Source: Candidatus Eiseniibacteriota bacterium (GTDB lineage Bacteria > Eisenbacteria > RBG-16-71-46). From it: DNA of 64,000 nucleotides. The translations under genes were made by a program, and so were the position numbers. The notes beneath the pieces were generated by a model. That model did no database searches. It saw only the letters and a program-made list of their open reading frames with translations, and was not told the DNA's origin. Below, piece after piece: positions 1 through 64,000 of this stretch (within the stretch, counting starts at the first letter, position 1; every line of letters begins with the position of its first letter). The stretch spans positions 3,929 to 67,928 of the forward strand of contig DATDEX010000286.1 of the NCBI GenBank assembly GCA_036522895.1. Reading direction: 5' to 3'.

Positions 1-177
1 CGATCGAGGCTAGCACCGGCGTGGGCGTGCACCCAGGGCGGGTTGAGCGAGAACGACGAGGCGGGTGCGGCCGCGCCACACGCCCCCACCCCCGGCGGGC
101 GCACGCAGGCGTTCGGGGTGCCGGAAGGTCGCATTGGCTGCCGCCGGGACTGAGGTTAGGCTCGCGGCGCGATTGCC

Positions 178-1896
178 TTGATCGCGGCGATGTCAGTGAT
201 CCGGCGAGAGGGCACGATCTTGTCCCAGTCGAAGGACCGCGACGGAACCCGTCGGGAAGCCTCGGACCGAAGCCTGTTCGATCCACACGGTGGAGCCGGC
301 GCCTCCACGGGACTGAGCACGAGCTGGCATCTGCCCCGCGACCTTCGGCTTCAGGCGACCCGGCGACTTCGCGTGATCGCCCTCCTTTACGCGCTGGCGT
401 TTTTCCTCGCGGATTTCGGTCCGCCGCTGTTCCTGGGCTCCATCCGGGAGAAGTTCCAGGATCCCATCGACTGGGCGGCGACCGCGGCCTCGATCGTCGC
501 GGGATTGGTCGTCGCCGCGCTCGTCGCCAGCCCACGATTGAGCTGGGAGACCAAGGTGAACCTGGGCCTCGTGTTCGAGGTCGCGGCGAGCTACGGGATT
601 GCCCTCTCTCAGTACCTCGGGGTCTCGGTGGTGGCTGCCGCGCCGATCGTCCTGCACGTGATCTCGCCGTCGTGGGTCGCGGTCTGGATGGTGTTTTTCG
701 CGGTCGTGGTCCCCGCACCGCCCGGTCGGGCTCTGCTCGCGCTCATCGGCGCGGCGTCCGCTCCGCCCGTCGTGATCGGCCTCGCCCTTCATCACGCCGG
801 GCTCTCGCATCTCATGTCCCCGTCCATGTTCTTCCTCCACCACGTGTTCACGTACATGATCTGCGCGATGCTGGGCTACGTGGGCGCGCGCGTCGTGTAT
901 GCACTTGGCGCGGATGTCTCGCGCGCACGCGAGCTGGGGAGCTATCGATTGATCGAGCGTCTCGGCGCCGGGGGAATGGGGGAGGTGTGGAAGGCTTCAC
1001 ACCACCTGCTCGCAAGGCAGGCCGCGATCAAGTTCATCCGGCCGGACGCGATCGCGAGTTCCGACCCCCAGGAGACGAAAACCGTGCTCAAGCGGTTCGA
1101 ACTCGAGGCGCGGGCCACCGCCTCGTTGAGCTCGGCACACACGGTTGCGATCTACGACTACGGGGTCACCGACGACGGCACGTTCTACTACGTCATGGAG
1201 CTGCTCGACGGTATGGACTGCGATCGCCTCATCCGCTCGTTCGGACCGCTTCCCCCCGCGCGCGTCGTGCACCTAATGGCACAGGTGTGTGAATCGCTCG
1301 AAGAGGCACACGACAAGCACCTGATCCACCGGGACGTGAAGCCCGCCAACATCTATGTGTGCCGGTCGGGCAATCGCTGCGACTTCGTGAAGGTGCTCGA
1401 TTTCGGCATCGTGGCCCACCCGCTCGCGCCATCGGTGCCCGAGCTCCGGCTCACGCTTCCGCAGGAAGCGGTCGGAACGCCGCAGTTCATGGCCCCCGAG
1501 GTGGCACTCGGGCAGAAGCTGGACGGCCGCGCCGATCTCTACGGGCTCGGCTGTGTGGCCTACTGGCTCGCCGCGGGAAGGCCGGTGTTCGAGGGCTCGA
1601 GTGTCTACGACGTCATCGCGAAACACCTGCACGAGCCACCCGATCCCCCATCCCTTCACGCGCCGGGGGGGATGCCGCCCGAGCTGGACGCGCTGATCCT
1701 GCGCTGCCTCGCCAAGGAGCCGGCACAGCGACCCGCGGACGCCCGCGAGCTCGCTCGCCAGCTCCGCGTCCTTCCGCTCCCCGACCCGTGGAGTGAGGAG
1801 CTCGCGGAAGCCTGGTGGAACGACCGCCTCGCGAGCGGAGCCAGCCCCGGCCGGGGGGTGACCGGCGACTTGACCGGCGCGCCGACGGAGTCCTAG
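178..1896 (+). CDS. Membrane-anchored Ser/Thr protein kinase: N-terminal polytopic membrane domain fused to a C-terminal Hanks kinase
   Basis: About 240 aa of hydrophobic helices at the N-terminus. Kinase motifs follow: glycine loop LGAGGMGEVWKA, VAIK lysine, catalytic loop HRDVKPANI, DFG (DFGIV) and APE (MAPE). Confidence 0.8.
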   Translation: MIAAMSVIRREGTILSQSKDRDGTRREASDRSLFDPHGGAGASTGLSTSWHLPRDLRLQATRRLRVIALLYALAFFLADFGPPLFLGSIREKFQDPIDWAATAASIVAGLVVAALVASPRLSWETKVNLGLVFEVAASYGIALSQYLGVSVVAAAPIVLHVISPSWVAVWMVFFAVVVPAPPGRALLALIGAASAPPVVIGLALHHAGLSHLMSPSMFFLHHVFTYMICAMLGYVGARVVYALGADVSRARELGSYRLIERLGAGGMGEVWKASHHLLARQAAIKFIRPDAIASSDPQETKTVLKRFELEARATASLSSAHTVAIYDYGVTDDGTFYYVMELLDGMDCDRLIRSFGPLPPARVVHLMAQVCESLEEAHDKHLIHRDVKPANIYVCRSGNRCDFVKVLDFGIVAHPLAPSVPELRLTLPQEAVGTPQFMAPEVALGQKLDGRADLYGLGCVAYWLAAGRPVFEGSSVYDVIAKHLHEPPDPPSLHAPGGMPPELDALILRCLAKEPAQRPADARELARQLRVLPLPDPWSEELAEAWWNDRLASGASPGRGVTGDLTGAPTES

Positions 1897-1951
1897 CCCC
1901 GCTCGTGCAAGCTCACGGCGACCGCGAAGCTCACTCGATTCCTGCTCCCCG

Positions 1952-3790
1952 GTGGCGTCGGCGGTGCGCTACAATCTCCCGATGCCACTGACCGTCGGTA
2001 CCCGTCTCGGCCCCTATGAAGTCCTCGCCCCGGTCGGTGCGGGGGGGATGGGCGAGGTCTATCGCGCGCGGGACACCCGTTTGGGCCGCGATGTGGCGGT
2101 CAAAGTGCTCCCCTCGCACCTGACCGAGAGCGCCCAGGCCCGCGCCAGGTTCGAGCGCGAAGCGCGCGTCGTTTCGGGGCTCAACCACCCGCACATCTGC
2201 GTGCTCCACGATCTCGGGCGGGAGGGCGAGATCGACTACCTCGTCATGGAGCTGGTCGAGGGCGAGTCGCTCGCGGACCGGCTTTCCCGCGGCCCGCTCC
2301 CGATCGCCGAGGTGCTGCGGCTCGGGGCCGAGATCGCCGACGCGCTCGACCGTGCGCATCGGGCCGGCGTGGTGCACCGCGACTTGAAACCCGGCAATGT
2401 GATGCTCTCCAAGTCCGGGGCCAAGCTCATGGACTTCGGGCTCGCCCGCGAAGGCCGCCCGGGAGGCGCCTGGATCGCGTCCGGTTCCGGGCCCGGGCCG
2501 ATGTCGCAGTCGCCGACGATCGCGACGCCACTCACGGCCGAGGGCGCGTTCGTCGGCACGAGCCACTATATGGCGCCCGAGCAGCTCGAGGGCTACGAGG
2601 CCGACGCGCGCAGCGACCTGTGGGCGCTCGGCTGCGTGCTCTACGAGATGGCCACCGGGCGACGCGCGTACGAGGGATCGACACCGGCCTCGCTGATCTC
2701 TTCGATCATGAAGGACCAACCCCGCCCGACGACCGAGTTTGCGCCGCTCACGCCGGCGGGCCTCGACCGCGTGCTCCGCGCCTGCCTGGCCAAGGATCCG
2801 GAGCAGCGCTGGCAGAATGCGCACGACGTGGCGCTCGCGCTGCGCTGGCCGGCGGCGGAACCCGTGGCCGTGGGTCGCTCGGCCGGGTCGCTCAGCCAGC
2901 GGGAGTTCGTGCTCACCGCCGGGCACGTGCGCCAGCTCGCCGAGCGGAATCCGCGGCTCGTGGGCTATCCGGTGACCTACGTCGACAACCAGGTCCAGTC
3001 CGACCAGCTGGTGGTGTTCCTGCACGGGCTCGGGGCCGACGGCGGCCAGTTCGAGCTTTTCCTCAACGCCTCACCACATCGCGCCGTCGCGGTCACGCTG
3101 GTCGGGTTCGGGCGGGAGGAGAAGCGCCGCCCCACCCTGGGGCTTGACGACCATTCGCGCGTGCTGCGCATGCTGCTGCGCGAGATCGTTGCCGAGTGCC
3201 GGCCCCGGCGCACGCTCCTCGTCGGGCACTCGGCGGGCGCCGACCAGCTCCTGCGCATGCTGCATGAGGACGCCGCGGCCGGCGTCAAGATCGACGGGCT
3301 CATCGCGCTCGGCCCGAACGTCAGCCTCGGCACCTGCTTCGCCACCCGGCTCTATGCGAAGATCGACGCCGCCAATCCGGATGGCACGCTCGCGATCCTC
3401 AAATCGCTCGCCGAGCACATCGACTCGCTCGAGACGTGGCTCGTGGTGCAGAGCTACTTCGCGCAAATGTTCATCAAGCTCGGCGCGGACCTGGAGCCGC
3501 TCCGGCGTTACGCCGCCGACCTGGTGCGACCGTTCGAGGAGCCCGGCGATCCGCTGGCGGATTGGTACCGGAGCGCGAAGCAGCGCGTCCAGAACGTTCG
3601 GCTCGTGTTCTCGAACGAGGAGGCCGCGGCCGCGGAAGCGCTCCTGGCCCGCCATCTCGAGAGCAACGTGCTGGGCGACGACTTCACGGAGAGCTCGTTC
3701 GCGATCGAGCGCGTGCACCACCTAGCGCTGCTCGAAATCGGCCTCGTCACCCGACACGTCGAGGAAGTGTTCCGCTCGATTCACGACTAG
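1952..3790 (+). CDS. Ser/Thr protein kinase fused to a C-terminal alpha/beta-hydrolase domain
   Basis: Kinase motifs: VGAGGMGEVYRARD, VAVK, HRDLKPGNVML, DFGLAR, SHYMAPE. The C-terminal half has VVFLHGLGADG and the nucleophile elbow GHSAG typical of the alpha/beta-hydrolase fold. Confidence 0.8.
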   Translation: MASAVRYNLPMPLTVGTRLGPYEVLAPVGAGGMGEVYRARDTRLGRDVAVKVLPSHLTESAQARARFEREARVVSGLNHPHICVLHDLGREGEIDYLVMELVEGESLADRLSRGPLPIAEVLRLGAEIADALDRAHRAGVVHRDLKPGNVMLSKSGAKLMDFGLAREGRPGGAWIASGSGPGPMSQSPTIATPLTAEGAFVGTSHYMAPEQLEGYEADARSDLWALGCVLYEMATGRRAYEGSTPASLISSIMKDQPRPTTEFAPLTPAGLDRVLRACLAKDPEQRWQNAHDVALALRWPAAEPVAVGRSAGSLSQREFVLTAGHVRQLAERNPRLVGYPVTYVDNQVQSDQLVVFLHGLGADGGQFELFLNASPHRAVAVTLVGFGREEKRRPTLGLDDHSRVLRMLLREIVAECRPRRTLLVGHSAGADQLLRMLHEDAAAGVKIDGLIALGPNVSLGTCFATRLYAKIDAANPDGTLAILKSLAEHIDSLETWLVVQSYFAQMFIKLGADLEPLRRYAADLVRPFEEPGDPLADWYRSAKQRVQNVRLVFSNEEAAAAEALLARHLESNVLGDDFTESSFAIERVHHLALLEIGLVTRHVEEVFRSIHD

Positions 3791-3851
3791 AGTGTTTCGT
3801 GTCGCGCGATCCGCGCGGCGCGTGGCCGCATCACCGGTCCCGGAGGTCACC

Positions 3852-4808
3852 ATGTCCCGCGTCGTCCTTGCTTCGTTGCTCGCGGTCCTGACGGTCCTCG
3901 TGCTCGCGCCCCGGTGCTTCGCCGACCCACCGGTGGTGGTCTTCTCGACCGACTTCGAGACCGGGCTTCCGGCGCAGTTTTCGGCGCCCGGGGCGGTGAT
4001 CGAAGGCGTGCAGGGGTATTCCGGGCTCGGCCCCGTCGGCCGCCGGTTTGGCGGCAACTTCCTCCACTACACGAGCGTCACGCTGTTCCCGACCACGTTG
4101 ACCGTGCGCAATCTGCCCGCGCACGACCACCTGAGCGTCAAGTCCCTGCTCGCGATCATCGATTCATGGGACGGCACCGAGATCATGCAGATCTCGGTCG
4201 ACGGCAACCTTCGCTTCGCCAACCGGTTCTCGCTCGCGCTTGCGGATACGACCACCTATTCTCCCGCCCCGCCCGGCGCGATCCTCAGCATGGGGAGGGA
4301 ACTCGGCTTCTCGCTCGGCAGTTACTACGCCCGCGACCGCGCCTACGACCTGGGTGTCGAGCCCGCGTTTCTCGACCTGCCGCACACGGCGGACTCCGTG
4401 GTGGTCGCCTGGACGATCAGCGCGCTCTCCGGGCCCGCGGCCGATCAATGGCAGGGCGGCGGCGACGAATCGTGGGGGATCGACGCGATCTCGGTGGAGG
4501 TCTCCTCGCAGACGACCGGCGTCGGCACGGACCCCGCGTCGGTCCACTTCGCCGTGCGCGCGACTCCCAATCCCGCGCGGGACGGCCTCGTGCGGCTGCA
4601 GCTCGTGCTCCCGGCTTCGGGTGGGGCGCTCGTGGAGCTGATCGACCTCGCCGGCCGGCAGGTGTCCTCGCGTGAGCTGGATTCCGCCGCCGCCGGGAAG
4701 CGGTCGGTGGAGTTGCCGATCCCGTCGGGGCTCGCGCCGGGTCTGTACTTCGCCCGGGTGACGCAGGGCGCGGCGGCGCGCGCCACGAGGGTGATCGTTC
4801 AGAACTGA
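3852..4808 (+). CDS. Secreted protein with T9SS-type C-terminal sorting domain
   Basis: GGAGG ribosome-binding site at 3842-3847. Signal peptide MSRVVLASLLAVLTVLVLA. C-terminus ...PNPARDGLVRLQLVLP...LYFARVTQGAAARATRVIVQN matches the CTD repeated across this window. The six-frame ORF begins at 3792; the Met at 3852 is preferred. Confidence 0.6.
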   Translation: MSRVVLASLLAVLTVLVLAPRCFADPPVVVFSTDFETGLPAQFSAPGAVIEGVQGYSGLGPVGRRFGGNFLHYTSVTLFPTTLTVRNLPAHDHLSVKSLLAIIDSWDGTEIMQISVDGNLRFANRFSLALADTTTYSPAPPGAILSMGRELGFSLGSYYARDRAYDLGVEPAFLDLPHTADSVVVAWTISALSGPAADQWQGGGDESWGIDAISVEVSSQTTGVGTDPASVHFAVRATPNPARDGLVRLQLVLPASGGALVELIDLAGRQVSSRELDSAAAGKRSVELPIPSGLAPGLYFARVTQGAAARATRVIVQN

Positions 4809-4884
4809 CGCCGCTCGCCGAGAGGCTCGGCCGTACGTCGCACGCAGCGACCCACGCGCCGACGATTCGGCGCTTCGCGTCGGC

Positions 4885-5595
4885 ATGGAGGGGGCTGAAC
4901 GCATGGCGAGTGTCGGGCTGGTGGGAGGACTGGGTCCGGAGTCCACGATCGATTACTACCGCCGTATCCTCGAGCGGTGGGAGCGGGAGCGCCCGGGGAG
5001 TGCGCCCTCGATCGTCATCGACAGCCTCGACGTGCAGATGGGGCTGCGCCTCGTGCAACACGACCGGGCCGGGCTCCTCGCGTATCTCCGAGCGTCACTC
5101 GAGCGATTGGTCGGCGCGGGCGTGAGCTTCGCCGCGCTCACGGCGAACACGCCCCACCTGGTGTTCGACGACCTCGCGGCGGGCTCCCCGGTCCCGCTCA
5201 TCAGCATCGTCGAGACCTGCGCCGGGGAGGCGAGGCGCCGCGGCTTCACGCGCCTCCTGCTGCTCGGGACGCGCTTCACGATGGAGGGCGCGTTTTTTCC
5301 TACGGTATTCGGCCGGCATGGGCTCTCGCTCGTGCCGCTCGAGCGTGCCGACGTGGCCTGGGTGCACGAGCGCTACGTCGGCGAGCTCCTGAAGGGCGAT
5401 TTCCGCGACGAGACGCGGCAACGGTTCGTTGAGCTCGTGGACCGCGTGCGCCGCGAGTCGGGGATCGAGGCTGTGATCCTCGGCGGCACCGAGTTGCCGT
5501 TGCTTCTCCGCGCCACCGAGATCGGCGGCGTCCCGCTGCTCGACACGACCGCGCTCCACGTCGACGCCATCGTGGCACGGCTGCTGGTGGGGTAG
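4885..5595 (+). CDS. Asp/Glu/hydantoin racemase family protein (aspartate racemase-like)
   Basis: N-terminus VGLVGGLGPESTIDYY and the second-half motif are typical of the Asp/Glu racemase family. The size (about 230 aa) fits. Confidence 0.7.
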   Translation: MEGAERMASVGLVGGLGPESTIDYYRRILERWERERPGSAPSIVIDSLDVQMGLRLVQHDRAGLLAYLRASLERLVGAGVSFAALTANTPHLVFDDLAAGSPVPLISIVETCAGEARRRGFTRLLLLGTRFTMEGAFFPTVFGRHGLSLVPLERADVAWVHERYVGELLKGDFRDETRQRFVELVDRVRRESGIEAVILGGTELPLLLRATEIGGVPLLDTTALHVDAIVARLLVG

Positions 5596-5600
5596 CGCGG

Positions 5601-6056
5601 GTGAAGAGGCCATCGCCGCATGACGGCGTCTATGCCCGCATCGGGTATTCGCGCAACCACGGCGTGGGGGTGCGCGCGATCCGGGACGTCCCGGCGGGGA
5701 CCTACGTGTTTCGTGGCGAGAGCGAGCGCGTCGTGTGGGTGTCGCGAGCCACGGTGCGCCGCCTGCCCGCGGCGATCCGGCAGCTGTACGAGGACTTCGG
5801 CATGGTCTCGGGCGACCGGATCGGTGTGCCGCCGAGCCTGAACATGTTGTCGGTCGGTTGGTACCTGAACCACTCCGACCGCCCGAATGTCGAGGCGGAC
5901 GAAAACGGCCGCTTCCGAACGTTGCGCAGGATCCGGAAGGGCGAGGAGCTGACCGCCGACTACCGGACGTTCACGGACGAGGCGCTGCCGTTCAAGCCGA
6001 AGCGGTTTCGCAGCGCCCGGAGGGGGTCACTCGCCCGCGGGCGGGCGCGGCGTTGA
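5601..6056 (+). CDS. SET-domain protein (putative protein-lysine N-methyltransferase)
   Basis: GTG start. GVGVRAIRDVPAGTYVF, then NHSDRPN (the SET NHS motif) and ELTADY (the SET ELxxDY motif) near the C-terminus. Confidence 0.7.
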   Translation: MKRPSPHDGVYARIGYSRNHGVGVRAIRDVPAGTYVFRGESERVVWVSRATVRRLPAAIRQLYEDFGMVSGDRIGVPPSLNMLSVGWYLNHSDRPNVEADENGRFRTLRRIRKGEELTADYRTFTDEALPFKPKRFRSARRGSLARGRARR

Positions 6057-6219
6057 CGTTCGGTCGGGGCTGGATGGGCGACGCTCGTCGCCGAACGCCG
6101 TGGCACCAATCGGTCCCATGGCGCGCGTCGTGGGCCGCGCTCCGACGATCCCCATTGACGCCGGGGGTCGCACGCGGGGAGACTGGCCTCCCGCGCCGAG
6201 TGGAAAGGAGCGTGTTCCC

Positions 6220-7923
6220 ATGGCCAGCATCCGCATTCCCGCCGCCCTCGCGACCGCGTCGATCCTGCTCGCCGCCGCCAGCGCGCACGCCCAGACGGCC
6301 ACGGCCGGCACGCCGGTCTCCGACACCCACCTCGCCGACGAGAGCCATGCGGGCGTGCTCGCCGACGGTACGGGCGGCGCCTACGTGGGGTACAAGATCG
6401 CCTATCGAAGTGCCTCGTTCCCCGCCGAGATCGCCGTGGCTCGCGTGCTGCCGTCCGCGGGGCGCCACCCCGACTGGAGCCCGCTGCCGATGACCCCGGC
6501 GGGTTCGCTCGCGCAGACGAACCCGCCGGGCCCCTCGCGGCTCCTGAGGGCACCGCAGGGCGAAGTGCTCGCCTTCGCCGACTTCGGGACCACCTCGACG
6601 CCGCAGGACGTGGTACGCGAGCGCGCGACGCTCGGCGCCGATCCGGCGTACCCGGGATTCAAGCCGAGCTACTCGTACAACGTCTTCAACGTCGTGTCCC
6701 GCAGCGATGGCGGCGCACTCATCCTGAGCAAGGCGCTCGGCAGCATCAACCTGCTCGCCACCGTCGTGAGCCCCTCCGGCGCCGGGACGGAGGTGTTCAC
6801 GCCGCTCTCGCTCAGCAACGGCGTCACGGCCACCCTCGGGGGCGACCGACTCGCAGCCGTGCCGAGCGGCGTGGACGGCGGCATCGCTGTGATCCTCCTG
6901 CCGCAGATCAACCTTTCGGCGACCGGCATCGACATGGTCGCCGTGCGCGTGGATGGCACCGGTCACCCGGTGTGGCTCCCCGCGCACCGGGTGGTGACCA
7001 GCGCGCCGCGCGACCAGATGGAGGAGGTCGCGGTGAGCGATGGTGCGGACGGTGTGATCATCGCGTGGCGCGACGATCAGAACATTCCGACGGGGTCCGA
7101 CATCTATACCGTGCGCCTGCTCTCGACCGGCGCGGTGGCCACGGGCTGGGGCGGGGGAAAGACGATCGCCATGGTCGCCGGCGCGCAATACGCACCGAGC
7201 ATCGCGAGCGACGATGCGGGCGGCGCGTGGTTCGCCTGGGTGGACGAGCGGAACCTGATGCTCGGCGGTACGGACATTTACATCTCACACCTGCTCGCGA
7301 ACGGGACGCTCGCCGCTGGCTTCGTCGCGAACGGGCGCGCGCTGTGCGACCAGCCGGGCGACCAGACCGCGGTCCAGCTCGCGCGCGACGGGAGCGGCGG
7401 CTGTTTCGCCGTGTGGCTCGACGCACGCGATGGCGAGGCGGATCTCTATGCCCAGCACCTGAACGCCGCCGGTGACCCGACCGCGCACTGGGCCGCGGGG
7501 GGGACGGCGGTGTGCACCGACGGGACCGCACAGGAGCTCCCGGCGATCGACCTGGTCTCGACCGGTCGCGCGATCACGGCATGGAACGACCGGCGGACCG
7601 GCGCCAGCATCGTCTACGCGGCGGCGCTCGACGCGGGACTGGGCGTGCTGGCGGTGCCGCGCGACGCGGGGCCGCGCCTCGCCCTGGCCCCGGTGGCCAA
7701 TCCCGCCCGGGACGCGCTCGAGCTACGGCTGGATGCGGCGGACGCGGGCGACGTGCGCGTGACGTTGTTCGACGTCTCTGGCCGGGTGCGAGCCGAGCGC
7801 ACGCTCGCGGGTCCCGCGCGCGAGCGGAGCCTGCGCTTCGTCGGGCTCCCGCCCGGGCTCTACCTCGCGCGCGCCTCGCAGTCGGGCTCGACGACGCTCA
7901 CGCGCGTCGCGGTCCTGCGCTGA
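6220..7923 (+). CDS. Secreted protein with T9SS-type C-terminal sorting domain
   Basis: GGAAAGGAG ribosome-binding site. Signal peptide MASIRIPAALATASILLAAASAHAQ. C-terminus ...PNPARDALELRLD...LYLARASQSGSTTLTRVAVLR. Confidence 0.6.
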   Translation: MASIRIPAALATASILLAAASAHAQTATAGTPVSDTHLADESHAGVLADGTGGAYVGYKIAYRSASFPAEIAVARVLPSAGRHPDWSPLPMTPAGSLAQTNPPGPSRLLRAPQGEVLAFADFGTTSTPQDVVRERATLGADPAYPGFKPSYSYNVFNVVSRSDGGALILSKALGSINLLATVVSPSGAGTEVFTPLSLSNGVTATLGGDRLAAVPSGVDGGIAVILLPQINLSATGIDMVAVRVDGTGHPVWLPAHRVVTSAPRDQMEEVAVSDGADGVIIAWRDDQNIPTGSDIYTVRLLSTGAVATGWGGGKTIAMVAGAQYAPSIASDDAGGAWFAWVDERNLMLGGTDIYISHLLANGTLAAGFVANGRALCDQPGDQTAVQLARDGSGGCFAVWLDARDGEADLYAQHLNAAGDPTAHWAAGGTAVCTDGTAQELPAIDLVSTGRAITAWNDRRTGASIVYAAALDAGLGVLAVPRDAGPRLALAPVANPARDALELRLDAADAGDVRVTLFDVSGRVRAERTLAGPARERSLRFVGLPPGLYLARASQSGSTTLTRVAVLR

Positions 7924-8146
7924 TTGGAGCGACCTAACTCAACGCGATAGTTGGTCTCCTGGCGGCCGCCCCTCGGGGCGGCCGCGGGCTTTGCCGCCGG
8001 GCCTCTGAACACCGCGACGGGCAAGGCCGGGCGCCGATTGACCCGTCCGCGCGCCGGCTTCTACACTGCGCGGCTCGAGATTCACCCAGACGCCCGCGCG
8101 ATTCCCGCCGCGGGCGGTTCTTTGTCGCTCCCCCGGACCCCCCTCG

Positions 8147-9202
8147 ATGGAACGCGTTGGCATCCTCGGTCTGCCGCAATCGGGCAAGACCACCTTGTTC
8201 GAAATCCTGGTGCAGGGCGCCGGCGCGCAATCGGCCGCGACCTCCGGCCGCGAACAGGTGGCGGTCATCGTCGTGCCCGACGAGCGCGTCGACCGGCTGG
8301 CCGTGCTCTACAAGCCGAAGAAGATCACCCACGCCCGCATCCAGTTCGTGGACACCGTCGCCGTCGGGCATACGAGCGCCCGCGCCGCCGCGAAGGGCCC
8401 GGATCTCTTCTCGGGGGTGAGAAACTGCGACGCGCTGCTGGGCGTGGTCCGCAGCTTCGAGAATCCGGCGGTGCCGGCCGCCGCCGGCGTGGATCCCGCG
8501 CGCGACCTGCGCGACCTCGAGAGCGAGCTGATCCTGAACGACTTGGCGATCGTCGAGTCGCGGCTCCAGAAGCTGGCCAAGGAGATCCGGGTCGGCCGCA
8601 AGGAGGGCGAGCGCGAACACGCGCTCCTGGTCCGCCTCAAGGCCGGGCTCGAGGCCGAGCGGCCGCTGCGCGGGGAGACCTTCGACACCGAGGACACGAA
8701 GCTGCTTCGCGGGTTCCAGTTCCTGACGCTCAAGCCACTGCTCGTGGTGGTGAACCAGGGCGAGGGCGCCGCCGGCCCGCTCCCGACCGCCGGGGCTCAC
8801 ACGCTGGTCGTCGGGATCGCCGCCCATCTCGAACGCGAGGTCGTGGGGCTCGCGGCCAACGAACGCGACGCGTTCCGGCGCGAGCTGGGAATCGAGCAGG
8901 ACGGGCTCTCGCTCGTCATCCGCGCGTGCTACCGGCTGCTCGGCCTCATCTCGTTCTTCACCGTCGGTCCCGACGAGGTGCGGGCGTGGACCTTGCGCCA
9001 GGGCGACCACGCCGTGGACGCCGCGGGGGAGATCCACACCGACCTCGCGAAGGGGTTCATCCGCGCCGAGGTCGTCCCGAGCGCGCGGTTGCTCGAGGCC
9101 GGCTCGGAAGCGGTCGCCCGCGAGCGCGGCGGCACGCGACTCGAGGGGCGGGACTACGTCGTGCAGGATGGCGACTGCCTGGAGATCCGGTTCAACAAAT
9201 AA
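8147..9202 (+). CDS. ychF: Redox-regulated ATPase/GTPase YchF (Obg family)
   Basis: N-terminal P-loop GILGLPQSGKTTLFEIL. The length matches ychF. The C-terminal TGS-type ending is DYVVQDGDCLEIRFNK. Confidence 0.9.
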   Translation: MERVGILGLPQSGKTTLFEILVQGAGAQSAATSGREQVAVIVVPDERVDRLAVLYKPKKITHARIQFVDTVAVGHTSARAAAKGPDLFSGVRNCDALLGVVRSFENPAVPAAAGVDPARDLRDLESELILNDLAIVESRLQKLAKEIRVGRKEGEREHALLVRLKAGLEAERPLRGETFDTEDTKLLRGFQFLTLKPLLVVVNQGEGAAGPLPTAGAHTLVVGIAAHLEREVVGLAANERDAFRRELGIEQDGLSLVIRACYRLLGLISFFTVGPDEVRAWTLRQGDHAVDAAGEIHTDLAKGFIRAEVVPSARLLEAGSEAVARERGGTRLEGRDYVVQDGDCLEIRFNK

Positions 9203-9621
9203 GCGGGTGTCGGACCCGGCGCCCCCGGACACTCCAGCCGGCCTCATGCATCACGCGAACGATCTCGTCCAACGTGAAGCGAACGCTCGTGCAACGCCCG
9301 GCGCAAAGCGACATCGGTGGAACACCGCCACGCGCAGGTTCGCCGCGCCCGGGCAGCTTTACTTACCCGGCCTCCCGCGCCACCCGAACGATCACTCCCA
9401 GGGTAAAGCGCACGCTCACGCGCTCGCCTGGCGCGAGGGAGTCCGGGCAGTCGGCCGCGCCCACGCGGCCGGCCGCGGGTGGGTCCGTGCTGCCCTCGAG
9501 CGCGATCACGAGGTCGACATAACGGTCGCCGTGAATGCTCACCGGCATCACCGATCGCACGATGCCGACGCGGGTTTGGGGAAGGAGCAGGCTCACGCGG
9601 CCACCATGGATCGCCCGGACG

Positions 9622-12600
9622 TCAATGGAGCACCACGACTTTTCGCGTCCGCGTCTGCGCGCCGCTGCTCAGCCTGACCAGGTAGACGCCGCTCGGCATG
9701 CGCGCCCCGACGGCGTCGCGCGTGTCCCAGCGGGCCGTGCTCCGGCCGGCGCGCGCCGGGCCCTGCGCGATCACGCGCACGCGGCGGCCGGCCAGATCGT
9801 AAACCGCCAGCTCGAGCGCGGCGCCGTTCTGCTCGATCGGCACGCCGAAGGCGAACTGCAGTTCCGTACGCACCGGGTTGGGATGCGGTGCGGCAAGCTC
9901 GAGCGTGCGGGGCGCGACGTCCAGCGCCGGCTCGACGCCGACCGCGTCCGTGGTCTCGCTAAAGCCGGTGCGCCGGGCATCGTGGTGGAACTGCGGCCAC
10001 GGGGCAGGGCCCGCGGGCGAGAACGGGAAGTCGTAGTCCCACACGTGCACCGTGCCGCCGAAATCGACGGTGACGATTTCGCTCATCCCGTCGCCGTCGC
10101 AATCGCACAAGGCCGGCGTGCCCGAGGCTTCGGCGGACATCGTGATGGGGAATCCCGGCAGCATGGCGCCGGTCACCCCGCTCAGCGCCGCGAGCGATCC
10201 GTTCTCGTCGCCCACGACGACGTCATTCACGCCGTCGCCGTTGATGTCGGCCACCACCGGGCTCGCGATCGTCGCGTCGCTCGTGAGCGAAGAAAAGCGC
10301 GAGGCGGCCGTCCATGGCGGGACGGCGGCGCCGTTCCGGTCGAACACGTACACGCGCCCGTTGCCGGAGGCGAGCACGATGTCGGTGAATCCGTCGCCGT
10401 TCATGTCGGCGAGCGCGGGCGAGGATCCCTGGCCGATCCCGGCGGGCGGGAGGAACACCGGGAACCCGGGGCGGCTCGCTCCGTTCGCCAGTTGGACGTG
10501 GATCGAGCCGTCGGCAACCGGTACCACGATCGAGAGCTGCCCGGCGGGCCCATCCAGCCGTCCGACCGCGACCGAGCCGAGGATCGGGGCGCCGAGATTG
10601 ACCGGGAACCCCGTCACGTTCGTTCCGTCCGGCTTCCATGCGTACAGGAACCCATCCGCGCTGCCGTACACGATGGCCAGCTGCCCGGGGCCGAGCAGCG
10701 GGGCGAGCGCCGGAGTGCCGGTGTTGAAGCCATTCCCGAGCGTCTTGAACACCCCGATCGTGGCCGGGTTGAGGTCGCCGTCGAGCCATTCGCTGCCGTC
10801 CGCGCGAAACGCGTAGAGCGCCGCCCCGAGCGATCCGAACACGATCTCCTGGTGCTGATCGCCGTTCAAATCGCCGACGGCCACGCTCGACCAGATCGGG
10901 TCAGGCAACGGCACCGGGAATCCGGGGCGCGGTACCCCCTGGGCATCGAACGCGAGGAGCTGCTTCGACGTGAACGTCGCGCCGATCACGTCGCGTCCGC
11001 CATCGCCGTCGAGGTCGGCGAACGATCCTCCGCCCCGGTAGAATCGGCCGAGCGTCGTGAAGTCGCCCGGGGTGGCGCTCGAACCATCGGCATCCACCGG
11101 CGCGGTGCCGTTGGAGTGGAACAGGTGAAGCACGTTGCCACCCACGAGAATGTCCATGCCCCCGCCGCTCGCCCGCGCCACCGCCACCGGGGTCTCGGAC
11201 GTCTCGCGCGTGAACGCGGGGAAGCCGCCGTGATCCGCCGGACCCGTGCTCGCCGAAGCCGGAGCGCTCGGGCTCGATTCGTTCCCCGAGCTGTCCACCG
11301 CGGTCACCTCGTAGTAGTAGCGCGCGAGCGGGGCCAGGTCCGCATCCGCCCAGCTCGAGGTTCGTCCGAGCGGGAGCGGCGTGACCTTCACGAACGGACC
11401 GGCGGCGGCGACGGCGCGATACACGTTGTAGCCCGCGAGGTCCGGCGCCGGATCGTGCTCCCACTCGAGCGTCACGCGGCCCGCGCCGCCTGCGGCGGCG
11501 ACCGCGTTGACCGCGGCCGGATAGCCCATGTCCAGGAGCTGGGTGAGGCGTGATCCGGTCGCGTCGTCGATCTCGAGCAGGAGTTTCGCGTCGGCGCTCC
11601 CGGGCACGAAGCGCACCGGCGTGGTGCTGGCCTCCGCGCCCGGCGGCAGATCGGGCAGCGTGAGCGTCGAGTCGAGCACGACCGCCAAGCCATCGAGGTC
11701 TCGCAGGTGGCCGACGAGCGCGTGCGCGTCGGCCTTGCCCACGTTACGCACCCGGAACGTGTAGCGGACGGTCTCGCCCGGCTGCGGCCGGCCGTCGTTG
11801 TTGCCGGCCTCCTCGCTCTCGGCATGCGCGACCTGCACGAGCTCCGGTGAGCGGAGAAGCAACTGGAAGTGCTGCTGCTGCTGGAGGCCGCCATCCCCGG
11901 CAAGGTCGAGCGTGAACGCGACCTCGTGCTGGTCGGGAGCGTCGGGATCGATCGCGACCCGGAAGCCGCTGGCCGGGGAGGAGGTGGCGGCGGGATCGAT
12001 CGCGCCGTAGTCGGCCGTGGGAACCGGAATCGTGATCCAGGGATCCGCGGTGCTCAGCGTGCCGGTGACCGCGGCCGCAGGCGTCCCGCCCGCGTTGTGC
12101 ACGGGCACCACCAGGTCCACGAGCTCGCCCGCGTCGGGAAGGCCATCCGCGTCGCCGTGCCGGCCCGCGAACGAATCGTCGAGCACGGCCGGGGCCGCTG
12201 CCTGGAGCGCGGCGGGAGCGCCCGCCACCACCCGGAGCGATCGCCGCCAGGGGCGCGCGTTGAACGCCGTCACCGTGAGCGAGCAGGCGCCGACCGAGTC
12301 GGGGTGGAACTGCAGCATCGCGTTGCCCGACCCGTCGGTCAACGCGGAGCGGTACTCGTGGCCCGGCAACCATGCCGTGACCCGCGCGCCGAAAAGCGGC
12401 GTGCCGGCCACGGCGACCGCGACTGCGAGCTGGCCCTCTCCGGCCGCGATCGAATCGGGCGCCGTTACGGTCAGCTCGCGCGGGCGCGCCGTGAAGATGC
12501 GCAGCTCGGGATCGCCGAGCAGCAGGAGCTCCAGCTCGCTCAGCCGGCCGAAGCCGTCGGATTGCGACACGCCGACGAACGGCAGTTTCTGCCGGGCTTG

Positions 12601-14205
12601 CGCCTCGCCCACGGCCGTCACGCTGTCCTGGAACAGCACGCGGAAGTACTCCCGCTGGAACCCCCGGCTGAACTTCGGATAATCGAGCCGCGTCGAGCCG
12701 ATGTTCGTGACCGCACCGCCCGCCGGGGCGCGGAGGAGCGCCTCGCCGATCGAGGCGAAATCGATCGCGTTCGAGGTGCAATCGATGGCGTAGAAGTTCA
12801 TCAGCCGGTCGCCGTTGGTGAGCGCGTGCATGTCGGGGTTGCTCAGGTTGTCGTCGCCGCACGACATCACCTCCCGGTACCCGTGCCCGACGTGCGTCAC
12901 GAGGTTGTATCCGACCTGGAGGGAGTCGAACACCGCCGCGCGCGTCTCGTGCACCGACCCGGGCCGCCAGCTCGGGTTCGAGTCGTTCTGGTACATGCGG
13001 GCCACGTGCATGTTCGGAACGCCGTCGAGGATCGGCATCTCGTCCGACTCCACGATCTGGGCGCCATCGAGCTGCACCAGCTGGCCGGGGCTCCAGGGCT
13101 CAGGCGTGATCACCTGGGCAAAGAAGAGGGCGTTTTCCATGTAGTCGGCAACCGGGGTCCGCTCGTACTTGAGCGTCTTCCGCACGAACAACTCGGCATC
13201 GGCCGGCGTCACGACCGGTGCGCGCCCGACCCAGACCTCGGGCAGCAGGTCCGCGTCGTCTCCCGCGTCGCCGGGGCCCGCGGACGCTTCCGCGAACAAG
13301 CTGTCGCCATCGGCGTTCCAATTGCCATCGAGACACGAGTAGTAGAGGTCGGTCGGGACGAACTCGTCGTCCAGGAACGACACGTGCGCGATGCGCGGCG
13401 GAATGAGCTCGGTGTCGCCGCCGAGCAGCACCCAGCGCGTGCCCCAGCGGCTGTACGCATCGCGGATGAACAGCCGGACGCGCTCGGGGTCGTCGACCGC
13501 CGCCGGGTACTGTTCGCGAATGAAGCTCAGCGTGCGCACCGCGGCGGGCACCCCGCTCGCGGTCTTCCAGTCCGCGAGCGGCTGGAACGCGGGCACCAGC
13601 GCATCGCTCGTGATGATGAGATAGGCGACCGGGCTCCCGAGCAGTGACGGCACCTGGGTGGGGCGAAACGGCGTTGCCGCGTCGGGGCGGGGAAGGGGGA
13701 CGGCTCGCGGCGCGTCGGCCGGCGTCCCGACCGCCTCGGCGGCGTGCGTCCGGCCCTGTGATCGCTCGGCGCTTGCCGGGGGTGGGCCGCCCGCGTCCTC
13801 CCAGTCCGGCACCACGCGCTCGCGCGGGAGAGGAGCGCTGGTGGATGGCTCGAGGTCGAGCCTCACCCGCAACTCCATCGCGTGCCGCGCGTGCCCCGCG
13901 GGCAGCCCGCAGCCATCGGGAAGCTCGAGCCACGCCAGGTGTCGACCGCGCTGGAAGCCCTGATAGCCGATGCGGACCGTGATCCCGGCGGGGGCGCGCG
14001 CACCGTCCTCCGCGCACTCGAGCGAGACGACCTCGACCCGCGTGATGCGTTGGCCATCCGGAAGGTCGAGCGGTCCGGCGGCGGGCAGGCGGTCCGGGTC
14101 GACCTGGAGCGTCCGGGTCACGGTGACGACCGCGCGGGCCGGGCTCACGAGCGCCAGAAGCAGAAGGGCCGCTAAGCCGGGGAGCCGAATCACGCGCAAG
14201 AGCAT
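9622..14205 (-). CDS. Large secreted C25 (gingipain-type) cysteine peptidase with FG-GAP/VCBS repeats, FN3-like domain and T9SS C-terminal domain
   Basis: Signal peptide MLLRVIRLPGLAALLLLALVSPARA. C25 N-terminal signature YLIITSDALVPAFQPLADW...VLLGGDTELIPPR...DLYYSCLDGNWNADGD...VGRAPV. Multiple DxNGDGxxDVVVG FG-GAP repeats. CTD ending ...VYLVRLSSGAQTRTRKVVVLH. Confidence 0.75.
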   Translation of the reverse strand: MLLRVIRLPGLAALLLLALVSPARAVVTVTRTLQVDPDRLPAAGPLDLPDGQRITRVEVVSLECAEDGARAPAGITVRIGYQGFQRGRHLAWLELPDGCGLPAGHARHAMELRVRLDLEPSTSAPLPRERVVPDWEDAGGPPPASAERSQGRTHAAEAVGTPADAPRAVPLPRPDAATPFRPTQVPSLLGSPVAYLIITSDALVPAFQPLADWKTASGVPAAVRTLSFIREQYPAAVDDPERVRLFIRDAYSRWGTRWVLLGGDTELIPPRIAHVSFLDDEFVPTDLYYSCLDGNWNADGDSLFAEASAGPGDAGDDADLLPEVWVGRAPVVTPADAELFVRKTLKYERTPVADYMENALFFAQVITPEPWSPGQLVQLDGAQIVESDEMPILDGVPNMHVARMYQNDSNPSWRPGSVHETRAAVFDSLQVGYNLVTHVGHGYREVMSCGDDNLSNPDMHALTNGDRLMNFYAIDCTSNAIDFASIGEALLRAPAGGAVTNIGSTRLDYPKFSRGFQREYFRVLFQDSVTAVGEAQARQKLPFVGVSQSDGFGRLSELELLLLGDPELRIFTARPRELTVTAPDSIAAGEGQLAVAVAVAGTPLFGARVTAWLPGHEYRSALTDGSGNAMLQFHPDSVGACSLTVTAFNARPWRRSLRVVAGAPAALQAAAPAVLDDSFAGRHGDADGLPDAGELVDLVVPVHNAGGTPAAAVTGTLSTADPWITIPVPTADYGAIDPAATSSPASGFRVAIDPDAPDQHEVAFTLDLAGDGGLQQQQHFQLLLRSPELVQVAHAESEEAGNNDGRPQPGETVRYTFRVRNVGKADAHALVGHLRDLDGLAVVLDSTLTLPDLPPGAEASTTPVRFVPGSADAKLLLEIDDATGSRLTQLLDMGYPAAVNAVAAAGGAGRVTLEWEHDPAPDLAGYNVYRAVAAAGPFVKVTPLPLGRTSSWADADLAPLARYYYEVTAVDSSGNESSPSAPASASTGPADHGGFPAFTRETSETPVAVARASGGGMDILVGGNVLHLFHSNGTAPVDADGSSATPGDFTTLGRFYRGGGSFADLDGDGGRDVIGATFTSKQLLAFDAQGVPRPGFPVPLPDPIWSSVAVGDLNGDQHQEIVFGSLGAALYAFRADGSEWLDGDLNPATIGVFKTLGNGFNTGTPALAPLLGPGQLAIVYGSADGFLYAWKPDGTNVTGFPVNLGAPILGSVAVGRLDGPAGQLSIVVPVADGSIHVQLANGASRPGFPVFLPPAGIGQGSSPALADMNGDGFTDIVLASGNGRVYVFDRNGAAVPPWTAASRFSSLTSDATIASPVVADINGDGVNDVVVGDENGSLAALSGVTGAMLPGFPITMSAEASGTPALCDCDGDGMSEIVTVDFGGTVHVWDYDFPFSPAGPAPWPQFHHDARRTGFSETTDAVGVEPALDVAPRTLELAAPHPNPVRTELQFAFGVPIEQNGAALELAVYDLAGRRVRVIAQGPARAGRSTARWDTRDAVGARMPSGVYLVRLSSGAQTRTRKVVVLH

Positions 14206-14379
14206 GACTCAAGGCTAGGAGCGTGTCGGGGTCGGGTCAACGGCTCTCGTGCCCGCGCCGGCAGACGCTGGGCCTCTCCCCGGCGGTGCTGACCGCCGCC
14301 AGGCAGTAGGTTCCCTGCCGCCGGGCCGACCTTCGCGCGACGGGCCCGGTCGAGCTTCATCCCGAAGGGAGGACGAATC

Positions 14380-14778
14380 GTGCCGCGTAAGACCATCCAG
14401 CCAGACGGCCTGTTCGATAGCCGGAAATACGGCTTCTCGCAGATCGCAGTCGGTGAAGGCAGCCGCGTCGTCACGATCTCGGGGCAGGTCGGGTGGGACA
14501 AGGACGAGCGCGTCGTCGGCGCGGACCTGAAGCAGCAGACCATGCTGGCGCTGCAGAATCTGAAATACGCCATGGAGGCAGCGGGGGGCTCCCTGGACGA
14601 TGTCCTCCTGCTGCACATCTACATCGTGGAATCGGTGATGACGAAGGACACGGCCGTCCGCGATTGCCTGCAAACCGTCTTTCCCGACGCGCCGCCTGCC
14701 ACGAGCTGGATCGGCGTGTCGCGTCTCTCCGCCCCGGATTTTCTTGTGGAGATTGAAGCGATCGGCGTCCTGCCCTGA
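14380..14778 (+). CDS. ridA: RidA/YjgF/TdcF family reactive-intermediate deaminase
   Basis: The FSQIAVGEGS..VTISGQVGWDKDERVVGADLKQQTMLALQNL..AMEAAGGSLDDVL pattern is typical of the YjgF/RidA family. Length 132 aa. Confidence 0.8.
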   Translation: MPRKTIQPDGLFDSRKYGFSQIAVGEGSRVVTISGQVGWDKDERVVGADLKQQTMLALQNLKYAMEAAGGSLDDVLLLHIYIVESVMTKDTAVRDCLQTVFPDAPPATSWIGVSRLSAPDFLVEIEAIGVLP

Positions 14779-14848
14779 ACCGGGCCGTCGGCGATCGGGT
14801 CGGTGGAGCCCCGCGAAACCGGGTCGCGCCGCACTCCCGTGACGGCGC

Positions 14849-16309
14849 TCAGATGTCCGCGGCCTCGTACTTCCGCACCCACCCCGCGTAAAGGAAGATG
14901 CCGATCGCCGATGCGATGCCGACGGCGACGAACGGATACCAGAGCTTGTAGGGATGGTAGGCGCTCCAGAGCAGCCGGGTGGCGGCGCTCGCGTCGAGGT
15001 GGTTCACGCGCTGCAGCGCCTCCATCGCGGTCGTCCGATCCACGCCCGCCGGCACGCCGCCATGATCGCCGAGGTACTTGAGCGCCAGGCCGGCTTTCTC
15101 CCCGATGCGCCCGTAGAGGTCGCCGGCGAGGAACGAGCCGTACGCCCAGCCGATCGCCGTCGGCATGTTCGCGTATCCCATATAGAGACCTTTCTTGCCC
15201 TCCGGAGCGATGATGCCGAGATAATCGTTCATCTTGGGGCTCGACAGCATCTCGCCCACCGCGAAGAGCGCGATGCCGAGCAGGCAGGAAACACCCGACA
15301 TGGTGAAGCCCGCGGCGAGCAGGCCCAGGGACGCGACCGCGATGCCGATGAAGATCGAGTGCACGCGCCGCATTCGTGCCACGAGGTGCGAGACCCAGAC
15401 GACGCACAGAACGATCATGAACGCGTCCAGGTTGATCATCCATTCCTGCGCCACCATCGGGCCGCGCGGGGTCTGGGTCGTGAACATCGCCGGCAGGTGC
15501 ATCGCCCTCACGATGCTCGAGGAATCCACCCAGTCCACGATGAAGTTGGGCAGCAGGTCGAAGAGCTGCATGAACATCAGCCAGAAGCCGGACATGATGA
15601 GGATGAACGTGATCAGGCGCGGGTTGAAGAGATTCGTGAACGTGAGTAGGGCGGTCTGCAGCACACCGCCCGACTTGTTCCCCCCGGCGTCCACGCTCGG
15701 GTAGGTGAGCAGCATCAGGAAGTTCAACGAGACGATCACCGCGCACCCGTAGAAGACCGTCGGCCACGAGAAGCCGTACAGAAAGTGCGCCAGGGGCGGC
15801 CCCAGGAACCCGCCGACGTTCACGAGCATGTAGAAGACGCCCCAGCCGACCGAGGAATTGCTCTTGTCCATCGTCCGCTGCAGCGAGCCCCACACCCCGG
15901 GCTTGAAAATCGCCGTGCCGAACGCCAGGACGAGGCACCCGATCGTGAACGGCCAGAAGCCGCGCTGGGTGGCCATCAGCAGGTATCCGGCGATCTTGAT
16001 GGCAATCGAGACGGCGATCGTCTTCTTGTAACCGTAGCGGTCCGCGAACCCGCCCGAGAAGATCGGCACGCCCGTCTGGACGAGCGCCCACAGCGTGAAG
16101 ATGAAGCCCTTTTGCGACTGCGTGAAGTGCAAGCCGTGGATCTCGTCGGCCTGCGCGATGTAGATGGGGATCACGACACGCACGCCGAAGTAGGCCAGGC
16201 GCTCGAACATCTCCATCATGTTGAGCATCCAGAACGCGCGGGAAAGGTGCGAGAGTTGCGCGAACATCCCGGTTCTTGGCGGGCTGGCGGCCTGCGGCAT
16301 CGAGCTCAT
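14849..16309 (-). CDS. POT/PTR2-family MFS transporter (di/tripeptide:proton symporter-like)
   Basis: N-terminal FWMLNMMEMFERLAYFG matches the POT signature (compare FxIxxxExWERFxYYG). About 12 TM helices. Start taken at MSSM (16309); the ORF extends to 16351. Confidence 0.7.
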   Translation of the reverse strand: MSSMPQAASPPRTGMFAQLSHLSRAFWMLNMMEMFERLAYFGVRVVIPIYIAQADEIHGLHFTQSQKGFIFTLWALVQTGVPIFSGGFADRYGYKKTIAVSIAIKIAGYLLMATQRGFWPFTIGCLVLAFGTAIFKPGVWGSLQRTMDKSNSSVGWGVFYMLVNVGGFLGPPLAHFLYGFSWPTVFYGCAVIVSLNFLMLLTYPSVDAGGNKSGGVLQTALLTFTNLFNPRLITFILIMSGFWLMFMQLFDLLPNFIVDWVDSSSIVRAMHLPAMFTTQTPRGPMVAQEWMINLDAFMIVLCVVWVSHLVARMRRVHSIFIGIAVASLGLLAAGFTMSGVSCLLGIALFAVGEMLSSPKMNDYLGIIAPEGKKGLYMGYANMPTAIGWAYGSFLAGDLYGRIGEKAGLALKYLGDHGGVPAGVDRTTAMEALQRVNHLDASAATRLLWSAYHPYKLWYPFVAVGIASAIGIFLYAGWVRKYEAADI

Positions 16310-16499
16310 GCGGCCTCCGGAAGGAGTGTTGCTTGGGGGAGAGCACGGCAATCTCGAGTCTCAGCGTAGCCGCTCGCTCCAACCGATGAAAGCATCGCCG
16401 GTGCGCCGCCCACCTGTCCGACCGGTATCCGCCGCCACGCAGCACGACCCGACACGGGCGAAGGCCGGCGGATGACCTGGTGTGCGCCTCGTCTCCCCA

Positions 16500-16684
16500 C
16501 TAGCCCGGACTATTCATGAGCCCGCGGCCTGCGAACGCGATCTGGCGGCCATCCGCTGCGTTGCAGGCTCGGGGCGCTCCTCGACGTGTCTTCAGACACG
16601 TCTGCGGTGCGGCCCGACCCTGCGCCTTGCGGCTGGCCGCCATCTCGCATTCTCGGCTCGCGCTTCATGAATAGTCAGGGCTAG
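16500..16684. repeat. 185-bp concentric imperfect palindrome in a divergent intergenic region
   Basis: Outer 20-nt arms CTAGCCCGGACTATTCATGA (16500-16519) and TCATGAATAGTCAGGGCTAG (16665-16684) are reverse complements with 1 mismatch. A perfect inner hairpin GACGTGTC-TTCA-GACACGTC (16583-16602) shares the same centre. The intervening arms show partial dyad symmetry. Confidence 0.7.
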
Positions 16685-16695
16685 ATTCACGCGTC

Positions 16696-19026
16696 ATGCA
16701 GACCTCGACCGATCCGGCTCCGATACCTTATGAGTGGCTCTGGGGTTGGGACCCGACGCCCGGCATCGTCTCCGTGTGGGCGGAGCCGTCCGGTCTCGCG
16801 GTCATTTGGCGGCGGCTACCGGGCTCGGGGGCGCTGATCCGCGAAGAGGCCCGGTTTCGGCCGTGGCTCGTGCTCGATCGGCTCGACGATCTCGCGCATC
16901 TCGGCACGGGCCTCGCGCCCGACGGCACTCCCCACGCACTCGTGACGTACCGAGAACTCGCCGGGCCGGGCCAGCTGCGGTTCCTCGTGAGCGCCGACGA
17001 CGGGCGGACCCTGTCGCGAGCGGTGTTGACGGGTGCGTCGCGCCGCATGGGACACGCCCTCCGTCACGTGCGCGACCTCGGCAAGACCGCGGTGCTGTCG
17101 CTGCCGCCCGAGGAGCAGTACCTGGTCATGACGGGGCGGTCGTATTTCCGCGACCTCGCCTTCGATCAACTTCGTCGATTGCAGTTCGACCTCGAGACGA
17201 CCGGCCTGGACCCCGCGCGGAGCCGGATCTTCATGATCGCCGTGCGACATCCCTCCGGGGCCGAGGAGGTGCTCGAGGCCGCGGGCGAAGATGACGCCGC
17301 GGAGGCGGGACTCATCCGGCGGTTGGTGGCGACGGTGACCGAATCGGACCCCGACGTGATCGAGAATCACAACCTCCACGGCTTCGACCTGCCGTTCCTG
17401 GAGCGGCGTGCCCGGGCGCTGGGCGTGCAGCTCGGTCTCGGCCGGATTCCGTCCCTGGGTGTCCGGGCGAGGGCCGCGCGCCGAGACCAGCTCCGTTACG
17501 TGCTCCCGGGACGCGAGTGTATCGATACGCTCGACGCGGTCCGCCGCTACGATTTTGCGGTTCGCGAACTGCCCGGGCACGGGTTGAAGGCGGTGGCGCG
17601 GCATTTCGGGATCGCGGCGTCGGACCGTGAGCTGATCCCCGGCGAGCAGGTCCACGCGACCTACCGGACCAATCCCGAGCGGGTCCTCCGCTACGCCACG
17701 GCCGACGTCACCGAGGTCGCGGCTCTCGCCCGACTGCTCGGCGGTGCGGCATTCGCGCTCGCCCAGCTGGCGCCGCGCCGATACGAACGGTTGGCGGACG
17801 CCGGTGCCGCGACCGGTGTGATCGACCCGCTCCTGGTTCGAACCTATCTGCGAGCCGGGCACGCGCTGCCGGCGCACGAGGCCGGCGATGGGACGAGCCA
17901 CAGTGGCGCGGCCCTGCACCTCTTCGCGACCGGGGTGGCGGAGCGCGTGGTGAAGGCCGACGTCGCGAGCCTCTACCCATCCTTGATGCGAACGCATCGG
18001 ATCGGGCCGAGCCGTGACCGGCTCGGTGCGCTGCTGGCGCTGGTGGACGGCCTCGTCGAACGGCGCCTCGCGGCGAAGGCGGCGGCCAGGTCGGCTCCCG
18101 CGGGCTCGGCGGAGCGGTTCGCGCACGAGGCGATGTCGGCGGCGATGAAACTGGTGGTGAACACGGCCTACGGTTACCTGGCGGCGGGCGGGCTCACTCG
18201 ATTCGCGGACGTCCACGCCGCGAACGAGGTGACCCGCCACGGACGCGAGACCCTCGATCTCATGTGCCGCGAGCTCCAGGCCCGGGGCGTGATCCGGCTC
18301 GAGGCGGATACCGATGGGGTCTATTTCGCGGTGCCACCGGGGTGGACCGAGGCGGAAGAGAGGCGCGTGGTGGCGGAGGTCGGCGCGCTCCTGCCGCCGC
18401 TGGTTCAACTCGAGTTCGAGGGGCGTTACGCCGCCATGCTGTCGCACGAGCCCAAGAACTACGCGCTTCTCGGCTACGACGGCCGGCTGGTGCTTCGCGG
18501 GGTGGCGTTTCGATCGAGCCGGGCCGAGCCCTTCGGTGAGGCATTCCTCCGGCGGGCCGTGTCACGTTTGCTGACCGGCGACATCACCGGGGTACGGCAG
18601 GCGTACGTCGACACCGTGGCCGCGCTCAGGCGGCGGGAATACTCGACCTTCGAGGTGTCGTCGCGGGTGCGATTGACCAAGACGCCGGCGCAGTATCGGG
18701 CTTCGCGTGCAGGTCGACGCGAACACCCCTACGAGGCCCTGCTGGCCGCCGGGCGACGCGACTGGCGACGGGGCGAGCGCGTCCGGGTGTTCCGGGCTCG
18801 CGATGGTTCGGCCGGGCTCGTGACCGAGCGCGCGGAGAATGTCGATCACCAGGCCGACAAGCGCGACTACGACGTCGAACACTACCTGCGTGTGCTCAAG
18901 GACAACTACGCCTCGAGACTGGCCCGGGCGTTCGAGCCGGCGGATTTCGCGGCAATGTTCGCGGACCCGAACCAGGCCTCGCTGTTCCCTCCGGCGTACG
19001 GCGAGATCCGGCCGGTGCTCCGATGA
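16696..19026 (+). CDS. polB: Family-B DNA polymerase (DNA polymerase II-like)
   Basis: Exo I FDLETTGL. Pol motif A DVASLYPSL (DxxSLYPS). Motif B KLVVNTAYGYL (KxxxNSxYG). Motif C LEADTDGVYF (DTD). 776 aa, similar to E. coli Pol II at 783 aa. Confidence 0.8.
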   Translation: MQTSTDPAPIPYEWLWGWDPTPGIVSVWAEPSGLAVIWRRLPGSGALIREEARFRPWLVLDRLDDLAHLGTGLAPDGTPHALVTYRELAGPGQLRFLVSADDGRTLSRAVLTGASRRMGHALRHVRDLGKTAVLSLPPEEQYLVMTGRSYFRDLAFDQLRRLQFDLETTGLDPARSRIFMIAVRHPSGAEEVLEAAGEDDAAEAGLIRRLVATVTESDPDVIENHNLHGFDLPFLERRARALGVQLGLGRIPSLGVRARAARRDQLRYVLPGRECIDTLDAVRRYDFAVRELPGHGLKAVARHFGIAASDRELIPGEQVHATYRTNPERVLRYATADVTEVAALARLLGGAAFALAQLAPRRYERLADAGAATGVIDPLLVRTYLRAGHALPAHEAGDGTSHSGAALHLFATGVAERVVKADVASLYPSLMRTHRIGPSRDRLGALLALVDGLVERRLAAKAAARSAPAGSAERFAHEAMSAAMKLVVNTAYGYLAAGGLTRFADVHAANEVTRHGRETLDLMCRELQARGVIRLEADTDGVYFAVPPGWTEAEERRVVAEVGALLPPLVQLEFEGRYAAMLSHEPKNYALLGYDGRLVLRGVAFRSSRAEPFGEAFLRRAVSRLLTGDITGVRQAYVDTVAALRRREYSTFEVSSRVRLTKTPAQYRASRAGRREHPYEALLAAGRRDWRRGERVRVFRARDGSAGLVTERAENVDHQADKRDYDVEHYLRVLKDNYASRLARAFEPADFAAMFADPNQASLFPPAYGEIRPVLR

Positions 19027-19212
19027 CCCGTGTCGCGGGGGAGCCTGGCGCGGGCCAACCCTGGGCGGAAACCACCTGTCCAACCTGTCGAGGCTGACCG
19101 TGCTTCCGCTGTCGCCCTCGGGCGCGAGGCATGGTTCACTCTCGGCCGCGAGTTCCCCAGGCGCTTCACGCAGAGGGTCGAGACGCCCATAGCGGGTCGA
19201 AGGAGGCAGACG

Positions 19213-19752
19213 ATGCGCACGCTCGTCTTGATCGTGTTTCTTCTCGCCGGTTCCGCGAGCAGCCTCGCCGCGCAGCCATCGCGCCACACGAGGGCCCAGG
19301 AGATCGCGGCGTCGTTCAACAAGTACAAAAACGTCGTCAAGGAGAAACGCGGCTCCCGAAAGCACGTCTACAAGGACGTCCGATCGGAGCCTGACCTCAA
19401 GGCGAACCTCCGCGACTACTCGGGCACGTATGAGGTCCCGGACCTGGGTCTCGGGATCGTCATTCGAGTCGACCGCGATGGCGGCACCCAGGGGGAGGGG
19501 TATGAGACGGGTCAACCGTCACCCACGTTCACCCTCGAGAACGCGACAGTCCGCGACGGAGTGCTTTCCGCGACCAGGAGACTTCGCGACGGAACCGCGG
19601 AAAAGCTCGAGGGCGTGTTCATGACCCGCACGGAGCGCAAGAGCCCGACCGACGGCGGCATCACGACCTCCGGATTGGGAGTCGTCCTCGGATCACCCGT
19701 CGAACGAGATGGCATTACCTACGAGAGGCTCTTCTATCAGTCGAAACGGTGA
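19213..19752 (+). CDS. Hypothetical secreted protein
   Basis: AGGAGG ribosome-binding site at 19201-19206. Signal peptide MRTLVLIVFLLAGSASSLAAQ. No recognisable domain. Confidence 0.45.
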   Translation: MRTLVLIVFLLAGSASSLAAQPSRHTRAQEIAASFNKYKNVVKEKRGSRKHVYKDVRSEPDLKANLRDYSGTYEVPDLGLGIVIRVDRDGGTQGEGYETGQPSPTFTLENATVRDGVLSATRRLRDGTAEKLEGVFMTRTERKSPTDGGITTSGLGVVLGSPVERDGITYERLFYQSKR

Positions 19753-20000
19753 TGTCGGGAGGCGCCCGATGTGGGGCGACTCCGCTCGTGCGAGCACGAG
19801 TTGCCGGACGCACGGGCTCGCCCTCGAGCCTGTCGCCGGGCACTTCAGTGGACGGACGCGGCGGGAAAGGGGTCATGCCGTTTCACTTGGTCGTTGACCA
19901 GGCAAATGGGACGCGCCTAGGCTCTCCGGGCGGCTGGAGCCGCATCACCCGAGATGGTCGGGCTCGGCGACGATCCGAGGACGACGATGTGGAGCACCCC

Positions 20001-21842
20001 ATGACGATCTGGATCCGTCCACGCGTCGCGCTCGTGTTCACGATGTTCCTGGTCGCCGCGCTCGGCGTGGCGATCCGTCCCGCCGCCGCGCAACTCGTCC
20101 CCGGCCCGGCAGAGGGCTACCTCATCATCACGACGAGCGCGCTCGCGAGCGAGTTCCAACTGTTCGCGGAGTGGAAGCGCCGGCTCGGGCTGCCGACCAC
20201 GGTGAAGACCATCGAGGCGCTCCGGTCGGAGTATCCGGCCGCGGCAGACGACGCCGAGCGCATGCGCCTCTGGATCAGGGACCAGTACACCGGCCCTGGC
20301 GCGCGCTGGGTGCTGCTCGGCGGAACGGCCGCGCTCGTTCCCACGCGTTACGCGACCACACAGTTCTTCGGCGGCGCGCTCATCCCCACCGATCTCTATT
20401 TCAGTTGCCTCGATGGCTCGTGGAACGCGGACGGCGATGCGCTCTGGGGAGAAGGCTACGCGAGCGCGAGCGATCCCGGTGACGATGCCGACCTCCTCCC
20501 CGAGGTCTGGGTCGGCCGCGCGCCGGTGACTAACGCGGCGGAAGTACGTGCGTTCGTCGTGCGCAGCATCCAGGCCTCGCTCGAGCCGGCCCACCCCCGG
20601 CCGCCGCGCGCCTTGCTCGCCGCGGAGGTGCTGTTTCCCCAGGTGTGGTCGCAGGGGGACCCGGTGTCGCTCGACGGGGCGCAGCTCGCCGAGGAGTTGC
20701 TGCCGCGGCTGAACGCCGGCGGGTTCGCGACGCGCCGTCTTTACGAGAACTTCAGCGATCCGCAGTGGACCGCCGGGAGCGAGCCGCTCGGCCGGCAGGC
20801 GTTCCTCGACGCGTTCGACGCGGGCAATGATCTCGTGCTCGTGTTCGACTCCGAGACGCAGACCGAGCTAGGCATGGGCGGATCCGACGTCGTGAGCGTG
20901 TCCGACATCGAGGCACTCACGAACACGCTTCCGCTCTCGCACGTGTACTTGTGGGGCGGCCTGGGGCCGTGCGGGCCCGATTCGCCCATCGGCCCCGCGT
21001 TCTTCCATTCACCGGGTGGCTCGCCCAGCGGCGCGGCCACCGTGGTGGGGCTCACGCAGTTCGCGTTCCCGACTGCATTGCGTGCGTACGCCGACGAGTA
21101 CTTCCGACTGCTCATCGACGACGACGTGAGAGCTTTGGGCGAGACGCTGGGCCGCTCGCGGCTTCCGTTCGTCCAATTCTCGGTGTACGACGGCGTGAAC
21201 CGCTGGACGCAGATGGCGCTCACGATGTTCGGCGACCCGCAGCTGAGCCTGCCGCGGCGCGCCGCGCACGACTTGGCGCTCGCCGCGCCCGCGACCGTCG
21301 ACGTTGGGGTGGGCGGAGTTCCGGTCCACGTCACCGAGGACGGCGTCGCCAAGCCGGGCGTCGTCGTGACCGCGTACCGTGCGGCCGAGGGGATCGCGAC
21401 GGCGACGACCGACGCGCAGGGCGACGCGCTCGTGCCGTTCTCCGCGAGCGCATCGGGAGAGATCTCGCTCACGGCTCGCCAACCCGGCTCGCCCGTCGAA
21501 GTCGACAGCGTCGACGCGGTCACCCCGACCGGGGTGCCGGCGCCCCCCGGCGTCACCCGATTCGCGTTTGCGCTGCCCCGGCCCAATCCCAGCTCGGGAG
21601 ACGTCCTCTTCCGCTGGAGCGTGCCCGCCGACCTGGCGGACGCCCGCTCGAGGCTCGTGCTCCACGATCTCGCCGGGCGCATCGTTCGCACCTGGGACGC
21701 GGGGGCGGGAGCCGCGTCCGCTCGCAGCATGACATGGGACGGCCGCGATGCGATGGGCGGCAGCTCGCCCCCCGGGCTCTACGTCGCGCGGCTCGTCGTG
21801 GGCGATCGAGTGCTCACTCGGCTCGTGGTCCGGACGCGCTGA
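20001..21842 (+). CDS. Secreted C25-family peptidase paralog with T9SS C-terminal domain
   Basis: Signal peptide MTIWIRPRVALVFTMFLVAALGVAIRPAAA. N-terminal region is about 50% identical to the 9622-14205 protein (YLIITTSALASEF...VLLGGTAALVPTRY...DLYFSCLDGSWNADGD...VGRAPV). CTD ending ...LYVARLVVGDRVLTRLVVRTR. Confidence 0.65.
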   Translation: MTIWIRPRVALVFTMFLVAALGVAIRPAAAQLVPGPAEGYLIITTSALASEFQLFAEWKRRLGLPTTVKTIEALRSEYPAAADDAERMRLWIRDQYTGPGARWVLLGGTAALVPTRYATTQFFGGALIPTDLYFSCLDGSWNADGDALWGEGYASASDPGDDADLLPEVWVGRAPVTNAAEVRAFVVRSIQASLEPAHPRPPRALLAAEVLFPQVWSQGDPVSLDGAQLAEELLPRLNAGGFATRRLYENFSDPQWTAGSEPLGRQAFLDAFDAGNDLVLVFDSETQTELGMGGSDVVSVSDIEALTNTLPLSHVYLWGGLGPCGPDSPIGPAFFHSPGGSPSGAATVVGLTQFAFPTALRAYADEYFRLLIDDDVRALGETLGRSRLPFVQFSVYDGVNRWTQMALTMFGDPQLSLPRRAAHDLALAAPATVDVGVGGVPVHVTEDGVAKPGVVVTAYRAAEGIATATTDAQGDALVPFSASASGEISLTARQPGSPVEVDSVDAVTPTGVPAPPGVTRFAFALPRPNPSSGDVLFRWSVPADLADARSRLVLHDLAGRIVRTWDAGAGAASARSMTWDGRDAMGGSSPPGLYVARLVVGDRVLTRLVVRTR

Positions 21843-21933
21843 GCGCGGTCGGCCTGGGCGCGGAGGGCGCGGCACGCATCGGTGACGTGCATCCGCTAGT
21901 CTCGGCAAGTGCCACTGAACTCGCAGGGCAGCG

Positions 21934-22503
21934 TTGGGAACACGCAGGGAGGCAAGCCCCTTGGCTGATGGTCCGTCACCCACCGATACGTTGCCACTCT
22001 CGTCGCACCCCGCGGGCACTCTTCTCCCGTGCGACTCCGAGCTCGTGGGGGTGCTGGTCACGCGCAATGGCCGCCACCTGGTCGCCATCCGCCCGATCGC
22101 CCTGGGCACGCACCTCTTCACGATCGAAGGCCGCGAGATACCGGCACCCACGCGGTATTCGGTGCAAGTGGGGCCCTCGCTCCACCTCGACCAGGACTGC
22201 GCCCGCGATGAGATCGACCTCGTGAGGCGCTACTTCTGGCGGTATCTGGATCATGCCTGCGAGCCCACGACCGTCATCCGGGACCGGCGGGTGATAGCCA
22301 TTCGCGAGATCGCCGAGGGTGACTGCGTGTCGTTCGATTACAACACCACCGAGTACGACATGGCCGAGCCGTTCCAATGCCACTGCGGGAGCGACCAGTG
22401 TGTGGGCCTGGTTCGCGGCGCCCGGCATCTGACGCCCGCGCAGCGTGCCCGGGTGGCGCAGTGGCTGCCGGAGTACCTGCGCTCAAGCCCGCCGGCTACC
22501 TGA
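21934..22503 (+). CDS. SET-domain protein with post-SET-like Cys cluster
   Basis: IAIREIAEGDCVSFDYNTTEY (SET C-terminal motif) followed by CHCGSDQC (post-SET-like). The N-terminal boundary is uncertain. Confidence 0.55.
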   Translation: MGTRREASPLADGPSPTDTLPLSSHPAGTLLPCDSELVGVLVTRNGRHLVAIRPIALGTHLFTIEGREIPAPTRYSVQVGPSLHLDQDCARDEIDLVRRYFWRYLDHACEPTTVIRDRRVIAIREIAEGDCVSFDYNTTEYDMAEPFQCHCGSDQCVGLVRGARHLTPAQRARVAQWLPEYLRSSPPAT

Positions 22504-23167
22504 CGCGCAGGTTCGCGAAATAACCGTCGGTGAACGTGTGGGACCACAGCGCGATCGCGCCGTGGGTGTCGCCCAGCTTGAGATCGTTCACGATCAGCGC
22601 GGGCTGTTCCGCGTGGTTCACGTAAAGACGCGCCCTCGTTCCCGAGACCTCGACCCGGAGGTGCGTCCACGCGCCGGTCTCCATGTCGGCGTAGGCCTCG
22701 TACGTCTCCGGCGACTCGGCCCGCAGGCGGCGAAACGAGAACATCGGGGCCGAGGTGTACTGCACGGAATGGTTTCTCCGCTGCTGGTCGTCGCAGCGCG
22801 AATTGGTCGGACGGATGTAGAGGCACTCGAACGAATCCGGGTGGGATTGAACGTGAAACGCCACGCCGATGAACCCCCGCGCGTTCGGCACCTGGGGGAT
22901 CGGCGCCCCGGCGACATCGAGCTCGATGGTGCCGTCCTTGAAATCGCTGCCGGGGACGATCGCCAGCATCGAGTCGTCATCGGCTTCGTGCCCGAGGCGC
23001 GACTGCAAGTGGACCGCGCGCTGACCCCGGTAGACCACAGTCTCGGCCCGGGCCCCCACGAGCGTGAGATCCCCGATGGGGTCGAGCCGGAGCGTGCGGC
23101 CCCTGTCTTTCGCACCCGCGGGAGCGATCGCGGCGACCAACAACATGACCACGAGCAAGACTCTCAT
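22496..23167 (-). CDS. Secreted DUF1080 / LamG-like (3-keto-disaccharide hydrolase fold) protein
   Basis: Signal peptide MRVLLVVMLLVAAIAPAGA. A jelly-roll pattern ...GFIGVAFHVQS...THLRVEVSGTRARLYVNH...GAIALW fits this family. The ORF extends to 23344; the Met at 23167 is preferred. Confidence 0.55.
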   Translation of the reverse strand: MRVLLVVMLLVAAIAPAGAKDRGRTLRLDPIGDLTLVGARAETVVYRGQRAVHLQSRLGHEADDDSMLAIVPGSDFKDGTIELDVAGAPIPQVPNARGFIGVAFHVQSHPDSFECLYIRPTNSRCDDQQRRNHSVQYTSAPMFSFRRLRAESPETYEAYADMETGAWTHLRVEVSGTRARLYVNHAEQPALIVNDLKLGDTHGAIALWSHTFTDGYFANLRVR

Positions 23168-23398
23168 GCGCGAATCATGGACACGCGACCGGAATCCGGA
23201 TATTCGGTCGGGACGAGCGCGAGCGCGGCCCGCCCAGTGCGAAGTTCTGACTTCCGAGCGCGGGCGGGCGGGGGCACCTTCTCTTCTGCCAGGGGAGGAG
23301 CCCCACGCCAGGCATGCGACAGGGGGCGGCGCAATTCCGCTCACCCATCAGCCCCAGCCTCGCGTAAACTCATGCAGCCCTTTTCGCAGGAGGTCCTC

Positions 23399-25975
23399 AT
23401 GCTGATGCCCTCGCGGCTACGCTTCGTTCTGATCGGCCTGCTTGCGCTCGCGCTCGCTTCCCCTTCTCGTGCGGCACGCTGGGTCGAGCTGTCGCCCGCC
23501 GACACGACGCGGCCGATCTCGCGTGCGGCCCACAGCGTGGTGCTCGATGCGCCTGGGCGCCGGCTCGTCGCCTGGGGCGGTCGCCTCCCCGCCGACGAGG
23601 TGTGGGCGCTTCCACTGGATGGCCCCGCGATCTGGGCGCGGCTGCGGGTGGACGGCCTGCCGCCCGCCGCGCGCTCCATCGCCTCGACCATCTTCGATCC
23701 CGTTCGCCGCCGAATGGTGGTCTTTGGCGGTGGCACGGGAGAGGGCGCGTTCCCGACCTCGAACGAGGTCTGGGCGCTCTCGCTCGATGGGACGCCTCGC
23801 TGGCGGCAGCTCGCCCCGGCCGGGACGCCACCCGACCTGCGCGAGCTGCACTGCGCCATCTACGATCCGGTGCGCGACCGCATGCTCGTGTTCGGTGGCT
23901 TCTCCACGGTGACGCCGCCGTACGGCACGTACGAGAACTCGGTCTGGGAGCTGACGCTCGGCGACCCGCCCACGTGGCGCCACCTCTTGCCCACCGGGGT
24001 GCCGCCCTCGAGCCGCGTCGGCGCCAGCATGGTCTATGACGCGGCCCATGACCGCGCGATCGTGTTCGGCGGTAACAACCCCACCGACCCGGGCGCCATG
24101 ACGTACCACGACGACGTCTTCGAGCTTAGACTCGCCGAGCCGCCGGCCTGGAGGCCGATGACCACCACCGGTACGCCGCCATCACCCCGGTACGAGCAGG
24201 CGATGGCCATGGACGATGCGCGTGGCCGGATGCTCGTGTTCGGCGGCCGTGGCTACAACGTCATCCCGCTGGCCGACACGTGGGCGCTCGACCTGAACGT
24301 CTACCCGCCGGCGTGGCGGCAAGCGGGGCCCGACGCCTCGTTCCCTCGCTACCACTCGGTCGCGATTCTGGATCCCGCGACGGACCGCCTGATCGTGGAC
24401 GGAGGCTTCGTCGGTCAAGGCGGTGGCTACTACGTCGACCAGACGATCGCGCTCTCGCTCACGGGTCAAACCGCGTGGCAGGTGCTGGATCCCGGGATTC
24501 CGCCCTCCGCGCCTGCGCGGCGCGCGTCCCCCGTACCGCTCCTGGACCCGTTCGGGCGCCAGCTCATCGTCGAGGGTGGCTATGACAACAGCACATTCGG
24601 CGCTTACGTCGGGTACGCCCAGTACGATTTCCCGAAGGACATCTGGACCTGGCCCCTGGATTCGCCTTCGCCGCGGTGGACCCGGGTATCTGCGACGCAA
24701 CCGCTGCCGTTCCTCGGCCCGGGGCGCGCCGTGCTCGATCCCGTTCGGCGCCAGCAGGTGCGCTTCTTCCAGGACGCGCTGGCTCCGAACCGCATGTCCA
24801 GCGTGGGGGTGCTGCCGCTGGACGGCTCGGCCGGCTGGACGCCCGTGATCGTGTCGGGCGTCGAGCCGCCCACCCGTCTGGATTTCTCGACCGCCTACGA
24901 TCCCGTTCGCGATCGCATCCTGCTCGCGGGCGGATACACGACCAGCTCGCGTTCCTACACACGAACCCCGCGGCGCGATGTTTGGTCGCTCTCGCTCGCG
25001 GGCACGCCCGCGTGGACGATGCTGCGCGACGACGTCCCCGGCGGGCCGGTGCTGCTGCCGGAGGCGCTGTTCTTCGATCCTGCGGCCGACCAATTCCTGG
25101 GCGTCGGCTATGCTGAGCAGGGCAAGACCGGGACCTGGTCGCTCGCGGCCGATGGTGCTTCGCCCTGGCAGTTCGTGGCGCCGCTCGGGCCGGCGTACGG
25201 GACGGTGAGCTTCGACCCCGCCGTGCGCGAGCTCGTGTCGATCGACCTCGAGGACGGCGACGCGCTGCACCACGTCCTCTCGGACACCGCCGGCTGGGTC
25301 CCTCTAGAGGTGGCTGGCGAGCCGCCACCCGGGCGGTACTACAGCCGCGTCGAGTTCGATCCATTCCATCGCCGCGTGCTCGTCTTCGGAGGGGAGGCGA
25401 GGACGGTGTCCGGGCCGCTCGGGGACCTGTGGGCGCTCGAGCTGGATCGCGCATCGCCGACGGTGAGCGTGCCGGGGCCCGATCTCGTCAGGATCAACTG
25501 GCACACCAATCTCGCGGCCGGTGCGCGGGTGAGCGCGGAGCGCCGCGACGCCGCACAGGATTGGCGCGCGTTGACGCCTCTCGCAATCGACGCGAACGGG
25601 TACGTCCGTCTCGAGGACGCCGACGTCCGGCCCGGCCTTGCGCTCGATTACCGCCTGCGTTTCAACGGTACCGTCCTGCCGGGGAGCGAGCAGCACCTCA
25701 CGGTGGCACCCCGCCCGGCGCTGGCCCTGGCAGGTGCGCGTCCGAATCCTGCCGTCGGCACGGCCTCGCTCGTGTTCACGCTCACCGGGCCATTCCCCGC
25801 GAAGCTCGAGCTGTTCGACGTCTCGGGTCGGAGCGTGGCCTCGCGGGGCGTGGGCGGGATGGGGGCCGGCGAGCACGTGCTCGCGCTCGAGCAGCGGTTA
25901 GCGCCCGGTCTCTACGTCGCCGTGCTGACGCAATCCGGCGAACGCCTGATACGAAGGTTCGTCGTCACGCGATGA
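23399..25975 (+). CDS. Secreted Kelch-repeat beta-propeller protein with T9SS C-terminal domain
   Basis: Signal peptide MPSRLRFVLIGLLALALASPSRA. At least 8 Kelch-like units (RLVAWGGR, RMVVFGGG, RMLVFGGF, RAIVFGGN, RMLVFGGRG...). CTD ending ...LYVAVLTQSGERLIRRFVVTR. The upstream part of the 22445 ORF is a shadow of the opposite-strand gene. Confidence 0.7.
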   Translation: MLMPSRLRFVLIGLLALALASPSRAARWVELSPADTTRPISRAAHSVVLDAPGRRLVAWGGRLPADEVWALPLDGPAIWARLRVDGLPPAARSIASTIFDPVRRRMVVFGGGTGEGAFPTSNEVWALSLDGTPRWRQLAPAGTPPDLRELHCAIYDPVRDRMLVFGGFSTVTPPYGTYENSVWELTLGDPPTWRHLLPTGVPPSSRVGASMVYDAAHDRAIVFGGNNPTDPGAMTYHDDVFELRLAEPPAWRPMTTTGTPPSPRYEQAMAMDDARGRMLVFGGRGYNVIPLADTWALDLNVYPPAWRQAGPDASFPRYHSVAILDPATDRLIVDGGFVGQGGGYYVDQTIALSLTGQTAWQVLDPGIPPSAPARRASPVPLLDPFGRQLIVEGGYDNSTFGAYVGYAQYDFPKDIWTWPLDSPSPRWTRVSATQPLPFLGPGRAVLDPVRRQQVRFFQDALAPNRMSSVGVLPLDGSAGWTPVIVSGVEPPTRLDFSTAYDPVRDRILLAGGYTTSSRSYTRTPRRDVWSLSLAGTPAWTMLRDDVPGGPVLLPEALFFDPAADQFLGVGYAEQGKTGTWSLAADGASPWQFVAPLGPAYGTVSFDPAVRELVSIDLEDGDALHHVLSDTAGWVPLEVAGEPPPGRYYSRVEFDPFHRRVLVFGGEARTVSGPLGDLWALELDRASPTVSVPGPDLVRINWHTNLAAGARVSAERRDAAQDWRALTPLAIDANGYVRLEDADVRPGLALDYRLRFNGTVLPGSEQHLTVAPRPALALAGARPNPAVGTASLVFTLTGPFPAKLELFDVSGRSVASRGVGGMGAGEHVLALEQRLAPGLYVAVLTQSGERLIRRFVVTR

Positions 25976-26041
25976 GAGGGTGGGCGCCACGCCAAGCGTC
26001 GTTCGTCTTGCCTGGTCCGGTGAAGCCGCGCCCTGCTCGCG

Positions 26042-26704
26042 TCACGCAGGCGGGGACTGGTCCCCTCTCGCGTAGAGTTCCACCACCCAGGTCGCGTTGC
26101 CGCTGCGTGCGACGCGTCGCAGGGAGGCGCGCTCGAGCACGGCCGCGATGCGTGCGGGCGGGTGGACGAAGCTCCGGAACGCGTTGCGCGTGATCCGCCG
26201 CCACAGGTTCTCGAGCGCGATCGCCCAGCGCACGTACCAGCGGTCCCGTGGGTAGCTCAGCGCGAGCAGCCGCCGCGTGCAGCCCGCAGCGCGCACGAGC
26301 AGCGACTCGAAATCGGGATAGCAGCACACCACGCGATCGAGCGTGACCACGTCGGCCGGCTCGGGAGGGGTCACGAGCGCGGCGAAGTCCCCGGCGAGAA
26401 GGACGGCGCGCTCCGCCCAGCCGCGCTCCCCGAACTGGCGCCTGGCCACCGCCAGGTAGGCGGGTGAGGCGTCCACCTCGACGACCCCGCCGAACCCCGC
26501 GGCCAGTAGCTCGAGCCCGAGCACGCCGATCCCGCCGCCCACGTCGAGCAGGTGCGCCCCCTCGAGCGGCCGGCGGCGCAACTCCTCGAGGATCAACCGC
26601 GTCGTCGGCTTCGGCCCCTTCTTGCGGTAGCTCCGGAGATCCGATTCCGCCACCTTGGGGCCGAAGAGCTCACCCGTCGCGGCACAGTGGGCGCAGCAGT
26701 CCAC
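26042..26704 (-). CDS. Class I SAM-dependent methyltransferase
   Basis: Motif I LLDVGGGIGVLGLEL and an acidic post-I residue (VVEVDAS). N-terminal Cys cluster MDCCAHCA. Confidence 0.7.
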   Translation of the reverse strand: MDCCAHCAATGELFGPKVAESDLRSYRKKGPKPTTRLILEELRRRPLEGAHLLDVGGGIGVLGLELLAAGFGGVVEVDASPAYLAVARRQFGERGWAERAVLLAGDFAALVTPPEPADVVTLDRVVCCYPDFESLLVRAAGCTRRLLALSYPRDRWYVRWAIALENLWRRITRNAFRSFVHPPARIAAVLERASLRRVARSGNATWVVELYARGDQSPPA

Positions 26705-26788
26705 GTGATCTCCCTCCTTGCTTTACTGCGTGCACGCGAGCGGTCGGTCGAGCGCGATTCCGGCGCGCGACCTGGCGACGGACGATCG

Positions 26789-27304
26789 CTACGATCGGCG
26801 CTGCGCTCGCGCCTCGTCCTCGGCGGTGGGGCCTCGTGTCGTGCGGTCGATCTGCCGGATGGCACCCATGTGGTAGGCGAAGTGCACGACGCTGCCCGCG
26901 AGCCACCCGGCCTCGACGTCGCTCACCTCTCGCGGGGTGCGGAGGACGACCGCCCAGGCGTGCGCTTCGCGACGGAGCTCGTCGAGCAGCTTCCGCCACT
27001 CCGAGTCCGACACGACGTTCTTCCGCCAACTCGCCGTCCAGTCCATGTCCGGCCAGGGCGGCGGCGAGCCGCTCGCCCACCGGTTGAGCAGCGATAGCCC
27101 ATAGCGGAGGTGATCGACGTGCGCCGCGATCGACGAGCCGTCATGCGCGGCGGAGGCCGCAGCGGCAGGCAGCCGCTCGAGCGCCGCGAGCAGCCCTCCG
27201 TCGCCCTGGTTGAGCACGTAGGTGCGCCCGCTCGAGTCCGACGAGCCGTCGGCGAGCTCGCTCCAGAGGGTCAGCAGGAGAGGGGCGAAGGGTCCAGTAT
27301 CCAT
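26789..27304 (-). CDS. DinB/YfiT-like four-helix-bundle protein
   Basis: The conserved His pattern (AAHVDHLRYGL ... VVHFAYHMGAIRQ) fits the DinB_2/DUF664 family. 171 aa. Confidence 0.5.
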   Translation of the reverse strand: MDTGPFAPLLLTLWSELADGSSDSSGRTYVLNQGDGGLLAALERLPAAAASAAHDGSSIAAHVDHLRYGLSLLNRWASGSPPPWPDMDWTASWRKNVVSDSEWRKLLDELRREAHAWAVVLRTPREVSDVEAGWLAGSVVHFAYHMGAIRQIDRTTRGPTAEDEARAQRRS

Positions 27305-27546
27305 GGCAAAGTCAGAGAGCGAAAGGGTGCCGGCGAACTCGACGCGCGAGAACCGCCGAGCGGATTGCGCCCGACCCGCGGCGCGCTCAAGGGAAGTTCA
27401 TCCGCGAATCTAACGTGTCGCCGGCTGGACCCGCAACCGGCCCACGTGCAGGATTGGAGCGAGGATGCGGCCCCACGTGATCCCCACGAGGTCGCGGAAG
27501 CAGGCCGCGGCATGAATGTCCCAGCGCGGAGTCCGGGAGGCCGGGA

Positions 27547-28977
27547 GTGAACGCACCGAATCGGCTCATGGAGACGCTCGAGTCGCTCGAGGGGCGCGCG
27601 CGCGAGCTCGACACCACGCCGCAGGCGCTGTCCGCCTGGCTCGAGCAACTGGCGCGATTCTCGGCGGAGTTCCTGGCAGCGAATGCGGATGGACCCGCGT
27701 TCCACGGCCAGGGCGCGGGACCCCCTCCGCGCACGCCGCTGCCGGCGGCCCCGGAGCCATTCGAAGCGGTGCTCGAGGAGTACCGCCAGTCGGTCATGAC
27801 CCGCAGCCTCGTGGCGACCTCCGGAAGGTTTTTCGGGTATGTGCCCGGGGGCGGGCTGCCGAGTGCCGCGATCGGGGACTTCCTGGCCGCCCTCACGAAC
27901 CCGTACGCGAGCGTCTACGGCGCGTCGCCCGGGGCCGCCCAGATCGAGAACAGTGCGATTCAGTGGCTGATCGAGTTGATCGGATACCCCGCGGGTGCCT
28001 GGGGGACGCTTCAGAGCGGTGGCTCGCTGGCGACGCTGACGGCGGTCGTCGCGGCCCGCGAGGCGCGCCCCGCGGCGGAGCGCGCGCGCGGGGTGGTCTA
28101 CCTCACCGACGAATGCCACATCGCCATCCGCAAGGCGCTCCACATCGCGGGGGTTGGCGAGCTGCCCGTGCGCACACTGCCGGTCGACGGCCAATTGCGA
28201 ATGTCGGTGCCCGACCTGGCGCGTCAGATCGAAGAGGATCGACGCCTCGGCCTCTTGCCATGGATCGTCTTCGCGAGCGCGGGAACGGTGAACACCGGCG
28301 CCGTCGACCCGCTGGACGAGATCGCGGCGGTCGCTGCCCGGAGCGGCCTCTGGTTTCACGTTGACGCGGCCTACGGCGGGTTCTTCATCCTGACCGACCG
28401 CGCGCGTGGGCCGCTCGCGGGCATGGCCCGTGCCGACTCGGTCGTGCTGGACCCGCACAAGGGGCTCTTCCTGCCCTACGGCTGCGGCGCGGTCCTTGTG
28501 CGCGACGGCGAGGCGCTCCGCAAAGGCTTCTCCTTCACGTCCAGCTACCTGAGCGACGTGCACCACGACACGGACTCCTCTCCGGCGGACTACTCGCCCG
28601 AGCTGACCCGACACTTCCGCGGGCTCCGGCTGTGGATGAGCCTCAAGCTCCACGGGATCGAGCGCTTTCGGGCGGCGCTGGAGGAGAAGCTGATCCTGGC
28701 GCAGCTGGCCTACGAGCGACTGGCCGCCATGCCCGGGCTCGAGACGGTCCCCGCACCCCAGCTCTCCTGCGTTGCGTTCCGCGTTCGCGGCCCTGGAGAT
28801 CAGGCCACCGATCGACTGCTCGCCCACCTGCTCCAGCGCGGCCGCGTGCAGTTGAGCTCCACGCGGCTCTGGGGAAGGCTCCATCTGCGGCTCTGCGTCC
28901 TGTGCTTCCGGTCACACCGGAGCGATCTCGAGGAGGCGTTGGCGGAGATCGAGGCCGCGCTGCCGGCGGACGTCTGA
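27547..28977 (+). CDS. Pyridoxal-phosphate-dependent group II decarboxylase (aromatic-L-amino-acid/glutamate decarboxylase family)
   Basis: SGGSLATLTAVVAAREA, HVDAAYGG and the PLP-lysine context DPHKGLFLPYGCG. 476 aa. Confidence 0.8.
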   Translation: MNAPNRLMETLESLEGRARELDTTPQALSAWLEQLARFSAEFLAANADGPAFHGQGAGPPPRTPLPAAPEPFEAVLEEYRQSVMTRSLVATSGRFFGYVPGGGLPSAAIGDFLAALTNPYASVYGASPGAAQIENSAIQWLIELIGYPAGAWGTLQSGGSLATLTAVVAAREARPAAERARGVVYLTDECHIAIRKALHIAGVGELPVRTLPVDGQLRMSVPDLARQIEEDRRLGLLPWIVFASAGTVNTGAVDPLDEIAAVAARSGLWFHVDAAYGGFFILTDRARGPLAGMARADSVVLDPHKGLFLPYGCGAVLVRDGEALRKGFSFTSSYLSDVHHDTDSSPADYSPELTRHFRGLRLWMSLKLHGIERFRAALEEKLILAQLAYERLAAMPGLETVPAPQLSCVAFRVRGPGDQATDRLLAHLLQRGRVQLSSTRLWGRLHLRLCVLCFRSHRSDLEEALAEIEAALPADV

Positions 28978-29065
28978 GGTCCGCCACGGGCAACGCGGGA
29001 AGGGGAGAGGAGTTCGACATGCGGGACCTGCGATCGTTCGCCTGCTTCGCTCGCCGGGCGGCAAG

Positions 29066-30769
29066 GTGATGGCGGCCCGCCGCCGGGTGCCGACCGCGCA
29101 AGCGGAGGGGGAGACGTCGCCGTCCGTCGCGCCCGACACTCAGAAGCCGGACCTGAGCGCGCGCGGCACGTGGCTCGCGGCCTGGCCCGGGCTCCTCCTT
29201 GCCTCGGCGGTGTTGCTGCCGTTTCTCGGCAAGGCGCACGCGATCGACGACGTCACGTTCCTGTCGCAGGCGAAGCACGTGCTGCATGACCCGTGGCATC
29301 CGACCGCGTTCGAGATGGTGGCGGACGGCCACCGCCTGCGACTCTCCTCGGCGCTCGCCACAGGGCCGGTCATGGCCTGGCTGCTCGTGCCGTGTGTGCT
29401 GCTCGGGGGCGCGGAGTGGGTGGCCCACCTGCTGCAATGGCTGCTCGTGTGCGTCGTCATTTTCTGCACGGTGCGGATCGGCATCCGCATCGGCCTCGGG
29501 CCCGGCCCGGCACGCCTCGCGGGCCTCCTCGTTGCGAGCTACCCGGCGATGATCGGTATGGCCACCACGAGCATGAGCGACGTGCCGGCCGCGGCGTTCG
29601 CGGCGCTGGCGATGGAACGCTTCCTCGCCTGGCACGAGGAGCGGCGACCCCTGCAGGGGGCGGCGGCGGCCATGGCGTTCGCGTGCGCCGGGCTCGCGCG
29701 CTCGCACGCGCTGGTCCTGCCGCTGGTCGCGCTCGCGCTCCTCGGAGGACCCGCGGACCGGCGTCGCCGCTGGACCGACGCGCTTCCGCTCGCCGTGTCC
29801 TGGATCGTCGCCTACCTGGTGATGCTGCTCACCGCCGACCCCGCGGCGGCGCACGGCACCATGCTCGATGCGATGCGTGGCCGTGGCCTGTCGCCCAACT
29901 GGCGCGGCAACCTGGCGGCGTTCGGCTGTCACTGGCTCGCGACCATCCCGCTCGCGATTCCCTGGCTCTGGGCCCGCGGGTGGCGGCTCGTTCGCGATGT
30001 CTGGTCGTGGCTCCTGTTCGCCGTCGCGGGCGCCTACCTGCTACGGGCTCCCGTGCCGCCGATGCCCGCCCCGCTCGCGGCGGCGACGGCGCTGGCGTTC
30101 GCGGCGCTGGTCGACGTGGTCAGGGACGCGCGGAGTCGGGGTGATCGCGTGCAGATGATGCTCGGCGCGTGGCTCCTGCCGGCGCTCACGGCTCTCCTCT
30201 ACGTTCACCTGCCCTGCAAGCTCCTCCTCGTCTCGGCGCCAGCGGCCGCGCTGCTCACGGCGCGTCTGATCGATCGGGCGGACGCGCGCCTGCCGATGGC
30301 TGTGGCAGGGGCGCTGGTCGCGGCGGGCGCGACGCTCGGCGTGTTGATCGTGCTCGCGGACTCGGAGTTCACGGATGCCGGCCGCCGCGCGGCGAAACTC
30401 ATCGTCCAGCCGGCCGTGCGCGCCGGCGTGCCGGTGCGATTCTACGGGGCCTGGGGCGCCCAGTGGTATGCCATGCAGGCGGGAGCCGAAGTCGCCGCCG
30501 AGTCGGATCCCGATCCCGAACCCGGTGAGATCCTCGTCGTGAGCGCCAGCACACCCGGCGCGACGCCGAGGAGTCTTGTCGGGCTCGAGGCTGTGGGCGA
30601 GATGGGCATGGCGTCCCACTTCGGCCGGGTGATCAGCGGGCCGGACGATGTGGGCTTCTACTCCAACGGCTTCGGGTACCTGCCGTGGACCTGGCGGAAC
30701 GGGCCCATCGAGCGCTTCACCGTGTGGCGGGTGCGCGCGGCGACGCCCGCGCCCGGCAGGTCGCGGTGA
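29066..30769 (+). CDS. Polytopic membrane protein, possible GT-C (ArnT/PMT-like) glycosyltransferase
   Basis: At least 11 predicted TM helices with a GT-C-like layout (long first loop with DD/HD residues: AIDDVTF...HD). Weak family assignment. Confidence 0.45.
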   Translation: MMAARRRVPTAQAEGETSPSVAPDTQKPDLSARGTWLAAWPGLLLASAVLLPFLGKAHAIDDVTFLSQAKHVLHDPWHPTAFEMVADGHRLRLSSALATGPVMAWLLVPCVLLGGAEWVAHLLQWLLVCVVIFCTVRIGIRIGLGPGPARLAGLLVASYPAMIGMATTSMSDVPAAAFAALAMERFLAWHEERRPLQGAAAAMAFACAGLARSHALVLPLVALALLGGPADRRRRWTDALPLAVSWIVAYLVMLLTADPAAAHGTMLDAMRGRGLSPNWRGNLAAFGCHWLATIPLAIPWLWARGWRLVRDVWSWLLFAVAGAYLLRAPVPPMPAPLAAATALAFAALVDVVRDARSRGDRVQMMLGAWLLPALTALLYVHLPCKLLLVSAPAAALLTARLIDRADARLPMAVAGALVAAGATLGVLIVLADSEFTDAGRRAAKLIVQPAVRAGVPVRFYGAWGAQWYAMQAGAEVAAESDPDPEPGEILVVSASTPGATPRSLVGLEAVGEMGMASHFGRVISGPDDVGFYSNGFGYLPWTWRNGPIERFTVWRVRAATPAPGRSR

Positions 30770-30775
30770 GTTGCG

Positions 30776-32965
30776 CTACGGCGCCACGACGGCGTGCGGC
30801 CGGTACGGCACGTCCAGCTCCGAGAAGATGAACGAGTAGATGTCGGCGTACTCCTCGTTTCGCGCATTGAGCGGAGTGCCCACGTGGCCGGTCGTCATGC
30901 TCGTGCGGAGCAGCACGGGGCGCGTGGTCCCGCTGGCCTGGAGCCGGGCCGCGAACTTGAACGAGTTGCTTGGGGCGACGCGCGGGTCGTTGACCCCGGT
31001 GAGGAGCAACGTCGAGGGATACCTCGTGCCGTCGTGCACGTGGTGGTACGGGGAGTAGGCGAGGAGCGCCCGGAACTGGGCCGAATCGCGCACCGTGCCG
31101 TACTCGGTCGTGTTGAAGAGCCCGTTCGGGCTCAGCTCCGATCGCAGCATGTCGTAGACGCCGACCTGCGACACCACGACGCGGGGGAGGTTCGGGTGCT
31201 GCGTGAGCTCGGCGCCCATCAGCAGGCCGCCATTGCTCCCACCCATGATGGCCAGGCGATCGGTCGACGTGTAGCGCCGGTCCACGAGCGCCTGCGCGCA
31301 GGCGGCGAAGTCGTCGAACACGTTCTGCTTGGCCAGGAGCTTGCCCGCCTCGTGCCATGCGTCGCCGTACTCGCGGCCGCCGCGGATGTGCGCCACCGCG
31401 TAGATGCCGCCCTGCTCGATCCAGAGCATGCGGCGGGCCTCGAAATTGGGCTTCATGCTGATGCCGTAGCCGCCGTAGCCGTAGAGGAGGAGCGGTGCCT
31501 TGCCGTCGAGCGCCACGCCCTTCCTGACCAGGATGCTCACTGGAACACGCGTGCCATCGCGGGACGTGACGAATTCGCGCCTCACTTCCACGCCCGAGAA
31601 GTCGGCGGGGGACTTGAGCGCGAGCGCCGTCGGCGCAATCGTGTTCGCGGCCGGGTCGTACCGGAGCCAGCGCCCCGGCTCGGTGTAGCTCTCGCTCCGA
31701 ACGAGGCACTGCTCGCCCTCGTAGCGCGCGAAGCCGTCGACCGAGCTCACGGGCGGAAGCGGCATCTTGCCGAGCGGCTTGCCGTCGAGCGCGAACACGC
31801 GCATCTCGTTCGGGCCGCCCTCGATGTCCTCGACGTAGAGCCGGGTGCCGGCCACGTGGATGGCGTCGATCGCGGTTTCGCTGGCGGGCACGATGGAACG
31901 GGCGTGCTCGAGCGCGGGCTCGCCGAGCGGCACGCGGAGCACCTCGCCGTTGGCGTTGGCCGCGCGCGAGAGCAGGAACAGCCCGTCGCCACCGAACTCC
32001 GCGGCCACCACCCGGTCTTTGAAGCCCGCCACTGCTTTCAGCGCGCCATCGGGGCCGCGCAGCCACCAACCGATCTCGCCGCCGTCTCCGTTTCGCACCA
32101 GGATGCACACGTAGCGCCCGTCATCCGAGCTCTCGAACGCGATCTCCGCGATCTTGGGGAGCTCGCGGCCGAGCAGGTACGTGTCGTCCGAACGCGGCGT
32201 GCCCAGCTTGTGGAACCAGGCCTGCTGGTAGAAGTCGAGATCCCCGGCGGGTCGCTCGCCGGCCGCGGGGTAGCGCGTGTAGAGGAGTCCCGAGCCGTCC
32301 GTCGTCCACGCCACGCTCCCGCCGGCGGTTCCGCCGTTCACGCGCGGCAGCACGTCGGGCTGCTCGCGCCCGGTCGCCACTTCGAAGACGTGCACGTCCC
32401 CGGACTCCGTTCCGCCCTTGGAGAGCGAGACCGCGACCTTGGATCCGTCGAGCGACGGCACGAGGAAGTCGATCGTCACGGCGCCCGTGGGGTCCATGGC
32501 GTTCGGGTTCACGATCACCCGCTCGCGGGAGAGGTCGTCGACCGACGCGAGCGCCACCAGCATCGGCTGGTTCTTCGGGGGCTGGTCCTTCAGCGCGAAG
32601 AGGGTTCCGCCCCGGTATTCGAGCGCGGTGTAATTGGGCGCGATGCTGCGCGAGAGCTCGGCCACGCGGTCGCGGATCGCGGTGCGGGAGGGAAGCTTGT
32701 CGAGCACGCCACGGGTGTAGGCGTTCTGGGCCGCCACCCACGGCTTGAGCGAGGGGTCGCGCCAGTCCTCCATCCACTGGTAGTCGTCGCGAACGGTCGT
32801 TCCGAAGTAGCGGTGCTCGACCGAACGCTTCGTGGCCGCGGGCGGCCTGGGTGGCGCGCTCGCGGCCCGAGCGGACGCGGTGACGAAGTCCGAGACGAGC
32901 GACGCCACCAGGGCGATAACAACGGCCGCGGCGGCGACTCGGGCGATACGCTGCTGGCGTTCCAT
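30776..32965 (-). CDS. Prolyl oligopeptidase (S9A) family serine peptidase
   Basis: N-terminal DDYQWMEDWRDP...WVAAQNAYT (POP N-terminus). Catalytic-serine signature GGSNGGLL. C-terminal His region. Signal-anchor-like N-terminus. Start taken at MERQQR (32965); the ORF extends to 33292. Confidence 0.8.
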   Translation of the reverse strand: MERQQRIARVAAAAVVIALVASLVSDFVTASARAASAPPRPPAATKRSVEHRYFGTTVRDDYQWMEDWRDPSLKPWVAAQNAYTRGVLDKLPSRTAIRDRVAELSRSIAPNYTALEYRGGTLFALKDQPPKNQPMLVALASVDDLSRERVIVNPNAMDPTGAVTIDFLVPSLDGSKVAVSLSKGGTESGDVHVFEVATGREQPDVLPRVNGGTAGGSVAWTTDGSGLLYTRYPAAGERPAGDLDFYQQAWFHKLGTPRSDDTYLLGRELPKIAEIAFESSDDGRYVCILVRNGDGGEIGWWLRGPDGALKAVAGFKDRVVAAEFGGDGLFLLSRAANANGEVLRVPLGEPALEHARSIVPASETAIDAIHVAGTRLYVEDIEGGPNEMRVFALDGKPLGKMPLPPVSSVDGFARYEGEQCLVRSESYTEPGRWLRYDPAANTIAPTALALKSPADFSGVEVRREFVTSRDGTRVPVSILVRKGVALDGKAPLLLYGYGGYGISMKPNFEARRMLWIEQGGIYAVAHIRGGREYGDAWHEAGKLLAKQNVFDDFAACAQALVDRRYTSTDRLAIMGGSNGGLLMGAELTQHPNLPRVVVSQVGVYDMLRSELSPNGLFNTTEYGTVRDSAQFRALLAYSPYHHVHDGTRYPSTLLLTGVNDPRVAPSNSFKFAARLQASGTTRPVLLRTSMTTGHVGTPLNARNEEYADIYSFIFSELDVPYRPHAVVAP

Positions 32966-33107
32966 GGAATCCTCCTCGTGCCGGCCTGACGGGCGCCCTG
33001 GTGCGTGGAGAGCACGAGCGTAGCACGCGTGTCCGCGCCGCGGGGACTCGGCAGGATTGAACCGCACCGGCTTTTCGGGGGCCTCCGTTCTTTGAGAGGA
33101 TGGGGTC

Positions 33108-34958
33108 ATGGCACGAACCGGCAGGGTCCCGCTCGAAGCGAGTCGATCGAGCGCGCGGGGGACTGCTCGGGGGCCGCAGCGACTCGACCGCTCCGCCCGC
33201 TCGTGGATGTTCGAAGTAGCCTGCGCCCTCGCCCTGATCCTCGGCATCACCGGCGCCCTCCGGCTCGCGTGGCTTTGTGACGATGCGTACATCTCGTTTC
33301 GTTACGCCGACAACCTGGTGCACGGGCTCGGCCTCGTCTACAACGCCGGCGAGCGTGTCGAGGGGTATTCGAACTTCCTCTGGACAATGGGCATCGCACT
33401 GGGAATGCGGCTCGGCGTGGGTCCGGAGGCGTGGACGGTGGCATGGGGCGTGGTCTTCTTTGCGGCCACCATCGCACTGCTCTGCGCACACGGCGTGCTG
33501 GCGGGGAAGGGGCGAGGTCGCGTAGCGCTCGGGCTGCCACTGGCCGGGCTCCTCGCGGCCGTTCACCGCGACTGGTACGTCTACGCGACGAGCGGGCTCG
33601 AGACCTCGTGCTTCACCTTTCTCGTCACGCTCGCCTACGTGCTGGCGGTAGCACCCGCGGCCCCCGCGTGGTCGGCGGGGTTGGCGCTCGCGCTCGCCGC
33701 ACTCACCCGGCCCGACGGCATCGTGTTCGTGCCCTTCTTCATGTTGTACATGGTGCTGGCGAGGCCGCGCAGAATGCGGTCCGGCCTCGAATGTGCCGGG
33801 GCCTTTCTCACGCTCTGGCTGTTGTACGTGGCCTGGAAGATCCACTACTACGGGGACTTCTTCCCCAACACGTACTACGCCAAGTCGGCCTCACTCGCCT
33901 GGTGGAGCCAGGGTTGGCTCTACGTTCGGCTCTACTTCGAGAAGTACTGGGTGCTCGCACTGGCGATCCCGCTCGTGATCGCGGCCTGGATCCCGACGCG
34001 CGGGGCGGGGAACGCACGCGCCGTCCAGGCGGCCGCTCGGCGGTCCGACGCCGTCCCGGACCCGACGGCCGGAACGGAACCGTCCTTCAGGGCGACCGTG
34101 TTCGCCGCGGCCCTGGCCATCGGTTTCACGCTCTACGTGATGCGCGTGGGCGGGGATTTCATGTATGCGCGGATGCTGATCCCCGCGACGCCGTTCTACC
34201 TCCTCGTGCTCGACTCGGCGGCCGCACGACTCCTCGCTGGAAGACCTCGCCTCGAACTCGCATTGGCAGCGTGCCTCATGGCAGCGCTCGCCCTCACACC
34301 TGATTGGTCCACCGGCAAGGACTCGCAGGCCGGGATCGTGAACGAGCGCGAGTTCTACAGGCCCGAGGAGGTCGAGATCCGACGCGCGCAGGGAGTGGCA
34401 CTCCGGCGCTATTTCGAGGGGTTGCCGGTGCGCATCGCGATCATCGGCTCGCAGGCGAGTCTTGCCTACCTGGCGCGACCCGCCGTCGCGATCGAGGCCC
34501 AGACGGGACTCACGGATCACTGGATCGCACACCAGCCTCTCGCGCGGCGAGGACGCGTCGGGCACGAGAAGCTTGCACCGGTCTCGTACCTGCTCTCGCG
34601 CAAGGTGGACTTCGTGATCCATCACTTCTCGACCGTGAGCCTTCAGCTGAGTCGTAGCGTACCGCTGGTGCCCATCGACTTCGACCGGATTCCGGGCTAC
34701 ATGGTCCACTGGAACCCACCGCTCCTCGCCGAGCTGGCGAGGCGCGGGGCGCGCTTCGTGGACTTTCCCTCGGCACTCGACGATCGAAGGGCGGATTTCG
34801 CCCGCCTCCCGGCGGACTCACTCGCGTTCGAGTACGCGCGGATCAAGGCCTTCTATTTTGATTGGGTCCCTGACTCCTTGCGAGAGGCGCGATTCACGAA
34901 GGGGGAGGTTGGGCGGGCAGGGATGGCCTCGGCTCCGGGGTCACAGGGCTTCCACTAG
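33108..34958 (+). CDS. Polytopic membrane protein, possible GT-C family glycosyltransferase
   Basis: N-terminal CDDAYISFRYADNL...GERVEGYSNFLW in the first periplasmic loop, followed by at least 10 TM helices and a C-terminal soluble domain. Confidence 0.45.
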   Translation: MARTGRVPLEASRSSARGTARGPQRLDRSARSWMFEVACALALILGITGALRLAWLCDDAYISFRYADNLVHGLGLVYNAGERVEGYSNFLWTMGIALGMRLGVGPEAWTVAWGVVFFAATIALLCAHGVLAGKGRGRVALGLPLAGLLAAVHRDWYVYATSGLETSCFTFLVTLAYVLAVAPAAPAWSAGLALALAALTRPDGIVFVPFFMLYMVLARPRRMRSGLECAGAFLTLWLLYVAWKIHYYGDFFPNTYYAKSASLAWWSQGWLYVRLYFEKYWVLALAIPLVIAAWIPTRGAGNARAVQAAARRSDAVPDPTAGTEPSFRATVFAAALAIGFTLYVMRVGGDFMYARMLIPATPFYLLVLDSAAARLLAGRPRLELALAACLMAALALTPDWSTGKDSQAGIVNEREFYRPEEVEIRRAQGVALRRYFEGLPVRIAIIGSQASLAYLARPAVAIEAQTGLTDHWIAHQPLARRGRVGHEKLAPVSYLLSRKVDFVIHHFSTVSLQLSRSVPLVPIDFDRIPGYMVHWNPPLLAELARRGARFVDFPSALDDRRADFARLPADSLAFEYARIKAFYFDWVPDSLREARFTKGEVGRAGMASAPGSQGFH

Positions 34959-35048
34959 GACGAAGGGCCCGCGCCCCCCCCCCGGTCTGGAAGCGATCTC
35001 ACGGGCGCGAGTACACTTTAGCTGGCGGCTGCTCTCGCGCCTCGCGCG

Positions 35049-36638
35049 GTGAACGCCTTCATGCAATCGAAAGAGTGTGGCGGCGACATGTTCTTCGGGT
35101 CGTGTGACGGAGCATCAGCACAGTCGACGCGCGGGGACGAACCCGCGATTCGCTCGAGCGCACGGCACGTCGTTGTTGCGTCGGTGTCGCTCTGGGCCGT
35201 GGTCGTCGCCGCCAGCCCCGGTGTCGTGCTCGGGCAGGGCGGCGAGCCGGTCTTCCACGTGGACTCCGAGATCCATCCCACGTATTCGGTATTCCACGAT
35301 CCGGACGGCAATGTGTCGGTGAAGGAGTTCGCATTCTTCAATAATGTCGTATCCCTGTCGGACACCACGTTCACGCCGGACACGATGATCGTGTCGCTCC
35401 GATTGCGCGAGCTATTCCACTTCGTCTATCAGCGTAGCGGGGGCACGCACATCGCCGAGACCACGTTCGGGCATGCGTGGTCGCCGGACCTGCTGCACTG
35501 GCTGGTGGACACTCTCGCGTTCGCGGTGGACACGACGTGGTGGAATCGCCGCCACGTGTGGTCGCCCAGCCTGATCGAGGCGAACGGACGCACGTACCTC
35601 TTCTATACCGGGGTGGACGAGCACGAGGACCAGCGCATCGGCTACGTGTCCACGGCGGTCCTCGACACCTCGGAAACGGTGTGGGATCCGCCGCGCGTCA
35701 TGGTGTGGGAGGCGGAGAGCACCGGATGGGCTGTGCCCAACCCGCCGATCTACAGCGGTCAAACGCAGTTCCGCGACGCCTATGTGATGCACGACCCCGA
35801 ACAGGCCGGTTGCCTGCTCATGTACTTCGACGCCCACGATTCCGTGGACACTAACCTTGGCCGTGGCGGGCTGGTGGTGGGAGTCGCACGCAGCGATCCC
35901 GGCAGCGTAGACACTTGGCACGACCTCGGATACTTCCCGACGACACTCCGGAGCGTCACGAACGTCCCCCAGCTGGAAGGACCCCACATCTTCCCGGTGA
36001 ACGGCACCGACAGCGGATGGCGGCTGATGTTCTCGAACGCGGGTTCGCCGCCCGGCGAGAATGGCGGGACCACGATCCGCTTCATCGCACTCGCCCCGGG
36101 GGAGAGCCCTGCGGACACCACGGCCGCCCATTGGAGCGCGCCGGTGATCCTCCGGGACTACCTGAATGGCCTGCCGACGACGACGGGTTGGAGCGGCAGC
36201 GAGGAATTGCACGTTTCGGGTGCCGACTACCTCGGCGGATTCACCGCGTGGTCGGTCGGCGCGACGGGCATCGCGTTTACGCGCGTGATCTGGAACGGCA
36301 GCGACTTTACGCTCGCCGCACCCAGCGTCACCTCGGTGGATGAGTACCACTCGCGCACGCGCGGCCTGACGCTCCGCCTGGTGGATTGGAGCCCACACAC
36401 ACGGCGGGTGAGGTTCCAGATCGATTCACCGCTCGGGTTGGCGGCGAAGCTCGAGGTGTTCGACGCGCAGGGCCGACGCATCGCAACGCCGTTCGACGGC
36501 GAAGTCGCCGTCGGGCGTACCCGGGTGATGTGGGACCTGACCGCGCGTGATGCCACGCGCGTGCCGAGTGGAGTCTACTTCGGGCAATTGCGCTTCGCCG
36601 GGGGCGAGCGCACGGTGCGGATCGTCGTGGCGAGATAG
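35049..36638 (+). CDS. Secreted five-bladed beta-propeller glycoside hydrolase-like protein (GH43/32/68 clan) with T9SS C-terminal domain
   Basis: WSPSLIEANGRTYLFYTG, FRDAYVMHD and FDAH..D motifs resemble the GH-J/F propeller. CTD ending ...VYFGQLRFAGGERTVRIVVAR. Confidence 0.5.
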   Translation: MNAFMQSKECGGDMFFGSCDGASAQSTRGDEPAIRSSARHVVVASVSLWAVVVAASPGVVLGQGGEPVFHVDSEIHPTYSVFHDPDGNVSVKEFAFFNNVVSLSDTTFTPDTMIVSLRLRELFHFVYQRSGGTHIAETTFGHAWSPDLLHWLVDTLAFAVDTTWWNRRHVWSPSLIEANGRTYLFYTGVDEHEDQRIGYVSTAVLDTSETVWDPPRVMVWEAESTGWAVPNPPIYSGQTQFRDAYVMHDPEQAGCLLMYFDAHDSVDTNLGRGGLVVGVARSDPGSVDTWHDLGYFPTTLRSVTNVPQLEGPHIFPVNGTDSGWRLMFSNAGSPPGENGGTTIRFIALAPGESPADTTAAHWSAPVILRDYLNGLPTTTGWSGSEELHVSGADYLGGFTAWSVGATGIAFTRVIWNGSDFTLAAPSVTSVDEYHSRTRGLTLRLVDWSPHTRRVRFQIDSPLGLAAKLEVFDAQGRRIATPFDGEVAVGRTRVMWDLTARDATRVPSGVYFGQLRFAGGERTVRIVVAR

Positions 36639-36715
36639 GGCGATCGCGCGCGGGGTGGTGCTCGCGGACACGTGGCGCTCCCGGCGGGATTCGAACGCTG
36701 GCCCGAAGGCGGATG

Positions 36716-37414
36716 CTATGCGTCTGCGTTGCGCGGGTTCGCGCCGATGAACGCCAGCCACAACACGACGATGAACTCTCCGAAGTAGAACGGCATGGCC
36801 AGTTTGCGGACCGTCGCGACATACTCTGGAAAAGCGAACCCGGCAACGCAAGAGAGTACGTACGCGATGCCCGAGATAATGAGGAGTACGCCGAGGAATT
36901 TCGGCAGGAAGCCGGACTTGATCGTCAATGTCGCGAATGGGAAAAGCCACAGACCCCAGAGCGCCGTCAGCATCTCGCCCTGCCTTCCAGCCAGACTGAA
37001 GGATGCGTACGACAGCGCCTCCAGCTGTGGTCTGCTGATGGCGGACGAGTATTCCGCACCGCTCAAGAGCACGAGAGGCGTGGCATTCAACACGAAGCCC
37101 GCGAATTGCGCGGCAATGCCGGTTCCAACCAGCGCAACCATGACTCGGGCCTGGTTCGGATCCACGTCCTTGAAAAGGCGGTAGAGCGCGAGCACGACCA
37201 GAATGAAGAGGATCTGCACGACCAGGGCGATCAGCATGCTGAGTCGGTAGAGTCGCTCGTTTGCGAGTATGTTTCGCGCGGTCGCCGCGGGGTCTCCCGA
37301 GACGAAAAAGAGGCGGTGAACGTAGAAGTAACCGATGATCGCCAGGATGGACATCGCGAGATAGAGCAGCCCGGCTTGTCTGGCGCTGCGTCTGATTTCG
37401 GTCGCAGACGGCAT
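36716..37414 (-). CDS. DUF4386-family membrane protein
   Basis: N-terminus RQAGLLYLAMSILAIIGYFYV..NERLYRLSMLIALVVQIL and 5-6 TM helices typical of DUF4386. Confidence 0.5.
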   Translation of the reverse strand: MPSATEIRRSARQAGLLYLAMSILAIIGYFYVHRLFFVSGDPAATARNILANERLYRLSMLIALVVQILFILVVLALYRLFKDVDPNQARVMVALVGTGIAAQFAGFVLNATPLVLLSGAEYSSAISRPQLEALSYASFSLAGRQGEMLTALWGLWLFPFATLTIKSGFLPKFLGVLLIISGIAYVLSCVAGFAFPEYVATVRKLAMPFYFGEFIVVLWLAFIGANPRNADA

Positions 37415-37439
37415 CGAAGGCCCTCCTCGGCGTTCGGGT

Positions 37440-39440
37440 GTGCTGCCACTACGCCACGGCCAGGTGCATTGTTTCCGGACCTCGGGACCCTCGACGACCG
37501 TTGGGGGCGTGCGGGCACCGGACGCTACTACGAATGGAGCACACGCGTCCTGCTCCCTGAAGCTGTCAAAGGGGTGGGCGTGCGCTCGACCCTGCGTCGG
37601 CTGGAGCCGACGGGATGCCGGATCCAGCGTCGTGCATCATCGAGGCTGGCGGCCGCCGGTCTCGGCAGCTCACTGGCGTGCGGAGGGTACGTCGCGGAAG
37701 GCGAGGTTTCGAAACCTGCGAGGAGGGTGGGCTACAGCGTGGGCTCTCGCCGCGATCGCGGTCATCGCGATTGGAGGCACGACGAGCCGGGCGGAATCTG
37801 TTGCGGCCGCGGTCGATTCCTCGGCGGTCGCCTCCAGCGGATGGCCTGGCGTGAACCCGCAGTTGATCGCGGCGGCCGCCGAGGTGTGGGCCATCCTGGC
37901 GCGCCCCGACAACCCGGTCTGGCCCGGATGGGATGCCTCGAACACGCCGCTCCTCCTGTACCTGCCCGGCCGGCAGGATCTGCTCATCAACCATCCCCAC
38001 CCGCCCGCGGGGTTCCACCCCTACACGGGTGGGGTGCGCGTGCCCGGCGCGGGCATGATGGTGCGCGACGGCGCGACGCTCATCACGTCCGATGGCCAGA
38101 ACACCTCCGCGGACGTCGCGGGTGTACCGACCCTGGTGGTCGCCGACCCGCTGTCGACGCTGCGCCAGCGCGTGGCGACGCTCATCGAGGACCCGCGCTC
38201 CGCGAGCGACAAGGTGCGCGGTCTCGAGTTCGACGACTTGCTGGAGGACCCGTACGTGAAGATGGCGACGGTCGCGCACGAGGCCTTCCATGTGTACCAG
38301 GGCCGTGTGGCCCCGAACCGGTCGAACGAGATGCTGTTGCTCTAATACCCGGTGCTGTCGGTGGAGAACAACGTCGGGTTCGGGCTCGAAGCCTCCGCCC
38401 TGGCCGCCGCAATCGCCGCGCCCGACGAAGGGGCGCTTCGCGCGGCGGCGCTGCGCTGGCTGGCCGTGCGGCTGGACCGCCGCCGAGGGCTTCCGGCGCG
38501 CGCGATCTAGTACGAGGATGGCACGGAGTTCACCGAGGGGCTTGCGAAGTACGTCGAGTATCGGCTGTTCCAGGTTCTCGAGGGGCGCCCCGCCGGCCCC
38601 ATGCTCGCCGGGATGCAAGGGTTCCAGGGCTTCGCGGATCTTCGCCCGCAGCGCGAACGACTCGTGCGCGAGATGGTTCGAAATCTGCGCGGTGAGGTGA
38701 TCGTGAACAATGATCCCTGCGGCACGGCACCGCTCCGCTTCCGGCTCTACTACTCCGGCATGGCGATCGGCGTGCTGCTGGATCGCCTCGCGCCCGGGTG
38801 GCACCACGACATCATCGTCGCCGACACCTCACTCACGGCGCTGCTCCGCGACGCGCTGCGGCCGACGGACACGGAACTGGTCGCGGCGTTGGCCACCGCC
38901 CGTGCGGATACGGGCGTGGCCATGCTGCGCGCCGCGAAGACGCGGCTGGCCGAGGAGGGTCGCACGCGCATCCTCGGGAAGCTCGCGGCTCTCGAATCGG
39001 GGCCCGGCACGCGCTTGATCGTGGATTACTCGGCCCTGGGCACGCCCGGGGTCGCCCTCTCGTTCACGCCGTTCGGTATCACGGTCGTGGACTCGGTGCG
39101 CACGTTTCTTCGAGCAGCTGCCGATTCAGGTCACCTTCCCGGACGGCTCCCGGCTCAAGGAGTCGTTCGCGCTGCCCGTGCTGCGCGATACCCACCGGCG
39201 CGAGATCTCGTGCCGGCTGGCCAGGACTGTCACACCGGCGGATGTGGAGCGAAGTCTCGGTGGGAGCATGGGCCGGGGCGCAACGCCCCGCCCGGATCGC
39301 TGAGCGGCCTTCGGGGATACACTGCTTCGACACGCTCCCAGCTCGTCGCCTTCGTGGAAGTCCCCATCGCTGCGACGTCCACTCCGCATTGGGCCCCACT
39401 GCTGGGTGCGACCGCGGCCGAAACGGCGAACCTATCGTAG
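37440..39440 (+). pseudogene. Secreted HEXXH zinc-metallopeptidase-like gene interrupted by two in-frame stop codons
   Basis: A single reading frame is maintained for about 2 kb. HEAFHVYQ lies at about 38270. An in-frame TAA sits at 38343-38345 and an in-frame TAG at 38508-38510; both are followed by TAC. Coding-like sequence continues through both stops and resumes as the 38601-39440 ORF. The 5' start is uncertain. Confidence 0.5.
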
Positions 39441-40739
39441 AACGAGCAATCGCGTGGTCGACGAAGTGTGCGCGGGGCTGCGCGTCCGGGCCAGATAGAG
39501 CCCGGGCTGCCAGCGCGCGGTCTCGAGCACGATGTCTCGCACGTCGCTCGTGGGCGGCGTTCGCACCCGCCGGCCCAGCGCATCGAAGAGCTCGAAGCTG
39601 CCGCCACCCTCCGGCAGGTGAACGTGGAGGACCGAGCCAATCCGCGCTGGATTCGGGGCGAACTCGGGAGCCGCGAGGCGCGCGGGCTCCAACTCGCTGA
39701 CGGCGAGCACGGGCAACGCCCGGCGGTAGACCTCACCCCAATCGTTGACCGTGTAGAGGTCGTTGTCGTGCCGGGCCAACACGCGGTACGAAAGGGGCGG
39801 GGCCTGGTTGAGCGACGTGGAGCAGTCGGTCCAGTCGTTGCCCGAATCCATCGAGACCATACAGCCGCGGCTCGTGATCGCATCGTGCGCCGCGAAAAGT
39901 ACGCCGGAATCGTCGCCGATGATCGCGGTGAAGGCCGTGCCGCCCGTGGCGCTGACGTCCCCGGTCGTCCATGTGCCGCCCCCGTCGACGGACCGCGCGA
40001 TCCCGTGCAACATCCCGACGACGACTCTTCCACCGCTCCCGATCCACAGGTCGCGCTGCCAGTAGCGTCCGGAAGCCGTCGGTCCCGGTAGGACGGATCT
40101 CGTCCACACCGAGCCGCCCGGCGCCAGCGTGTAGAGCGAATACGGACTCGACGCCACGTCGTCGCCCTCGAGCGCGAAGAGCTCGCCATCAGGGCCGAGA
40201 CCGATTTCCCCGAGCCTCGCCGTCGTGTCCGCGCCGAGGGCGAACCGCTGCCACGTGATCCCATCGTCCTGGGAGCGGTAGATCCCCGACGCCGGCGTCG
40301 AGACGCCACCGCACAGCGAGTAGAGATCGCCGCCGGGCGCGACGAGCAACGACGTCGGGCAGGCGAAGTAGCCCACGGGTGGCGTGCAGATCCGCCATGT
40401 GACGCCATGATCCAGCGAGAGCGCCAGCTCGGGATTCGGGGAGTTCACGCCCAGCAGCATGCGACCGCCGGATCCGATCGCGAGATCGTAGGCGACGGGC
40501 GCGAAGAAGGGGTCGCTGACGGAATCGGCCCGAACGACGGTCCAGGTGACGCCGCTGTTCGTGGAACGACGCAGTCCGCGATCCCCGCAGCAGTAGAGCG
40601 TCCCATCCAAGTCGGCCACCAGGCAGGTGGCGTGCTGCACCGTGTTGCCGACCTTCACCCAGACCTGGGCTCCGCATGAGGTCCAGGCGAGCGCATGCAG
40701 GAGCGCGGCGCAGATGAGGCTTCCGGGCAGGTGACGCAT
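39432..40739 (-). CDS. Secreted BNR/Asp-box (Ycf48/sialidase-like) beta-propeller protein with T9SS C-terminal domain
   Basis: Signal peptide MRHLPGSLICAALLHALAWTSCGAQ. Repeated SxDxGxTW boxes (STNSGVTWTV, SLDHGVTWRI, SQDDGITWQR, SVDGGGTWTT, SMDSGNDWTD). CTD ending ...LYLARTRSPAHTSSTTRLLVLR. Confidence 0.6.
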   Translation of the reverse strand: MRHLPGSLICAALLHALAWTSCGAQVWVKVGNTVQHATCLVADLDGTLYCCGDRGLRRSTNSGVTWTVVRADSVSDPFFAPVAYDLAIGSGGRMLLGVNSPNPELALSLDHGVTWRICTPPVGYFACPTSLLVAPGGDLYSLCGGVSTPASGIYRSQDDGITWQRFALGADTTARLGEIGLGPDGELFALEGDDVASSPYSLYTLAPGGSVWTRSVLPGPTASGRYWQRDLWIGSGGRVVVGMLHGIARSVDGGGTWTTGDVSATGGTAFTAIIGDDSGVLFAAHDAITSRGCMVSMDSGNDWTDCSTSLNQAPPLSYRVLARHDNDLYTVNDWGEVYRRALPVLAVSELEPARLAAPEFAPNPARIGSVLHVHLPEGGGSFELFDALGRRVRTPPTSDVRDIVLETARWQPGLYLARTRSPAHTSSTTRLLVLR

Positions 40740-40977
40740 CGGGCCTCCTCGAGAATTCCCGATACGAGTTTACCCGGCGATCGCACGGATGCGCACGTCC
40801 GAACCGCAAGGGCTTGGCGACCGGCCGCCCGAGCGGCCGAGCGCACGGCTGCACGCGATCTGATGCGTGCCGACGTCAGCGTGCACGTTCCGCGTCGGTC
40901 GACAGGCACGAGACCAGCACGTCCTGAGCGAACGATCGGGAGGCATGGACGCGGGGTGATCGCCCCCCGCCGATGCC

Positions 40978-43557
40978 TCATCGCAGCATCGCGAGCGCGC
41001 GAGTGAACGTCCCGGCCGGGGTCGCGAGGCGAACCAGGTAGAGCCCCGGCGGAAGCGGGCCGACCTCCGCCCGCCCGCTCCAGGATGCTTGGTAGCGCCC
41101 CGGCTCGTGCCGTCCCTTCGCCAGCGTCGCCACGCGGCGACCGGCCACGTCGAACACCGAGAGCGTGAGGTCGGCGGGCTGGGCGACGGCGAACTCGATC
41201 ACGGTGGCGCCACCGGTGGGGTTGGGTTGCGGTGGGTCGAGATTCCACTCGAGCCGCGCGCCGGCCGCCGCCGTCGTGGGGGACGCGAGGCTCGGAGGTT
41301 CGCCCGGCCGGCCATGTCGCTTCGATCGCGCACCCCACACCAGCGCGCGGACGTCGTTCCTGGGAGGGGTGTAGTAGTCGTCCCCTCCGAACACGATGAT
41401 CTGGTCGCGTCCCGGGTCGTAGACCAGCGTGTGGCCCGCGCGCCCGCTCGGCACTCCGCTCGAGAAGGCGAGCGGAACCCAGCTCAGGCTGTCCGAGAGC
41501 TCGAGGGCCCACACGTCATAGTAATATGGGCTTATGCCCGGCCCGCGATAATCGGTGCTCTCCCCGGAAAACACCACGATCCGGTCGCGCACCGGGTCAT
41601 AGGCCTCGCTGATCCGCCATCGTGGCAGCGGGGGCGCCCCGGCGGGCGAGAGTCGGGTCCAGTTCGGGGTCCCCGACAGCGCGAGGGCCCAGACCGCGCT
41701 CTCCCAGTTCCGTTCCGCGTTGTTCCAGTCCGCTTCGTACACCAGCATCCGGTCCCGCACCGGGTCATAGACCGCGGACCCTGCTTGACCGGTTGGCTGG
41801 GGTCCGGTGGGGAGGAGCTGGGTCCAGGCGGGGATCCCCGTGAGCGAGAGCGACCATACGTCGTTATAAAGAGACCAGGGAGGCGCGGGTTCACCTCCCC
41901 CGAAGACCAGCATGCGCCGGCGCAGGGGATCGTAAACCGCCACGTGCCCCGCGCGCGCGGGCGGCGCCGGGCCCGTGACGGAGAGTCGGGTCCAGGTCGG
42001 GGTACCCGCCAGTGAGAGCGTCCACAAATCACCATCGAGAGAGTACGGCGGATCCCACGCGCCTCCCCCGAACATCACCATGCGCTGGCCCGCCGGATCG
42101 TAGATCGCCGTGTGCCCAAGGCGCGCGACCGGCGCCGTCCCCGCAACCGCGAGCTGGCTCCAGGTCGGGCTCTCACCCAGCGAGAGGGCCCACACGGCGT
42201 TGCTCGAGGTGCCGCCGAACACCACCATCTGGTCGCGTATCGGATCGACGATCGCCGTGTGTTCCTCGCGGCCGGGGGGCAGCGTGCCGAGCCCGCCGGA
42301 GGGAAAGAGATGACTCCAGGCCAGATCGCCCCGGAGCGAGAGAACCCATACGTCGGAACCACTCCCATCATTCCCGCCGAAGACGAACATCTGCCGCCGC
42401 ACGGGGTCGTACACCGCGCTATGCAACGAGCGCTCGCCGGGCGGCGTGCCCGATGGCGAAAGCCTGGTCCAGGTCGGCGGGTCCGACAGCGCAAGCGCCC
42501 ACACCTCGGACCCGGCAAAGAACCCCCCGAAGACCAGCACCCGGTCGCCCGTGGGGTCGTAGACGGCGGTGTGCGCCTCCCGCGCACCCGGCGGTGTGCC
42601 CGAGGGCGAGAGCTGGGTCCAGGTGGGATTCCCCGCAAGCGTGAGCGCCCAAACGTCGATCAAGTCCGACGCGAACCCCAACCCCAGGGGATACCCCCCC
42701 AGCACTATCATCCGGCGGCGGACCGGGTCGTAAACAGCCGCCTGTCCGACCCGGGCGGCGGGCGGCGTGCCGGAAGGGGAGAGCTGGGTCCATGTCGCGG
42801 GCTCCGCGAGCGACAGCGCCCAGACGTCGTCACGCATGCCTTCGCAGTAGTCGGTATCCCAGTACCCACCGAACACCACCATCCGGTCTCCGACCGGGTC
42901 GTAGATCGCGCTGTGACCTTCACGCCCGCACGGCGGTGAGCCCGACGGTGAGATCGGGGTCCAGCTCGAGCCGCCCGAAAGGGGGAGCGCCGAAACGTCG
43001 TTCAAGTAATACTGGTAATCGTCGGGTTCGCGGCATTCACCCCCGAACATCACCATACGGTCCCGCACCGGGTCGTAGATCGCCGACTCGCCAAGGCGTC
43101 CGGTGGTCCCACAGAACCCGAACGACGGGGCGATCAACCGCCAGGACGGATGCCCCGAGAGCGAAAGGGCCCAGGTCTCCTCGTAGCCGCCATCCCCGCC
43201 GTGGACCACCATCTGGTCGTGTCGGCGGTCGTAGATCGCCACGTGGCCGGCGTGTCCACCCAGGCCCAGGGGCAGCCCATCGCCAACGGCATCGGCGCCA
43301 GCCCCCGGGGCGGCATGTTCGGTTTCGCGGGAGGATGCCACGCCCGGCGGTCTTGACTCCGCTATCCGCCGCCAGAGCTCCCGTTGCCAGGGCGGCACCC
43401 GAAGGTCTCTCGCCGTGGCGATCGGTGGAAGTCCGGTTTCATGGCCGACCGTACCTTGGACGGGATCCGCGGCGGCGTCGCTCGTGAGCGCCGCGCGAAC
43501 GAGAACGGAGAGGGAGGCCAGGCAAGCGGCCCGAACCAGCGCGGGACGTCGGCGCAT
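40978..43557 (-). CDS. Secreted Kelch-repeat beta-propeller protein (at least 12 repeats) with T9SS C-terminal domain
   Basis: Signal peptide MRRRPALVRAACLASLSVLVRAALT. Many (S/A)AIYDPVxDRM(V/L)VFGG units. CTD ending ...LYLVRLATPAGTFTRALAMLR. The ORF extends to 43848; the Met at 43557 is preferred. Confidence 0.7.
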   Translation of the reverse strand: MRRRPALVRAACLASLSVLVRAALTSDAAADPVQGTVGHETGLPPIATARDLRVPPWQRELWRRIAESRPPGVASSRETEHAAPGAGADAVGDGLPLGLGGHAGHVAIYDRRHDQMVVHGGDGGYEETWALSLSGHPSWRLIAPSFGFCGTTGRLGESAIYDPVRDRMVMFGGECREPDDYQYYLNDVSALPLSGGSSWTPISPSGSPPCGREGHSAIYDPVGDRMVVFGGYWDTDYCEGMRDDVWALSLAEPATWTQLSPSGTPPAARVGQAAVYDPVRRRMIVLGGYPLGLGFASDLIDVWALTLAGNPTWTQLSPSGTPPGAREAHTAVYDPTGDRVLVFGGFFAGSEVWALALSDPPTWTRLSPSGTPPGERSLHSAVYDPVRRQMFVFGGNDGSGSDVWVLSLRGDLAWSHLFPSGGLGTLPPGREEHTAIVDPIRDQMVVFGGTSSNAVWALSLGESPTWSQLAVAGTAPVARLGHTAIYDPAGQRMVMFGGGAWDPPYSLDGDLWTLSLAGTPTWTRLSVTGPAPPARAGHVAVYDPLRRRMLVFGGGEPAPPWSLYNDVWSLSLTGIPAWTQLLPTGPQPTGQAGSAVYDPVRDRMLVYEADWNNAERNWESAVWALALSGTPNWTRLSPAGAPPLPRWRISEAYDPVRDRIVVFSGESTDYRGPGISPYYYDVWALELSDSLSWVPLAFSSGVPSGRAGHTLVYDPGRDQIIVFGGDDYYTPPRNDVRALVWGARSKRHGRPGEPPSLASPTTAAAGARLEWNLDPPQPNPTGGATVIEFAVAQPADLTLSVFDVAGRRVATLAKGRHEPGRYQASWSGRAEVGPLPPGLYLVRLATPAGTFTRALAMLR

Positions 43558-44009
43558 CACGAAGCTCCTCTTGGGAACTGCGTCGAGCCGGGGAAGAATG
43601 CCTGTTGCTTGCCCCGGGACTCGACCGTCCGTGGCTGCCGCTCGAGGCGGCCGCACCGCTGGTCTCGACTCTAGAAGCGTCGCTCGAGGCGGCCAACGGC
43701 GCGATGCCCTGATCTTGCATGCAGGCGTTTCACGGAGGCAGCGAGGGGCGCCCTGCCCAGCGGAGCAACGGTTCGACACGCCGGGGATGACCACGGCCCA
43801 CGCGTCGTCGGGGCTCAGGTAATTCACCGAGCCCCATCGACTCGGCAATGCGAAATGAATCTTGAGTCGGACGCGCGCTTCGGCCTAGTGTGAATTCCGG
43901 AACGCGCGACGTCGGGAACGAGGTCACGTTCGGCGTCGCGCACCCGGACCCGGCCGCTCGTTCACATGATGCGAGATGATGGCTGCGGGATCATGACGCG
44001 AGCGAGACG

Positions 44010-45827
44010 ATGAGCGCGCGAGGGGCGCGACGGAGCGTGTCGGCGTGGCCGGCCATCACGAGCCTGGCCTTCGCTTTGCTGCTCGCGTGCGGACGCGCGC
44101 GGGCCGCCGACGAGATCCACTGGACGATGATCAGCCCCACGTCGGTGACGTTCGACTGGCGCGGCGCGAACCCGACGCTCCAGTACGGCCAGACGAACGG
44201 CTACGGCTCCACGGCCACGGGCATCCCGCCGGTTCCGATGCCGTTCTCCTCGCCCGGGCCGTTCTGGGAGGCGCGCGTGGACGGCCTCGAGCCCAACCGG
44301 ACCTATCACTACTCGATCGACGGCGGCCCCGATCACACGTTCCACACGCTGCCGCGGCCCGGGCGGCCGTTCACCGTTTACGTCGAGGGCGATGTCGGCG
44401 ACTCGGTCAAGTACCCCGCCGTGGCCCCCGTGCAGGGGCTGATCGCCGCGGGCGAGCCGTCGTTCGTCCTCGTGGTGGGGGACCTCACCTACGGCCACGA
44501 GGACGGGCTCGCGGCCGTGGATCGGCACTTCGACGACGTCATGCCGTGGTCGCAGGACGCGGCCTACATGCCCGCGTGGGGCAACCACGACTGGGCACTC
44601 ACCGACAGCACCGACAACCTGCGCGACTACACCGGGCGCTTCGAGCTTCCCAACCCCCAGACCTCGCCCGGAGCGCCGGCCGTGAGCTGTTGCGGCGAGG
44701 ACTGGTACTGGTTCGACGCCGGGACCGTGCGCTTCATCGCCTACCCCGAGCCCTACACCGGCGCCTGGCCCGACTGGCACGCGCGGGCGGCGACGTTGAT
44801 GGACCAAGCGCAGGCCGATCCCGCGATCCGGTTCATCGTGACGTTCGGCCACCGCGCGGCGTACTCGTCGGGCTTTCATCCCGGCCTGGTCCAGCTCCGC
44901 TCCATCCTCGACTCGCTCGGTGCGCGGCACGACAAGTACGTGCTCAATGTGAATGGGCACAGTCACAACTACGAGCGGACGCTCCCGCAGTTCGGCGTCA
45001 CGCACGTCACGGCCGGCATCGGCGGCTCGCTCCTCGAGGCGCGGAAGGACACCTGCCTGTGGGTGGGAGGCTGTCCGCCGCCCTCGTGGTCGGCGTTCCG
45101 CGCCTTCCACTACGGCGCGCTGCGACTCGAGTTCGGCCCGCACACGATTCGCGGCGAGGCGAAGTGCGGCCCCCCGGGAAGCCCGAGCGACATTGCCTGT
45201 GGCCTGGGGGAGTCGTTCGATTCGTTTACGATCGGGCACGACGCGGCACCGGTTCTGGCCGGCGCGCCGGCGAGCGTGACCGACACCGCCGGCCGCCCGG
45301 TCGTCGTGGACGTGAGGGTCAGCGACCCGGACGACGACCCGATCGACTCGCTGACCGCCGACCTTTCCCGATTGCCTGCGAACAACGATGCCGTGTTCGT
45401 CCCGGGCTCGGACAACGTCTCGGGCCAGCTCCGATGGACGCCGGCCGCGAGCGACACCGGGACGTACGTGGTGGTGTTTCGGGCGGCGAACGCGCTTGCC
45501 GCCTCGATCTCGACGGTGATCGACGTCCGAGGCGCGCCGCTCCCGCCGCCGCCCCCGCCAAGATTCCTGGCCCTGGATCCCGTGCGCCCGAATCCCGCCG
45601 GCTCGTCGTTCTCGGTCGGCTGTTGGCTCACCGGCCGGGGCACGGCACGACTCGACCTCGTGGACGTCGCTGGGCGCTTGCTGCGCCGGATCGATCTGGG
45701 CCAGCCGGGGGCAGGTCACTACGTCGCGTCGATCCGGATGCCCGGCAACCTGTCCGCCGGCCTCTACTGGCTGCGGCTCGAGGAGGCAGGCCGCACGGTG
45801 TTCGGGCGCGTCGTGTTCCGGCCGTAG
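44010..45827 (+). CDS. Secreted purple-acid-phosphatase-like metallophosphoesterase with T9SS C-terminal domain
   Basis: Signal peptide ...AFALLLACGRARAA. PAP motifs GDLTYGHED (GDxxY), GNHDW (GNH[DE]), GHSHNYERT (GHxH). N-terminal FN3-like domain. CTD ending ...LYWLRLEEAGRTVFGRVVFRP. Confidence 0.75.
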   Translation: MSARGARRSVSAWPAITSLAFALLLACGRARAADEIHWTMISPTSVTFDWRGANPTLQYGQTNGYGSTATGIPPVPMPFSSPGPFWEARVDGLEPNRTYHYSIDGGPDHTFHTLPRPGRPFTVYVEGDVGDSVKYPAVAPVQGLIAAGEPSFVLVVGDLTYGHEDGLAAVDRHFDDVMPWSQDAAYMPAWGNHDWALTDSTDNLRDYTGRFELPNPQTSPGAPAVSCCGEDWYWFDAGTVRFIAYPEPYTGAWPDWHARAATLMDQAQADPAIRFIVTFGHRAAYSSGFHPGLVQLRSILDSLGARHDKYVLNVNGHSHNYERTLPQFGVTHVTAGIGGSLLEARKDTCLWVGGCPPPSWSAFRAFHYGALRLEFGPHTIRGEAKCGPPGSPSDIACGLGESFDSFTIGHDAAPVLAGAPASVTDTAGRPVVVDVRVSDPDDDPIDSLTADLSRLPANNDAVFVPGSDNVSGQLRWTPAASDTGTYVVVFRAANALAASISTVIDVRGAPLPPPPPPRFLALDPVRPNPAGSSFSVGCWLTGRGTARLDLVDVAGRLLRRIDLGQPGAGHYVASIRMPGNLSAGLYWLRLEEAGRTVFGRVVFRP

Positions 45828-46298
45828 GCGGCTGCCCGGCGGCGGTTGACGCCACCCAAGGGTGACGACGCTGATTGCGGGCGCGAACGACCGGTACCCG
45901 GAGGTGGTAGCCTGCGAGCGTGCGGGATCCTGTGAGCCTACGCATGGCGGCTTCCGCCTCCCACGCGCCGCGACAGGCGCTCGAGCGCCGGTGACCTCAG
46001 CCAGGGAAGACCAGGGAAGCTCGGGTACGGCCCAGACACTGGTGCGCGCTTCAGTCAGACGCGGGATCAGGCGCATTGCCGGCGTTTCCGCCTTTGCCAC
46101 CGTACTTGCAGGGTGCCTCGGGATGCACGGTCCGGTCATTCCGACCAACCGCAATCCGCACTGCGTGGATCGAGTCTGCGGTACGAGATCATCGAGGAGG
46201 GTTCGCGTCCACGCTCGTACCGCTCATCATCCATCCATGATGCGATCGAGCCCGTTCCACGACGATCAGTTCGCTGCGCCCAATCGTAGGCCACTCTC

Positions 46299-46727
46299 AT
46301 GCTGAGCCGAAGCGTACTCGCCAGTTGCATCGCGGTCTTCGCACTAAGTGGCGCCTGCGATTCTTCGAAGCCCACCGCACCGCCCCAGAATCGAGACCCG
46401 GTCATCAACGGGGCCAGCGTCGCTCCATCGGTCGTGCCCGTTGGCGATTCGGCGCTGATGATATGTAATGCGAGCGACCCCGACGGCGATGCGATCGTTT
46501 TCGATTGGTACGCTGATGGGCGCTTTCTTCTGAAGGATGCCCCCGACGGCGTTACCAGATACAGCAGCCCCAGCGATTCGCAAGTCGTGTATTACGTTCG
46601 TGCGGTAGCGCGATTGGATACCGCACGCATATTTTGCTACGCAAGAGATCGGCGTGGCGGCGAGGCCGGCGTCCTGATTGAATTCCTCTTGAGGGACACG
46701 ACAACCGTAATCTTCCCCGTCAAGTAG
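46299..46727 (+). CDS. Small lipoprotein (hypothetical)
   Basis: Lipobox LSGAC after a signal peptide (MLSRSVLASCIAVFALSGAC). Locally lower GC than its surroundings. No recognisable domain. Confidence 0.4.
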   Translation: MLSRSVLASCIAVFALSGACDSSKPTAPPQNRDPVINGASVAPSVVPVGDSALMICNASDPDGDAIVFDWYADGRFLLKDAPDGVTRYSSPSDSQVVYYVRAVARLDTARIFCYARDRRGGEAGVLIEFLLRDTTTVIFPVK

Positions 46728-46798
46728 AAGGCTCGAGGCTGGATTCCCGGGATGGTTCGGTGCTCGGGAGGAACGTCCGCGGCGCAGCCCGACGTCCG

Positions 46799-48148
46799 TC
46801 AGGCCGCCTTCGCCTGCCGCGCATCGATCGAGCGCGTGACCCTCACGAACACGGCCATCGCAAGCAGGGACAGCGCGCCCACGCCCGCGAACGCGTACCA
46901 CAGGTAGTGCGCGTGGGCGTAGACCCCGGGCATCGGCGCCTGGCCGGCGAGCCAGGCCGCATGCTGAGCCTGGAGGGCGGGCGAGAGCCGGGAGGGATCG
47001 GGGCAGAACGCCTTGAGCAGGTAGCCGGCGAACACGAAGCCGAACAGCCAGGCGAAGAACGTGTTCATGTGGGCGTAGCCCAGGTACAGACCCTCGCGTC
47101 CCGCCGGGGCCTGCCGGGAGGCGAACTCGAGGTACTTGGGGCTCAGGAAGCACTCCGCGAACCCCTGGATCGCGATGCCGATCACCATCATGAGGGTGAT
47201 CGGGTGGATCGCGGCGCCGAGCACGTGCACCGGTCCCCTGAACAGGTGTGAGGTCGCCATGGCGAGCGAGGAGAGCGGGATCAGGATCATCGCCACCATG
47301 ATCGATGCGGCCGGAGCCCAGGTGCGGACCAGCTGGGTCACGCCCACCACGCACAGCACCACCACCAGGGGATTCACGTTCGCGTACCACTCGGGCTTGT
47401 AGGTCTCCCCGGCCATGCGGATCACGTAGTCGGGCATCGACGCGTAGAGCTGTCCCTGAATGGCCCAGAACCCCGCGGTGATGAGGATGAGCGCAGTGAA
47501 GCGCAGGTTTCCCATGGCCGTCGCCATGCCGCGCAGTGTCTCCGCGATGCTCCGGGGCCGTTCGCCGCTGGCCTCGCCCGGGAAATACGTGAGGGCCACG
47601 ATCGCGAGCCCCACCAGCGCGGCCACTGCCGAAAAGTACGGCACATTGCCGACGCCCATCTGGATGCGGATCGGTGCCACGATGGTCTTACCCGTGAACG
47701 AGCCGACATTGACCATCATGTAGAAGATGCTGAACGCACGCGCTCGACTGGCTTCGTTCGAGGACCGCGAGGCCGTGGCGGTGATGACCGGCTTGACGAA
47801 CGAGCCGCCGATCACAATGAGGAGCAGGGCCCCCATCACCGGCCAGAACGCGTGAAACCGTCCCAGCGAGCCGTAACCGAGTGCGAGCAGCGCGAAGGCG
47901 AGCATGAGAGAGCCCCGGAACCCCAGCCGATCGGCCAGCGCGCCGCTGAAGAACGGGAACAGATAGATGAGGGCCCCGAACAAGCCGGCGACGAAGCCCG
48001 CCTGCACGTCGTCGAGCCCCACCACGCGCAGCAGGTAGGTGCGGAGCGCGATGAACGTGCCGTAGTACGCCGCGCGTTCGCACAGTTCGGAGGCGTTCGC
48101 GAACCAGAATGCCCGGGGGAAGTTCCAGGAGACTTTCTCGGCGGCCAT
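46799..48148 (-). CDS. POT/PTR2-family MFS transporter, second copy
   Basis: N-terminal FWFANASELCERAAYYG POT signature and about 12 TM helices. Start taken at MAAEK (48148); the ORF extends to 48328. Confidence 0.7.
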   Translation of the reverse strand: MAAEKVSWNFPRAFWFANASELCERAAYYGTFIALRTYLLRVVGLDDVQAGFVAGLFGALIYLFPFFSGALADRLGFRGSLMLAFALLALGYGSLGRFHAFWPVMGALLLIVIGGSFVKPVITATASRSSNEASRARAFSIFYMMVNVGSFTGKTIVAPIRIQMGVGNVPYFSAVAALVGLAIVALTYFPGEASGERPRSIAETLRGMATAMGNLRFTALILITAGFWAIQGQLYASMPDYVIRMAGETYKPEWYANVNPLVVVLCVVGVTQLVRTWAPAASIMVAMILIPLSSLAMATSHLFRGPVHVLGAAIHPITLMMVIGIAIQGFAECFLSPKYLEFASRQAPAGREGLYLGYAHMNTFFAWLFGFVFAGYLLKAFCPDPSRLSPALQAQHAAWLAGQAPMPGVYAHAHYLWYAFAGVGALSLLAMAVFVRVTRSIDARQAKAA

Positions 48149-48324
48149 CGCGACTCCGTGGTTGTACGGTCGCGCCGGCACGTCCGGACGGTCGAACCGG
48201 GCGGCAACGGCAGGCAGGGAGCACAGCGTCGACGCCAGCATCATAAGGCCTGACCTGCTCCACGACTCGGATTTAATCGCAGTCAGGATCCAGCCAACTC
48301 GGGGCGTCCGAGGAGCATCGCTCA

Positions 48325-48789
48325 TCATCCGCGGGGTATGCGCCGTGGACCGCTGGCCGGTCTTTTCGGTGCCCTCGTGCCGGAAAGCTTCCCGATGTCC
48401 TCAACGAGAGCTTCCAGCATTGGCTGGTCGATCTCATCGAGGTGCCGGAAGCGGAAGCAATACACTCCCACGCGTCGCTTTCCGAACTTCGGTCCATGCT
48501 TCTCGAGCACAGGGCGAATCAGGGGGAGTCCCAGGGCGTACAAACATACGCCGTCTTTCCGGTCGACCAACCCAAACACATACCGCTCTTGATCCTCATA
48601 CATCACGATGTCGCCACTCGGATTGACCGCCATCACCTCCCGTAGCGTCTTGCGGTGACGGAGGATCTTCCGAATGGCCATCGCCATCGCCCGGCGATCG
48701 GGTGCGAGCCTGGCGAAGTACTGTGCAACGCTCATGGTTGGTCGCTTGATCATTTCTCTAGCGGGCCTCCGTGTGTTCCGCGCGGACAT
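48325..48789 (-). CDS. DUF1801 (YdhG-like) domain protein
   Basis: The pattern ...VAQYFARLAPDRRAMAMAIRKIL...VFGLVDRKDGVCLYAL fits DUF1801. Lies in a lower-GC patch. Confidence 0.45.
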   Translation of the reverse strand: MSARNTRRPAREMIKRPTMSVAQYFARLAPDRRAMAMAIRKILRHRKTLREVMAVNPSGDIVMYEDQERYVFGLVDRKDGVCLYALGLPLIRPVLEKHGPKFGKRRVGVYCFRFRHLDEIDQPMLEALVEDIGKLSGTRAPKRPASGPRRIPRG

Positions 48790-48997
48790 GTGGCGTCCCC
48801 AACGGGCGCCGTTACAAACCGGCTTGGCGCCTGGCTGCGGTCCATGGACGCGCTACGCCGGGTGGTCGGAACCGCGGCATGAGCTTGAGCCGCTGCGCCC
48901 AAGGGATGCGCCATCCGGCGACTTCGGGCAAGGTGTGCCAGGTCTGACCGAGCGGTGGTGAGGTTGGCTCGGCGTTCTCCCCTCGATAGGAGCAAGG

Positions 48998-49090
48998 ATG
49001 ATGAAGCGGTCGTGGTCGACCGTGTGGGCCAAGCAGTCGGACGGAACGTGGAAGGCTATCCACGACAACTGGAACTACGATTCGAAGTAG
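48998..49090 (+). pseudogene. Remnant of a SnoaL/NTF2-like (DUF4440-type) gene, C-terminal 30 codons only
   Basis: The short ORF MMKRSWSTVWAKQSDGTWKAIHDNWNYDSK matches the C-terminal strand of NTF2-like proteins. No upstream body is present. Confidence 0.3.
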
Positions 49091-49111
49091 CGAGTCAAGG
49101 TAGCGGGCAAG

Positions 49112-49447
49112 CTATGCGGTAAGGGAGTAGGCCCGCTTGATCCAGGCCACGAGCTGCGAGTCGACATCCGCGGGGCCTTCCAGCTTGAACTCGACGTGAT
49201 GGCGGTTCGCGGACACCTGCTCGCTCCTGTGGACACGGGGATTCTCGAGTGGCGCATCGAACACCAGGTTCAAGACGATTCCATTGGCGCGCGGATGAAC
49301 ACCAGCGAATGCGCGGCCATGCGTCAGGTGCAAGGAGGTCTTCTTGTCCTCAACCTCGAACGCGCCAAGCTTACTGACCGCCGAGATGACCTTTGCGTAC
49401 GTCGCCTGGCTCGCGGGCGACTTAAGAATAGATGGGAATGTGAGCAT
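49112..49447 (-). CDS. DUF5655-like small protein
   Basis: The pattern KTSLHLTHGRAFAGVHPRANGIVLNL...HVEFKL is typical of the DUF5655 family, which is often fused or adjacent to DUF1801. Confidence 0.4.
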   Translation of the reverse strand: MLTFPSILKSPASQATYAKVISAVSKLGAFEVEDKKTSLHLTHGRAFAGVHPRANGIVLNLVFDAPLENPRVHRSEQVSANRHHVEFKLEGPADVDSQLVAWIKRAYSLTA

Positions 49448-49537
49448 TGGGTCAGAGTAGCATCAGAATCAGCCGCTGCCGTGAACTAGTCCAGGCCACT
49501 GGATGATCGCAGCTCCCAGCGCGCTCCGCCGAGCACG

Positions 49538-50191
49538 CTACGCTTGAACGATCTTGTTGCGGATGGCGTATCGGACGAGCTCGCTGATCGAGCGGAAGCG
49601 CAGCTTGCGCATCAGATTCGCGCGATGAGCCTCGACCGTCTTGACACTGATTCCGAGTGCCGAGGCGGCCTCCTTGTTGCTGCTTCCTTCCGCGAGCAAC
49701 TGAATCAGTTCTCGCTCTCGCGTGGTCACGGCGGTGTGAGGCGAGGCCTTGTCTTGTTCCTCCGTCCGGCTGAGGTAGTCATCCAGGACGAATTCCGTGA
49801 CCTTCGACGATAGGAATGGCTCGTGGCGGCGCAAGCTTTCGACGGCGGCGATCAAGCTCTCGTCCGCGTCGGACTTGAGGACGAACCCGCGCGCGCCGGC
49901 TTGTAGAACGGTGCGCGCGAGCTCCTCGGAGTGGTGCATCGTCAGCACGAGCACCTCGGTGCGTGGCGACACCTTCAAGATCTGGCGCGTCGCGTCGAGG
50001 CCATTCAACTCAGGCAGGCTCAGATCCATCACGACGATGTCGGGCTGCAGCTGCCTGGCGGCTTCCACCGCCGCGCGACCCGTCGTGGCTTCCGCGGAGA
50101 CCTCCCAGCCTTGCTGCGACTCGAGAAGGGCACGCACGCCCCTGCGGACGACGGCATGATCGTCGACGACGACGATGCGCAGCGTCGTCAT
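49538..50191 (-). CDS. NarL/FixJ-family response regulator (receiver + LuxR-type HTH)
   Basis: Receiver IVVVDDHAVVRRGVRALL...DIVVMDLSLP. HTH LTTRERELIQLLAEGSSNKEAASALGISVKTVEAHRANLMRKL. Confidence 0.85.
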   Translation of the reverse strand: MTTLRIVVVDDHAVVRRGVRALLESQQGWEVSAEATTGRAAVEAARQLQPDIVVMDLSLPELNGLDATRQILKVSPRTEVLVLTMHHSEELARTVLQAGARGFVLKSDADESLIAAVESLRRHEPFLSSKVTEFVLDDYLSRTEEQDKASPHTAVTTRERELIQLLAEGSSNKEAASALGISVKTVEAHRANLMRKLRFRSISELVRYAIRNKIVQA

Positions 50192-51774
50192 GACGCAGTC
50201 CGCGGGACCAGGACACTCGCTCGCACGATCGTCCGATGGCGGCTCGATTCGACCTCGAGCGTGCCGCGAATCTGCTTGAGCCGTTCGCGCACACCCCCGA
50301 GCCCGACGCCGAGAGCACCAACGCCCCCCATCAGCTGAGCGACGAGATCCGGCGCCATGCCTCGCCCGCAGTCCTCGATCTCGAGCGCCAGCCGGTCACC
50401 CGAGACCCGAAGGCGAATGCACGCGGTCGGACTGTCGGCATGACGATGAACGTTGATCAAGGCCTCCTGAACCACGCGGAAGAGCGTCGTCTCGACGTCC
50501 TGCGGCAGGCGTTCCAAGAACTCGGGCAAGTCGAGGTCGACCCGGATGCCGCTTCGATCAGCGAACCCCTTCGCGTACCAACGCAGCGCCGACAACAAGC
50601 CGGTCTCGTCAAGGAATGGGGGATGGAGCAGATAGGCCAACGTGCGGATCTCGGTCATCGAGCGATCGGCGAGCTGGATGCTTTCGGCGAGGAGCGCGCG
50701 CTCGGAGTCGGAGAGCCGATCAGACGTTCGGATCAGACGCGCCAGCAGCATCTTCAGCCCGGCGAGGTCCTGGGCGGTGGTTTCGTGGAGCATTCGCGCG
50801 ACGCGTCTCCGTTCGTCGTCCTGTGCGTGCATGAGACGATTTGCCAGGGTCCGCAACGCCTCCTTGGCCTGCCGCGACTCGGTCACGTCCTGCGTCGTGC
50901 CGAAGATGCTGACCGGATCCCCGAGCGGATCGCTCACGAGATATCCACGCGAATGGAGTATGCGCTCCTCTCCATCGCGACGGCGCATTCGGTAGTAGAA
51001 GCTGTAGGGCTCCTTCGTCTCCAAGGTGCGATAGATCCCGGTCCAGATGGTCGCGTGATCGTCGGGATGAATGAACTTCATCGAGTCCCTGATTGGATCG
51101 ATCTCACCCGGCTGCACGCCAAAGATCCGATAGAGCTCGTCGGACCACGTGCACACGTGGTTCGGCACATCCCAGTTCCAACTGCCGAGATGAGCCACTC
51201 GCTGCGCCTCGGACAGGAGACGCTCGCTACTCCTCAACTGCTGGTCCACCTGTTTGTGCTCTACGGCGATGCTCGCCAGATGCGTGGCGCGGCTGACGAG
51301 CTCGAGGTCTTGCGCAGGTGGCGGCCCCGGCACGTCGCTGCACACGGCAAACGTCCCGAGCGGGAGGGCCTGTGTCGAAAGGAACGGCGTCGACCAGACG
51401 GCACGAATGTTCGCTGCGCTTGCTGCATCGTGAAAGTCGGCGTACTGCGGGTCACGCGCGAGGTCTGGACAGACGATCTGCTCGCGGCATCTCACGGCCG
51501 CGCCACACGGGCTGACCGCACTCACCAGGAACGAGGCGACCGTCCGGCGCCAGCCGTCCGGCAGGTTGGGACCCGAAGTCAAGGTGAGGCGCTCGCTGGT
51601 GCCGTCCAGTAAGAAGATCGCCGATCGGTGGCCCGACTGCTCGTCGATCACGCGGCAGAGCGCGTCGAGGGTCGTCTCGAGCGGCGCGCCGGTCGCGATC
51701 AGCTCGAGGACGTTGCGTTCCCCGCAGAGCAAGGTTCCCGCGGGCGATGGCTCGTGAGCAGGTACCGTTGTCAT
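50188..51774 (-). CDS. PAS/GAF-containing sensor histidine kinase (HisKA_3 / NarX-type)
   Basis: H-box LHETTAQDLAGLKMLLARL (HisKA_3). C-terminal HATPase G-boxes (DCGRGMAP, GVGLGGVRER). Overlaps the downstream response regulator by 4 nt, so they form an operon. Confidence 0.8.
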   Translation of the reverse strand: MTTVPAHEPSPAGTLLCGERNVLELIATGAPLETTLDALCRVIDEQSGHRSAIFLLDGTSERLTLTSGPNLPDGWRRTVASFLVSAVSPCGAAVRCREQIVCPDLARDPQYADFHDAASAANIRAVWSTPFLSTQALPLGTFAVCSDVPGPPPAQDLELVSRATHLASIAVEHKQVDQQLRSSERLLSEAQRVAHLGSWNWDVPNHVCTWSDELYRIFGVQPGEIDPIRDSMKFIHPDDHATIWTGIYRTLETKEPYSFYYRMRRRDGEERILHSRGYLVSDPLGDPVSIFGTTQDVTESRQAKEALRTLANRLMHAQDDERRRVARMLHETTAQDLAGLKMLLARLIRTSDRLSDSERALLAESIQLADRSMTEIRTLAYLLHPPFLDETGLLSALRWYAKGFADRSGIRVDLDLPEFLERLPQDVETTLFRVVQEALINVHRHADSPTACIRLRVSGDRLALEIEDCGRGMAPDLVAQLMGGVGALGVGLGGVRERLKQIRGTLEVESSRHRTIVRASVLVPRTAS

Positions 51775-52062
51775 GGTGATTGCTCGATCGAAGGACTGAC
51801 CACCAACTCACCATACACCCCTTGAAAGCGGAAGGACACGTGGGTCCCTCCCTAGTCGGCCTTAGGTGGTCCCTCATTGCCAATTCCACAGTTCAACGGA
51901 TGGGCACATCCCCTCCCATCCGCTTCAATCTTCGTCGTGTCCTCACCCAGGATCTACGCCGTGCCCGCGCGGGCGGATCGCTTGACGTCGGCGAGGGCGA
52001 CCGCCCGGCGCCCGGTCGGGGGCCGGAGTCCTGACATCCCCGGACGCTGCCTGCTGCTGGTC

Positions 52063-53310
52063 ATGGCGGCCGGCGGCGAGCGCGATCGCGTGTCCTCGGC
52101 GCTGGGTGCGCAAGGCTTCGCGGTGATGGTGGCCGCGGACGAGCGAGAGATCGCCGCCGCGCTCGATGTCGTGTTCCCGGACTTCGCGCTCGCGTTCTGG
52201 GACGCGGAATCCTCGTCGGCGATGAACACCCTCCGCCGCGTGGCACCCGCGGTCGCCGTGCTGGTGCTGCCGAGCGCACACGGCGAAGAGGCCGGTGCCG
52301 ACGCAGCCGCGTTCCGCGCGAAGCTCGTCGAGGCAGAGCGCGTCCTCGCCACCTCGGCGACGCCCCGGCCGTCCCGTCGGCTGCCGTTCGACCCATTCGT
52401 CGGTCGCAGCAAGGCCATCCGTCGGCTCGCGGAGGAAGCCAGGATCGCGCTCGGCTCCGAGAGCCCGGTGCTCATCGAGGGCGAGACTGGAAGTGGCAAG
52501 GGCGTGCTCGCCGAATGGCTCCACCGCCAGGGCACGCACCGCCAGCAGCCGTTCATCGACTTGAACTGCGCCGGATGCTCGCGCGAGCTCCTGGACTCGG
52601 AGCTGTTCGGGCACGAGCGGGGCGCGTTCACGGGGGCGGTGTCGTCCAAGCCCGGGCTGATCGAGGTCGCCGAGGGCGGAACGCTGTTCCTCGACGAGAT
52701 CGGGGACATGGAGTCACCGATCCAGGCCAAGCTGCTCAAGGTCATCGAGGAGAAACGCTTCCGCAGGATCGGCGAGAACCGCGAGCGGCATGCGAACGTG
52801 CGCATCATCGCCGCGACCCACCGTAACCTGCTCCAACTCGTACGCGACAGCTCGTTCCGCGAAGACCTCTACTACCGGATCGGCGTGCTCTCGCTGCGCG
52901 TTCCGCCCCTTCGCCGCCGGCGGGAGGACTTGGCGCCGCTCGTCGAGTCGCTCCTGCACACGCTCGCCCGCGACCTCGGACGGCCCACGCCCGCGATCTC
53001 GCGCAACACTTCGCGGATCCTGCTCGACCGCGCCTGGCCGGGGAACTTGCGCGAGCTCCGAAACACGCTCGAGCGCGCGATCCTCGCCGCGGAGGCGGGG
53101 CCGATCGAGCCGCATCACCTGGGACGCGCCGACGCGGCCCCGGTGCGCGCGATTCGGAACGGCGACACGCTGCTCGACGTCGAGCGGGCCTACATCGAGC
53201 GCGTCCTCGTGGAAGAGCCACACGTCGAGCGCGCGGCCCGCCGACTGGGCATGGCGCGGAGCACGCTCTACCAGAAGCTCCAGCAACTTGGGATCCGCCG
53301 CTCCCGCTGA
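52063..53310 (+). CDS. Sigma-54-dependent Fis-family transcriptional activator (enhancer-binding protein)
   Basis: Walker A GETGSGKGVLAEWLH. ELFGHERGAFTGA with the GAFTGA motif. Arginine fingers. C-terminal Fis-type HTH (RAARRLGMARSTLYQKL). The N-terminal receiver-like region is degenerate. The ORF begins at 51877; the Met at 52063 is preferred, but the start is uncertain. Confidence 0.8.
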   Translation: MAAGGERDRVSSALGAQGFAVMVAADEREIAAALDVVFPDFALAFWDAESSSAMNTLRRVAPAVAVLVLPSAHGEEAGADAAAFRAKLVEAERVLATSATPRPSRRLPFDPFVGRSKAIRRLAEEARIALGSESPVLIEGETGSGKGVLAEWLHRQGTHRQQPFIDLNCAGCSRELLDSELFGHERGAFTGAVSSKPGLIEVAEGGTLFLDEIGDMESPIQAKLLKVIEEKRFRRIGENRERHANVRIIAATHRNLLQLVRDSSFREDLYYRIGVLSLRVPPLRRRREDLAPLVESLLHTLARDLGRPTPAISRNTSRILLDRAWPGNLRELRNTLERAILAAEAGPIEPHHLGRADAAPVRAIRNGDTLLDVERAYIERVLVEEPHVERAARRLGMARSTLYQKLQQLGIRRSR

Positions 53311-53401
53311 CGGAGAAGCGTGGCGTGCCTCTCTGCAAGGCGTGACCGTCTGGCGCGGGCGGACCCGAAGGCGCTCGGGCGGCTCGCAGCGGCTCGACCG
53401 C

Positions 53402-53782
53402 TCAATCGATGCCGCCGTCCTCCAGCTGTTCCCGCACGGCCGCCACGAGCATCTCCAGGTCGAGCGGTTTCCAAAAAGTGCGCCGCGCGCCGAACCGACG
53501 TGCCAGGTCGAGCAAATCCAGTGGGGAGTTACTACTGCCGCCCGAGATCGCAATTATCCGCACCGCCGGCGCGAGCTGTCGCAGCTCCCGAATGCACTCG
53601 AGCCCCTCTTTCTCGGGCATCAGGATGTCAGTGATCACGAGGTCAGGGTGCAGTGTCTGGAACACCCGAATCCCCTCTTCGCCATCCCGCGCATCGACGA
53701 CCTCGTAGCCTGCCGATTCAAGTGCGCGTCGCAGCATGGACCGGATCTGAGCTTCGTCGTCGATAACGAGGATCCTGCTCAT
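53402..53782 (-). CDS. Single-domain CheY-like response regulator receiver
   Basis: MSRILVIDDEAQIRSMLRRALESAGYEV...DLVITDILMP...RIIAISGG. Confidence 0.75.
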   Translation of the reverse strand: MSRILVIDDEAQIRSMLRRALESAGYEVVDARDGEEGIRVFQTLHPDLVITDILMPEKEGLECIRELRQLAPAVRIIAISGGSSNSPLDLLDLARRFGARRTFWKPLDLEMLVAAVREQLEDGGID

Positions 53783-53924
53783 CGCTGATGGCTCCTCACG
53801 CGGCGTCGCATCACAAGTGTAGACGCCTGACGTGAGCATCGGCCCACCCTTCGAGTTGCGCCATGGGGTGAAGTGCCGAGTTCCGCGCAGCGGTTCGACT
53901 AAGGCTCCCTAGGCTCTTGTCCGG

Positions 53925-54368
53925 ATGGCCCTCCGCACTGCGGGACCGGCCGGGGAACCCGGTCTGCTGTGGTTCGGCTGGTACGGCCTCAACGCCGGGA
54001 GCGAATTCCGCGTCGACGCAACCACGACGGCGGCATTCATCAACACTGACCTCGCGGCCTCGGTTGCGGGCGTGGCGTGGATGCTGGTCGAGTGGATGAC
54101 AGCGCGAAAGCCCAAGTTCCTGGGCCGCCTGACCGACTCGGTGGCGGGCCCGGCCACGATCACACCGGCCGCCGGCTACGCTTCACCACAGAGTGCCGTG
54201 CTGATCGGCATCGTCGCGGGCGGGGCACAATCGGGGCGCGCGCGGGCATCTTCATGCGTGCAGCTCACTTCGGCACTTGGGAGGGAAGCGGCGTCCCCAA
54301 CGGGATTCGAACGCGACCGACCAGGTCAAACCATCGTCGCGACCTGTCGACCAAGAGCGCAAAGATAA
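53925..54368 (+). pseudogene. Internal fragment of an Amt-family ammonium transporter gene
   Basis: LLWFGWYGLNAGS...NTDLAASVAGVAWMLVEWM..KPKFLGRLTDSVAGPATITPAAGY...IGIVAGG aligns to the middle third of AmtB. The N-terminal and C-terminal thirds are absent and the frame degenerates after about 100 aa. Confidence 0.6.
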
Positions 54369-54536
54369 CGACTTGCGCGAGGGGTCAGACGACGGGAAGC
54401 GACGGGAGTAGACGTTCGACGCGGACAGTTCGGGGACACTTGAGGGACAGCGGATTCAACTTTCAGTGGAGCTGGTCGAGCGAGACTGTTGCGGGGCAGG
54501 TGACGATGTATTGAGTTCGGCGGGCTTCGTCCGCGC

Positions 54537-55770
54537 TCAACGCGTGGACCCAGCGGTCAGTTGCTTCCGCAGGATCCAGACGCGGCCGTCGGACTCGGCG
54601 TAGCTGAACCCCATGTCGATCATGATGCTCCCCAGCATGGTCAGCTCGTTCACGCTGAGCGACACGAAGCGCTCGGGGATCGGCAGGTACGGCGGGTTGG
54701 GCCCCAGGGTGCGCCGGGCGCCGGTGTTCTGATCGGTGAATGAAGTTTTCGGCGTCCCGCCCCACAGCCCCACGTCCGCGAACGCCGTGTCGAGCTTGCT
54801 CTCGCTCATGCACCAGTTGAACGGCGCCACGTCCTGGCTCGTGGCCGGCCCGGTCCAGATCCTGGCGCGGATGCGCCAGCACGCGTCGACGTACTCGAGC
54901 GCCGGATCACCGTAGTCCATCTGCATTCGGTGGGCCGGCTCCTCCTCGATGATCAGCACGACACGCGGCCACATGTTGTTGGCCAGGTTGTAGGGCCAAG
55001 CGTCGAACATAAGATTGAGCTCCGTGTCGCGCACGTTGCGGTAGTACGTCCTGGGCAGGGCTTCGCGGCCGTAGTGGAACTTCCCCGCGCCGCCCGCGCT
55101 GCCCGCGGCGCCAGCGTCGTTCGGCTTCTGCACGAGAACGGCGGCTACCTGGAGGAGCCGCCCGAGCAGGCCTTTCCGCGGCTCCGTGGTGCTGTCCGGA
55201 GTCACTGGGGCGGTCGGGCACGATCGACACTTGGTCGAGTTGTACTCCAGCGGAACCCCCTGTGACGGCAGCAGCGGTTTGCCTGGCCCATTCGCAGAGG
55301 CGACCGTGACGGCGCTGGCGGTGGGACCGGTGCGGGATTCGAACGAGATCTCGTACCCACGGAGCACGGGGCGGCGGCCGTCGAGCACGATCTGCCCGCG
55401 CACGTACGCGTGGTCGCACGCCGGGTGGTTGCACTGGTTGTGTCGCATCCAGTCGAGGTAGTAGTCACTCAATTGATCGAACAGCAGTGTGGCGAGCTCG
55501 TTATTGTCGGCGTCGCGCAGCCAGCCCGGGTAGCAGCAACGCATTCACCGTGCCGTAGGTCTCGATGAAGCGGCCGACCATCGTGGAAGCGGAGTCTTGA
55601 AACTGCGCCGCCGGGAGCGAGGTCCACACCGTTCCCGGCGGCGCCACGGCGATGGTGTCCGTCTTGTTGGACGTCGGAGTGCCGGCGCTGGGGCGCGGGC
55701 TGACTTGCCCGTATGCTGCTGACGCGATCAGGAAAACCACCATTGCAAAAGGAGCGATACGGCTCGTCAT
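54537..55770 (-). pseudogene. Frameshifted gene for a secreted hypothetical protein
   Basis: Signal peptide MTSRIAPFAMVVFLIASAAYGQ starts at 55770, overlapping the upstream gene's stop as ATGA. That frame ends at 55501 (...NALLLPGLAARRRQ*). The adjacent frame continues as ...WLRDADNNELATLLFDQ... for 335 aa from 55544. The join is consistent with a 1-nt indel near 55505-55545. Confidence 0.45.
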
Positions 55771-57248
55771 CGCAGCACGATCGTCGTGCGGCCCGTAACG
55801 ACGCCATCGGTTCGCATGCGCGCATAATAGACACCGCGCGGCGCCCGCGCTCCGCGCTCGTCGCGGCCGTCCCAGACCAGCGGGTGGATGCCGGCCGCCA
55901 GCGACGCACTCGTCAGCAGGCGGCGCACGAGACCGCCCTGCAAGCCGTGGATCGCCACGTCCACGCGGGCGGCGCGCGAAAGCTCCGCGGCGAGGCTCAC
56001 CGCGCCGTGCGCGGGATTGGGGCCGGCGAGCATGAGAGCGAAGCGCGTGGGCAGGCCAGCGGGCGGGACCGAGGTCGTGGGCGAGGTATTCAACAGCACC
56101 GACACGGTGCCGGTGATGGCGCTCGCCACCGCCAAGTCCCGCTTGCCGTCGTGGTTCAGGTCCCCGACCGCCACGCAAGCGGGTCCAGGCGCGGATGGGT
56201 AGTCCGTCTTCGTCTGGAATGTCCCGTCGCCGTTCCCCAGCAGCACCGACACATAGGCGGTTGGCTGAGTGGCGTTCGCCGTGACCAGATCCAACCTACC
56301 GTCGCCGTTGAGATCCCCGATCGCCACGCAAGATGGAGCGGTGAATGTTCCGTAGGGGACATTCGCCGCAAACGTCCCGTCGGGGAGTCCCAGCAGTACC
56401 GACACCGTGGCGGACCCGATGTTCGCCACCGCGAGGTCGGGATTGCCGTCGCCGTCGAAGTACCCAATCGCGACCGATCTGGGGTTGTGCCCGGTCGCGT
56501 AGTCCGCCTTCGTCGGAAAAATCCCGCCGCCGCTCCCCAGCAGCACCGACACCGTGTTGGACCCGTTGTTTGCCACCGCAAGGTCGGGAATAACGTCGCT
56601 GTTGAAATATCCAATCGCGACGGAATAAGGACCGATTCCAGCCGTATAGGGGGTCGCGGACCCGAAGATCCCATGCCCGTTGTTGAACAGCGTGTAGATC
56701 TTGCCTGTCGTGCTGCTCGCCACCGCGAGGTCGGGATGGCCGTCGCCGTTGAGATCCCCGATCGCAACCAATGTTGCCGCCCCCCCGGTGTTGTAGTCCG
56801 CCCTTGTCCCGAACGTCCGGTTGCCGTTCCCCAACCACACCGAGACCCCAAAAAGGATGGCGTTGCCGTTCGTCACCACGATGTCGAGGTTGCCGTCGCC
56901 ATTGACGTCCCCGATCGCCACGGAGGAGATGCCGGACACCCTCGCCGTAGTGTCCTTCCTCGCCGGGAACCCCCCGATGCCGTCACCGTACAGCACCGTC
57001 AGTCCGTTGGCGCCGCCCGCCACCAGGTCGGGGTTGCCATCGTTGTCGAGGTCCCCGATCGCCACGGACGAAAGAAGTCCCAACGTCCCATAGTCCATGT
57101 AGGGCATGAATATGGAGTCCGCGTTGGCCCTCCCGAACGATGTAGCGAGGCAGATGAGGAGGAGCAGGCCCAGACCGGTGCTCGTGCGCGGGGATGGGAG
57201 GTTGCCTGGGAGAGGGCCGCGACGGGAGTGAGCAGGGAGGCAAGTCAT
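55767..57248 (-). CDS. Secreted FG-GAP repeat (integrin-alpha-like beta-propeller) protein with T9SS C-terminal domain
   Basis: Signal peptide ...LLLLICLATSFGRANA. About 7 repeats AIGDxNGDGxPDLAVAN. CTD ending ...VYYARMRTDGVVTGRTTIVLR. Confidence 0.7.
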   Translation of the reverse strand: MTCLPAHSRRGPLPGNLPSPRTSTGLGLLLLICLATSFGRANADSIFMPYMDYGTLGLLSSVAIGDLDNDGNPDLVAGGANGLTVLYGDGIGGFPARKDTTARVSGISSVAIGDVNGDGNLDIVVTNGNAILFGVSVWLGNGNRTFGTRADYNTGGAATLVAIGDLNGDGHPDLAVASSTTGKIYTLFNNGHGIFGSATPYTAGIGPYSVAIGYFNSDVIPDLAVANNGSNTVSVLLGSGGGIFPTKADYATGHNPRSVAIGYFDGDGNPDLAVANIGSATVSVLLGLPDGTFAANVPYGTFTAPSCVAIGDLNGDGRLDLVTANATQPTAYVSVLLGNGDGTFQTKTDYPSAPGPACVAVGDLNHDGKRDLAVASAITGTVSVLLNTSPTTSVPPAGLPTRFALMLAGPNPAHGAVSLAAELSRAARVDVAIHGLQGGLVRRLLTSASLAAGIHPLVWDGRDERGARAPRGVYYARMRTDGVVTGRTTIVLR

Positions 57249-57751
57249 GATGGCCCGGAAGCCGCTGGGTGCCATCTCTCAACCCCGGACGGGCGGCGTG
57301 AGCCCGGGTGAAGGGAAGGTCGGTCCTGGCACGGGGGGCGGCCCGGGTGACGACAGGGAGCGCATGGCGACAAGCCTTGCGTCCGAATCCTGTGACGAAG
57401 CGAACGGGGTGTCAATGGTGAATCGAGCATTCAACCTCAGTGGGCTTGGAGCAGCGGGGCGGTGGCGGGGCGAGCGGCGGCGAAGTGAGCGAGTTCGGAG
57501 TGCTGGCTCCCTCGTTCAATCCGGGCCCGAGAGGATCGGTTCCCACGATCCAGAAGGCCCCATCGGATCCGATTGGGCATCCGGAACCTCGGTAGGAGAG
57601 ATTGGAGGCGGGTGGCCTTCGTGGCAACCATCGGTATTGGTCTGGTTCATGCGAAACGAGACACGATCCGCCGGCGGGTGGGGTCCCCACGTATGCTACA
57701 CTCCTGACCGCCTTTTCTTGCGCCGCCAGCACCCGTGGAGAAGCCGCCAAC

Positions 57752-58330
57752 ATGGTCGCCTACCGCTCCGATCCGCCGTCGCCACTCGGGGGCCATACGG
57801 GTGCGCCTGCCGGTGATCGCCGCCATCTGGACGAGGTCTTCAGCGTCGCGTACGAAGAGTTGCGGCGGCTGGCGGCGAGCGTTCGCCGACGGGAAAGGAG
57901 CGTCACGCTCAATCCCACGGCGTTGGTGAACGAGGCCTGGATCAAGCTCGCGAGCAACCCGAAACTGGCGCAAACCTCGCAGCCACACTTCAAGCGCATC
58001 GCCGCGCGCGCCATGCGGCAGGTGCTGGTCGAAGCGGCTCGGCGGCGCTCGGCACGCAAACGCGGCGGTCCCGAAGCCGTCTTCGTGACCTTCGACGAGT
58101 CGGTCCGCGCCGCCGCCGCTTGGGCCGACGACGTCGTCGAGCTCGATGCGGCGCTCGAGCGGCTGGCCTCGCTCAATCCCCGGCAGGCGCAGCTGGTCGA
58201 AAGTCGGTTCTTTGGCGGGCTCGATGTGCCCGAAGCGGCCCGGCTCCTCGGTGTCTCCGAGGCGACGGCGCAGCGCGACTGGCGCGCAGCGCGCGCCTGG
58301 CTCTCCAGCGAGCTGCGTTCATCCGCATGA
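57752..58330 (+). CDS. ECF-type sigma-70 family RNA polymerase sigma factor (the type that co-occurs with Ser/Thr kinases)
   Basis: Region 2 (VFSVAYEELRRLAAS...LVNEAWIKL) and region 4 HTH (LVESRFFGGLDVPEAARLLGVSEATAQRDWRAARAWL). Confidence 0.7.
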   Translation: MVAYRSDPPSPLGGHTGAPAGDRRHLDEVFSVAYEELRRLAASVRRRERSVTLNPTALVNEAWIKLASNPKLAQTSQPHFKRIAARAMRQVLVEAARRRSARKRGGPEAVFVTFDESVRAAAAWADDVVELDAALERLASLNPRQAQLVESRFFGGLDVPEAARLLGVSEATAQRDWRAARAWLSSELRSSA

Positions 58331-58346
58331 AGCTCTGCGGTCGCGC

Positions 58347-60992
58347 GTGAACGCCGAACGCTGGGAACGAGTCCAGGCTGTATTCCACGAAGCGCTCGGG
58401 CGCCCGCCGGGTGAGCGGCGTGAATTCGTACTCTCGCGCACAGGTGGGGACGCGGATCTCGCGAACGAAGTGCTGGCGCTCGTGGCCGCGGACGAACGTG
58501 AGGACTCGCTGCTCGACCGCGGACTCGATCCCATCGCGGCCGGCATGCTCGCGAGCGACTCGCAGCCGCCTCGGCAGATCGGCCGTTACCAGCTGGGCGC
58601 GATGCTGGGCGAGGGCGGGATGGGCGTGGTCTATACGGCCACGCGCCCCGATCTCGGGCAGCGCGTCGCCATCAAGATCCTCCGCGATGCCTGGCTCTCG
58701 CCCGCGCGACGCGAACGCTTTGCGGTCGAGCAGGCGATGCTGGCCCGCCTCGAGCACCCGTCGATCGCGCGCCTGCTCGATGCCGACACGCTGTCCGACG
58801 GCACCCCGTGGTTCGCAATGGAGTACGTCGACGGCGAGTCGTTGACGCGCTTCTGCGCTGTGCAGGGCCTCTCGATCCGCGCGCGCGTCGAGTTGGTCCG
58901 CGAAGTGTGCGAGGCGGTGCAGCACGCGCACGAGCACGCGGTGATGCACCGCGATCTCAAGCCGTCGAACATCCTGATCACGAGAGACGGCCGGCCCAAG
59001 CTGCTCGACTTCGGGATCGCCAAGTCGCTCGAGGTGGTGGAGTCGGGAGCCCAGCGGACGCGTACGGAGCTGCGGCTCATGACGCCGGCCTACGCAGCCC
59101 CCGAGCAATTCCTGGGCGAAGGTCAGGGCGTGCACACTGACGTCTACGCTCTGGGCGCGATCCTCTACGAGCTGCTCACGGGCAGGGTGCCCATCGACCT
59201 GCAGGGACGCACACCGACCGAGCAAGCCACGATGGTGCTCGAGCAGGAGCCGGAGAAGCCTTCGGCCATCGCGAGGCGGGGCGGCGTGGCGACGCCGGAG
59301 CGCGGCGTGTCGTGGTCCGACCTCGACGTGATCTGCCTGACCGCGCTCCAGAAGGATCCCGCGCGCCGTTACCGCTCGGTCGAATCGCTCGTGCGCGACC
59401 TCGATCACTATCTTCGCGGCGAGCCACTCGAAGCGCGGCCGGACACGATCGTCTATCGCACCGGCAAGTTCGTCCGCCGCCACTGGCGGCCACTCGCAGT
59501 AGCGGCCGCCGTGGTGATCGCGGTGGCGGCGCTCGTGACGGCATATACGCTGCGTCTGCGATCCGCGCGCAACGCAGCTCTCGCCGAGGCGCGTCGCACG
59601 CGACAGATCCAGGGCTTCATGAACGACCTGCTCTCGGGAAGCGACCCTGACGCCGGACCGTCGGACACGTTGCGCGTGGTCGACCTGCTCGAGCGCGGCG
59701 CCGCCAAGGCGAGCGAGTTCGCGGCGGAGCCGGCGATCCAGGGCGAGCTGTACCAGACGATCGGCACGATGTTTGGGCTGCTCGGGCGCACTGCGGAGTC
59801 GGACTCGATGCTGAGCGCGGCGCTGCGCGTGCGGCAGTCGAGGCTCGGCCGTGAGCACCCCGACGTGGCGCGCAGCCTCGTGAGTCTCGGGGAGCTGCGC
59901 CTGGGACAGCTGCGGCCGGACGAAGCCGAACGGCTGGTCCGCGAGGGGCTCGAGCTCACCCGGCGGCGCGCGGCCGAAGACCCGGAGGCGTTCGCGAGCG
60001 CTACGACCTCGCTGGGCAAGGTGCTCGCGGGGCGCGAAAGCTACGAGCGCGCGATTCCGGTGATCGAACAGGCGGTGCGCCTCGATTCGGTGGCGAATCT
60101 CTCCGAGCGGGAGCGCTCGAGAACGTTAGGCGAGTTGGCGGACGCCCACTATCACGCCGGCCACCTCGCGGTTGCGGATTCGCTGTCCCGCCTGGCACTC
60201 GCGATGGACCGGCGCGTCAACGGCGACCGGCATCCGTCCGTGGCCAGCGATCTCATGGACCTGGGGGTTTTCGAGCGCGATTTCGGTCGCCTGCCCGGTG
60301 CCGAGCGTCACTTCCGTGAGGCCTACGAGATCTACCGCGGCTGGTGGGGCGAGGATCACTTCGAAACCGCTTCGGCGCTCTCATCGCTGGGCGGGGTGCT
60401 CGTGGAGGAGAACAAGCTCGACGAGGCGCATGTCGTGCTCGACCGCGCACTCACCATCCGCGAGCGCTTCTACGGACCCGACCACCCCAAGGTGGCGCTG
60501 ACGCTCAACGACGTGGCCTACCTCGCCGAACACCAGCAGCGCTGGGCCGATGCCGAGGCCGCGTACCACCGGCAGATCGCAATCTACCGCAAGGCGTACC
60601 ACGATCATCACTCGTGGATCGGCGTGGCCTGGGCGAACCTCGGCACGATGGAGTACCACCGGAACCGCTTCGAGGTGGCCGAACGCTGCCTGCGTGAAGC
60701 GCTCAAGAGCTACGCCGGCACGCTGCCCGCGGGTCACGTCGAGGTCGCGATCGCCCACTTCAAGCTCGGTCGTATCCTGCTGAGGATTAAACAGACGACC
60801 GCTGCTGAGCGCGAGAGCCGAACCGCCTGCGACATGCTGATGAAGGCCGATCCGCAGGGGGACTGGCTGACCTCGGCCCGGGCCGACCTGGCAGCCGAAT
60901 ACCAGGCGTTGGGGCGGCCGGCGGAAGCTGCGAAGTACCGGGCACTTGCGACGGATTCGCTGGCCAAGCCGGCGTCAGTGGCGACCCGATGA
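58347..60992 (+). CDS. Ser/Thr protein kinase with C-terminal TPR-repeat domain
   Basis: LGEGGMGVVYTA, VAIK, HRDLKPSNILI, DFGIAK, APE. One TM helix (WRPLAVAAAVVIAVAALV), then about 450 aa of TPR-like repeats. GTG start assumed at 58347; the ORF is open from 58146. Confidence 0.8.
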   Translation: MNAERWERVQAVFHEALGRPPGERREFVLSRTGGDADLANEVLALVAADEREDSLLDRGLDPIAAGMLASDSQPPRQIGRYQLGAMLGEGGMGVVYTATRPDLGQRVAIKILRDAWLSPARRERFAVEQAMLARLEHPSIARLLDADTLSDGTPWFAMEYVDGESLTRFCAVQGLSIRARVELVREVCEAVQHAHEHAVMHRDLKPSNILITRDGRPKLLDFGIAKSLEVVESGAQRTRTELRLMTPAYAAPEQFLGEGQGVHTDVYALGAILYELLTGRVPIDLQGRTPTEQATMVLEQEPEKPSAIARRGGVATPERGVSWSDLDVICLTALQKDPARRYRSVESLVRDLDHYLRGEPLEARPDTIVYRTGKFVRRHWRPLAVAAAVVIAVAALVTAYTLRLRSARNAALAEARRTRQIQGFMNDLLSGSDPDAGPSDTLRVVDLLERGAAKASEFAAEPAIQGELYQTIGTMFGLLGRTAESDSMLSAALRVRQSRLGREHPDVARSLVSLGELRLGQLRPDEAERLVREGLELTRRRAAEDPEAFASATTSLGKVLAGRESYERAIPVIEQAVRLDSVANLSERERSRTLGELADAHYHAGHLAVADSLSRLALAMDRRVNGDRHPSVASDLMDLGVFERDFGRLPGAERHFREAYEIYRGWWGEDHFETASALSSLGGVLVEENKLDEAHVVLDRALTIRERFYGPDHPKVALTLNDVAYLAEHQQRWADAEAAYHRQIAIYRKAYHDHHSWIGVAWANLGTMEYHRNRFEVAERCLREALKSYAGTLPAGHVEVAIAHFKLGRILLRIKQTTAAERESRTACDMLMKADPQGDWLTSARADLAAEYQALGRPAEAAKYRALATDSLAKPASVATR

Positions 60993-61144
60993 CGGGTTTT
61001 CGAACGATCCTGCGCATTGGAGGGTGAGGGCGAAAACGCCCCGGCAACCGGAGTCTCGAGCATCGTAGAATCCCACGCTCTTCCAGTTTGCTGACAGTGA
61101 GCCTTGGAACAGCGCGGACCAACCACCCCAGAGGAGGCATAGCC

Positions 61145-62293
61145 ATGAACCGTCCAGGCCGCCTGGCGGCGATGATCGCCCTGATCGTGCTGACGTTGTC
61201 CCCACCTCGCGTCCGTGCGGACGAAGACGCGTGGAAGCCGTTCCTGACCGACAAGAAGGGCGTCGCCCAGCCGGTCCCGACGCCGATCACCGGCCTGAAG
61301 GACAAGGACTGGCTGCAGATCGGTTACACCGACTACTCCGGCTTCAAGCCGCGTCTGGGGGTGGCACTGTCCGAGGAGAAGACCGGAACCGGCAACCCGT
61401 ACGCGAGCGAATATGCGCGGATGCTGAGCAACATCTACGGCCGGCAGCAGGGGCAGGTGACCAATCCGTTCGACCACATCGAGGACATGGTGCGGCAGGC
61501 GCTCGGCGCCACCCGCCGCTTCACCATGGTGGAGCGCACCACCGCGACCAGCGACGTGACCGGCGAGCAGGACTTCGGCGCCAGCGGTCGGGCCGACAAG
61601 CAGACCGCCGCAAAGATGAGCCGGATGAAGGGGGCCGACTACATCGTCAAGGCCACCATCATCGAGCTGAATCCCGAGAAGGAGTCGCGCGACATCAAGG
61701 CGATCGCGGGCGGTGTCGGCATGAGCACGTTCGGGATTGGCAGCATCGGGCTGTCGGGCAAGGTGGCGTTTTGCCGGCTGAACGTGCGGCTCGTCAACGC
61801 CACGACCGGCGAGATCGCGCAGGACATGACGGTGGACGGCACTGCCGGCGGCTCAGGGCTGTCGTTCGGCGCCGGGCTGATCAGTGTCGGCACTCGCGGC
61901 GCGGCCGGAGGCGGCGCCGCCGTGGACAACAAGAAGTCCGCGGCGATCTCCGACGCGATGCAGGCGTGTGCCAACAAGATCGCATACTTCGTCGCCACCA
62001 AGTTCGAGGACCTGCCGTGGCAGGGCTCCGTGGCGAACGTGAACGGCGAGAAAGTGATCATCAACGCCGGCGCCAACGCCGGCCTGAAGATGGGCCAGAT
62101 TCTCACGCTGCTCTCGAAGGGCGAGCCGGTGATGGATCCCGACGACTCCACCAACGTTCTGGGCTACGACACCAGGGAGCTGGGCAACGTGCGGATCGTC
62201 GACGTGCAGGACCGGTTCGCCACGTGCGAGATGGTGGACAAGACGACCGGCGCCAAGCGCGGCGACATCGTGCGGATAGAGAAGAAGAAGTAG
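61145..62293 (+). CDS. CsgG-family outer-membrane lipoprotein-like protein (curli secretion channel homolog) with extended C-terminus
   Basis: Signal peptide MNRPGRLAAMIALIVLTLS. The core GADYIVKATIIELNPEKESRDIKAIAGGVGMSTFGIGS...VAFCRLNVRLVNATTGEI parallels E. coli CsgG GSIIGYESNVKSGGVGARYFGIGA...IAVNLRVVNVSTGEI. Confidence 0.65.
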   Translation: MNRPGRLAAMIALIVLTLSPPRVRADEDAWKPFLTDKKGVAQPVPTPITGLKDKDWLQIGYTDYSGFKPRLGVALSEEKTGTGNPYASEYARMLSNIYGRQQGQVTNPFDHIEDMVRQALGATRRFTMVERTTATSDVTGEQDFGASGRADKQTAAKMSRMKGADYIVKATIIELNPEKESRDIKAIAGGVGMSTFGIGSIGLSGKVAFCRLNVRLVNATTGEIAQDMTVDGTAGGSGLSFGAGLISVGTRGAAGGGAAVDNKKSAAISDAMQACANKIAYFVATKFEDLPWQGSVANVNGEKVIINAGANAGLKMGQILTLLSKGEPVMDPDDSTNVLGYDTRELGNVRIVDVQDRFATCEMVDKTTGAKRGDIVRIEKKK

Positions 62294-62400
62294 AGCAGTG
62301 CGCCAGGGGCCGGGCGAACGAAGCCCGGCTCCGGTTCGACGCCTGCTGCGTCGGTTGAATCAGCGCGCCGGGTGCGCCGCGATCAGAAAGAAGGCTCGTC

Positions 62401-63936
62401 GTGTCCCGAATGCCGCTGGCTGCCGCCACATCACTCTTACTGTTCTCACTCGCGGCGCCCTCTGCCCACGCGACTTTCCTTCAGCAGGGCGCGAAGTTGG
62501 TCGGCACCGGTGCGGTGGGCAATGCGTTTCAGGGATACTCCGTCTCGCTGTCCGCGGACGGGAACACCGCGATCGTGGGTGGGGCCAGCGACAAGATTGG
62601 CGCGGGAGCCACGTGGGTGTACACGCGCAGCGCCGGCGTCTGGAGCCAGCAGGGCGCAAAGCTGTTCGGCACGGGCGCGGTGGGCACTGCGGAGCAGGGA
62701 GTGTCCGTCTCGCTGTCCGCGGATGGGAACACTGCCGTGGTGGGCGGGTACGGTGACAACAGCAGCCGCGGAGCCGCGTGGATTTTCACCCGCAGCGCCG
62801 GCGTGTGGAGCCAGCAGGGCACGAAGCTGGTCGGCACGGGCGCGGTGGGATTTGCGCAACAAGGCGACGCCGTCGCGCTGTCCGCGGACGGGAACACCGC
62901 TGTCGTGGGTGGGAATTTCGACAACCATGGCGTTGGAGCCGTGTGGGTGTACACGCGCAGCGGCAGCGTCTGGAGTCAGCAGGGCACGAAGCTGGTCGGC
63001 GCGGATGCGGTGGGCATCGCGAACCAGGGATGTTCCGTCTCACTCTCCGCGGATGGGAACACTGCGGTCGTGGGTGGGAATGTCGACAACGCGAACGCGG
63101 GAGCGGCGTGGGTGTTCACCCGCACCGCCGGCGTGTGGAGCCAACAGGGCGCGAAGCTGGTTGGCACGGGCGCGGTGGGCGCTGCAGAGCAGGGACTGTC
63201 CGTCTCGCTGTCCGCGGATGGGAACACGGCTGTCGTTGGTGGGAGCCGCGACGACTCTGGCGAGGGAGCCGCCTGGGTGTACAACCGCACGGGTAGCGTG
63301 TGGGGCCAGCAGGGCGCGAAGCTGGTCGGCACGACCGCCGCGTTGAGCACCACGGCCCAGGGAGGATCCGTGTGGCTGTCCGCGGACGGGAACACCGCTG
63401 TCGTGGGTGGGGCCAGCGACAACGCTGGCGCGGGAGCCGCCTGGGTGTTCACGCGGAGCGCGGGCGTGTGGAGCCAGCAGGGCGCGAAGCTGGTCGGCAC
63501 GGGCGCAGCGGGCGCTGCGGGCCAAGGACGCTCCGTCTCGCTGTCCGCGGACGGGCTCACCGCCTTCGTGTGTGGGATTTTCGACAACTCTGGCGCGGGA
63601 GCCGCGTGGGTGTTCATGAGCGATGCCACCACCGGTGTCCCGCTCGAGCCGACGCCGCGGCCGGGCGTGCTGATGGCGACGCCCAACCCGTTCCTGTGCC
63701 AGACGTCCCTTCTGTTGACGCTGCCGGTGGCGGAGGACGTGGAGGTCTCAGTTTGGGATGTCAGCGGCCGCCTCGTTTGCCGGATGCCGCGGGCATCGAT
63801 GGCGGCAGGGCAGCATCCGATTCCATGGTTCGGACAGGATGACAGGGGCCAGCGCGTGAAAGCCGGTATCTATTTCGTGCATGTTCGCGGGAACTCTGGC
63901 CTGGACCTCTGCAAGACGGTCGTTCGGCTACGATAG
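62401..63936 (+). CDS. Secreted FG-GAP_2 tandem-repeat protein with T9SS C-terminal domain
   Basis: Signal peptide MSRMPLAAATSLLLFSLAAPSAHA. Seven 55-aa units VGTGAVGxAxQGxSVSLSADGNTAVVGG..DN.G.GAAWVFTRSAGVWSQQGAKL. CTD ending ...IYFVHVRGNSGLDLCKTVVRLR. Confidence 0.7.
   Translation: MSRMPLAAATSLLLFSLAAPSAHATFLQQGAKLVGTGAVGNAFQGYSVSLSADGNTAIVGGASDKIGAGATWVYTRSAGVWSQQGAKLFGTGAVGTAEQGVSVSLSADGNTAVVGGYGDNSSRGAAWIFTRSAGVWSQQGTKLVGTGAVGFAQQGDAVALSADGNTAVVGGNFDNHGVGAVWVYTRSGSVWSQQGTKLVGADAVGIANQGCSVSLSADGNTAVVGGNVDNANAGAAWVFTRTAGVWSQQGAKLVGTGAVGAAEQGLSVSLSADGNTAVVGGSRDDSGEGAAWVYNRTGSVWGQQGAKLVGTTAALSTTAQGGSVWLSADGNTAVVGGASDNAGAGAAWVFTRSAGVWSQQGAKLVGTGAAGAAGQGRSVSLSADGLTAFVCGIFDNSGAGAAWVFMSDATTGVPLEPTPRPGVLMATPNPFLCQTSLLLTLPVAEDVEVSVWDVSGRLVCRMPRASMAAGQHPIPWFGQDDRGQRVKAGIYFVHVRGNSGLDLCKTVVRLR
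62488..63650 (+). repeat. Seven tandem 165-bp intragenic repeats encoding the FG-GAP_2 units
   Basis: Unit starts at 62488, 62653, 62818, 62983, 63148, 63313 and 63486, all beginning GGC(G/A)CGAAGCTGGTCGGCAC. Units are about 80-90% identical at the nucleotide level. Confidence 0.8.
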
Positions 63937-64000
63937 GGGGGTGAGTTCAGGGTGACTTCGTCATCCCCGACCGAGTGTCCTGCTGTCTTTGTAAGCGGCC

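Follow-up and report, generated by a model that had tools for sequence, protein, structure and literature searches.

Eleven genes with a common C-terminal domain

The DNA analysed here, a 64-kb window of a 69.6-kb contig, comes from a metagenome-assembled genome of a soil Candidatus Eisenbacteria, and the contig was already present in GenBank. Eleven of the ca. 46 genes in the window (24%), with ca. 34% of its bases, encode proteins that end in a homologous C-terminal domain (CTD) of ca. 95 aa (Table 1). The match ends 0–1 residue before the stop codon in all 11. No further copies lie on the parts of the contig outside the window.

The alignment of the CTDs has the consensus ..PNPA...L.L.D..GR.V...PPGLY.ARL....RVVVLR, in agreement with the pattern given by a sequence-only reading of this DNA. 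That reading had placed the domain on all 11 of these ORFs, which the alignment and the HMM searches bear out, and had counted at least 13 cargo genes. The count is 11 because the two C25 genes had been counted twice – the “C25 paralogs” that it adds had already been listed under 9622(-) and 20001.

All 798 six-frame ORFs with a length of 40 aa or more were searched with an HMM built from the 11 copies. The HMM picked out exactly the 11 ORFs (E ≤ 5e-21), always at the C-terminus, and the next ORF had an E-value of 0.17. Leave-one-out models recovered every CTD with 29–78 bits (E between 3.6e-8 and 2.6e-23); non-members reached 9.2 bits at best (E ≥ 0.05). The leave-one-out test is not circular, since no copy was part of the model, built from the remaining ten, that scored it.

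By a heuristic and inspection, not by SignalP, all 11 proteins were found to have plausible Sec signal peptides: behind a credible start codon comes a hydrophobic h-region and then an AxA-type site. The signal peptide of cargo 1 is MSRVVLASLLAVLTVLVLAPRCFA; those of cargo 2 and cargo 5 end in AHA and SRA. In cargo 8 the signal peptide is obtained with the start at 43557. In cargo 6 and cargo 10 it hinges on the start codon chosen, and the start position and signal peptide of cargo 6 are the least certain among the 11.

Table 1. Proteins with the common CTD, with HMM scores in bits unless an E-value is given. LOO, score in the leave-one-out search.
Protein	Coordinates	Strand	Length (aa)	Passenger	CTD	TIGR04183	LOO	Other matches
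Cargo 1	3852..4808	+	318	no recognised family	4506-4805	35.1
Cargo 2	6220..7923	+	567		7621-7920	24.1	40.1
Cargo 3	9622..14205	-	1527	gingipain-like C25 + Fn3-like + FG-GAP/beta-propeller	9625-9924	40.2		PF01364 213; FG-GAP_3 72.7; FlgD_ig 33.9
Cargo 4	20001..21842	+	613	C25 paralog of cargo 3	21540-21839	19.4 (under cutoff)	63	PF01364 103; FlgD_ig 29.3
Cargo 5	23399..25975	+	858	Kelch beta-propeller	25673-25972	34.0		Kelch families up to 223
Cargo 6	35088..36638 (alternative start 35049)	+	516	GH32/GH43-like five-bladed propeller	36336-36635	23.8	43	Glyco_hydro_32N 42.3; GH43 23.9
Cargo 7	39432..40739	-	435	BNR/Asp-box (sialidase-like) propeller	39435-39734	25.2	29.1 (weakest of 11)	BNR 29.6
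Cargo 8	40978..43557	-	859	Kelch beta-propeller	40981-41280	32.6		Kelch families up to 519; FlgD_ig 29.2
Cargo 9	44010..45827	+	605	purple-acid-phosphatase-like metallophosphoesterase + Ig-like domain	45525-45824	17.5 (under cutoff)	46.5	Metallophos 29
Cargo 10	55767..57248	-	446-493 by start chosen	FG-GAP propeller	55770-56069	E 0.01-1 (under cutoff)	57.8	FG-GAP_3 178.8; FlgD_ig 32.1
Cargo 11	62401..63936	+	508-511	FG-GAP_2 repeat protein	63634-63933	28.6		FG-GAP_2 49.3; FlgD_ig 33.1

Affiliation of the domain

The CTD belongs with the type A sorting domains of type IX secretion systems (T9SS), as the sequence-only reading had proposed. Eight of the 11 copies score above the curated cutoff (23 bits) of TIGR04183, the NCBIfam model of these domains; all 11 are terminal and sit on proteins with signal peptides. 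The best Pfam match of the tail is FlgD_ig (PF13860), above the gathering score in five copies, and 10 of the 11 pass the cutoff of either TIGR04183 or PF13860. The Pfam T9SS model PF18962 (cutoff 27) stays sub-threshold, at ca. 20–24 bits, in the copies with reported scores. As in the type A cargo of Bacteroidota (TIGR04183/PF18962; for example RgpB and Kgp of P. gingivalis), an Ig-like tail of ca. 80–100 aa forms the very C-terminus of Sec-exported proteins that are otherwise unrelated. Unlike the Bacteroidota domains, the tails in the window score equally well or better against PF13860.

These scores leave room for an alternative – that the tail is a FlgD-type Ig-like domain with a structural or adhesive use outside T9SS, or that an undescribed export or anchoring system of Eisenbacteria recognises it. 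Besides the Pfam results, FlgD Ig-like domains head the PDB sequence matches of the tail profile (30–34 bits, across the central strands), and the Eisenbacteria sequences examined showed neither a T9SS core gene nor a canonical PorU. Also in its favor is a further C-terminal tag, unrelated to the CTD, in the same lineage. However, the FlgD alignments are restricted to the middle of the domain, whereas those to solved T9SS CTDs (RgpB 28.3, mirolase 24.4, PorU 19, PorZ 18 and NucA 17.4 bits) extend to the last residues. FlgD models match only an Ig-like part in the 11 proteins, far under cutoff, and a full FlgD, the flagellar hook-capping protein, is present in none of them. Unlike the FlgD domain, the tail invariably closes the chain of secreted enzymes and propellers of diverse kinds, all with signal peptides, which is the behavior of a sorting signal. 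It also has a PNP-led N-terminal strand (the CTD of cargo 6 is without the PNP motif) and D..GR.V, G.Y..R and terminal basic motifs, the motif set of type A CTDs. With the TIGR04183 cutoff passed in eight copies, the FlgD-type alternative is unlikely.

The AF2 model of the tail is a seven-strand sandwich (pLDDT 84.6), and Foldseek searches with it returned the T9SS CTDs 8glk_D (TMt 0.66) and 8qb1_A (TMt 0.63) among many generic Ig-like domains. The fold fits a type A CTD without setting it apart from other Ig-like domains. Homologous tails occur in Zixibacteria, Latescibacteria, Krumholzibacteria, Gemmatimonadota and Eisenbacteria, where NCBI names them either “T9SS type A sorting domain” or “FlgD Ig-like domain containing”. 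The JGI label “flagellar hook assembly protein FlgD” on fragments of such tails looks like a misannotation.

The sequence-only reading had noted no Por/T9SS machinery in the window, and this stands. T9SS component families were found neither in Pfam and NCBIfam scans of the scanned ORFs nor in the precomputed Pfam matches of the public gene calls. The 69.6-kb contig has no core genes (SprA/Sov, PorV, PorK/L/M/N, PorU), nor were any seen among those flanking genes that were checked at related loci, and in the literature searched no paper connects Eisenbacteria with T9SS. Unlike that of Bacteroidota, a T9SS machinery in this lineage is putative. A T9SS route would take the cargo first to the periplasm by Sec export; the CTD would then target it to a type IX translocon presumably encoded elsewhere in the genome, and would be removed, leaving the cargo to be released or fixed to the cell surface.

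The second C-terminal tag of the same lineage is short, reads [ST]WGx[IVL]Kxx[YW]R-stop and has no name. It may point to a broader sorting repertoire in the lineage.

Passenger domains and the C25 pair

Pfam upheld the passenger families named in the sequence-only reading – two C25, two Kelch and two FG-GAP proteins, one BNR, one GH32/43-like and one metallophosphatase. FG-GAP repeats are also present in the large C25 protein, beyond the two FG-GAP cargo. The Kelch proteins, cargo 5 and cargo 8, are paralogs with 34–37% identity. Cargo 2 has no PDB sequence match, and repeats of ca. 50 aa spotted in it by eye (..W.D.R....DIY...L...G) suggest a beta-propeller. The cargo is skewed to beta-propeller repeat proteins (8 of 11), not to peptidases as had been claimed: only one of the 11 has an intact catalytic peptidase domain.

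That peptidase is cargo 3. Its GHG and DC motifs align to those of RgpB, and conservation of the His and Cys across the family is 90% or higher. A profile of the family, searched against PDB, matches RgpB with 131.7 bits, Kgp with 93.5 and PorU with 49.2. Cargo 3 is a gingipain-like C25 cysteine peptidase with predicted intact catalysis, and in this the window is like P. gingivalis, whose gingipains are C25 peptidases with the same dyad. Cargo 4 is 40% identical to cargo 3, and in the BLASTP alignment GHG is replaced by DSE and DC by GG. Because the catalytic His and Cys are missing, it is a pseudo-peptidase, a member of the C25 fold family that is not active. The same losses are found in 11 homologues from other metagenomes.

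PorU, the sortase that acts on T9SS CTDs, is itself a C25 protein (NF033707; PDB 6za2), and like it the C25 cargo has the fold and a retained type A CTD. One of the two could then be the PorU-type sortase of the lineage, which would place T9SS machinery in the window after all. PorU is the top NCBIfam match both of the 1527-aa protein and of its CTD, and the gene for this protein is conserved, CTD included, amid housekeeping genes across Eisenbacteria and many related phyla. Yet the scores against the PorU equivalog model NF033707 are 86.1 bits for cargo 3 and 24.5 for cargo 4, where the cutoff is 420, and the family profile favors RgpB over PorU. Relatives score 65–107 bits, and among the Eisenbacteria C25 proteins examined there is no canonical PorU (all ≤ 107 bits); the ca. 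1150-aa type is also gingipain-like. A Cytophagia genome carries a member of the cargo 3 family that reaches only 96 bits against PorU. In cargo 3, unlike PorU, the C25 domain is near the N-terminus and is followed by Fn3-like and propeller regions.

The gene neighborhood also differs from that of PorU. A porV gene adjacent to the PorU gene is common in Bacteroidota, but no PorV-like neighbor of the C25 gene was found in the window or in the related loci checked. The neighbors of cargo 3 are a 77-aa ORF, YchF, RidA and an MFS gene, and those in relatives are GltX, pyruvate kinase, a UvrD-type helicase and SBP_bac_5. A sortase role for either protein is thus very improbable.

Since no PorU-grade C25 protein was seen, Eisenbacteria are perhaps without the canonical T9SS attachment and sortase module, and a FlgD-like subtype of CTD would then be handled by a non-canonical route; this is quite improbable, though less so than a PorU role. 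Candidates for processing the tail may be the conserved gingipain-like C25 protein and its conserved, catalytically dead paralog as a pair, or an altogether different outer-membrane exporter may handle it.

Genomic setting and possible function

The sequence-only reading described the region as a regulon for extracellular protein degradation and peptide uptake, made up of the C25 genes, an S9 oligopeptidase and two POT peptide importers. Several of its parts are present. The secreted C25 peptidase is predicted to be active, and the S9 prolyl oligopeptidase was confirmed and is signal-anchored. One of the importers (46799–48328, minus strand) passes the POT model (PTR2, PF00854, 45.5 bits against a cutoff of 27), with ELCER as its ExxER motif. 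The other (14849–16351, minus strand) matches only MFS_1 in Pfam, and its 27% identity to the first (E = 5e-37) and the retained motif (EMFER) make it a probable second POT transporter; it lies just two genes away from that for the C25 peptidase. Elsewhere among the Eisenbacteria, the SBP_bac_5 gene directly 5’ of the C25 orthologue encodes a peptide-type binding protein.

The rest of the region does not fit this description. Apart from the one intact peptidase and its dead paralog, the cargo consists largely of propeller-repeat proteins, together with a glycosidase-like protein and a phosphatase. The cargo genes are spread over both strands at distances of up to 50 kb, and are interspersed with genes for YchF, PolB, RidA, a racemase, kinases and glycosyltransferases. 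The 130-nt upstream regions of the 11 genes yielded no common motif, with even the best k-mers confined to 3–4 of them (this is a weak test). With no common motif, and with the genes on both strands among housekeeping genes, a regulon is unsupported, and co-regulated protein degradation and peptide uptake is distinctly unlikely as an account of the region.

The peptide-based nutrition of P. gingivalis, as outlined in PMC8048996, combines secreted gingipains, periplasmic S9 exopeptidases and peptide transporters. Against that outline, the same parts occur in the 64-kb region (a gingipain-like protease, an S9 peptidase and POT transporters), but the CTD cargo here is mostly non-proteolytic and there is no sign of co-regulation.

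The region probably encodes 11 Sec-exported proteins with a type A T9SS-class CTD, a mixed set of surface and scavenging cargo in a loose cluster. Most of them would be binding or enzyme modules of the beta-propeller type (Kelch, FG-GAP, BNR and GH32/43-like), with one predicted active gingipain-like endopeptidase, its inactive paralog and one phosphatase – a mixed surface and nutrient-scavenging set rather than a dedicated proteolysis operon. The cluster extends densely clustered T9SS-type cargo to Candidatus Eisenbacteria, a soil phylum without cultured members, and names specific proteins of the lineage that are likely to be secreted or surface-exposed. Public annotation covers the set incompletely: under PGAP, two of the 11 genes carry the name “T9SS type A sorting domain-containing protein” (cargo 1, HEY6195595, and cargo 11, HEY6195638), and JGI names such tails “FlgD”. 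Neither the domain family and its logic nor the passenger families are new, and the view of T9SS function is unchanged.

A horizontally acquired island was also considered and is ruled against by the absence of tRNA, integrase and mobile-element genes and of a GC shift. No tRNA, Rfam element or integrase/transposase domain was found in the scanned ORFs and window, and the GC profile is flat (0.64–0.715 throughout). The region is a loose chromosomal cluster, neither a mobile island nor a demonstrable regulon.

The clustering of CTD genes is real and unusually dense locally, yet it is an ordinary feature and partly auto-annotated already. The local density and the predominance of beta-propeller proteins set the region apart from T9SS cargo in Bacteroidota. 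Over 59 kb, the region has 10 extra CTD genes, and the ca. 190 kb of flanks of 18 related Eisenbacteria loci have two. Its density is ca. 16 times that of the flanks in this small, non-random sample. It is due in part to old paralog pairs (C25/C25 and Kelch/Kelch).

The shared C-terminal domain

Eleven ORFs in the window, here called cargo 1–11, end in the same domain. Their last 100 residues align with the consensus ..PNPA...L.L.D..GR.V...PPGLY.ARL....RVVVLR. An HMM of the 11 tails retrieves exactly these 11 from the 798 six-frame ORFs of at least 40 aa (E <= 5e-21; the next ORF has E = 0.17), and every match stops 0–1 residue short of the stop codon. A leave-one-out search, run to avoid circularity, recovered each omitted tail at 29–78 bits (E 3.6e-8 to 2.6e-23), with all other ORFs at 9.2 bits or less. 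The tail HMM found no extra copies on the parts of the contig outside the window. The sequence-only reading had counted at least 13 such genes – its 11 listed positions stand, but the total falls to 11, because the C25 peptidase genes at 9622(−) and 20001 had been counted twice.

Of the three profiles proposed for these tails, two match. TIGR04183 of NCBIfam (T9SS type A sorting domain, cutoff 23 bits) accepts 8 of 11, and PF13860 of Pfam (FlgD_ig, cutoff 27 bits) accepts five, at 29–34 bits; PF18962 (Por_Secre_tail) reaches only about 20–24 bits. Ten tails pass at least one of the TIGR04183 and PF13860 cutoffs. The tail of cargo 9 is below both, yet its homology to the other ten is clear (46.5 bits in the leave-one-out search).

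A FlgD-type Ig-like domain is the alternative to a T9SS C-terminal sorting domain (CTD). Against the PDB, the tail profile scores 30–34 bits with FlgD Ig-like domains, in alignments confined to the central part; T9SS CTDs align through the last residue (RgpB 28.3, mirolase 24.4, PorU 19, PorZ 18 and NucA 17.4 bits). An AlphaFold model of the CTD is a seven-strand sandwich (pLDDT 84.6). Its Foldseek matches include T9SS CTDs amid many Ig-like domains of a generic kind; the fold thus agrees with a T9SS CTD without setting it apart from these. Proteins with homologous tails are named "T9SS type A sorting domain-containing protein" by NCBI in Zixibacteria, Latescibacteria and Eisenbacteria, but "FlgD immunoglobulin-like domain containing protein" in Krumholzibacteria and Gemmatimonadota. 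JGI entries, many of them fragments, are often named "flagellar hook assembly protein FlgD", since this subtype of CTD is picked up by PF13860. All 11 cargo proteins have a hydrophobic signal sequence and an AxA-type site at a plausible start, least certain in cargo 6 and cargo 10. Taken together, position, motifs, signal peptides and HMM scores are best read as those of a type A T9SS-class sorting domain, of a subtype that also resembles FlgD_ig. The cluster is already partly auto-annotated – PGAP flags only 2 of the 11 on the contig as T9SS cargo.

Pfam bore out the passenger domains called earlier: a 1527-aa protein with C25 peptidase, FG-GAP/propeller and Fn3-like regions; its 613-aa C25 paralog; two Kelch proteins that are mutual paralogs (34–37% identity); two FG-GAP proteins; and one each of a BNR protein, a GH32/43-like propeller and a purple-acid-phosphatase-like metallophosphoesterase. 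Cargo 2 has repeats of ca. 50 aa, seen by inspection, and cargo 1 has no recognisable Pfam domain in its passenger; a PDB sequence search with both passengers gave zero matches. Propeller-type repeats occur in 8 of the 11 proteins, while an intact peptidase occurs in one, the 1527-aa C25.

The two C25 proteins

Aligned to RgpB, the 1527-aa C25 retains the GHG and DC catalytic motifs, and an alignment of 28 family members shows its catalytic His and Cys to be conserved in at least 90%. The 613-aa C25, encoded ca. 6 kb from this intact paralog, is 40% identical to it, with GHG changed to DSE and DC to GG. Both losses recur in 11 homologues from other metagenomes, and homologues of ca. 610 aa in many soil metagenomes share them, so the 613-aa type is a conserved family of predicted secreted pseudo-peptidases (pseudo-gingipains).

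A C25 domain joined to a CTD could be taken for the PorU sortase. This identification was rejected: on NF033707, with a cutoff of 420 bits, the 1527-aa protein scores 86 bits and the 613-aa protein 24.5, and relatives, including a Cytophagia member, score only 65–107. The family profile favours RgpB (131.7 bits) and Kgp (93.5) over PorU (49.2) in the PDB, and the orthologues have no PorV-like gene in their flanks in the relatives checked. A C25-domain search of a 5.8-billion-protein set returned no protein named PorU. A second C25 + CTD type of ca. 1150 aa, from another Eisenbacteria clade, is likewise gingipain-like.

Among GTDB species representatives, the nearest relatives of the 1527-aa C25 are in Eisenbacteria MAGs (76%, 68% and 45–67% identity). 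The next, at 25–37%, are in Latescibacterota, Krumholzibacteriia, Zixibacteria, Ignavibacteria, Gemmatimonadota, KSB1, Cloacimonadota and a few Bacteroidota. Directly upstream of the orthologue, on the same strand, several Eisenbacteria have a gene for an SBP_bac_5 (oligopeptide-type) binding protein; in the window, RidA and a POT-like MFS gene occupy this position.

Cluster, island and regulon

High GC yields many shadow ORFs, so window genes were picked by third-position GC and then compared with public gene calls of the same contig, giving ca. 46 genes. The CTD genes are 11 of these and ca. 34% of the bases. For comparison, 18 related Eisenbacteria loci (276 kb, ca. 190 kb outside the C25 orthologue) contain only two further CTD genes, or ca. 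1 per 95 kb versus 1 per 5.9 kb in the window, in a sample that is small and non-random. The 11 genes for T9SS-type CTD cargo thus form a genuine cluster of high local density in this Eisenbacteria MAG. Part of the cluster stems from old duplications.

The GC content is 64–71.5% across the 64 kb, with no compositional break, and the window contains no tRNA, Rfam element, integrase or transposase. The word "island" thus fits only in the sense of a local cluster. The identical sequence is present in soil metagenomes (ENA ERZ923663/ERR1044072, PRJEB10725, and several JGI samples) on contigs of up to 69.6 kb, and in a GenBank TPA MAG of Candidatus Eisenbacteria bacterium (HEY6195590–HEY6195638, locus tags VI504_11170 onward).

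The sequence-only reading had also proposed a proteolysis and peptide-uptake regulon. Of the parts it cited, the S9 prolyl oligopeptidase, a signal-anchored protein of 729 aa, is real, and so are the two POT-type transporters. One POT gene is two genes away from the intact C25 gene, which makes a link between this protease and peptide uptake plausible. A regulon of the whole region is not supported: the cargo genes are on both strands, interspersed with housekeeping and other genes (YchF, RidA, family B DNA polymerase, Asp/Glu racemase, SET-domain proteins, three Ser/Thr kinases, PLP decarboxylase, glycosyltransferases and two-component regulators), and the 130 nt upstream of each have no common promoter or operator motif, the best k-mers occurring in 3–4 of 11.

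As had been noted, there are no T9SS component matches among the window genes, and none were found on the rest of the contig. Near C25 orthologues, the conserved neighbours scanned, drawn from 79 related loci, were housekeeping genes and not T9SS core genes (GltX, pyruvate kinase, UvrD-type helicase, SBP_bac_5, ABC/HlyD/MacB). A plasmid tblastn gave two matches only, both Salinibacter CTDs. Literature searches on Eisenbacteria with T9SS, type IX secretion or secretion system found nothing relevant, and those on sister candidate phyla with type IX secretion nothing useful.

Neighbouring genes and a second C-terminal tag

At least 22 signal-peptide proteins, from Eisenbacteria and from Gemmatimonadota-like loci of high GC, share a very short tag at the C-terminus, [ST]-W-G-x-[IVL]-K-x-x-[YW]-R-stop, and are often encoded directly upstream of a C25 + CTD gene. 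There are no copies inside the window. With no Pfam match, and with a PGAP label of "hypothetical" for the copy on the contig, the tag is not a named sorting signal.

Signal-peptide proteins without a CTD also occur amid the cargo genes. Three eukaryotic-type Ser/Thr kinases are encoded in the 64 kb; one is a fusion with an alpha/beta-hydrolase domain and another a fusion with TPR repeats. The latter belongs to a four-gene same-strand run (57752–63936) ending in cargo 11; its CsgG-like gene has a counterpart adjoining short-tag and C25 genes in another Eisenbacteria locus. Between the POT-like and pseudo-C25 genes lies one for a family B DNA polymerase that has an exonuclease domain of the RNase_H_2 type. 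One ORF of 147 aa has an ammonium-transporter domain and, being far shorter than a full ammonium transporter, is probably a pseudogene or a fragment of a gene.

Features of the window and of related loci (L008–L059, loci in other genomes; L088, contig of the window including parts just outside it); single positions are the lower coordinates of cargo genes
Feature	Position	Strand	TIGR04183 (bits)	Remark
Cargo 1	3852	+	35.1
Cargo 2	6220	+	24.1
Cargo 3	9622-14205	-	40.2	1527-aa C25
Cargo 4	20001-21842	+	19.4	613-aa C25
Cargo 5	23399	+	34.0
Cargo 6	35088	+	23.8
Cargo 7	39432	-	25.2
Cargo 8	40978	-	32.6
Cargo 9	44010	+	17.5
Cargo 10	55767	-	weak	matches only at E 0.01-1
Cargo 11	62410-63936	+	28.6	last of four-gene run
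ECF sigma factor	57752-58330	+		four-gene run
Ser/Thr kinase with TPR repeats	58347-60992	+		four-gene run
CsgG/HfaB-like lipoprotein	61145-62293	+		four-gene run
Ser/Thr kinase	178-1896	+
Ser/Thr kinase	1982-3790	+
Family B DNA polymerase	16696-19026	+
Ammonium-transporter domain ORF	53925-54368	+
Signal-peptide protein, no CTD	19213-19752	+		179 aa, unknown
Signal-peptide protein, no CTD	22496-23167	-		223 aa, weak precomputed 3keto-disac_hyd (PF06439) match
Signal-peptide protein, no CTD	L088 2747-4129	-		460 aa, BNR/sialidase family, just outside window
SBP_bac_5	L008 7365-8996
SBP_bac_5	L016 8048-9622
CsgG-like	L025 4205-5185	-
Short-tag gene	L088 997-1692	-		HEY6195590, just outside window
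Short-tag gene	L017 2213-3064
Short-tag gene	L018 7728-8519	-
Short-tag gene	L020 17061-17903
Short-tag gene	L025 5264-6655
Short-tag genes	L029 3954-5288, 5322-6632
Short-tag gene	L038 16445-17014	-
Short-tag genes	L047/L056/L059

Follow-up and report, generated by a model that had tools for sequence, protein, structure and literature searches.

Between two divergently transcribed genes of a Candidatus Eiseniibacteriota bacterium lies a sequence (positions 16500-16684) that reads as a series of palindromes nested around one centre, which raises the question of what such a structure is and how it came to stand there. The window, that is, the whole stretch of DNA that was analysed, comprises 64,000 nt of contig DATDEX010000286.1 (assembly GCA_036522895.1). 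A first-pass annotation, made from the letters of the window, had named three candidates: a MITE-like non-autonomous element, a structured non-coding RNA, or a large operator through which a dimeric regulator would control both genes. The two flanking genes were assigned as follows.

14849..16309, minus strand: divergent MFS transporter gene (Pfam MFS_1, E 1.2e-27)
16696..19026, plus strand: family-B DNA polymerase / RNase H-like gene, polB (Pfam RNase_H_2, DNA_pol_B, DNA_pol_B_exo1)

The first-pass annotation had placed the palindrome between a divergent POT transporter and polB. The divergent arrangement was confirmed, but the POT label was not: MFS_1 is the sole Pfam match of the transporter, and the oligopeptide:H+ symporter model reached 56.6 bits against a cut-off of 130. 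The start codon of the MFS gene (ATG, 16309-16307) has GGAGG upstream and is located 190 bp from the left CTAG of the palindrome. The polB start codon (ATG at 16696), common to nine aligned homologues, is located 11 bp downstream of the right CTAG.

Several further features of the neighbourhood were recorded. Over the transporter region the longest open reading frame (14619-16445, minus strand, 608 aa, GTG start) matches no family and is not the coding frame; the MFS gene itself is read in the overlapping frame from ATG 16309 (ORF 14849-16351, minus strand). The PolB-like protein shares 72-75% identity with proteins labelled Gemmatimonadetes, Gemmatirosa, Longimicrobium and Solibacter usitatus. 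This cross-phylum conservation is unusually high, and these identities suggest either strong constraint or horizontal transfer. The names carried by homologues put the host in or near Candidatus Eisenbacteria. Two large Peptidase_C25 proteins flank the locus (9622-14205, minus strand, and 19749-21842, plus strand); they carry FlgD_ig or type IX secretion sorting tails, and one also carries FG-GAP repeats.

The palindrome is composed of outer arms of 20 nt (16500-16519 and 16665-16684; 95% complementary), inner arms of 34 nt (16523-16556 and 16629-16662; 76% complementary) and a central stem of nine perfect pairs (16583-16591/16594-16602), all of which share a centre at 16592-16592.5. The near-perfect 20-nt repeat, the common centre and the partial dyad symmetry between arms and apex described in the first-pass annotation were thus all recovered, and its perfect central hairpin, given there as an 8-bp stem, has nine pairs. 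The whole of 16500-16684 forms a single long imperfect hairpin on either strand. With RNA parameters its predicted folding energy is -127.1 kcal/mol for the plus strand (z -12.6) and -133.1 kcal/mol for the minus strand (z -11.1); DNA parameters give -73.1 (z -10.6). None of 200 shuffled sequences folded as stably in any of the three runs. A simple rho-independent terminator had been discounted earlier for want of a U-tract, in agreement with a scan of 16250-16760 in which no terminator-like site was found and no T-run follows either arm. The open reading frames inside or beside the palindrome (16482-16670, plus; 16306-16500, minus; 16218-16475, plus) gave no Pfam match. When the arm 20-mer was searched in the 64-kb window with up to three mismatches, only its own two arms were found (chance expectation 0), and no second palindrome of comparable size was found in the window.

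The origin of the structure becomes apparent from comparison with related loci. On a contig whose polB is 99% identical (L001), the element is present and the contig stops within it: positions 1-160 of this contig, which comes from an independent assembly, correspond to window positions 16537-16696, and the part of the element that it includes is identical in sequence. The element is absent from a second relative (L002, polB 88% identical). In a third (L003, polB 86% identical) the site is uninterrupted (CCCCACTAG-AGTCGCGCCCATG) and reads CTCCCCACTAGAGTCGCGCCCATG. The window has, in order, TCTCCCCACTAG, the element with a second CTAG, and ATTCACGCGTCATG; once the element and one of the CTAG copies are taken out, it aligns colinearly with L003 across the junction. 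L003 therefore represents an empty site, and the target that was duplicated is CTAG, direct copies of which bracket a 177-bp core (16504-16680). Judged from this alignment, 16504-16680 is an insertion flanked by a CTAG target-site duplication, and it would be a recent event in this lineage, 11 bp ahead of the polB start codon. The parts of the inserted sequence are given below.

16504..16680, no strand assigned: whole MITE, 177 bp (length mode of its subfamily 175-177 bp)
16500..16503, no strand assigned: left target-site duplication CTAG (direct CTAG on both sides of the element, single CTAG in L003)
16504..16519, plus strand: left terminal inverted repeat CCCGGACTATTCATGA, same as IS1380-family ends
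16520..16664, no strand assigned: non-coding interior, dyad-symmetric over its full length (from the fold and from homology to 42 other copies)
16583-16602, no strand assigned: hairpin apex GACGTGTCT/AGACACGTC, inside the interior
16665..16680, minus strand: right terminal inverted repeat CCCTGACTATTCATGA (minus-strand reading), one mismatch to the left repeat
16681..16684, no strand assigned: right target-site duplication CTAG (direct repeat; L003 empty site)

The 20-nt arms described initially are thus a real inverted repeat, but the outer 4 nt of each (CTAG) belong to the target-site duplication and lie outside the element. The terminal inverted repeats proper are 16 bp long and match at 15 of 16 positions.

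Sequences with these ends are widespread. A scan with TARCCCKGACTATTCATGA, in which one genome per species was used, yielded at least 119 genome stretches, distributed over 14 or more phyla, against an estimated chance expectation of about 17. Among the matches listed there are Nitrospirota, Planctomycetota (including Brocadiaceae), Gamma- and Zetaproteobacteria, Acidobacteriota, Eisenbacteria, Myxococcota, Desulfobacterota-type lineages, Binatia, Rokubacteria, Chloroflexota, Gemmatimonadota, Spirochaetota, Rhodothermales and Bipolaricaulota. These stretches contain at least 71 short elements with paired ends, 26-345 bp in length, with modes at 159, 173, 176-177 and 194 bp. Direct repeats of 4 bp border many of the 71 listed elements: CTAG in 33, TTAA in five, TTAG in two and CTAA in two. 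As TTAG/TTAG and CTAA/CTAA are not palindromic, they represent a true 4-bp duplication (YTAR) and not an extension of the inverted repeat. Clustering of the interiors, again among the matches listed, revealed lineage-specific subfamilies (17 elements in Nitrospira, 11 in Gammaproteobacteria, five in Planctomycetota, and others), and the window copy clusters with four copies located at unrelated sites in other Eisenbacteria MAGs. A test of intergenic preference, by open reading frames over reconstructed empty sites, was non-discriminating: stop-free stretches of at least 150 codons spanned 85% of 72 sites and 97% of random positions, since high GC content yields long spurious ORFs.

The subfamily of the window copy was then followed in metagenomes with a pattern that excludes the flank (CCYGGACTATTCATGAGCCCG). 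It was found in 87 stretches, containing 53 complete copies with about 50 distinct flank pairs; 40 of the 53 are 175-177 bp long. Exact 4-bp duplications border 28 of the 47 copies for which both flanks are available (CTAG/CTAG in 25, CTAA/CTAA in two, CTGA/CTGA in one), and the remaining two-flank copies are mostly one base off a CTAG pair. Five copies from two related samples are 96-98% identical to each other and occupy different sites; the nearest relatives of the window copy are L150 (92% identical) and L182 (91%). The window holds one copy, and related elements are present in several copies on contig Ga0187893_10001403 (two: L183 and L200), in the Eisenbacteria MAG RBC018 (two loci: L032 and L051), on one gammaproteobacterial chromosome (at least five: L006, L020, L064) and in the Planctomycetota MAG OFTM220 (at least six loci). 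It had been proposed that a MITE should be multicopy and flanked by a duplication. Across genomes this expectation holds (about 50 sites, with 4-bp duplications), although the 64-kb window contains just the one copy.

This distribution bears directly on the operator candidate, in which the palindrome would bind a dimeric regulator of both the transporter and polB. Dyad symmetry and the position between divergent genes are what such an operator would have. However, the same sequence occurs at about 50 unrelated sites, the same ends stand beside unrelated genes in at least 14 phyla, the element is absent upstream of the 86-88% identical polB genes of the relatives, and 177 bp far exceeds the typical length of an operator. 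We consider this explanation extremely unlikely.

Many of the MITE copies are located at contig ends, as expected of repeats. The transposase genes of the L187 type, described below, likewise nearly all occupy contig ends or short contigs (1.6-2.4 kb), so this repeat family fragments metagenome assemblies. Copies at contig ends, together with the termination of the 99%-identical L001 contig inside the palindrome, might be taken as signs of a fold-back chimera made by the assembler. Against such an artefact, the independently assembled L001 has the same sequence over the right three quarters of the element, the arms are imperfect (the inner part being 76% complementary), and 42 homologous full-length copies occur in further assemblies, among them long-read chromosomes such as OY969566.1. 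The probability of an artefact is in our view negligible.

Two kinds of derived locus were observed in the course of this survey. Perfect 26-bp "solo" palindromes (CCCGGACTATTCATGAATAGTCCGGG), in which two terminal repeats overlap at TCATGA, were identified in L056 (3093-3118 and 5622-5647), L107 (5820-5845), L103 (7577-7602) and L031 (2450-2475), all of them bordered by a separate 4-bp direct repeat (TTAA, CTAG or CTAA). Such palindromes may have arisen by deletion between the two TCATGA copies of a complete MITE; alternatively, they may be the smallest unit that can move. In L122 (834-2180) a Nitrospira MITE copy is interrupted by an IS110-family element with a 411-aa ORF (933-2168, minus strand; NCBIfam IS110, E 7.4e-50). 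IS110 elements are known for their habit of targeting palindromic repeats, and this insertion fits that preference.

Elements of full length with the same ends and 4-bp YTAR duplications point to the parent family. They comprise L081, L039, L187, L216, L217, L219 and ISPa33. L081 (1206-2884, 1679 bp) carries a 482-aa ORF matching Pfam DDE_Tnp_1_4 (E 7.5e-124) and NCBIfam IS1380 (E 1.4e-101); the transposase of L039 (310-1984) is 37% identical to it, and that of L187 (108-1751, 1644 bp, CTAG on both sides) matches IS1380 with E 3.7e-116. L216, L217 and L219 are full-length and have CTAG duplications, as does a full-length IS1380 element of Acidovorax. ISPa33, with ends CCCGGATTTCTCATGA and the duplication CTAA, is the nearest named relative in annotated plasmids. 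The left repeat of the window element (CCCGGACTATTCATGA) is identical to the ends of L187, L081 and L039, and identical to ISPa33 at 13 of 16 positions.

The IS1380 family, familiar chiefly from ISEcp1 and from the spread of resistance genes, consists of elements of about 1.6-1.7 kb with repeats of about 15-16 bp, ends that start with CC and duplications of 4-5 bp. The window element has just such ends: a CC start, 16-bp repeats and a 4-bp duplication. One described member, IS1247, is 1672 bp long, with inverted repeats of 16/13 and a direct repeat of 5 (PMC3281130).

The shared sequence can be traced to one end of the parent. The left repeat and the next 5 nt (GAGCCCG) match the transposase-distal end (IRR) of L187-type elements, which reads CCCGGAYTATTCATGAGCCC and agrees with the left end of the MITE over 20-21 nt. 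Both MITE ends have TCATGA of the IRR type, not the TCGCGA or TCAGCA of the IRL type. Beyond about 21 nt no similarity of the MITE to the full-length elements was found, and it therefore did not arise simply by internal deletion; this pattern of ends suggests that its interior consists of two inverted copies of an IRR-like arm. No IS1380 transposase gene was found in the 64-kb window. Those of the L187 type occur on unbinned metagenome contigs of about 1.6-2.4 kb, none of which is assigned to Eisenbacteria.

Parentage by another family was weighed against this evidence. IS5-group elements typically duplicate the 4-bp YTAR, and IS630 inserts at CTAG and duplicates TA, so that CTAG/YTAR is a classic target of both. 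However, the TTAG/TTAG and CTAA/CTAA pairs show a duplication of 4 bp and not 2 bp, and all the full-length elements found with these ends encode IS1380 transposases, none of them an IS5 or IS630 enzyme. On the latter ground IS5 or IS630 parentage was rejected; we regard it as very unlikely.

Taken together, these data make it highly probable that 16504-16680 is a 177-bp non-autonomous MITE with ISPa33-like IS1380 ends, inserted at CTAG and probably moved in trans. The MITE-like candidate of the first-pass annotation is thus upheld by the duplication, the empty site in a relative, the hundreds of copies elsewhere and the matching autonomous elements of the IS1380 family. In common with bacterial MITEs, the element is non-coding and shorter than about 500 bp, has terminal inverted repeats, a duplication with an empty site, and an autonomous partner. 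In the mechanism we propose, a DDE transposase of the IS1380 family would have recognised the 16-bp ends, cut the CTAG target and duplicated its 4 bp; mobilisation in trans by such an enzyme can be inferred from the shared ends.

In a rival explanation the palindrome is primarily a structured RNA. Such an RNA, for example a regulator or stabiliser in the 5' leader of polB or a small RNA gene, with palindromy under selection for RNA folding, would accord with the very stable predicted fold on both strands and with strong covariation among copies. In an alignment of 43 copies (A3), including the window copy, with a mean pairwise identity of 75%, standard pairs occupy 90.7% of the cells on the hairpin structure, compared with 79.2% in shuffles. 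Changes on both sides of a pair were seen at 40 of 74 pairs, in 375 cells, compared with 114 in shuffles and 48-70 when partners were slid by 1-3 columns. The covariation reaches position 3 of the terminal repeat, where 21 copies have CCCGG/CCGGG and 19 have CCTGG/CCAGG. The Nitrospira subfamily (16 copies, too alike) has double changes at only 4 of 56 pairs.

Strong covariation would be expected of an RNA, but the mismatches in the 43 copies do not have the form that RNA selection would give them. Wobble pairs are about equally frequent on the two strands (G:U in 92 cells, A:C in 101), and wobble-type mismatches equal other (transversion-type) mismatches in number (193 vs 193), so that the mismatches resemble unselected single mutations. 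In the 61 elements of all subfamilies the mean wobble imbalance is 2.6, which is close to the 2.27 expected from a binomial at 50:50. Double changes include frequent GC<->CG swaps without wobble intermediates. Since G:U is favoured on neither strand, we read the symmetry as a property of the DNA and not as evidence for a structured RNA. One orientation does fold better, by about 10 kcal/mol in 42 of the 43 copies, which may be counted in favour of an RNA, and the wobble counts do not explain this difference. Against an RNA stand also the roughly 50 unrelated sites of the copies, with a separate 4-bp duplication at each, and the orthologous polB leaders of relatives, which are without the element. 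A scan of 15500-17700 against Rfam 15 (E <= 1) returned noise only, the best match being MIR1437 with 28.3 bits against a gathering score of 168. We therefore judge the structured-RNA candidate quite unlikely. The check by folding and covariation that had been proposed gave a stable fold and strong covariation over 43 copies, and no strand-specific wobble signature was found; covariation alone is no demonstration of a structured RNA.

Returning to the MITE, we infer that whatever preserves the complementarity of its interior acts on the DNA, and that RNA function is not the cause. Two mechanisms could account for this: correction from arm to arm in fold-back DNA, or a transposition preference for those copies that are able to fold back. 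Strong covariation that lacks an RNA signature makes this family a clean example of dyad symmetry at the DNA level. The interior also contains asymmetric blocks that are conserved in sequence, with GCGTTG opposite CGCCTTGCG and CGACGTGT..ACACG at the apex; they occupy A3 columns 55-61, 82-101 and 122-132, corresponding to about 16557-16563, 16583-16602 and 16622-16632 of the window.

The insertion may have affected transcription of the downstream gene. Unlike the divergent MFS gene with its GGAGG, polB has no Shine-Dalgarno sequence. The empty site of L003 (4965-5003) contains TTGGTG-18 nt-TAGAGT, ending 7 nt before the polB ATG, and the site reconstructed from the window (16478-16503, 16682-16698) contains CTGGTG-18 nt-TAGATT, with 8 nt between its end and the ATG. 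Both arrangements resemble a promoter, which may be that of a leaderless polB mRNA. The insertion leaves TAGATT beside polB, places CTGGTG 181 bp away and brings the MITE sequence CGCGCT to the -35 position; it would thus have separated a -35-like from a -10-like element of the apparently leaderless gene. If this promoter has indeed been split, polB transcription would now need another start or read-through. Elements of the IS1380 family carry outward promoters (PMC9330008). No outward promoter is evident in the window MITE, and a simple consensus scan of 16250-16760 found no sigma-70-type promoter, in a host that may not use promoters of sigma-70-type consensus. The 190 bp upstream of the MFS gene are untouched by the insertion. 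That the region upstream of polB was recently disrupted is useful to know in studies of the expression of this widely conserved polB-like gene.

The present analysis allows a striking palindrome of the window to be annotated as mobile DNA, and defines a MITE family tied to IS1380 by a 16-bp end (CCCGGAYTATTCATGA), a 4-bp YTAR duplication, a length of 158-238 bp and a hairpin over the whole length. The family is easily searched for and is distributed over many phyla of uncultured bacteria. In the searchable literature, the coverage of which is incomplete (few subscription journals, ISfinder outside it), neither a description of an IS1380-derived MITE nor this end sequence was found. The element itself is of an ordinary kind, but the large multi-phylum hairpin family is undescribed in that literature; its breadth over phyla and its DNA-level covariation are points of modest interest.

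A wider reading is that these elements form a hairpin-MITE superfamily, as yet undescribed and spread over at least 14 phyla, that moves by means of ISPa33-like IS1380 (piggyBac-related) transposases. The two arms, transposase-binding ends included, would evolve in concert and so hold the whole interior as a Watson-Crick palindrome. We put it forward tentatively, as an idea that is possible and somewhat improbable. Were it true, fold-back or cruciform DNA would be an obligatory or strongly favoured substrate for the transposition of such miniature elements, and the insertion described here would also have rewired the transcription of a highly conserved leaderless polB-like gene.

Among known systems, the closest are the IS1380 elements of the ISPa33-like clade (ISPa33, L081, L039, L187, L211, L216-L219), which have the same repeats (CCCGGA...TCATGA) and 4-bp CTAG or CTAA duplications. 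The window element differs from them in its length of 177 bp, in lacking a transposase gene and in having only about 21 nt in common with them. Moreover, the ends of full-length IS1380 elements match each other over only about 13-16 nt, whereas the window element is a palindrome over its full length.

The REP/BIME sequences, which are mobilised by RAYT (IS200/IS605-like) transposases, are likewise palindromes scattered between genes, and IS110-type elements often insert into both kinds; the interrupted copy in L122 is an example. REPs are about 20-40 nt long, with a GTAG head and neither terminal inverted repeats nor a duplication. Membership in this group was rejected, the window element being 177 bp long with CCCGG ends and a 4-bp duplication.

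The eukaryotic transposon piggyBac duplicates the 4-bp TTAA and has ends that start with CCC and finish with GGG. IS1380 transposases are related to those of piggyBac and have served as an outgroup for them (PMC10813416). The elements described here have CCC...GGG ends and the duplication consensus YTAR, with TTAA in five of the 71 listed copies; they differ in being prokaryotic and in preferring CTAG over TTAA, and the likeness is one of ends and target.

Hairpin MITEs have been described in Neisseria (Correia/NEMIS), enterobacteria (ERIC/IRU), Streptococcus (RUP) and cyanobacteria (Nezha). Like these and the TIMEs, the present elements are small, non-coding and dispersed; they end in inverted repeats, are flanked by short duplications, can form long stem-loops and would be mobilised in trans by a cognate transposase. 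TIMEs derive from Tn3 (PMC4133298). The family described here differs in its IS1380 parent, in a duplication that is the 4-bp CTAG and not TA or 5-6 bp, and in ends that are common to at least 14 phyla, in the form of lineage-specific subfamilies.

Follow-up and report, generated by a model that had tools for sequence, protein, structure and literature searches.

The segment 37716-39294 of the window (the whole 64-kb stretch of DNA analysed here, with a G+C content of 68.8%) is very probably a genuine pseudogene with several lesions, fixed in a natural population, and represents the relic of a secreted HExxH protein of about 560 aa with a gluzincin-like fold. Its host is an uncultured soil bacterium that is placed in Candidatus Eisenbacteria at NCBI. 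No fewer than four lesions, each of them disabling and independent of the others, are present in the relic, which is an ordinary multi-lesion pseudogene. In a preliminary description of this DNA, a pseudogene with two nonsense mutations and no indels was among the explanations offered for a metallopeptidase gene interrupted by stops; the pseudogene part of that proposal has stood, but the gene is more decayed than was seen then, since one base has been inserted and the 3' end is truncated as well. The oldest lesion lies at 39294/5, where the last ~37 codons have been lost or replaced. Three others are specific to the window lineage, namely a nonsense mutation of TAC to TAA at 38343, another of CAG to TAG at 38508, and the insertion of one T at 39105. 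The first translatable product would end 17 residues past the HExxH motif, before the helix with the expected third zinc ligand, so that no active enzyme would be made from it.

The main value of this diagnosis lies in annotation. In public records the relic is split into HEY6195618.1 and HEY6195620.1 (NCBI) and into JGI calls of 164, 52 and 279 aa, all of them hypothetical proteins, with a 110-residue out-of-frame tail within the 279-aa call. These split pieces should be one pseudogene.

Reading frame and lesions of the relic

One frame was originally described as open and coding-like from about 37440 to 39440, without frameshift and broken only by two in-frame stops. Both stops, each followed by TAC, are present in the sequence, in the frame where position mod 3 = 0 (Table 1), and a codon-usage Viterbi analysis of the whole window places them within strongly coding sequence, a situation met with only at this locus. 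The same analysis draws the limits of the gene differently. The stretch 37370-37745 is non-coding, and with it the described 37440-37745; 37746-39105 is coding with both stops inside; and coding then continues in the +1 frame from 39105/6. The extra T at 39105 moves the true frame, contrary to the claim of no frameshift, and the frame followed earlier is out-of-frame junk at 39106-39440, where it stays open because the DNA is 69% G+C. Long open frames mean little here, as spurious overlapping ORFs of 660 aa (+) and 413 aa (-) in the same region illustrate. The HExxH motif that had been reported was found again, as HEAFH at 38277-38291, and so was the signal-peptide-like N-terminus, which is hydrophobic and, as judged by eye only, Sec-like (WATAWALAAIAVIAIGG...SRA/ES; …WATAWALAAIAVIAIGGTTSRAES…). 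At the 5' end, CTG 37716 stands where the nearest relative has its ATG, and the sole canonical in-frame start upstream is GTG 37632, which is in frame and could serve as a start for the relic despite CTG 37716.

Homologs were collected with the repaired conceptual translation as query, in protein searches at E ≤ 0.001. The 478 homologs obtained are nearly all 540-590 aa long, unnamed or "hypothetical" and without Pfam domain, and together they span all pieces of the relic. That the three ORF pieces are one protein, as first suggested, was borne out by full-length homologs of ~560 aa that align over every piece. The closest intact relatives (~540-560 aa) are 86, 84 and 82% identical to the repaired protein; no intact allele of more than 86% identity was found in searches of 5.8 billion protein clusters, and the best match among GTDB representative genomes is 69% identical. 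Alignment of DNA and protein was taken to the three closest loci. The column of stop 1 holds Tyr in these three and Y, H, Q, F or W across the family, that of stop 2 holds Gln in the three, and each column lies directly before an invariant Tyr. The idea that TAC had become TAA or TAG at both sites is therefore right for stop 1, which replaced Tyr, but not for stop 2, which replaced Gln (CAG to TAG).

Around the insertion, four related loci read ACG-TTCTTCGAG where the window has ACGTTTCTTCGAG, and past 39105 the family sequence FFEQLPIQVTFPDGSRLKESFALPVLRDTHRREISCRL runs on in the +1 frame to end at TGA 39301-39303. Nucleotide homology stops abruptly at 39294/5, two codons before this TGA, and the relatives carry ~37 more conserved residues. 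When the intact homolog P0001 was compared with the window by tblastn, frame 3 covered its residues 20-465 and frame 1 its residues 464-526; for the last 37 (527-563) no match was obtained anywhere in the window, and no paralog of the relic was found in the window by the same search. Scans for repeats, promoters and terminators at the locus showed no insertion sequence, flanking repeats or terminator that would account for the 3' breakpoint.

Table 1. Features of the relic, with the state of each variable site in the window and in sister strain L081
Feature	Position	Strand	Description	Window	L081
Remnant segment 1	37716..38342	+	Signal-peptide-like N-terminus, beta subdomain, active-site helix with HEAFH
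Premature stop 1	38343..38345	+	Ancestral Tyr; TAT, TAC and TAC in the three nearest relatives	TAA (stop)	TAC (ancestral Tyr)
Remnant segment 2 (YPVLSVENNVGFGLE...ARAI)	38346..38507	+	First codon is the family-invariant Tyr
First codon of segment 2	38346..38348	+	Family-invariant Tyr	TAC	TAG (stop, at invariant Tyr)
Premature stop 2	38508..38510	+	Ancestral Gln; CAG, CAA and CAG in the three nearest relatives	TAG (stop)	CAG (ancestral Gln)
Remnant segment 3	38511..39104	+	YEDGTEFTEGLAKY helix (38511-38552) with candidate third zinc ligand, helical domain, start of C-terminal beta domain
Tyr codon of LAKY	38550..38552	+		TAC (Tyr)	TAG (stop)
1-bp insertion, one T of TTT 39105-39107	39105	+	Without counterpart in three relatives and sister strain	Extra T	No insertion
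Remnant segment 4, shifted frame (FFEQLPIQVTFPDGSRLKESFALPVLRDTHRREISCRL...PRP)	39106..39294	+	Matches P0001 residues 464-526
3' breakpoint and unrelated spacer	39295..39431	.	Junction and downstream sequence common to sister strain

Sister strain, order of lesions and constraint

A comparison with sister genomes had been proposed for this locus, and it became possible through a cluster look-up followed by contig retrieval, which yielded strain L081 as a JGI contig of 1,213 nt, ~98.4% identical to window 38325-39538. The sister strain has the same 3' truncation, including the junction and the downstream sequence of the window, and other point lesions (Table 1). Being common to the window and L081, the truncation is older than the strain split and the oldest lesion. 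The direction of every change was confirmed by polarising with three outgroups, and, as the aligned sequences indicate, the nonsense and frameshift lesions would have arisen independently in the two lineages after the split. The point lesions of the sister strain are known from this single 1.2-kb contig, to which some credibility is lent by the L081 SNP 38539 G>C, which recurs in an ENA contig of independent origin. Two assemblies are interrupted at ~38198-38246 and show SNPs at 38197 and 38209, which suggests that both strains co-occur in some samples.

Outside its lesions the relic looks like a working gene. At the 137 sites with a conservation of at least 95% among 111 homologs it departs nowhere, compared with a median of 2 departures in intact members, and its lineage-specific changes (37 synonymous, 32 nonsynonymous) fall within the range of three intact relatives, so that neither the 137 conserved sites nor the N/S counts (32/37) gave any indication of relaxed constraint outside the lesions. 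Since the remaining sequence is constrained, inactivation would be recent relative to the branch length. This constraint limits the age of the pseudogene and leaves the diagnosis standing; the pattern is consistent with a very recent inactivation. Like other multi-lesion bacterial pseudogenes, the relic belongs to a family that is intact elsewhere, has several independent disabling lesions and is annotated as separate hypothetical proteins. Moreover, its lesions differ between close strains, as is also described for the arginine decarboxylase genes of Chlamydia trachomatis (PMC2720952). It is unlike the known cases in that its host is free-living, uncultured and from soil rather than a host-restricted pathogen, and in that disabling hits exceed expectation relative to missense changes, with a preference for Tyr codons that is taken up below.

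Alternative explanations

Error in the data was one of the earlier explanations for the stops, and in its full form it would hold that stops and insertion alike are sequencing, base-calling or assembly errors in a gene that is intact in the organism. Some homologs of the family in long-read MAGs do have frameshifts, possibly errors, but for the relic this explanation deserves next to no credence, as it is effectively refuted by concordant independent assemblies. The exact third ORF of 279 aa, with its junk tail, and the DUF4386 neighbour were each found in 23 contigs by exact protein look-up. The source assemblies comprise ENA ERZ923663, ERZ923664 and ERZ923675 (runs ERR1044072, ERR1044071 and ERR1041384), with ENA ERZ27262784, several JGI samples, Logan and an NCBI TPA MAG as further sources. 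Identical lesions are therefore present in contigs from at least three different sequencing runs and from different pipelines (MEGAHIT-style k127 and k141 contig names, JGI assemblies, the NCBI TPA MAG). Over 37400-39460 (2,061 bp) four distinct full-length contigs agree with the window at every base (100% identity), a fifth has one SNP, and the 12.8-kb flanks are 99.95-100% identical between contigs. When JGI metagenome_contigs were scanned for the exact pattern spanning stop 1, no match was returned, though the exact protein look-up gave JGI contigs. Random sequencing error is excluded because the same sequence with all lesions occurs in several runs and pipelines. The alternative bases of the sister strain at the lesion sites mean that both readings of these sites are possible, which also argues against an artefact, and base-calling error could not yield the 3' truncation. 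Furthermore, the other 36 genes of the 64-kb window are intact, and no other broken gene was found in it by in-frame-stop scan, Viterbi track and Pfam. Of the sites flagged by the stop scan, 38343 alone lies in a genuine coding frame and the four others lie in antisense frames of real genes, and internal stops with a same-strand frame switch and no gene boundary are confined to 37746-39210 in the Viterbi track of the whole window. Two further segments that were considered as broken genes proved by Pfam to be two genes each, a methyltransferase adjoining a DinB-like gene at 26042-27304 (-) and an ECF sigma factor adjoining a Ser/Thr kinase at 57602-60992 (+). The same gene set bears on a reassignment of TAA and/or TAG as sense codons in this organism, for which nothing speaks beyond the two in-frame stops themselves. 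The 36 other confident genes end at TGA (22), TAG (13) or TAA (1), no other coding segment has TAA or TAG in frame, and the frameshift and truncation would be left unexplained. As all three stops terminate other genes of the window, reassignment is out, its likelihood being practically nil, and the earlier judgement that a global change of code was unlikely can be endorsed.

Translation through the lesions has also to be considered. It would make the locus a leaky "pseudo-pseudogene", in which UAA and UAG are read by near-cognate Tyr and Gln tRNAs and a base is occasionally skipped at TTT-C, to give small quantities of a nearly wild-type protein, shortened at its C-terminus, that would still be of use. 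In both strains together, each of the four nonsense codons took the place of a Tyr or Gln codon, so that readthrough could restore the ancestral residue; in yeast, UAA and UAG are read through by insertion of Gln, Tyr or Lys (PMC4150775), and the remaining sequence looks constrained. However, a single mutational step separates Tyr and Gln codons from TAA and TAG anyway. In Salmonella, low-level translation through stops and frameshifts is reported for 101 of 161 pseudogenes (PMC9122581), and the relic is similar to these in having UAA, UAG and a single-base frameshift in a well-preserved ORF. It differs in that it is known from sequence alone, that T and not C follows the stops (C is the commonest adjacent base in Salmonella readthrough, according to that study), that its lesions differ between strains, and that the conserved C-terminus is deleted, with loss of its conserved strands. 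In addition, one mRNA would need three separate low-efficiency events, and the scans for repeats and terminators at the locus found no notable element. Neither the stop sites nor the shift site is conserved, as all relatives and the sister strain lack the extra T and have a sense codon at either window stop, each strain having its own stops. A leaky gene is accordingly quite improbable, and the site-specific readthrough that had been kept as a less likely option has no support.

The pseudogene itself shows one feature that plain neutral decay does not predict, namely an excess of nonsense changes. Random point mutations in the CDS of the relic give a stop in 2.4-3.2% of cases, but nonsense accounts for 4 of the 15 substitutions between the window and L081 (P ≈ 4e-4 to 1e-3), a share ~10x the prediction and concentrated on TAC codons. 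The count from the sister strain only, which is free of the ascertainment behind the preliminary description, gives P ≈ 0.02-0.03. In three of the four cases the nonsense change is a C>A or C>G that struck a TAC codon (P ≈ 0.005-0.03). Chance, selected silencing and mutational bias are all possible candidates for this excess. In the case of selected silencing, the product left after the truncation would have been harmful or wasteful, for example as a misfolding secreted protein, and nonsense mutations would have been positively selected independently in each strain. The nonsense excess is in keeping with such an adaptive knock-out, as are the location of each lineage's first stop in adjacent codons just past the HExxH helix and the truncation, which is common to both strains and therefore older. 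There is also a precedent for independent loss of one gene in sister strains, the arginine decarboxylase of Chlamydia trachomatis being inactivated in parallel (PMC2720952). However, the numbers are small, the sister evidence is one short contig, a second stop downstream of the first gains nothing, and the TAC third-base transversions hint at a mutational rather than a selective cause. Adaptive knock-out is thus unlikely, and it would refine the pseudogene reading rather than replace it. A similarly doubtful status applies to the fuller proposition that the relic reflects parallel selected silencing rather than passive decay: a rearrangement would have deprived a secreted gluzincin-like protein of its C-terminal strands, each strain would then have gained its first stop in one of two neighbouring Tyr codons, and selection or a TAC mutational bias would be the cause. 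For the multi-lesion pseudogene, the nonsense excess and the adjacent-codon parallelism amount to a small population-genetic curiosity and not to a new mechanism.

Among the sequences related to the relic, the 'SRC' variant fragments P0155, P0157, P0161 and P0162 were left out as evidence; P0155 is not linked to any recorded contig. By eye, the end of P0157 resembles a translated sequencing adapter, which suggests that there are low-quality assemblies among the 'SRC' variants.

The intact protein family

The relic was first described as a gluzincin metallopeptidase, and this assignment holds at the level of motif and fold but not of sequence match, since no significant match to Pfam, NCBIfam or PDB sequences was obtained with the repaired protein or with intact homologs. 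Foldseek against PDB gave nothing significant. An AlphaFold2 model of intact P0001, built from 111 sequences, has a pLDDT of 92.4 and a pTM of 0.88, and comprises a signal peptide, a small beta subdomain, a helix at 179-198, a helix at 261-288, a helical domain and a C-terminal beta domain at 432-554, of which the truncation removes the last three strands (525-554). HEAFH lies in helix 179-198, where H188, E189, F191 and H192 are invariant among 111 homologs and A190 is at least 90% conserved. Helix 261-288 holds YEDGxEFxEGLAKY, with the invariant residues E267, E271 and E274, which are candidates for the third zinc ligand. Tested for the thermolysin-like catalytic fold, the predicted structure was found to have it. 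The intact family is probably gluzincin-like and of clan MA, a peptidase function being predicted from motif and modelled fold. Like the gluzincins of this clan (M1 aminopeptidases, thermolysin M4, M32, M61), it has HExxH on a long helix after a beta subdomain and invariant Glu residues on a later helix, the one with YEDGxEFxEGLAKY. In contrast to them, its candidate Glu helix is ~80 residues past HExxH, a helical domain and a beta domain at the C-terminus come in addition, its activity is a prediction, and, as stated above, the searches of Pfam, NCBIfam and PDB sequences and the Foldseek comparison gave nothing significant. A widespread family without a curated model, with at least 478 database matches, is thereby brought to light, and its genome matches are in MAGs of Eisenbacteria, Krumholzibacteriota, Acidobacteriota, Gemmatimonadota, Planctomycetota, Armatimonadota and others.

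Sequence differences within the relic and between sister strains

At the adjacent Tyr codons 38343-38348, a different nonsense mutation is found in each of the two sister strains: the pair reads TAA-TAC in the window and TAC-TAG in the sister-strain contig L081 (19-24), which carries a second TAC-to-TAG change at 38550-52. Of the 15 substitutions that distinguish the strains, 4 are nonsense changes, and 3 of these affect TAC codons. Contigs L074, L079 and L080, from independent assemblies, end within the relic, at ~38198-38246 (region 38197-38246), and two SNPs lie close to the end of L074 (G>A at 38197, A>C at 38209). Together, these breaks and SNPs suggest that both strain types are present together in samples ERZ923675 and JGI 3300039463.

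At the 5' end of the relic (37615-37716), a database fragment from a low-quality source (P0162, 97% identical) joins ATG 37615 to the gene; in the window, this ATG is out of frame with it. The fusion implies a difference of ~14 nt around 37690-37705, located between the near-repeats GCGGAGG and GCGGAAGG. The window lineage may have undergone an additional 5' frameshift, or alternatively the P0162 variant may carry a deletion.

Family copies and gene context in other genomes

Split or frameshifted copies of the HExxH family are also found in other lineages (see table), some of them from long-read MAGs, in which indel errors are plausible, and others from short-read contigs; the family may have been lost repeatedly. 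In the contig of a relative, the intact P0003 gene lies immediately upstream of a gene for an Agd3-like deacetylase (CBM87_Agd3, Agd3_CE) and a GT4/PelG exopolysaccharide cluster. Near the family gene, several relatives have DUF4386 and GH32 genes, whose order and orientation are rearranged.

Features of the window and of family copies elsewhere
Feature	Location or protein	Strand	Remark
Large secreted proteins	9622-14205	-	
	19749-21842	+	
	22445-25975	+	Kelch
	35049-36638	+	
	39432-40739	-	
	40978-43848	-	
S9 peptidase	30776-33292	-	annotation of identical public contig
DNA polymerase-like ORF region	16696-19752	+	
Kinase and sigma factor	57602-60992	+	
Family copy	L060:10001-11601 (CAWJVO010000008.1)		2 frame changes, 2 stops
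Split family copies	P0142/P0154, P0150/P0173, P0153		
Family fragments	P0148, P0167, P0168		on long contigs
P0003 context	L001:11811-20052		

Other genes of the window

Many large secreted proteins are encoded around the relic, including two Peptidase_C25 (gingipain-like), two Kelch beta-propeller, one BNR and one GH32-like type. Most show a C-terminal match of the FlgD_ig or Por_Secre_tail type, the exceptions being the Kelch protein at 22445-25975 and the BNR protein.

A family-B DNA polymerase-like ORF of 776 aa (RNase_H_2 and DNA_pol_B domains) ends at TGA 19024-26. One codon further, a 240-aa ORF that matches no Pfam family begins in frame with it, at GTG 19030. At their junction the coding potential is lower, and the two ORFs may be one interrupted gene or two genes. 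Elsewhere, a gene for an ECF sigma factor of the Sigma70_ECF family overlaps the open frame of a Ser/Thr kinase of 948 aa that contains TPR repeats; the two appear to form a pair of sigma factor and kinase genes.
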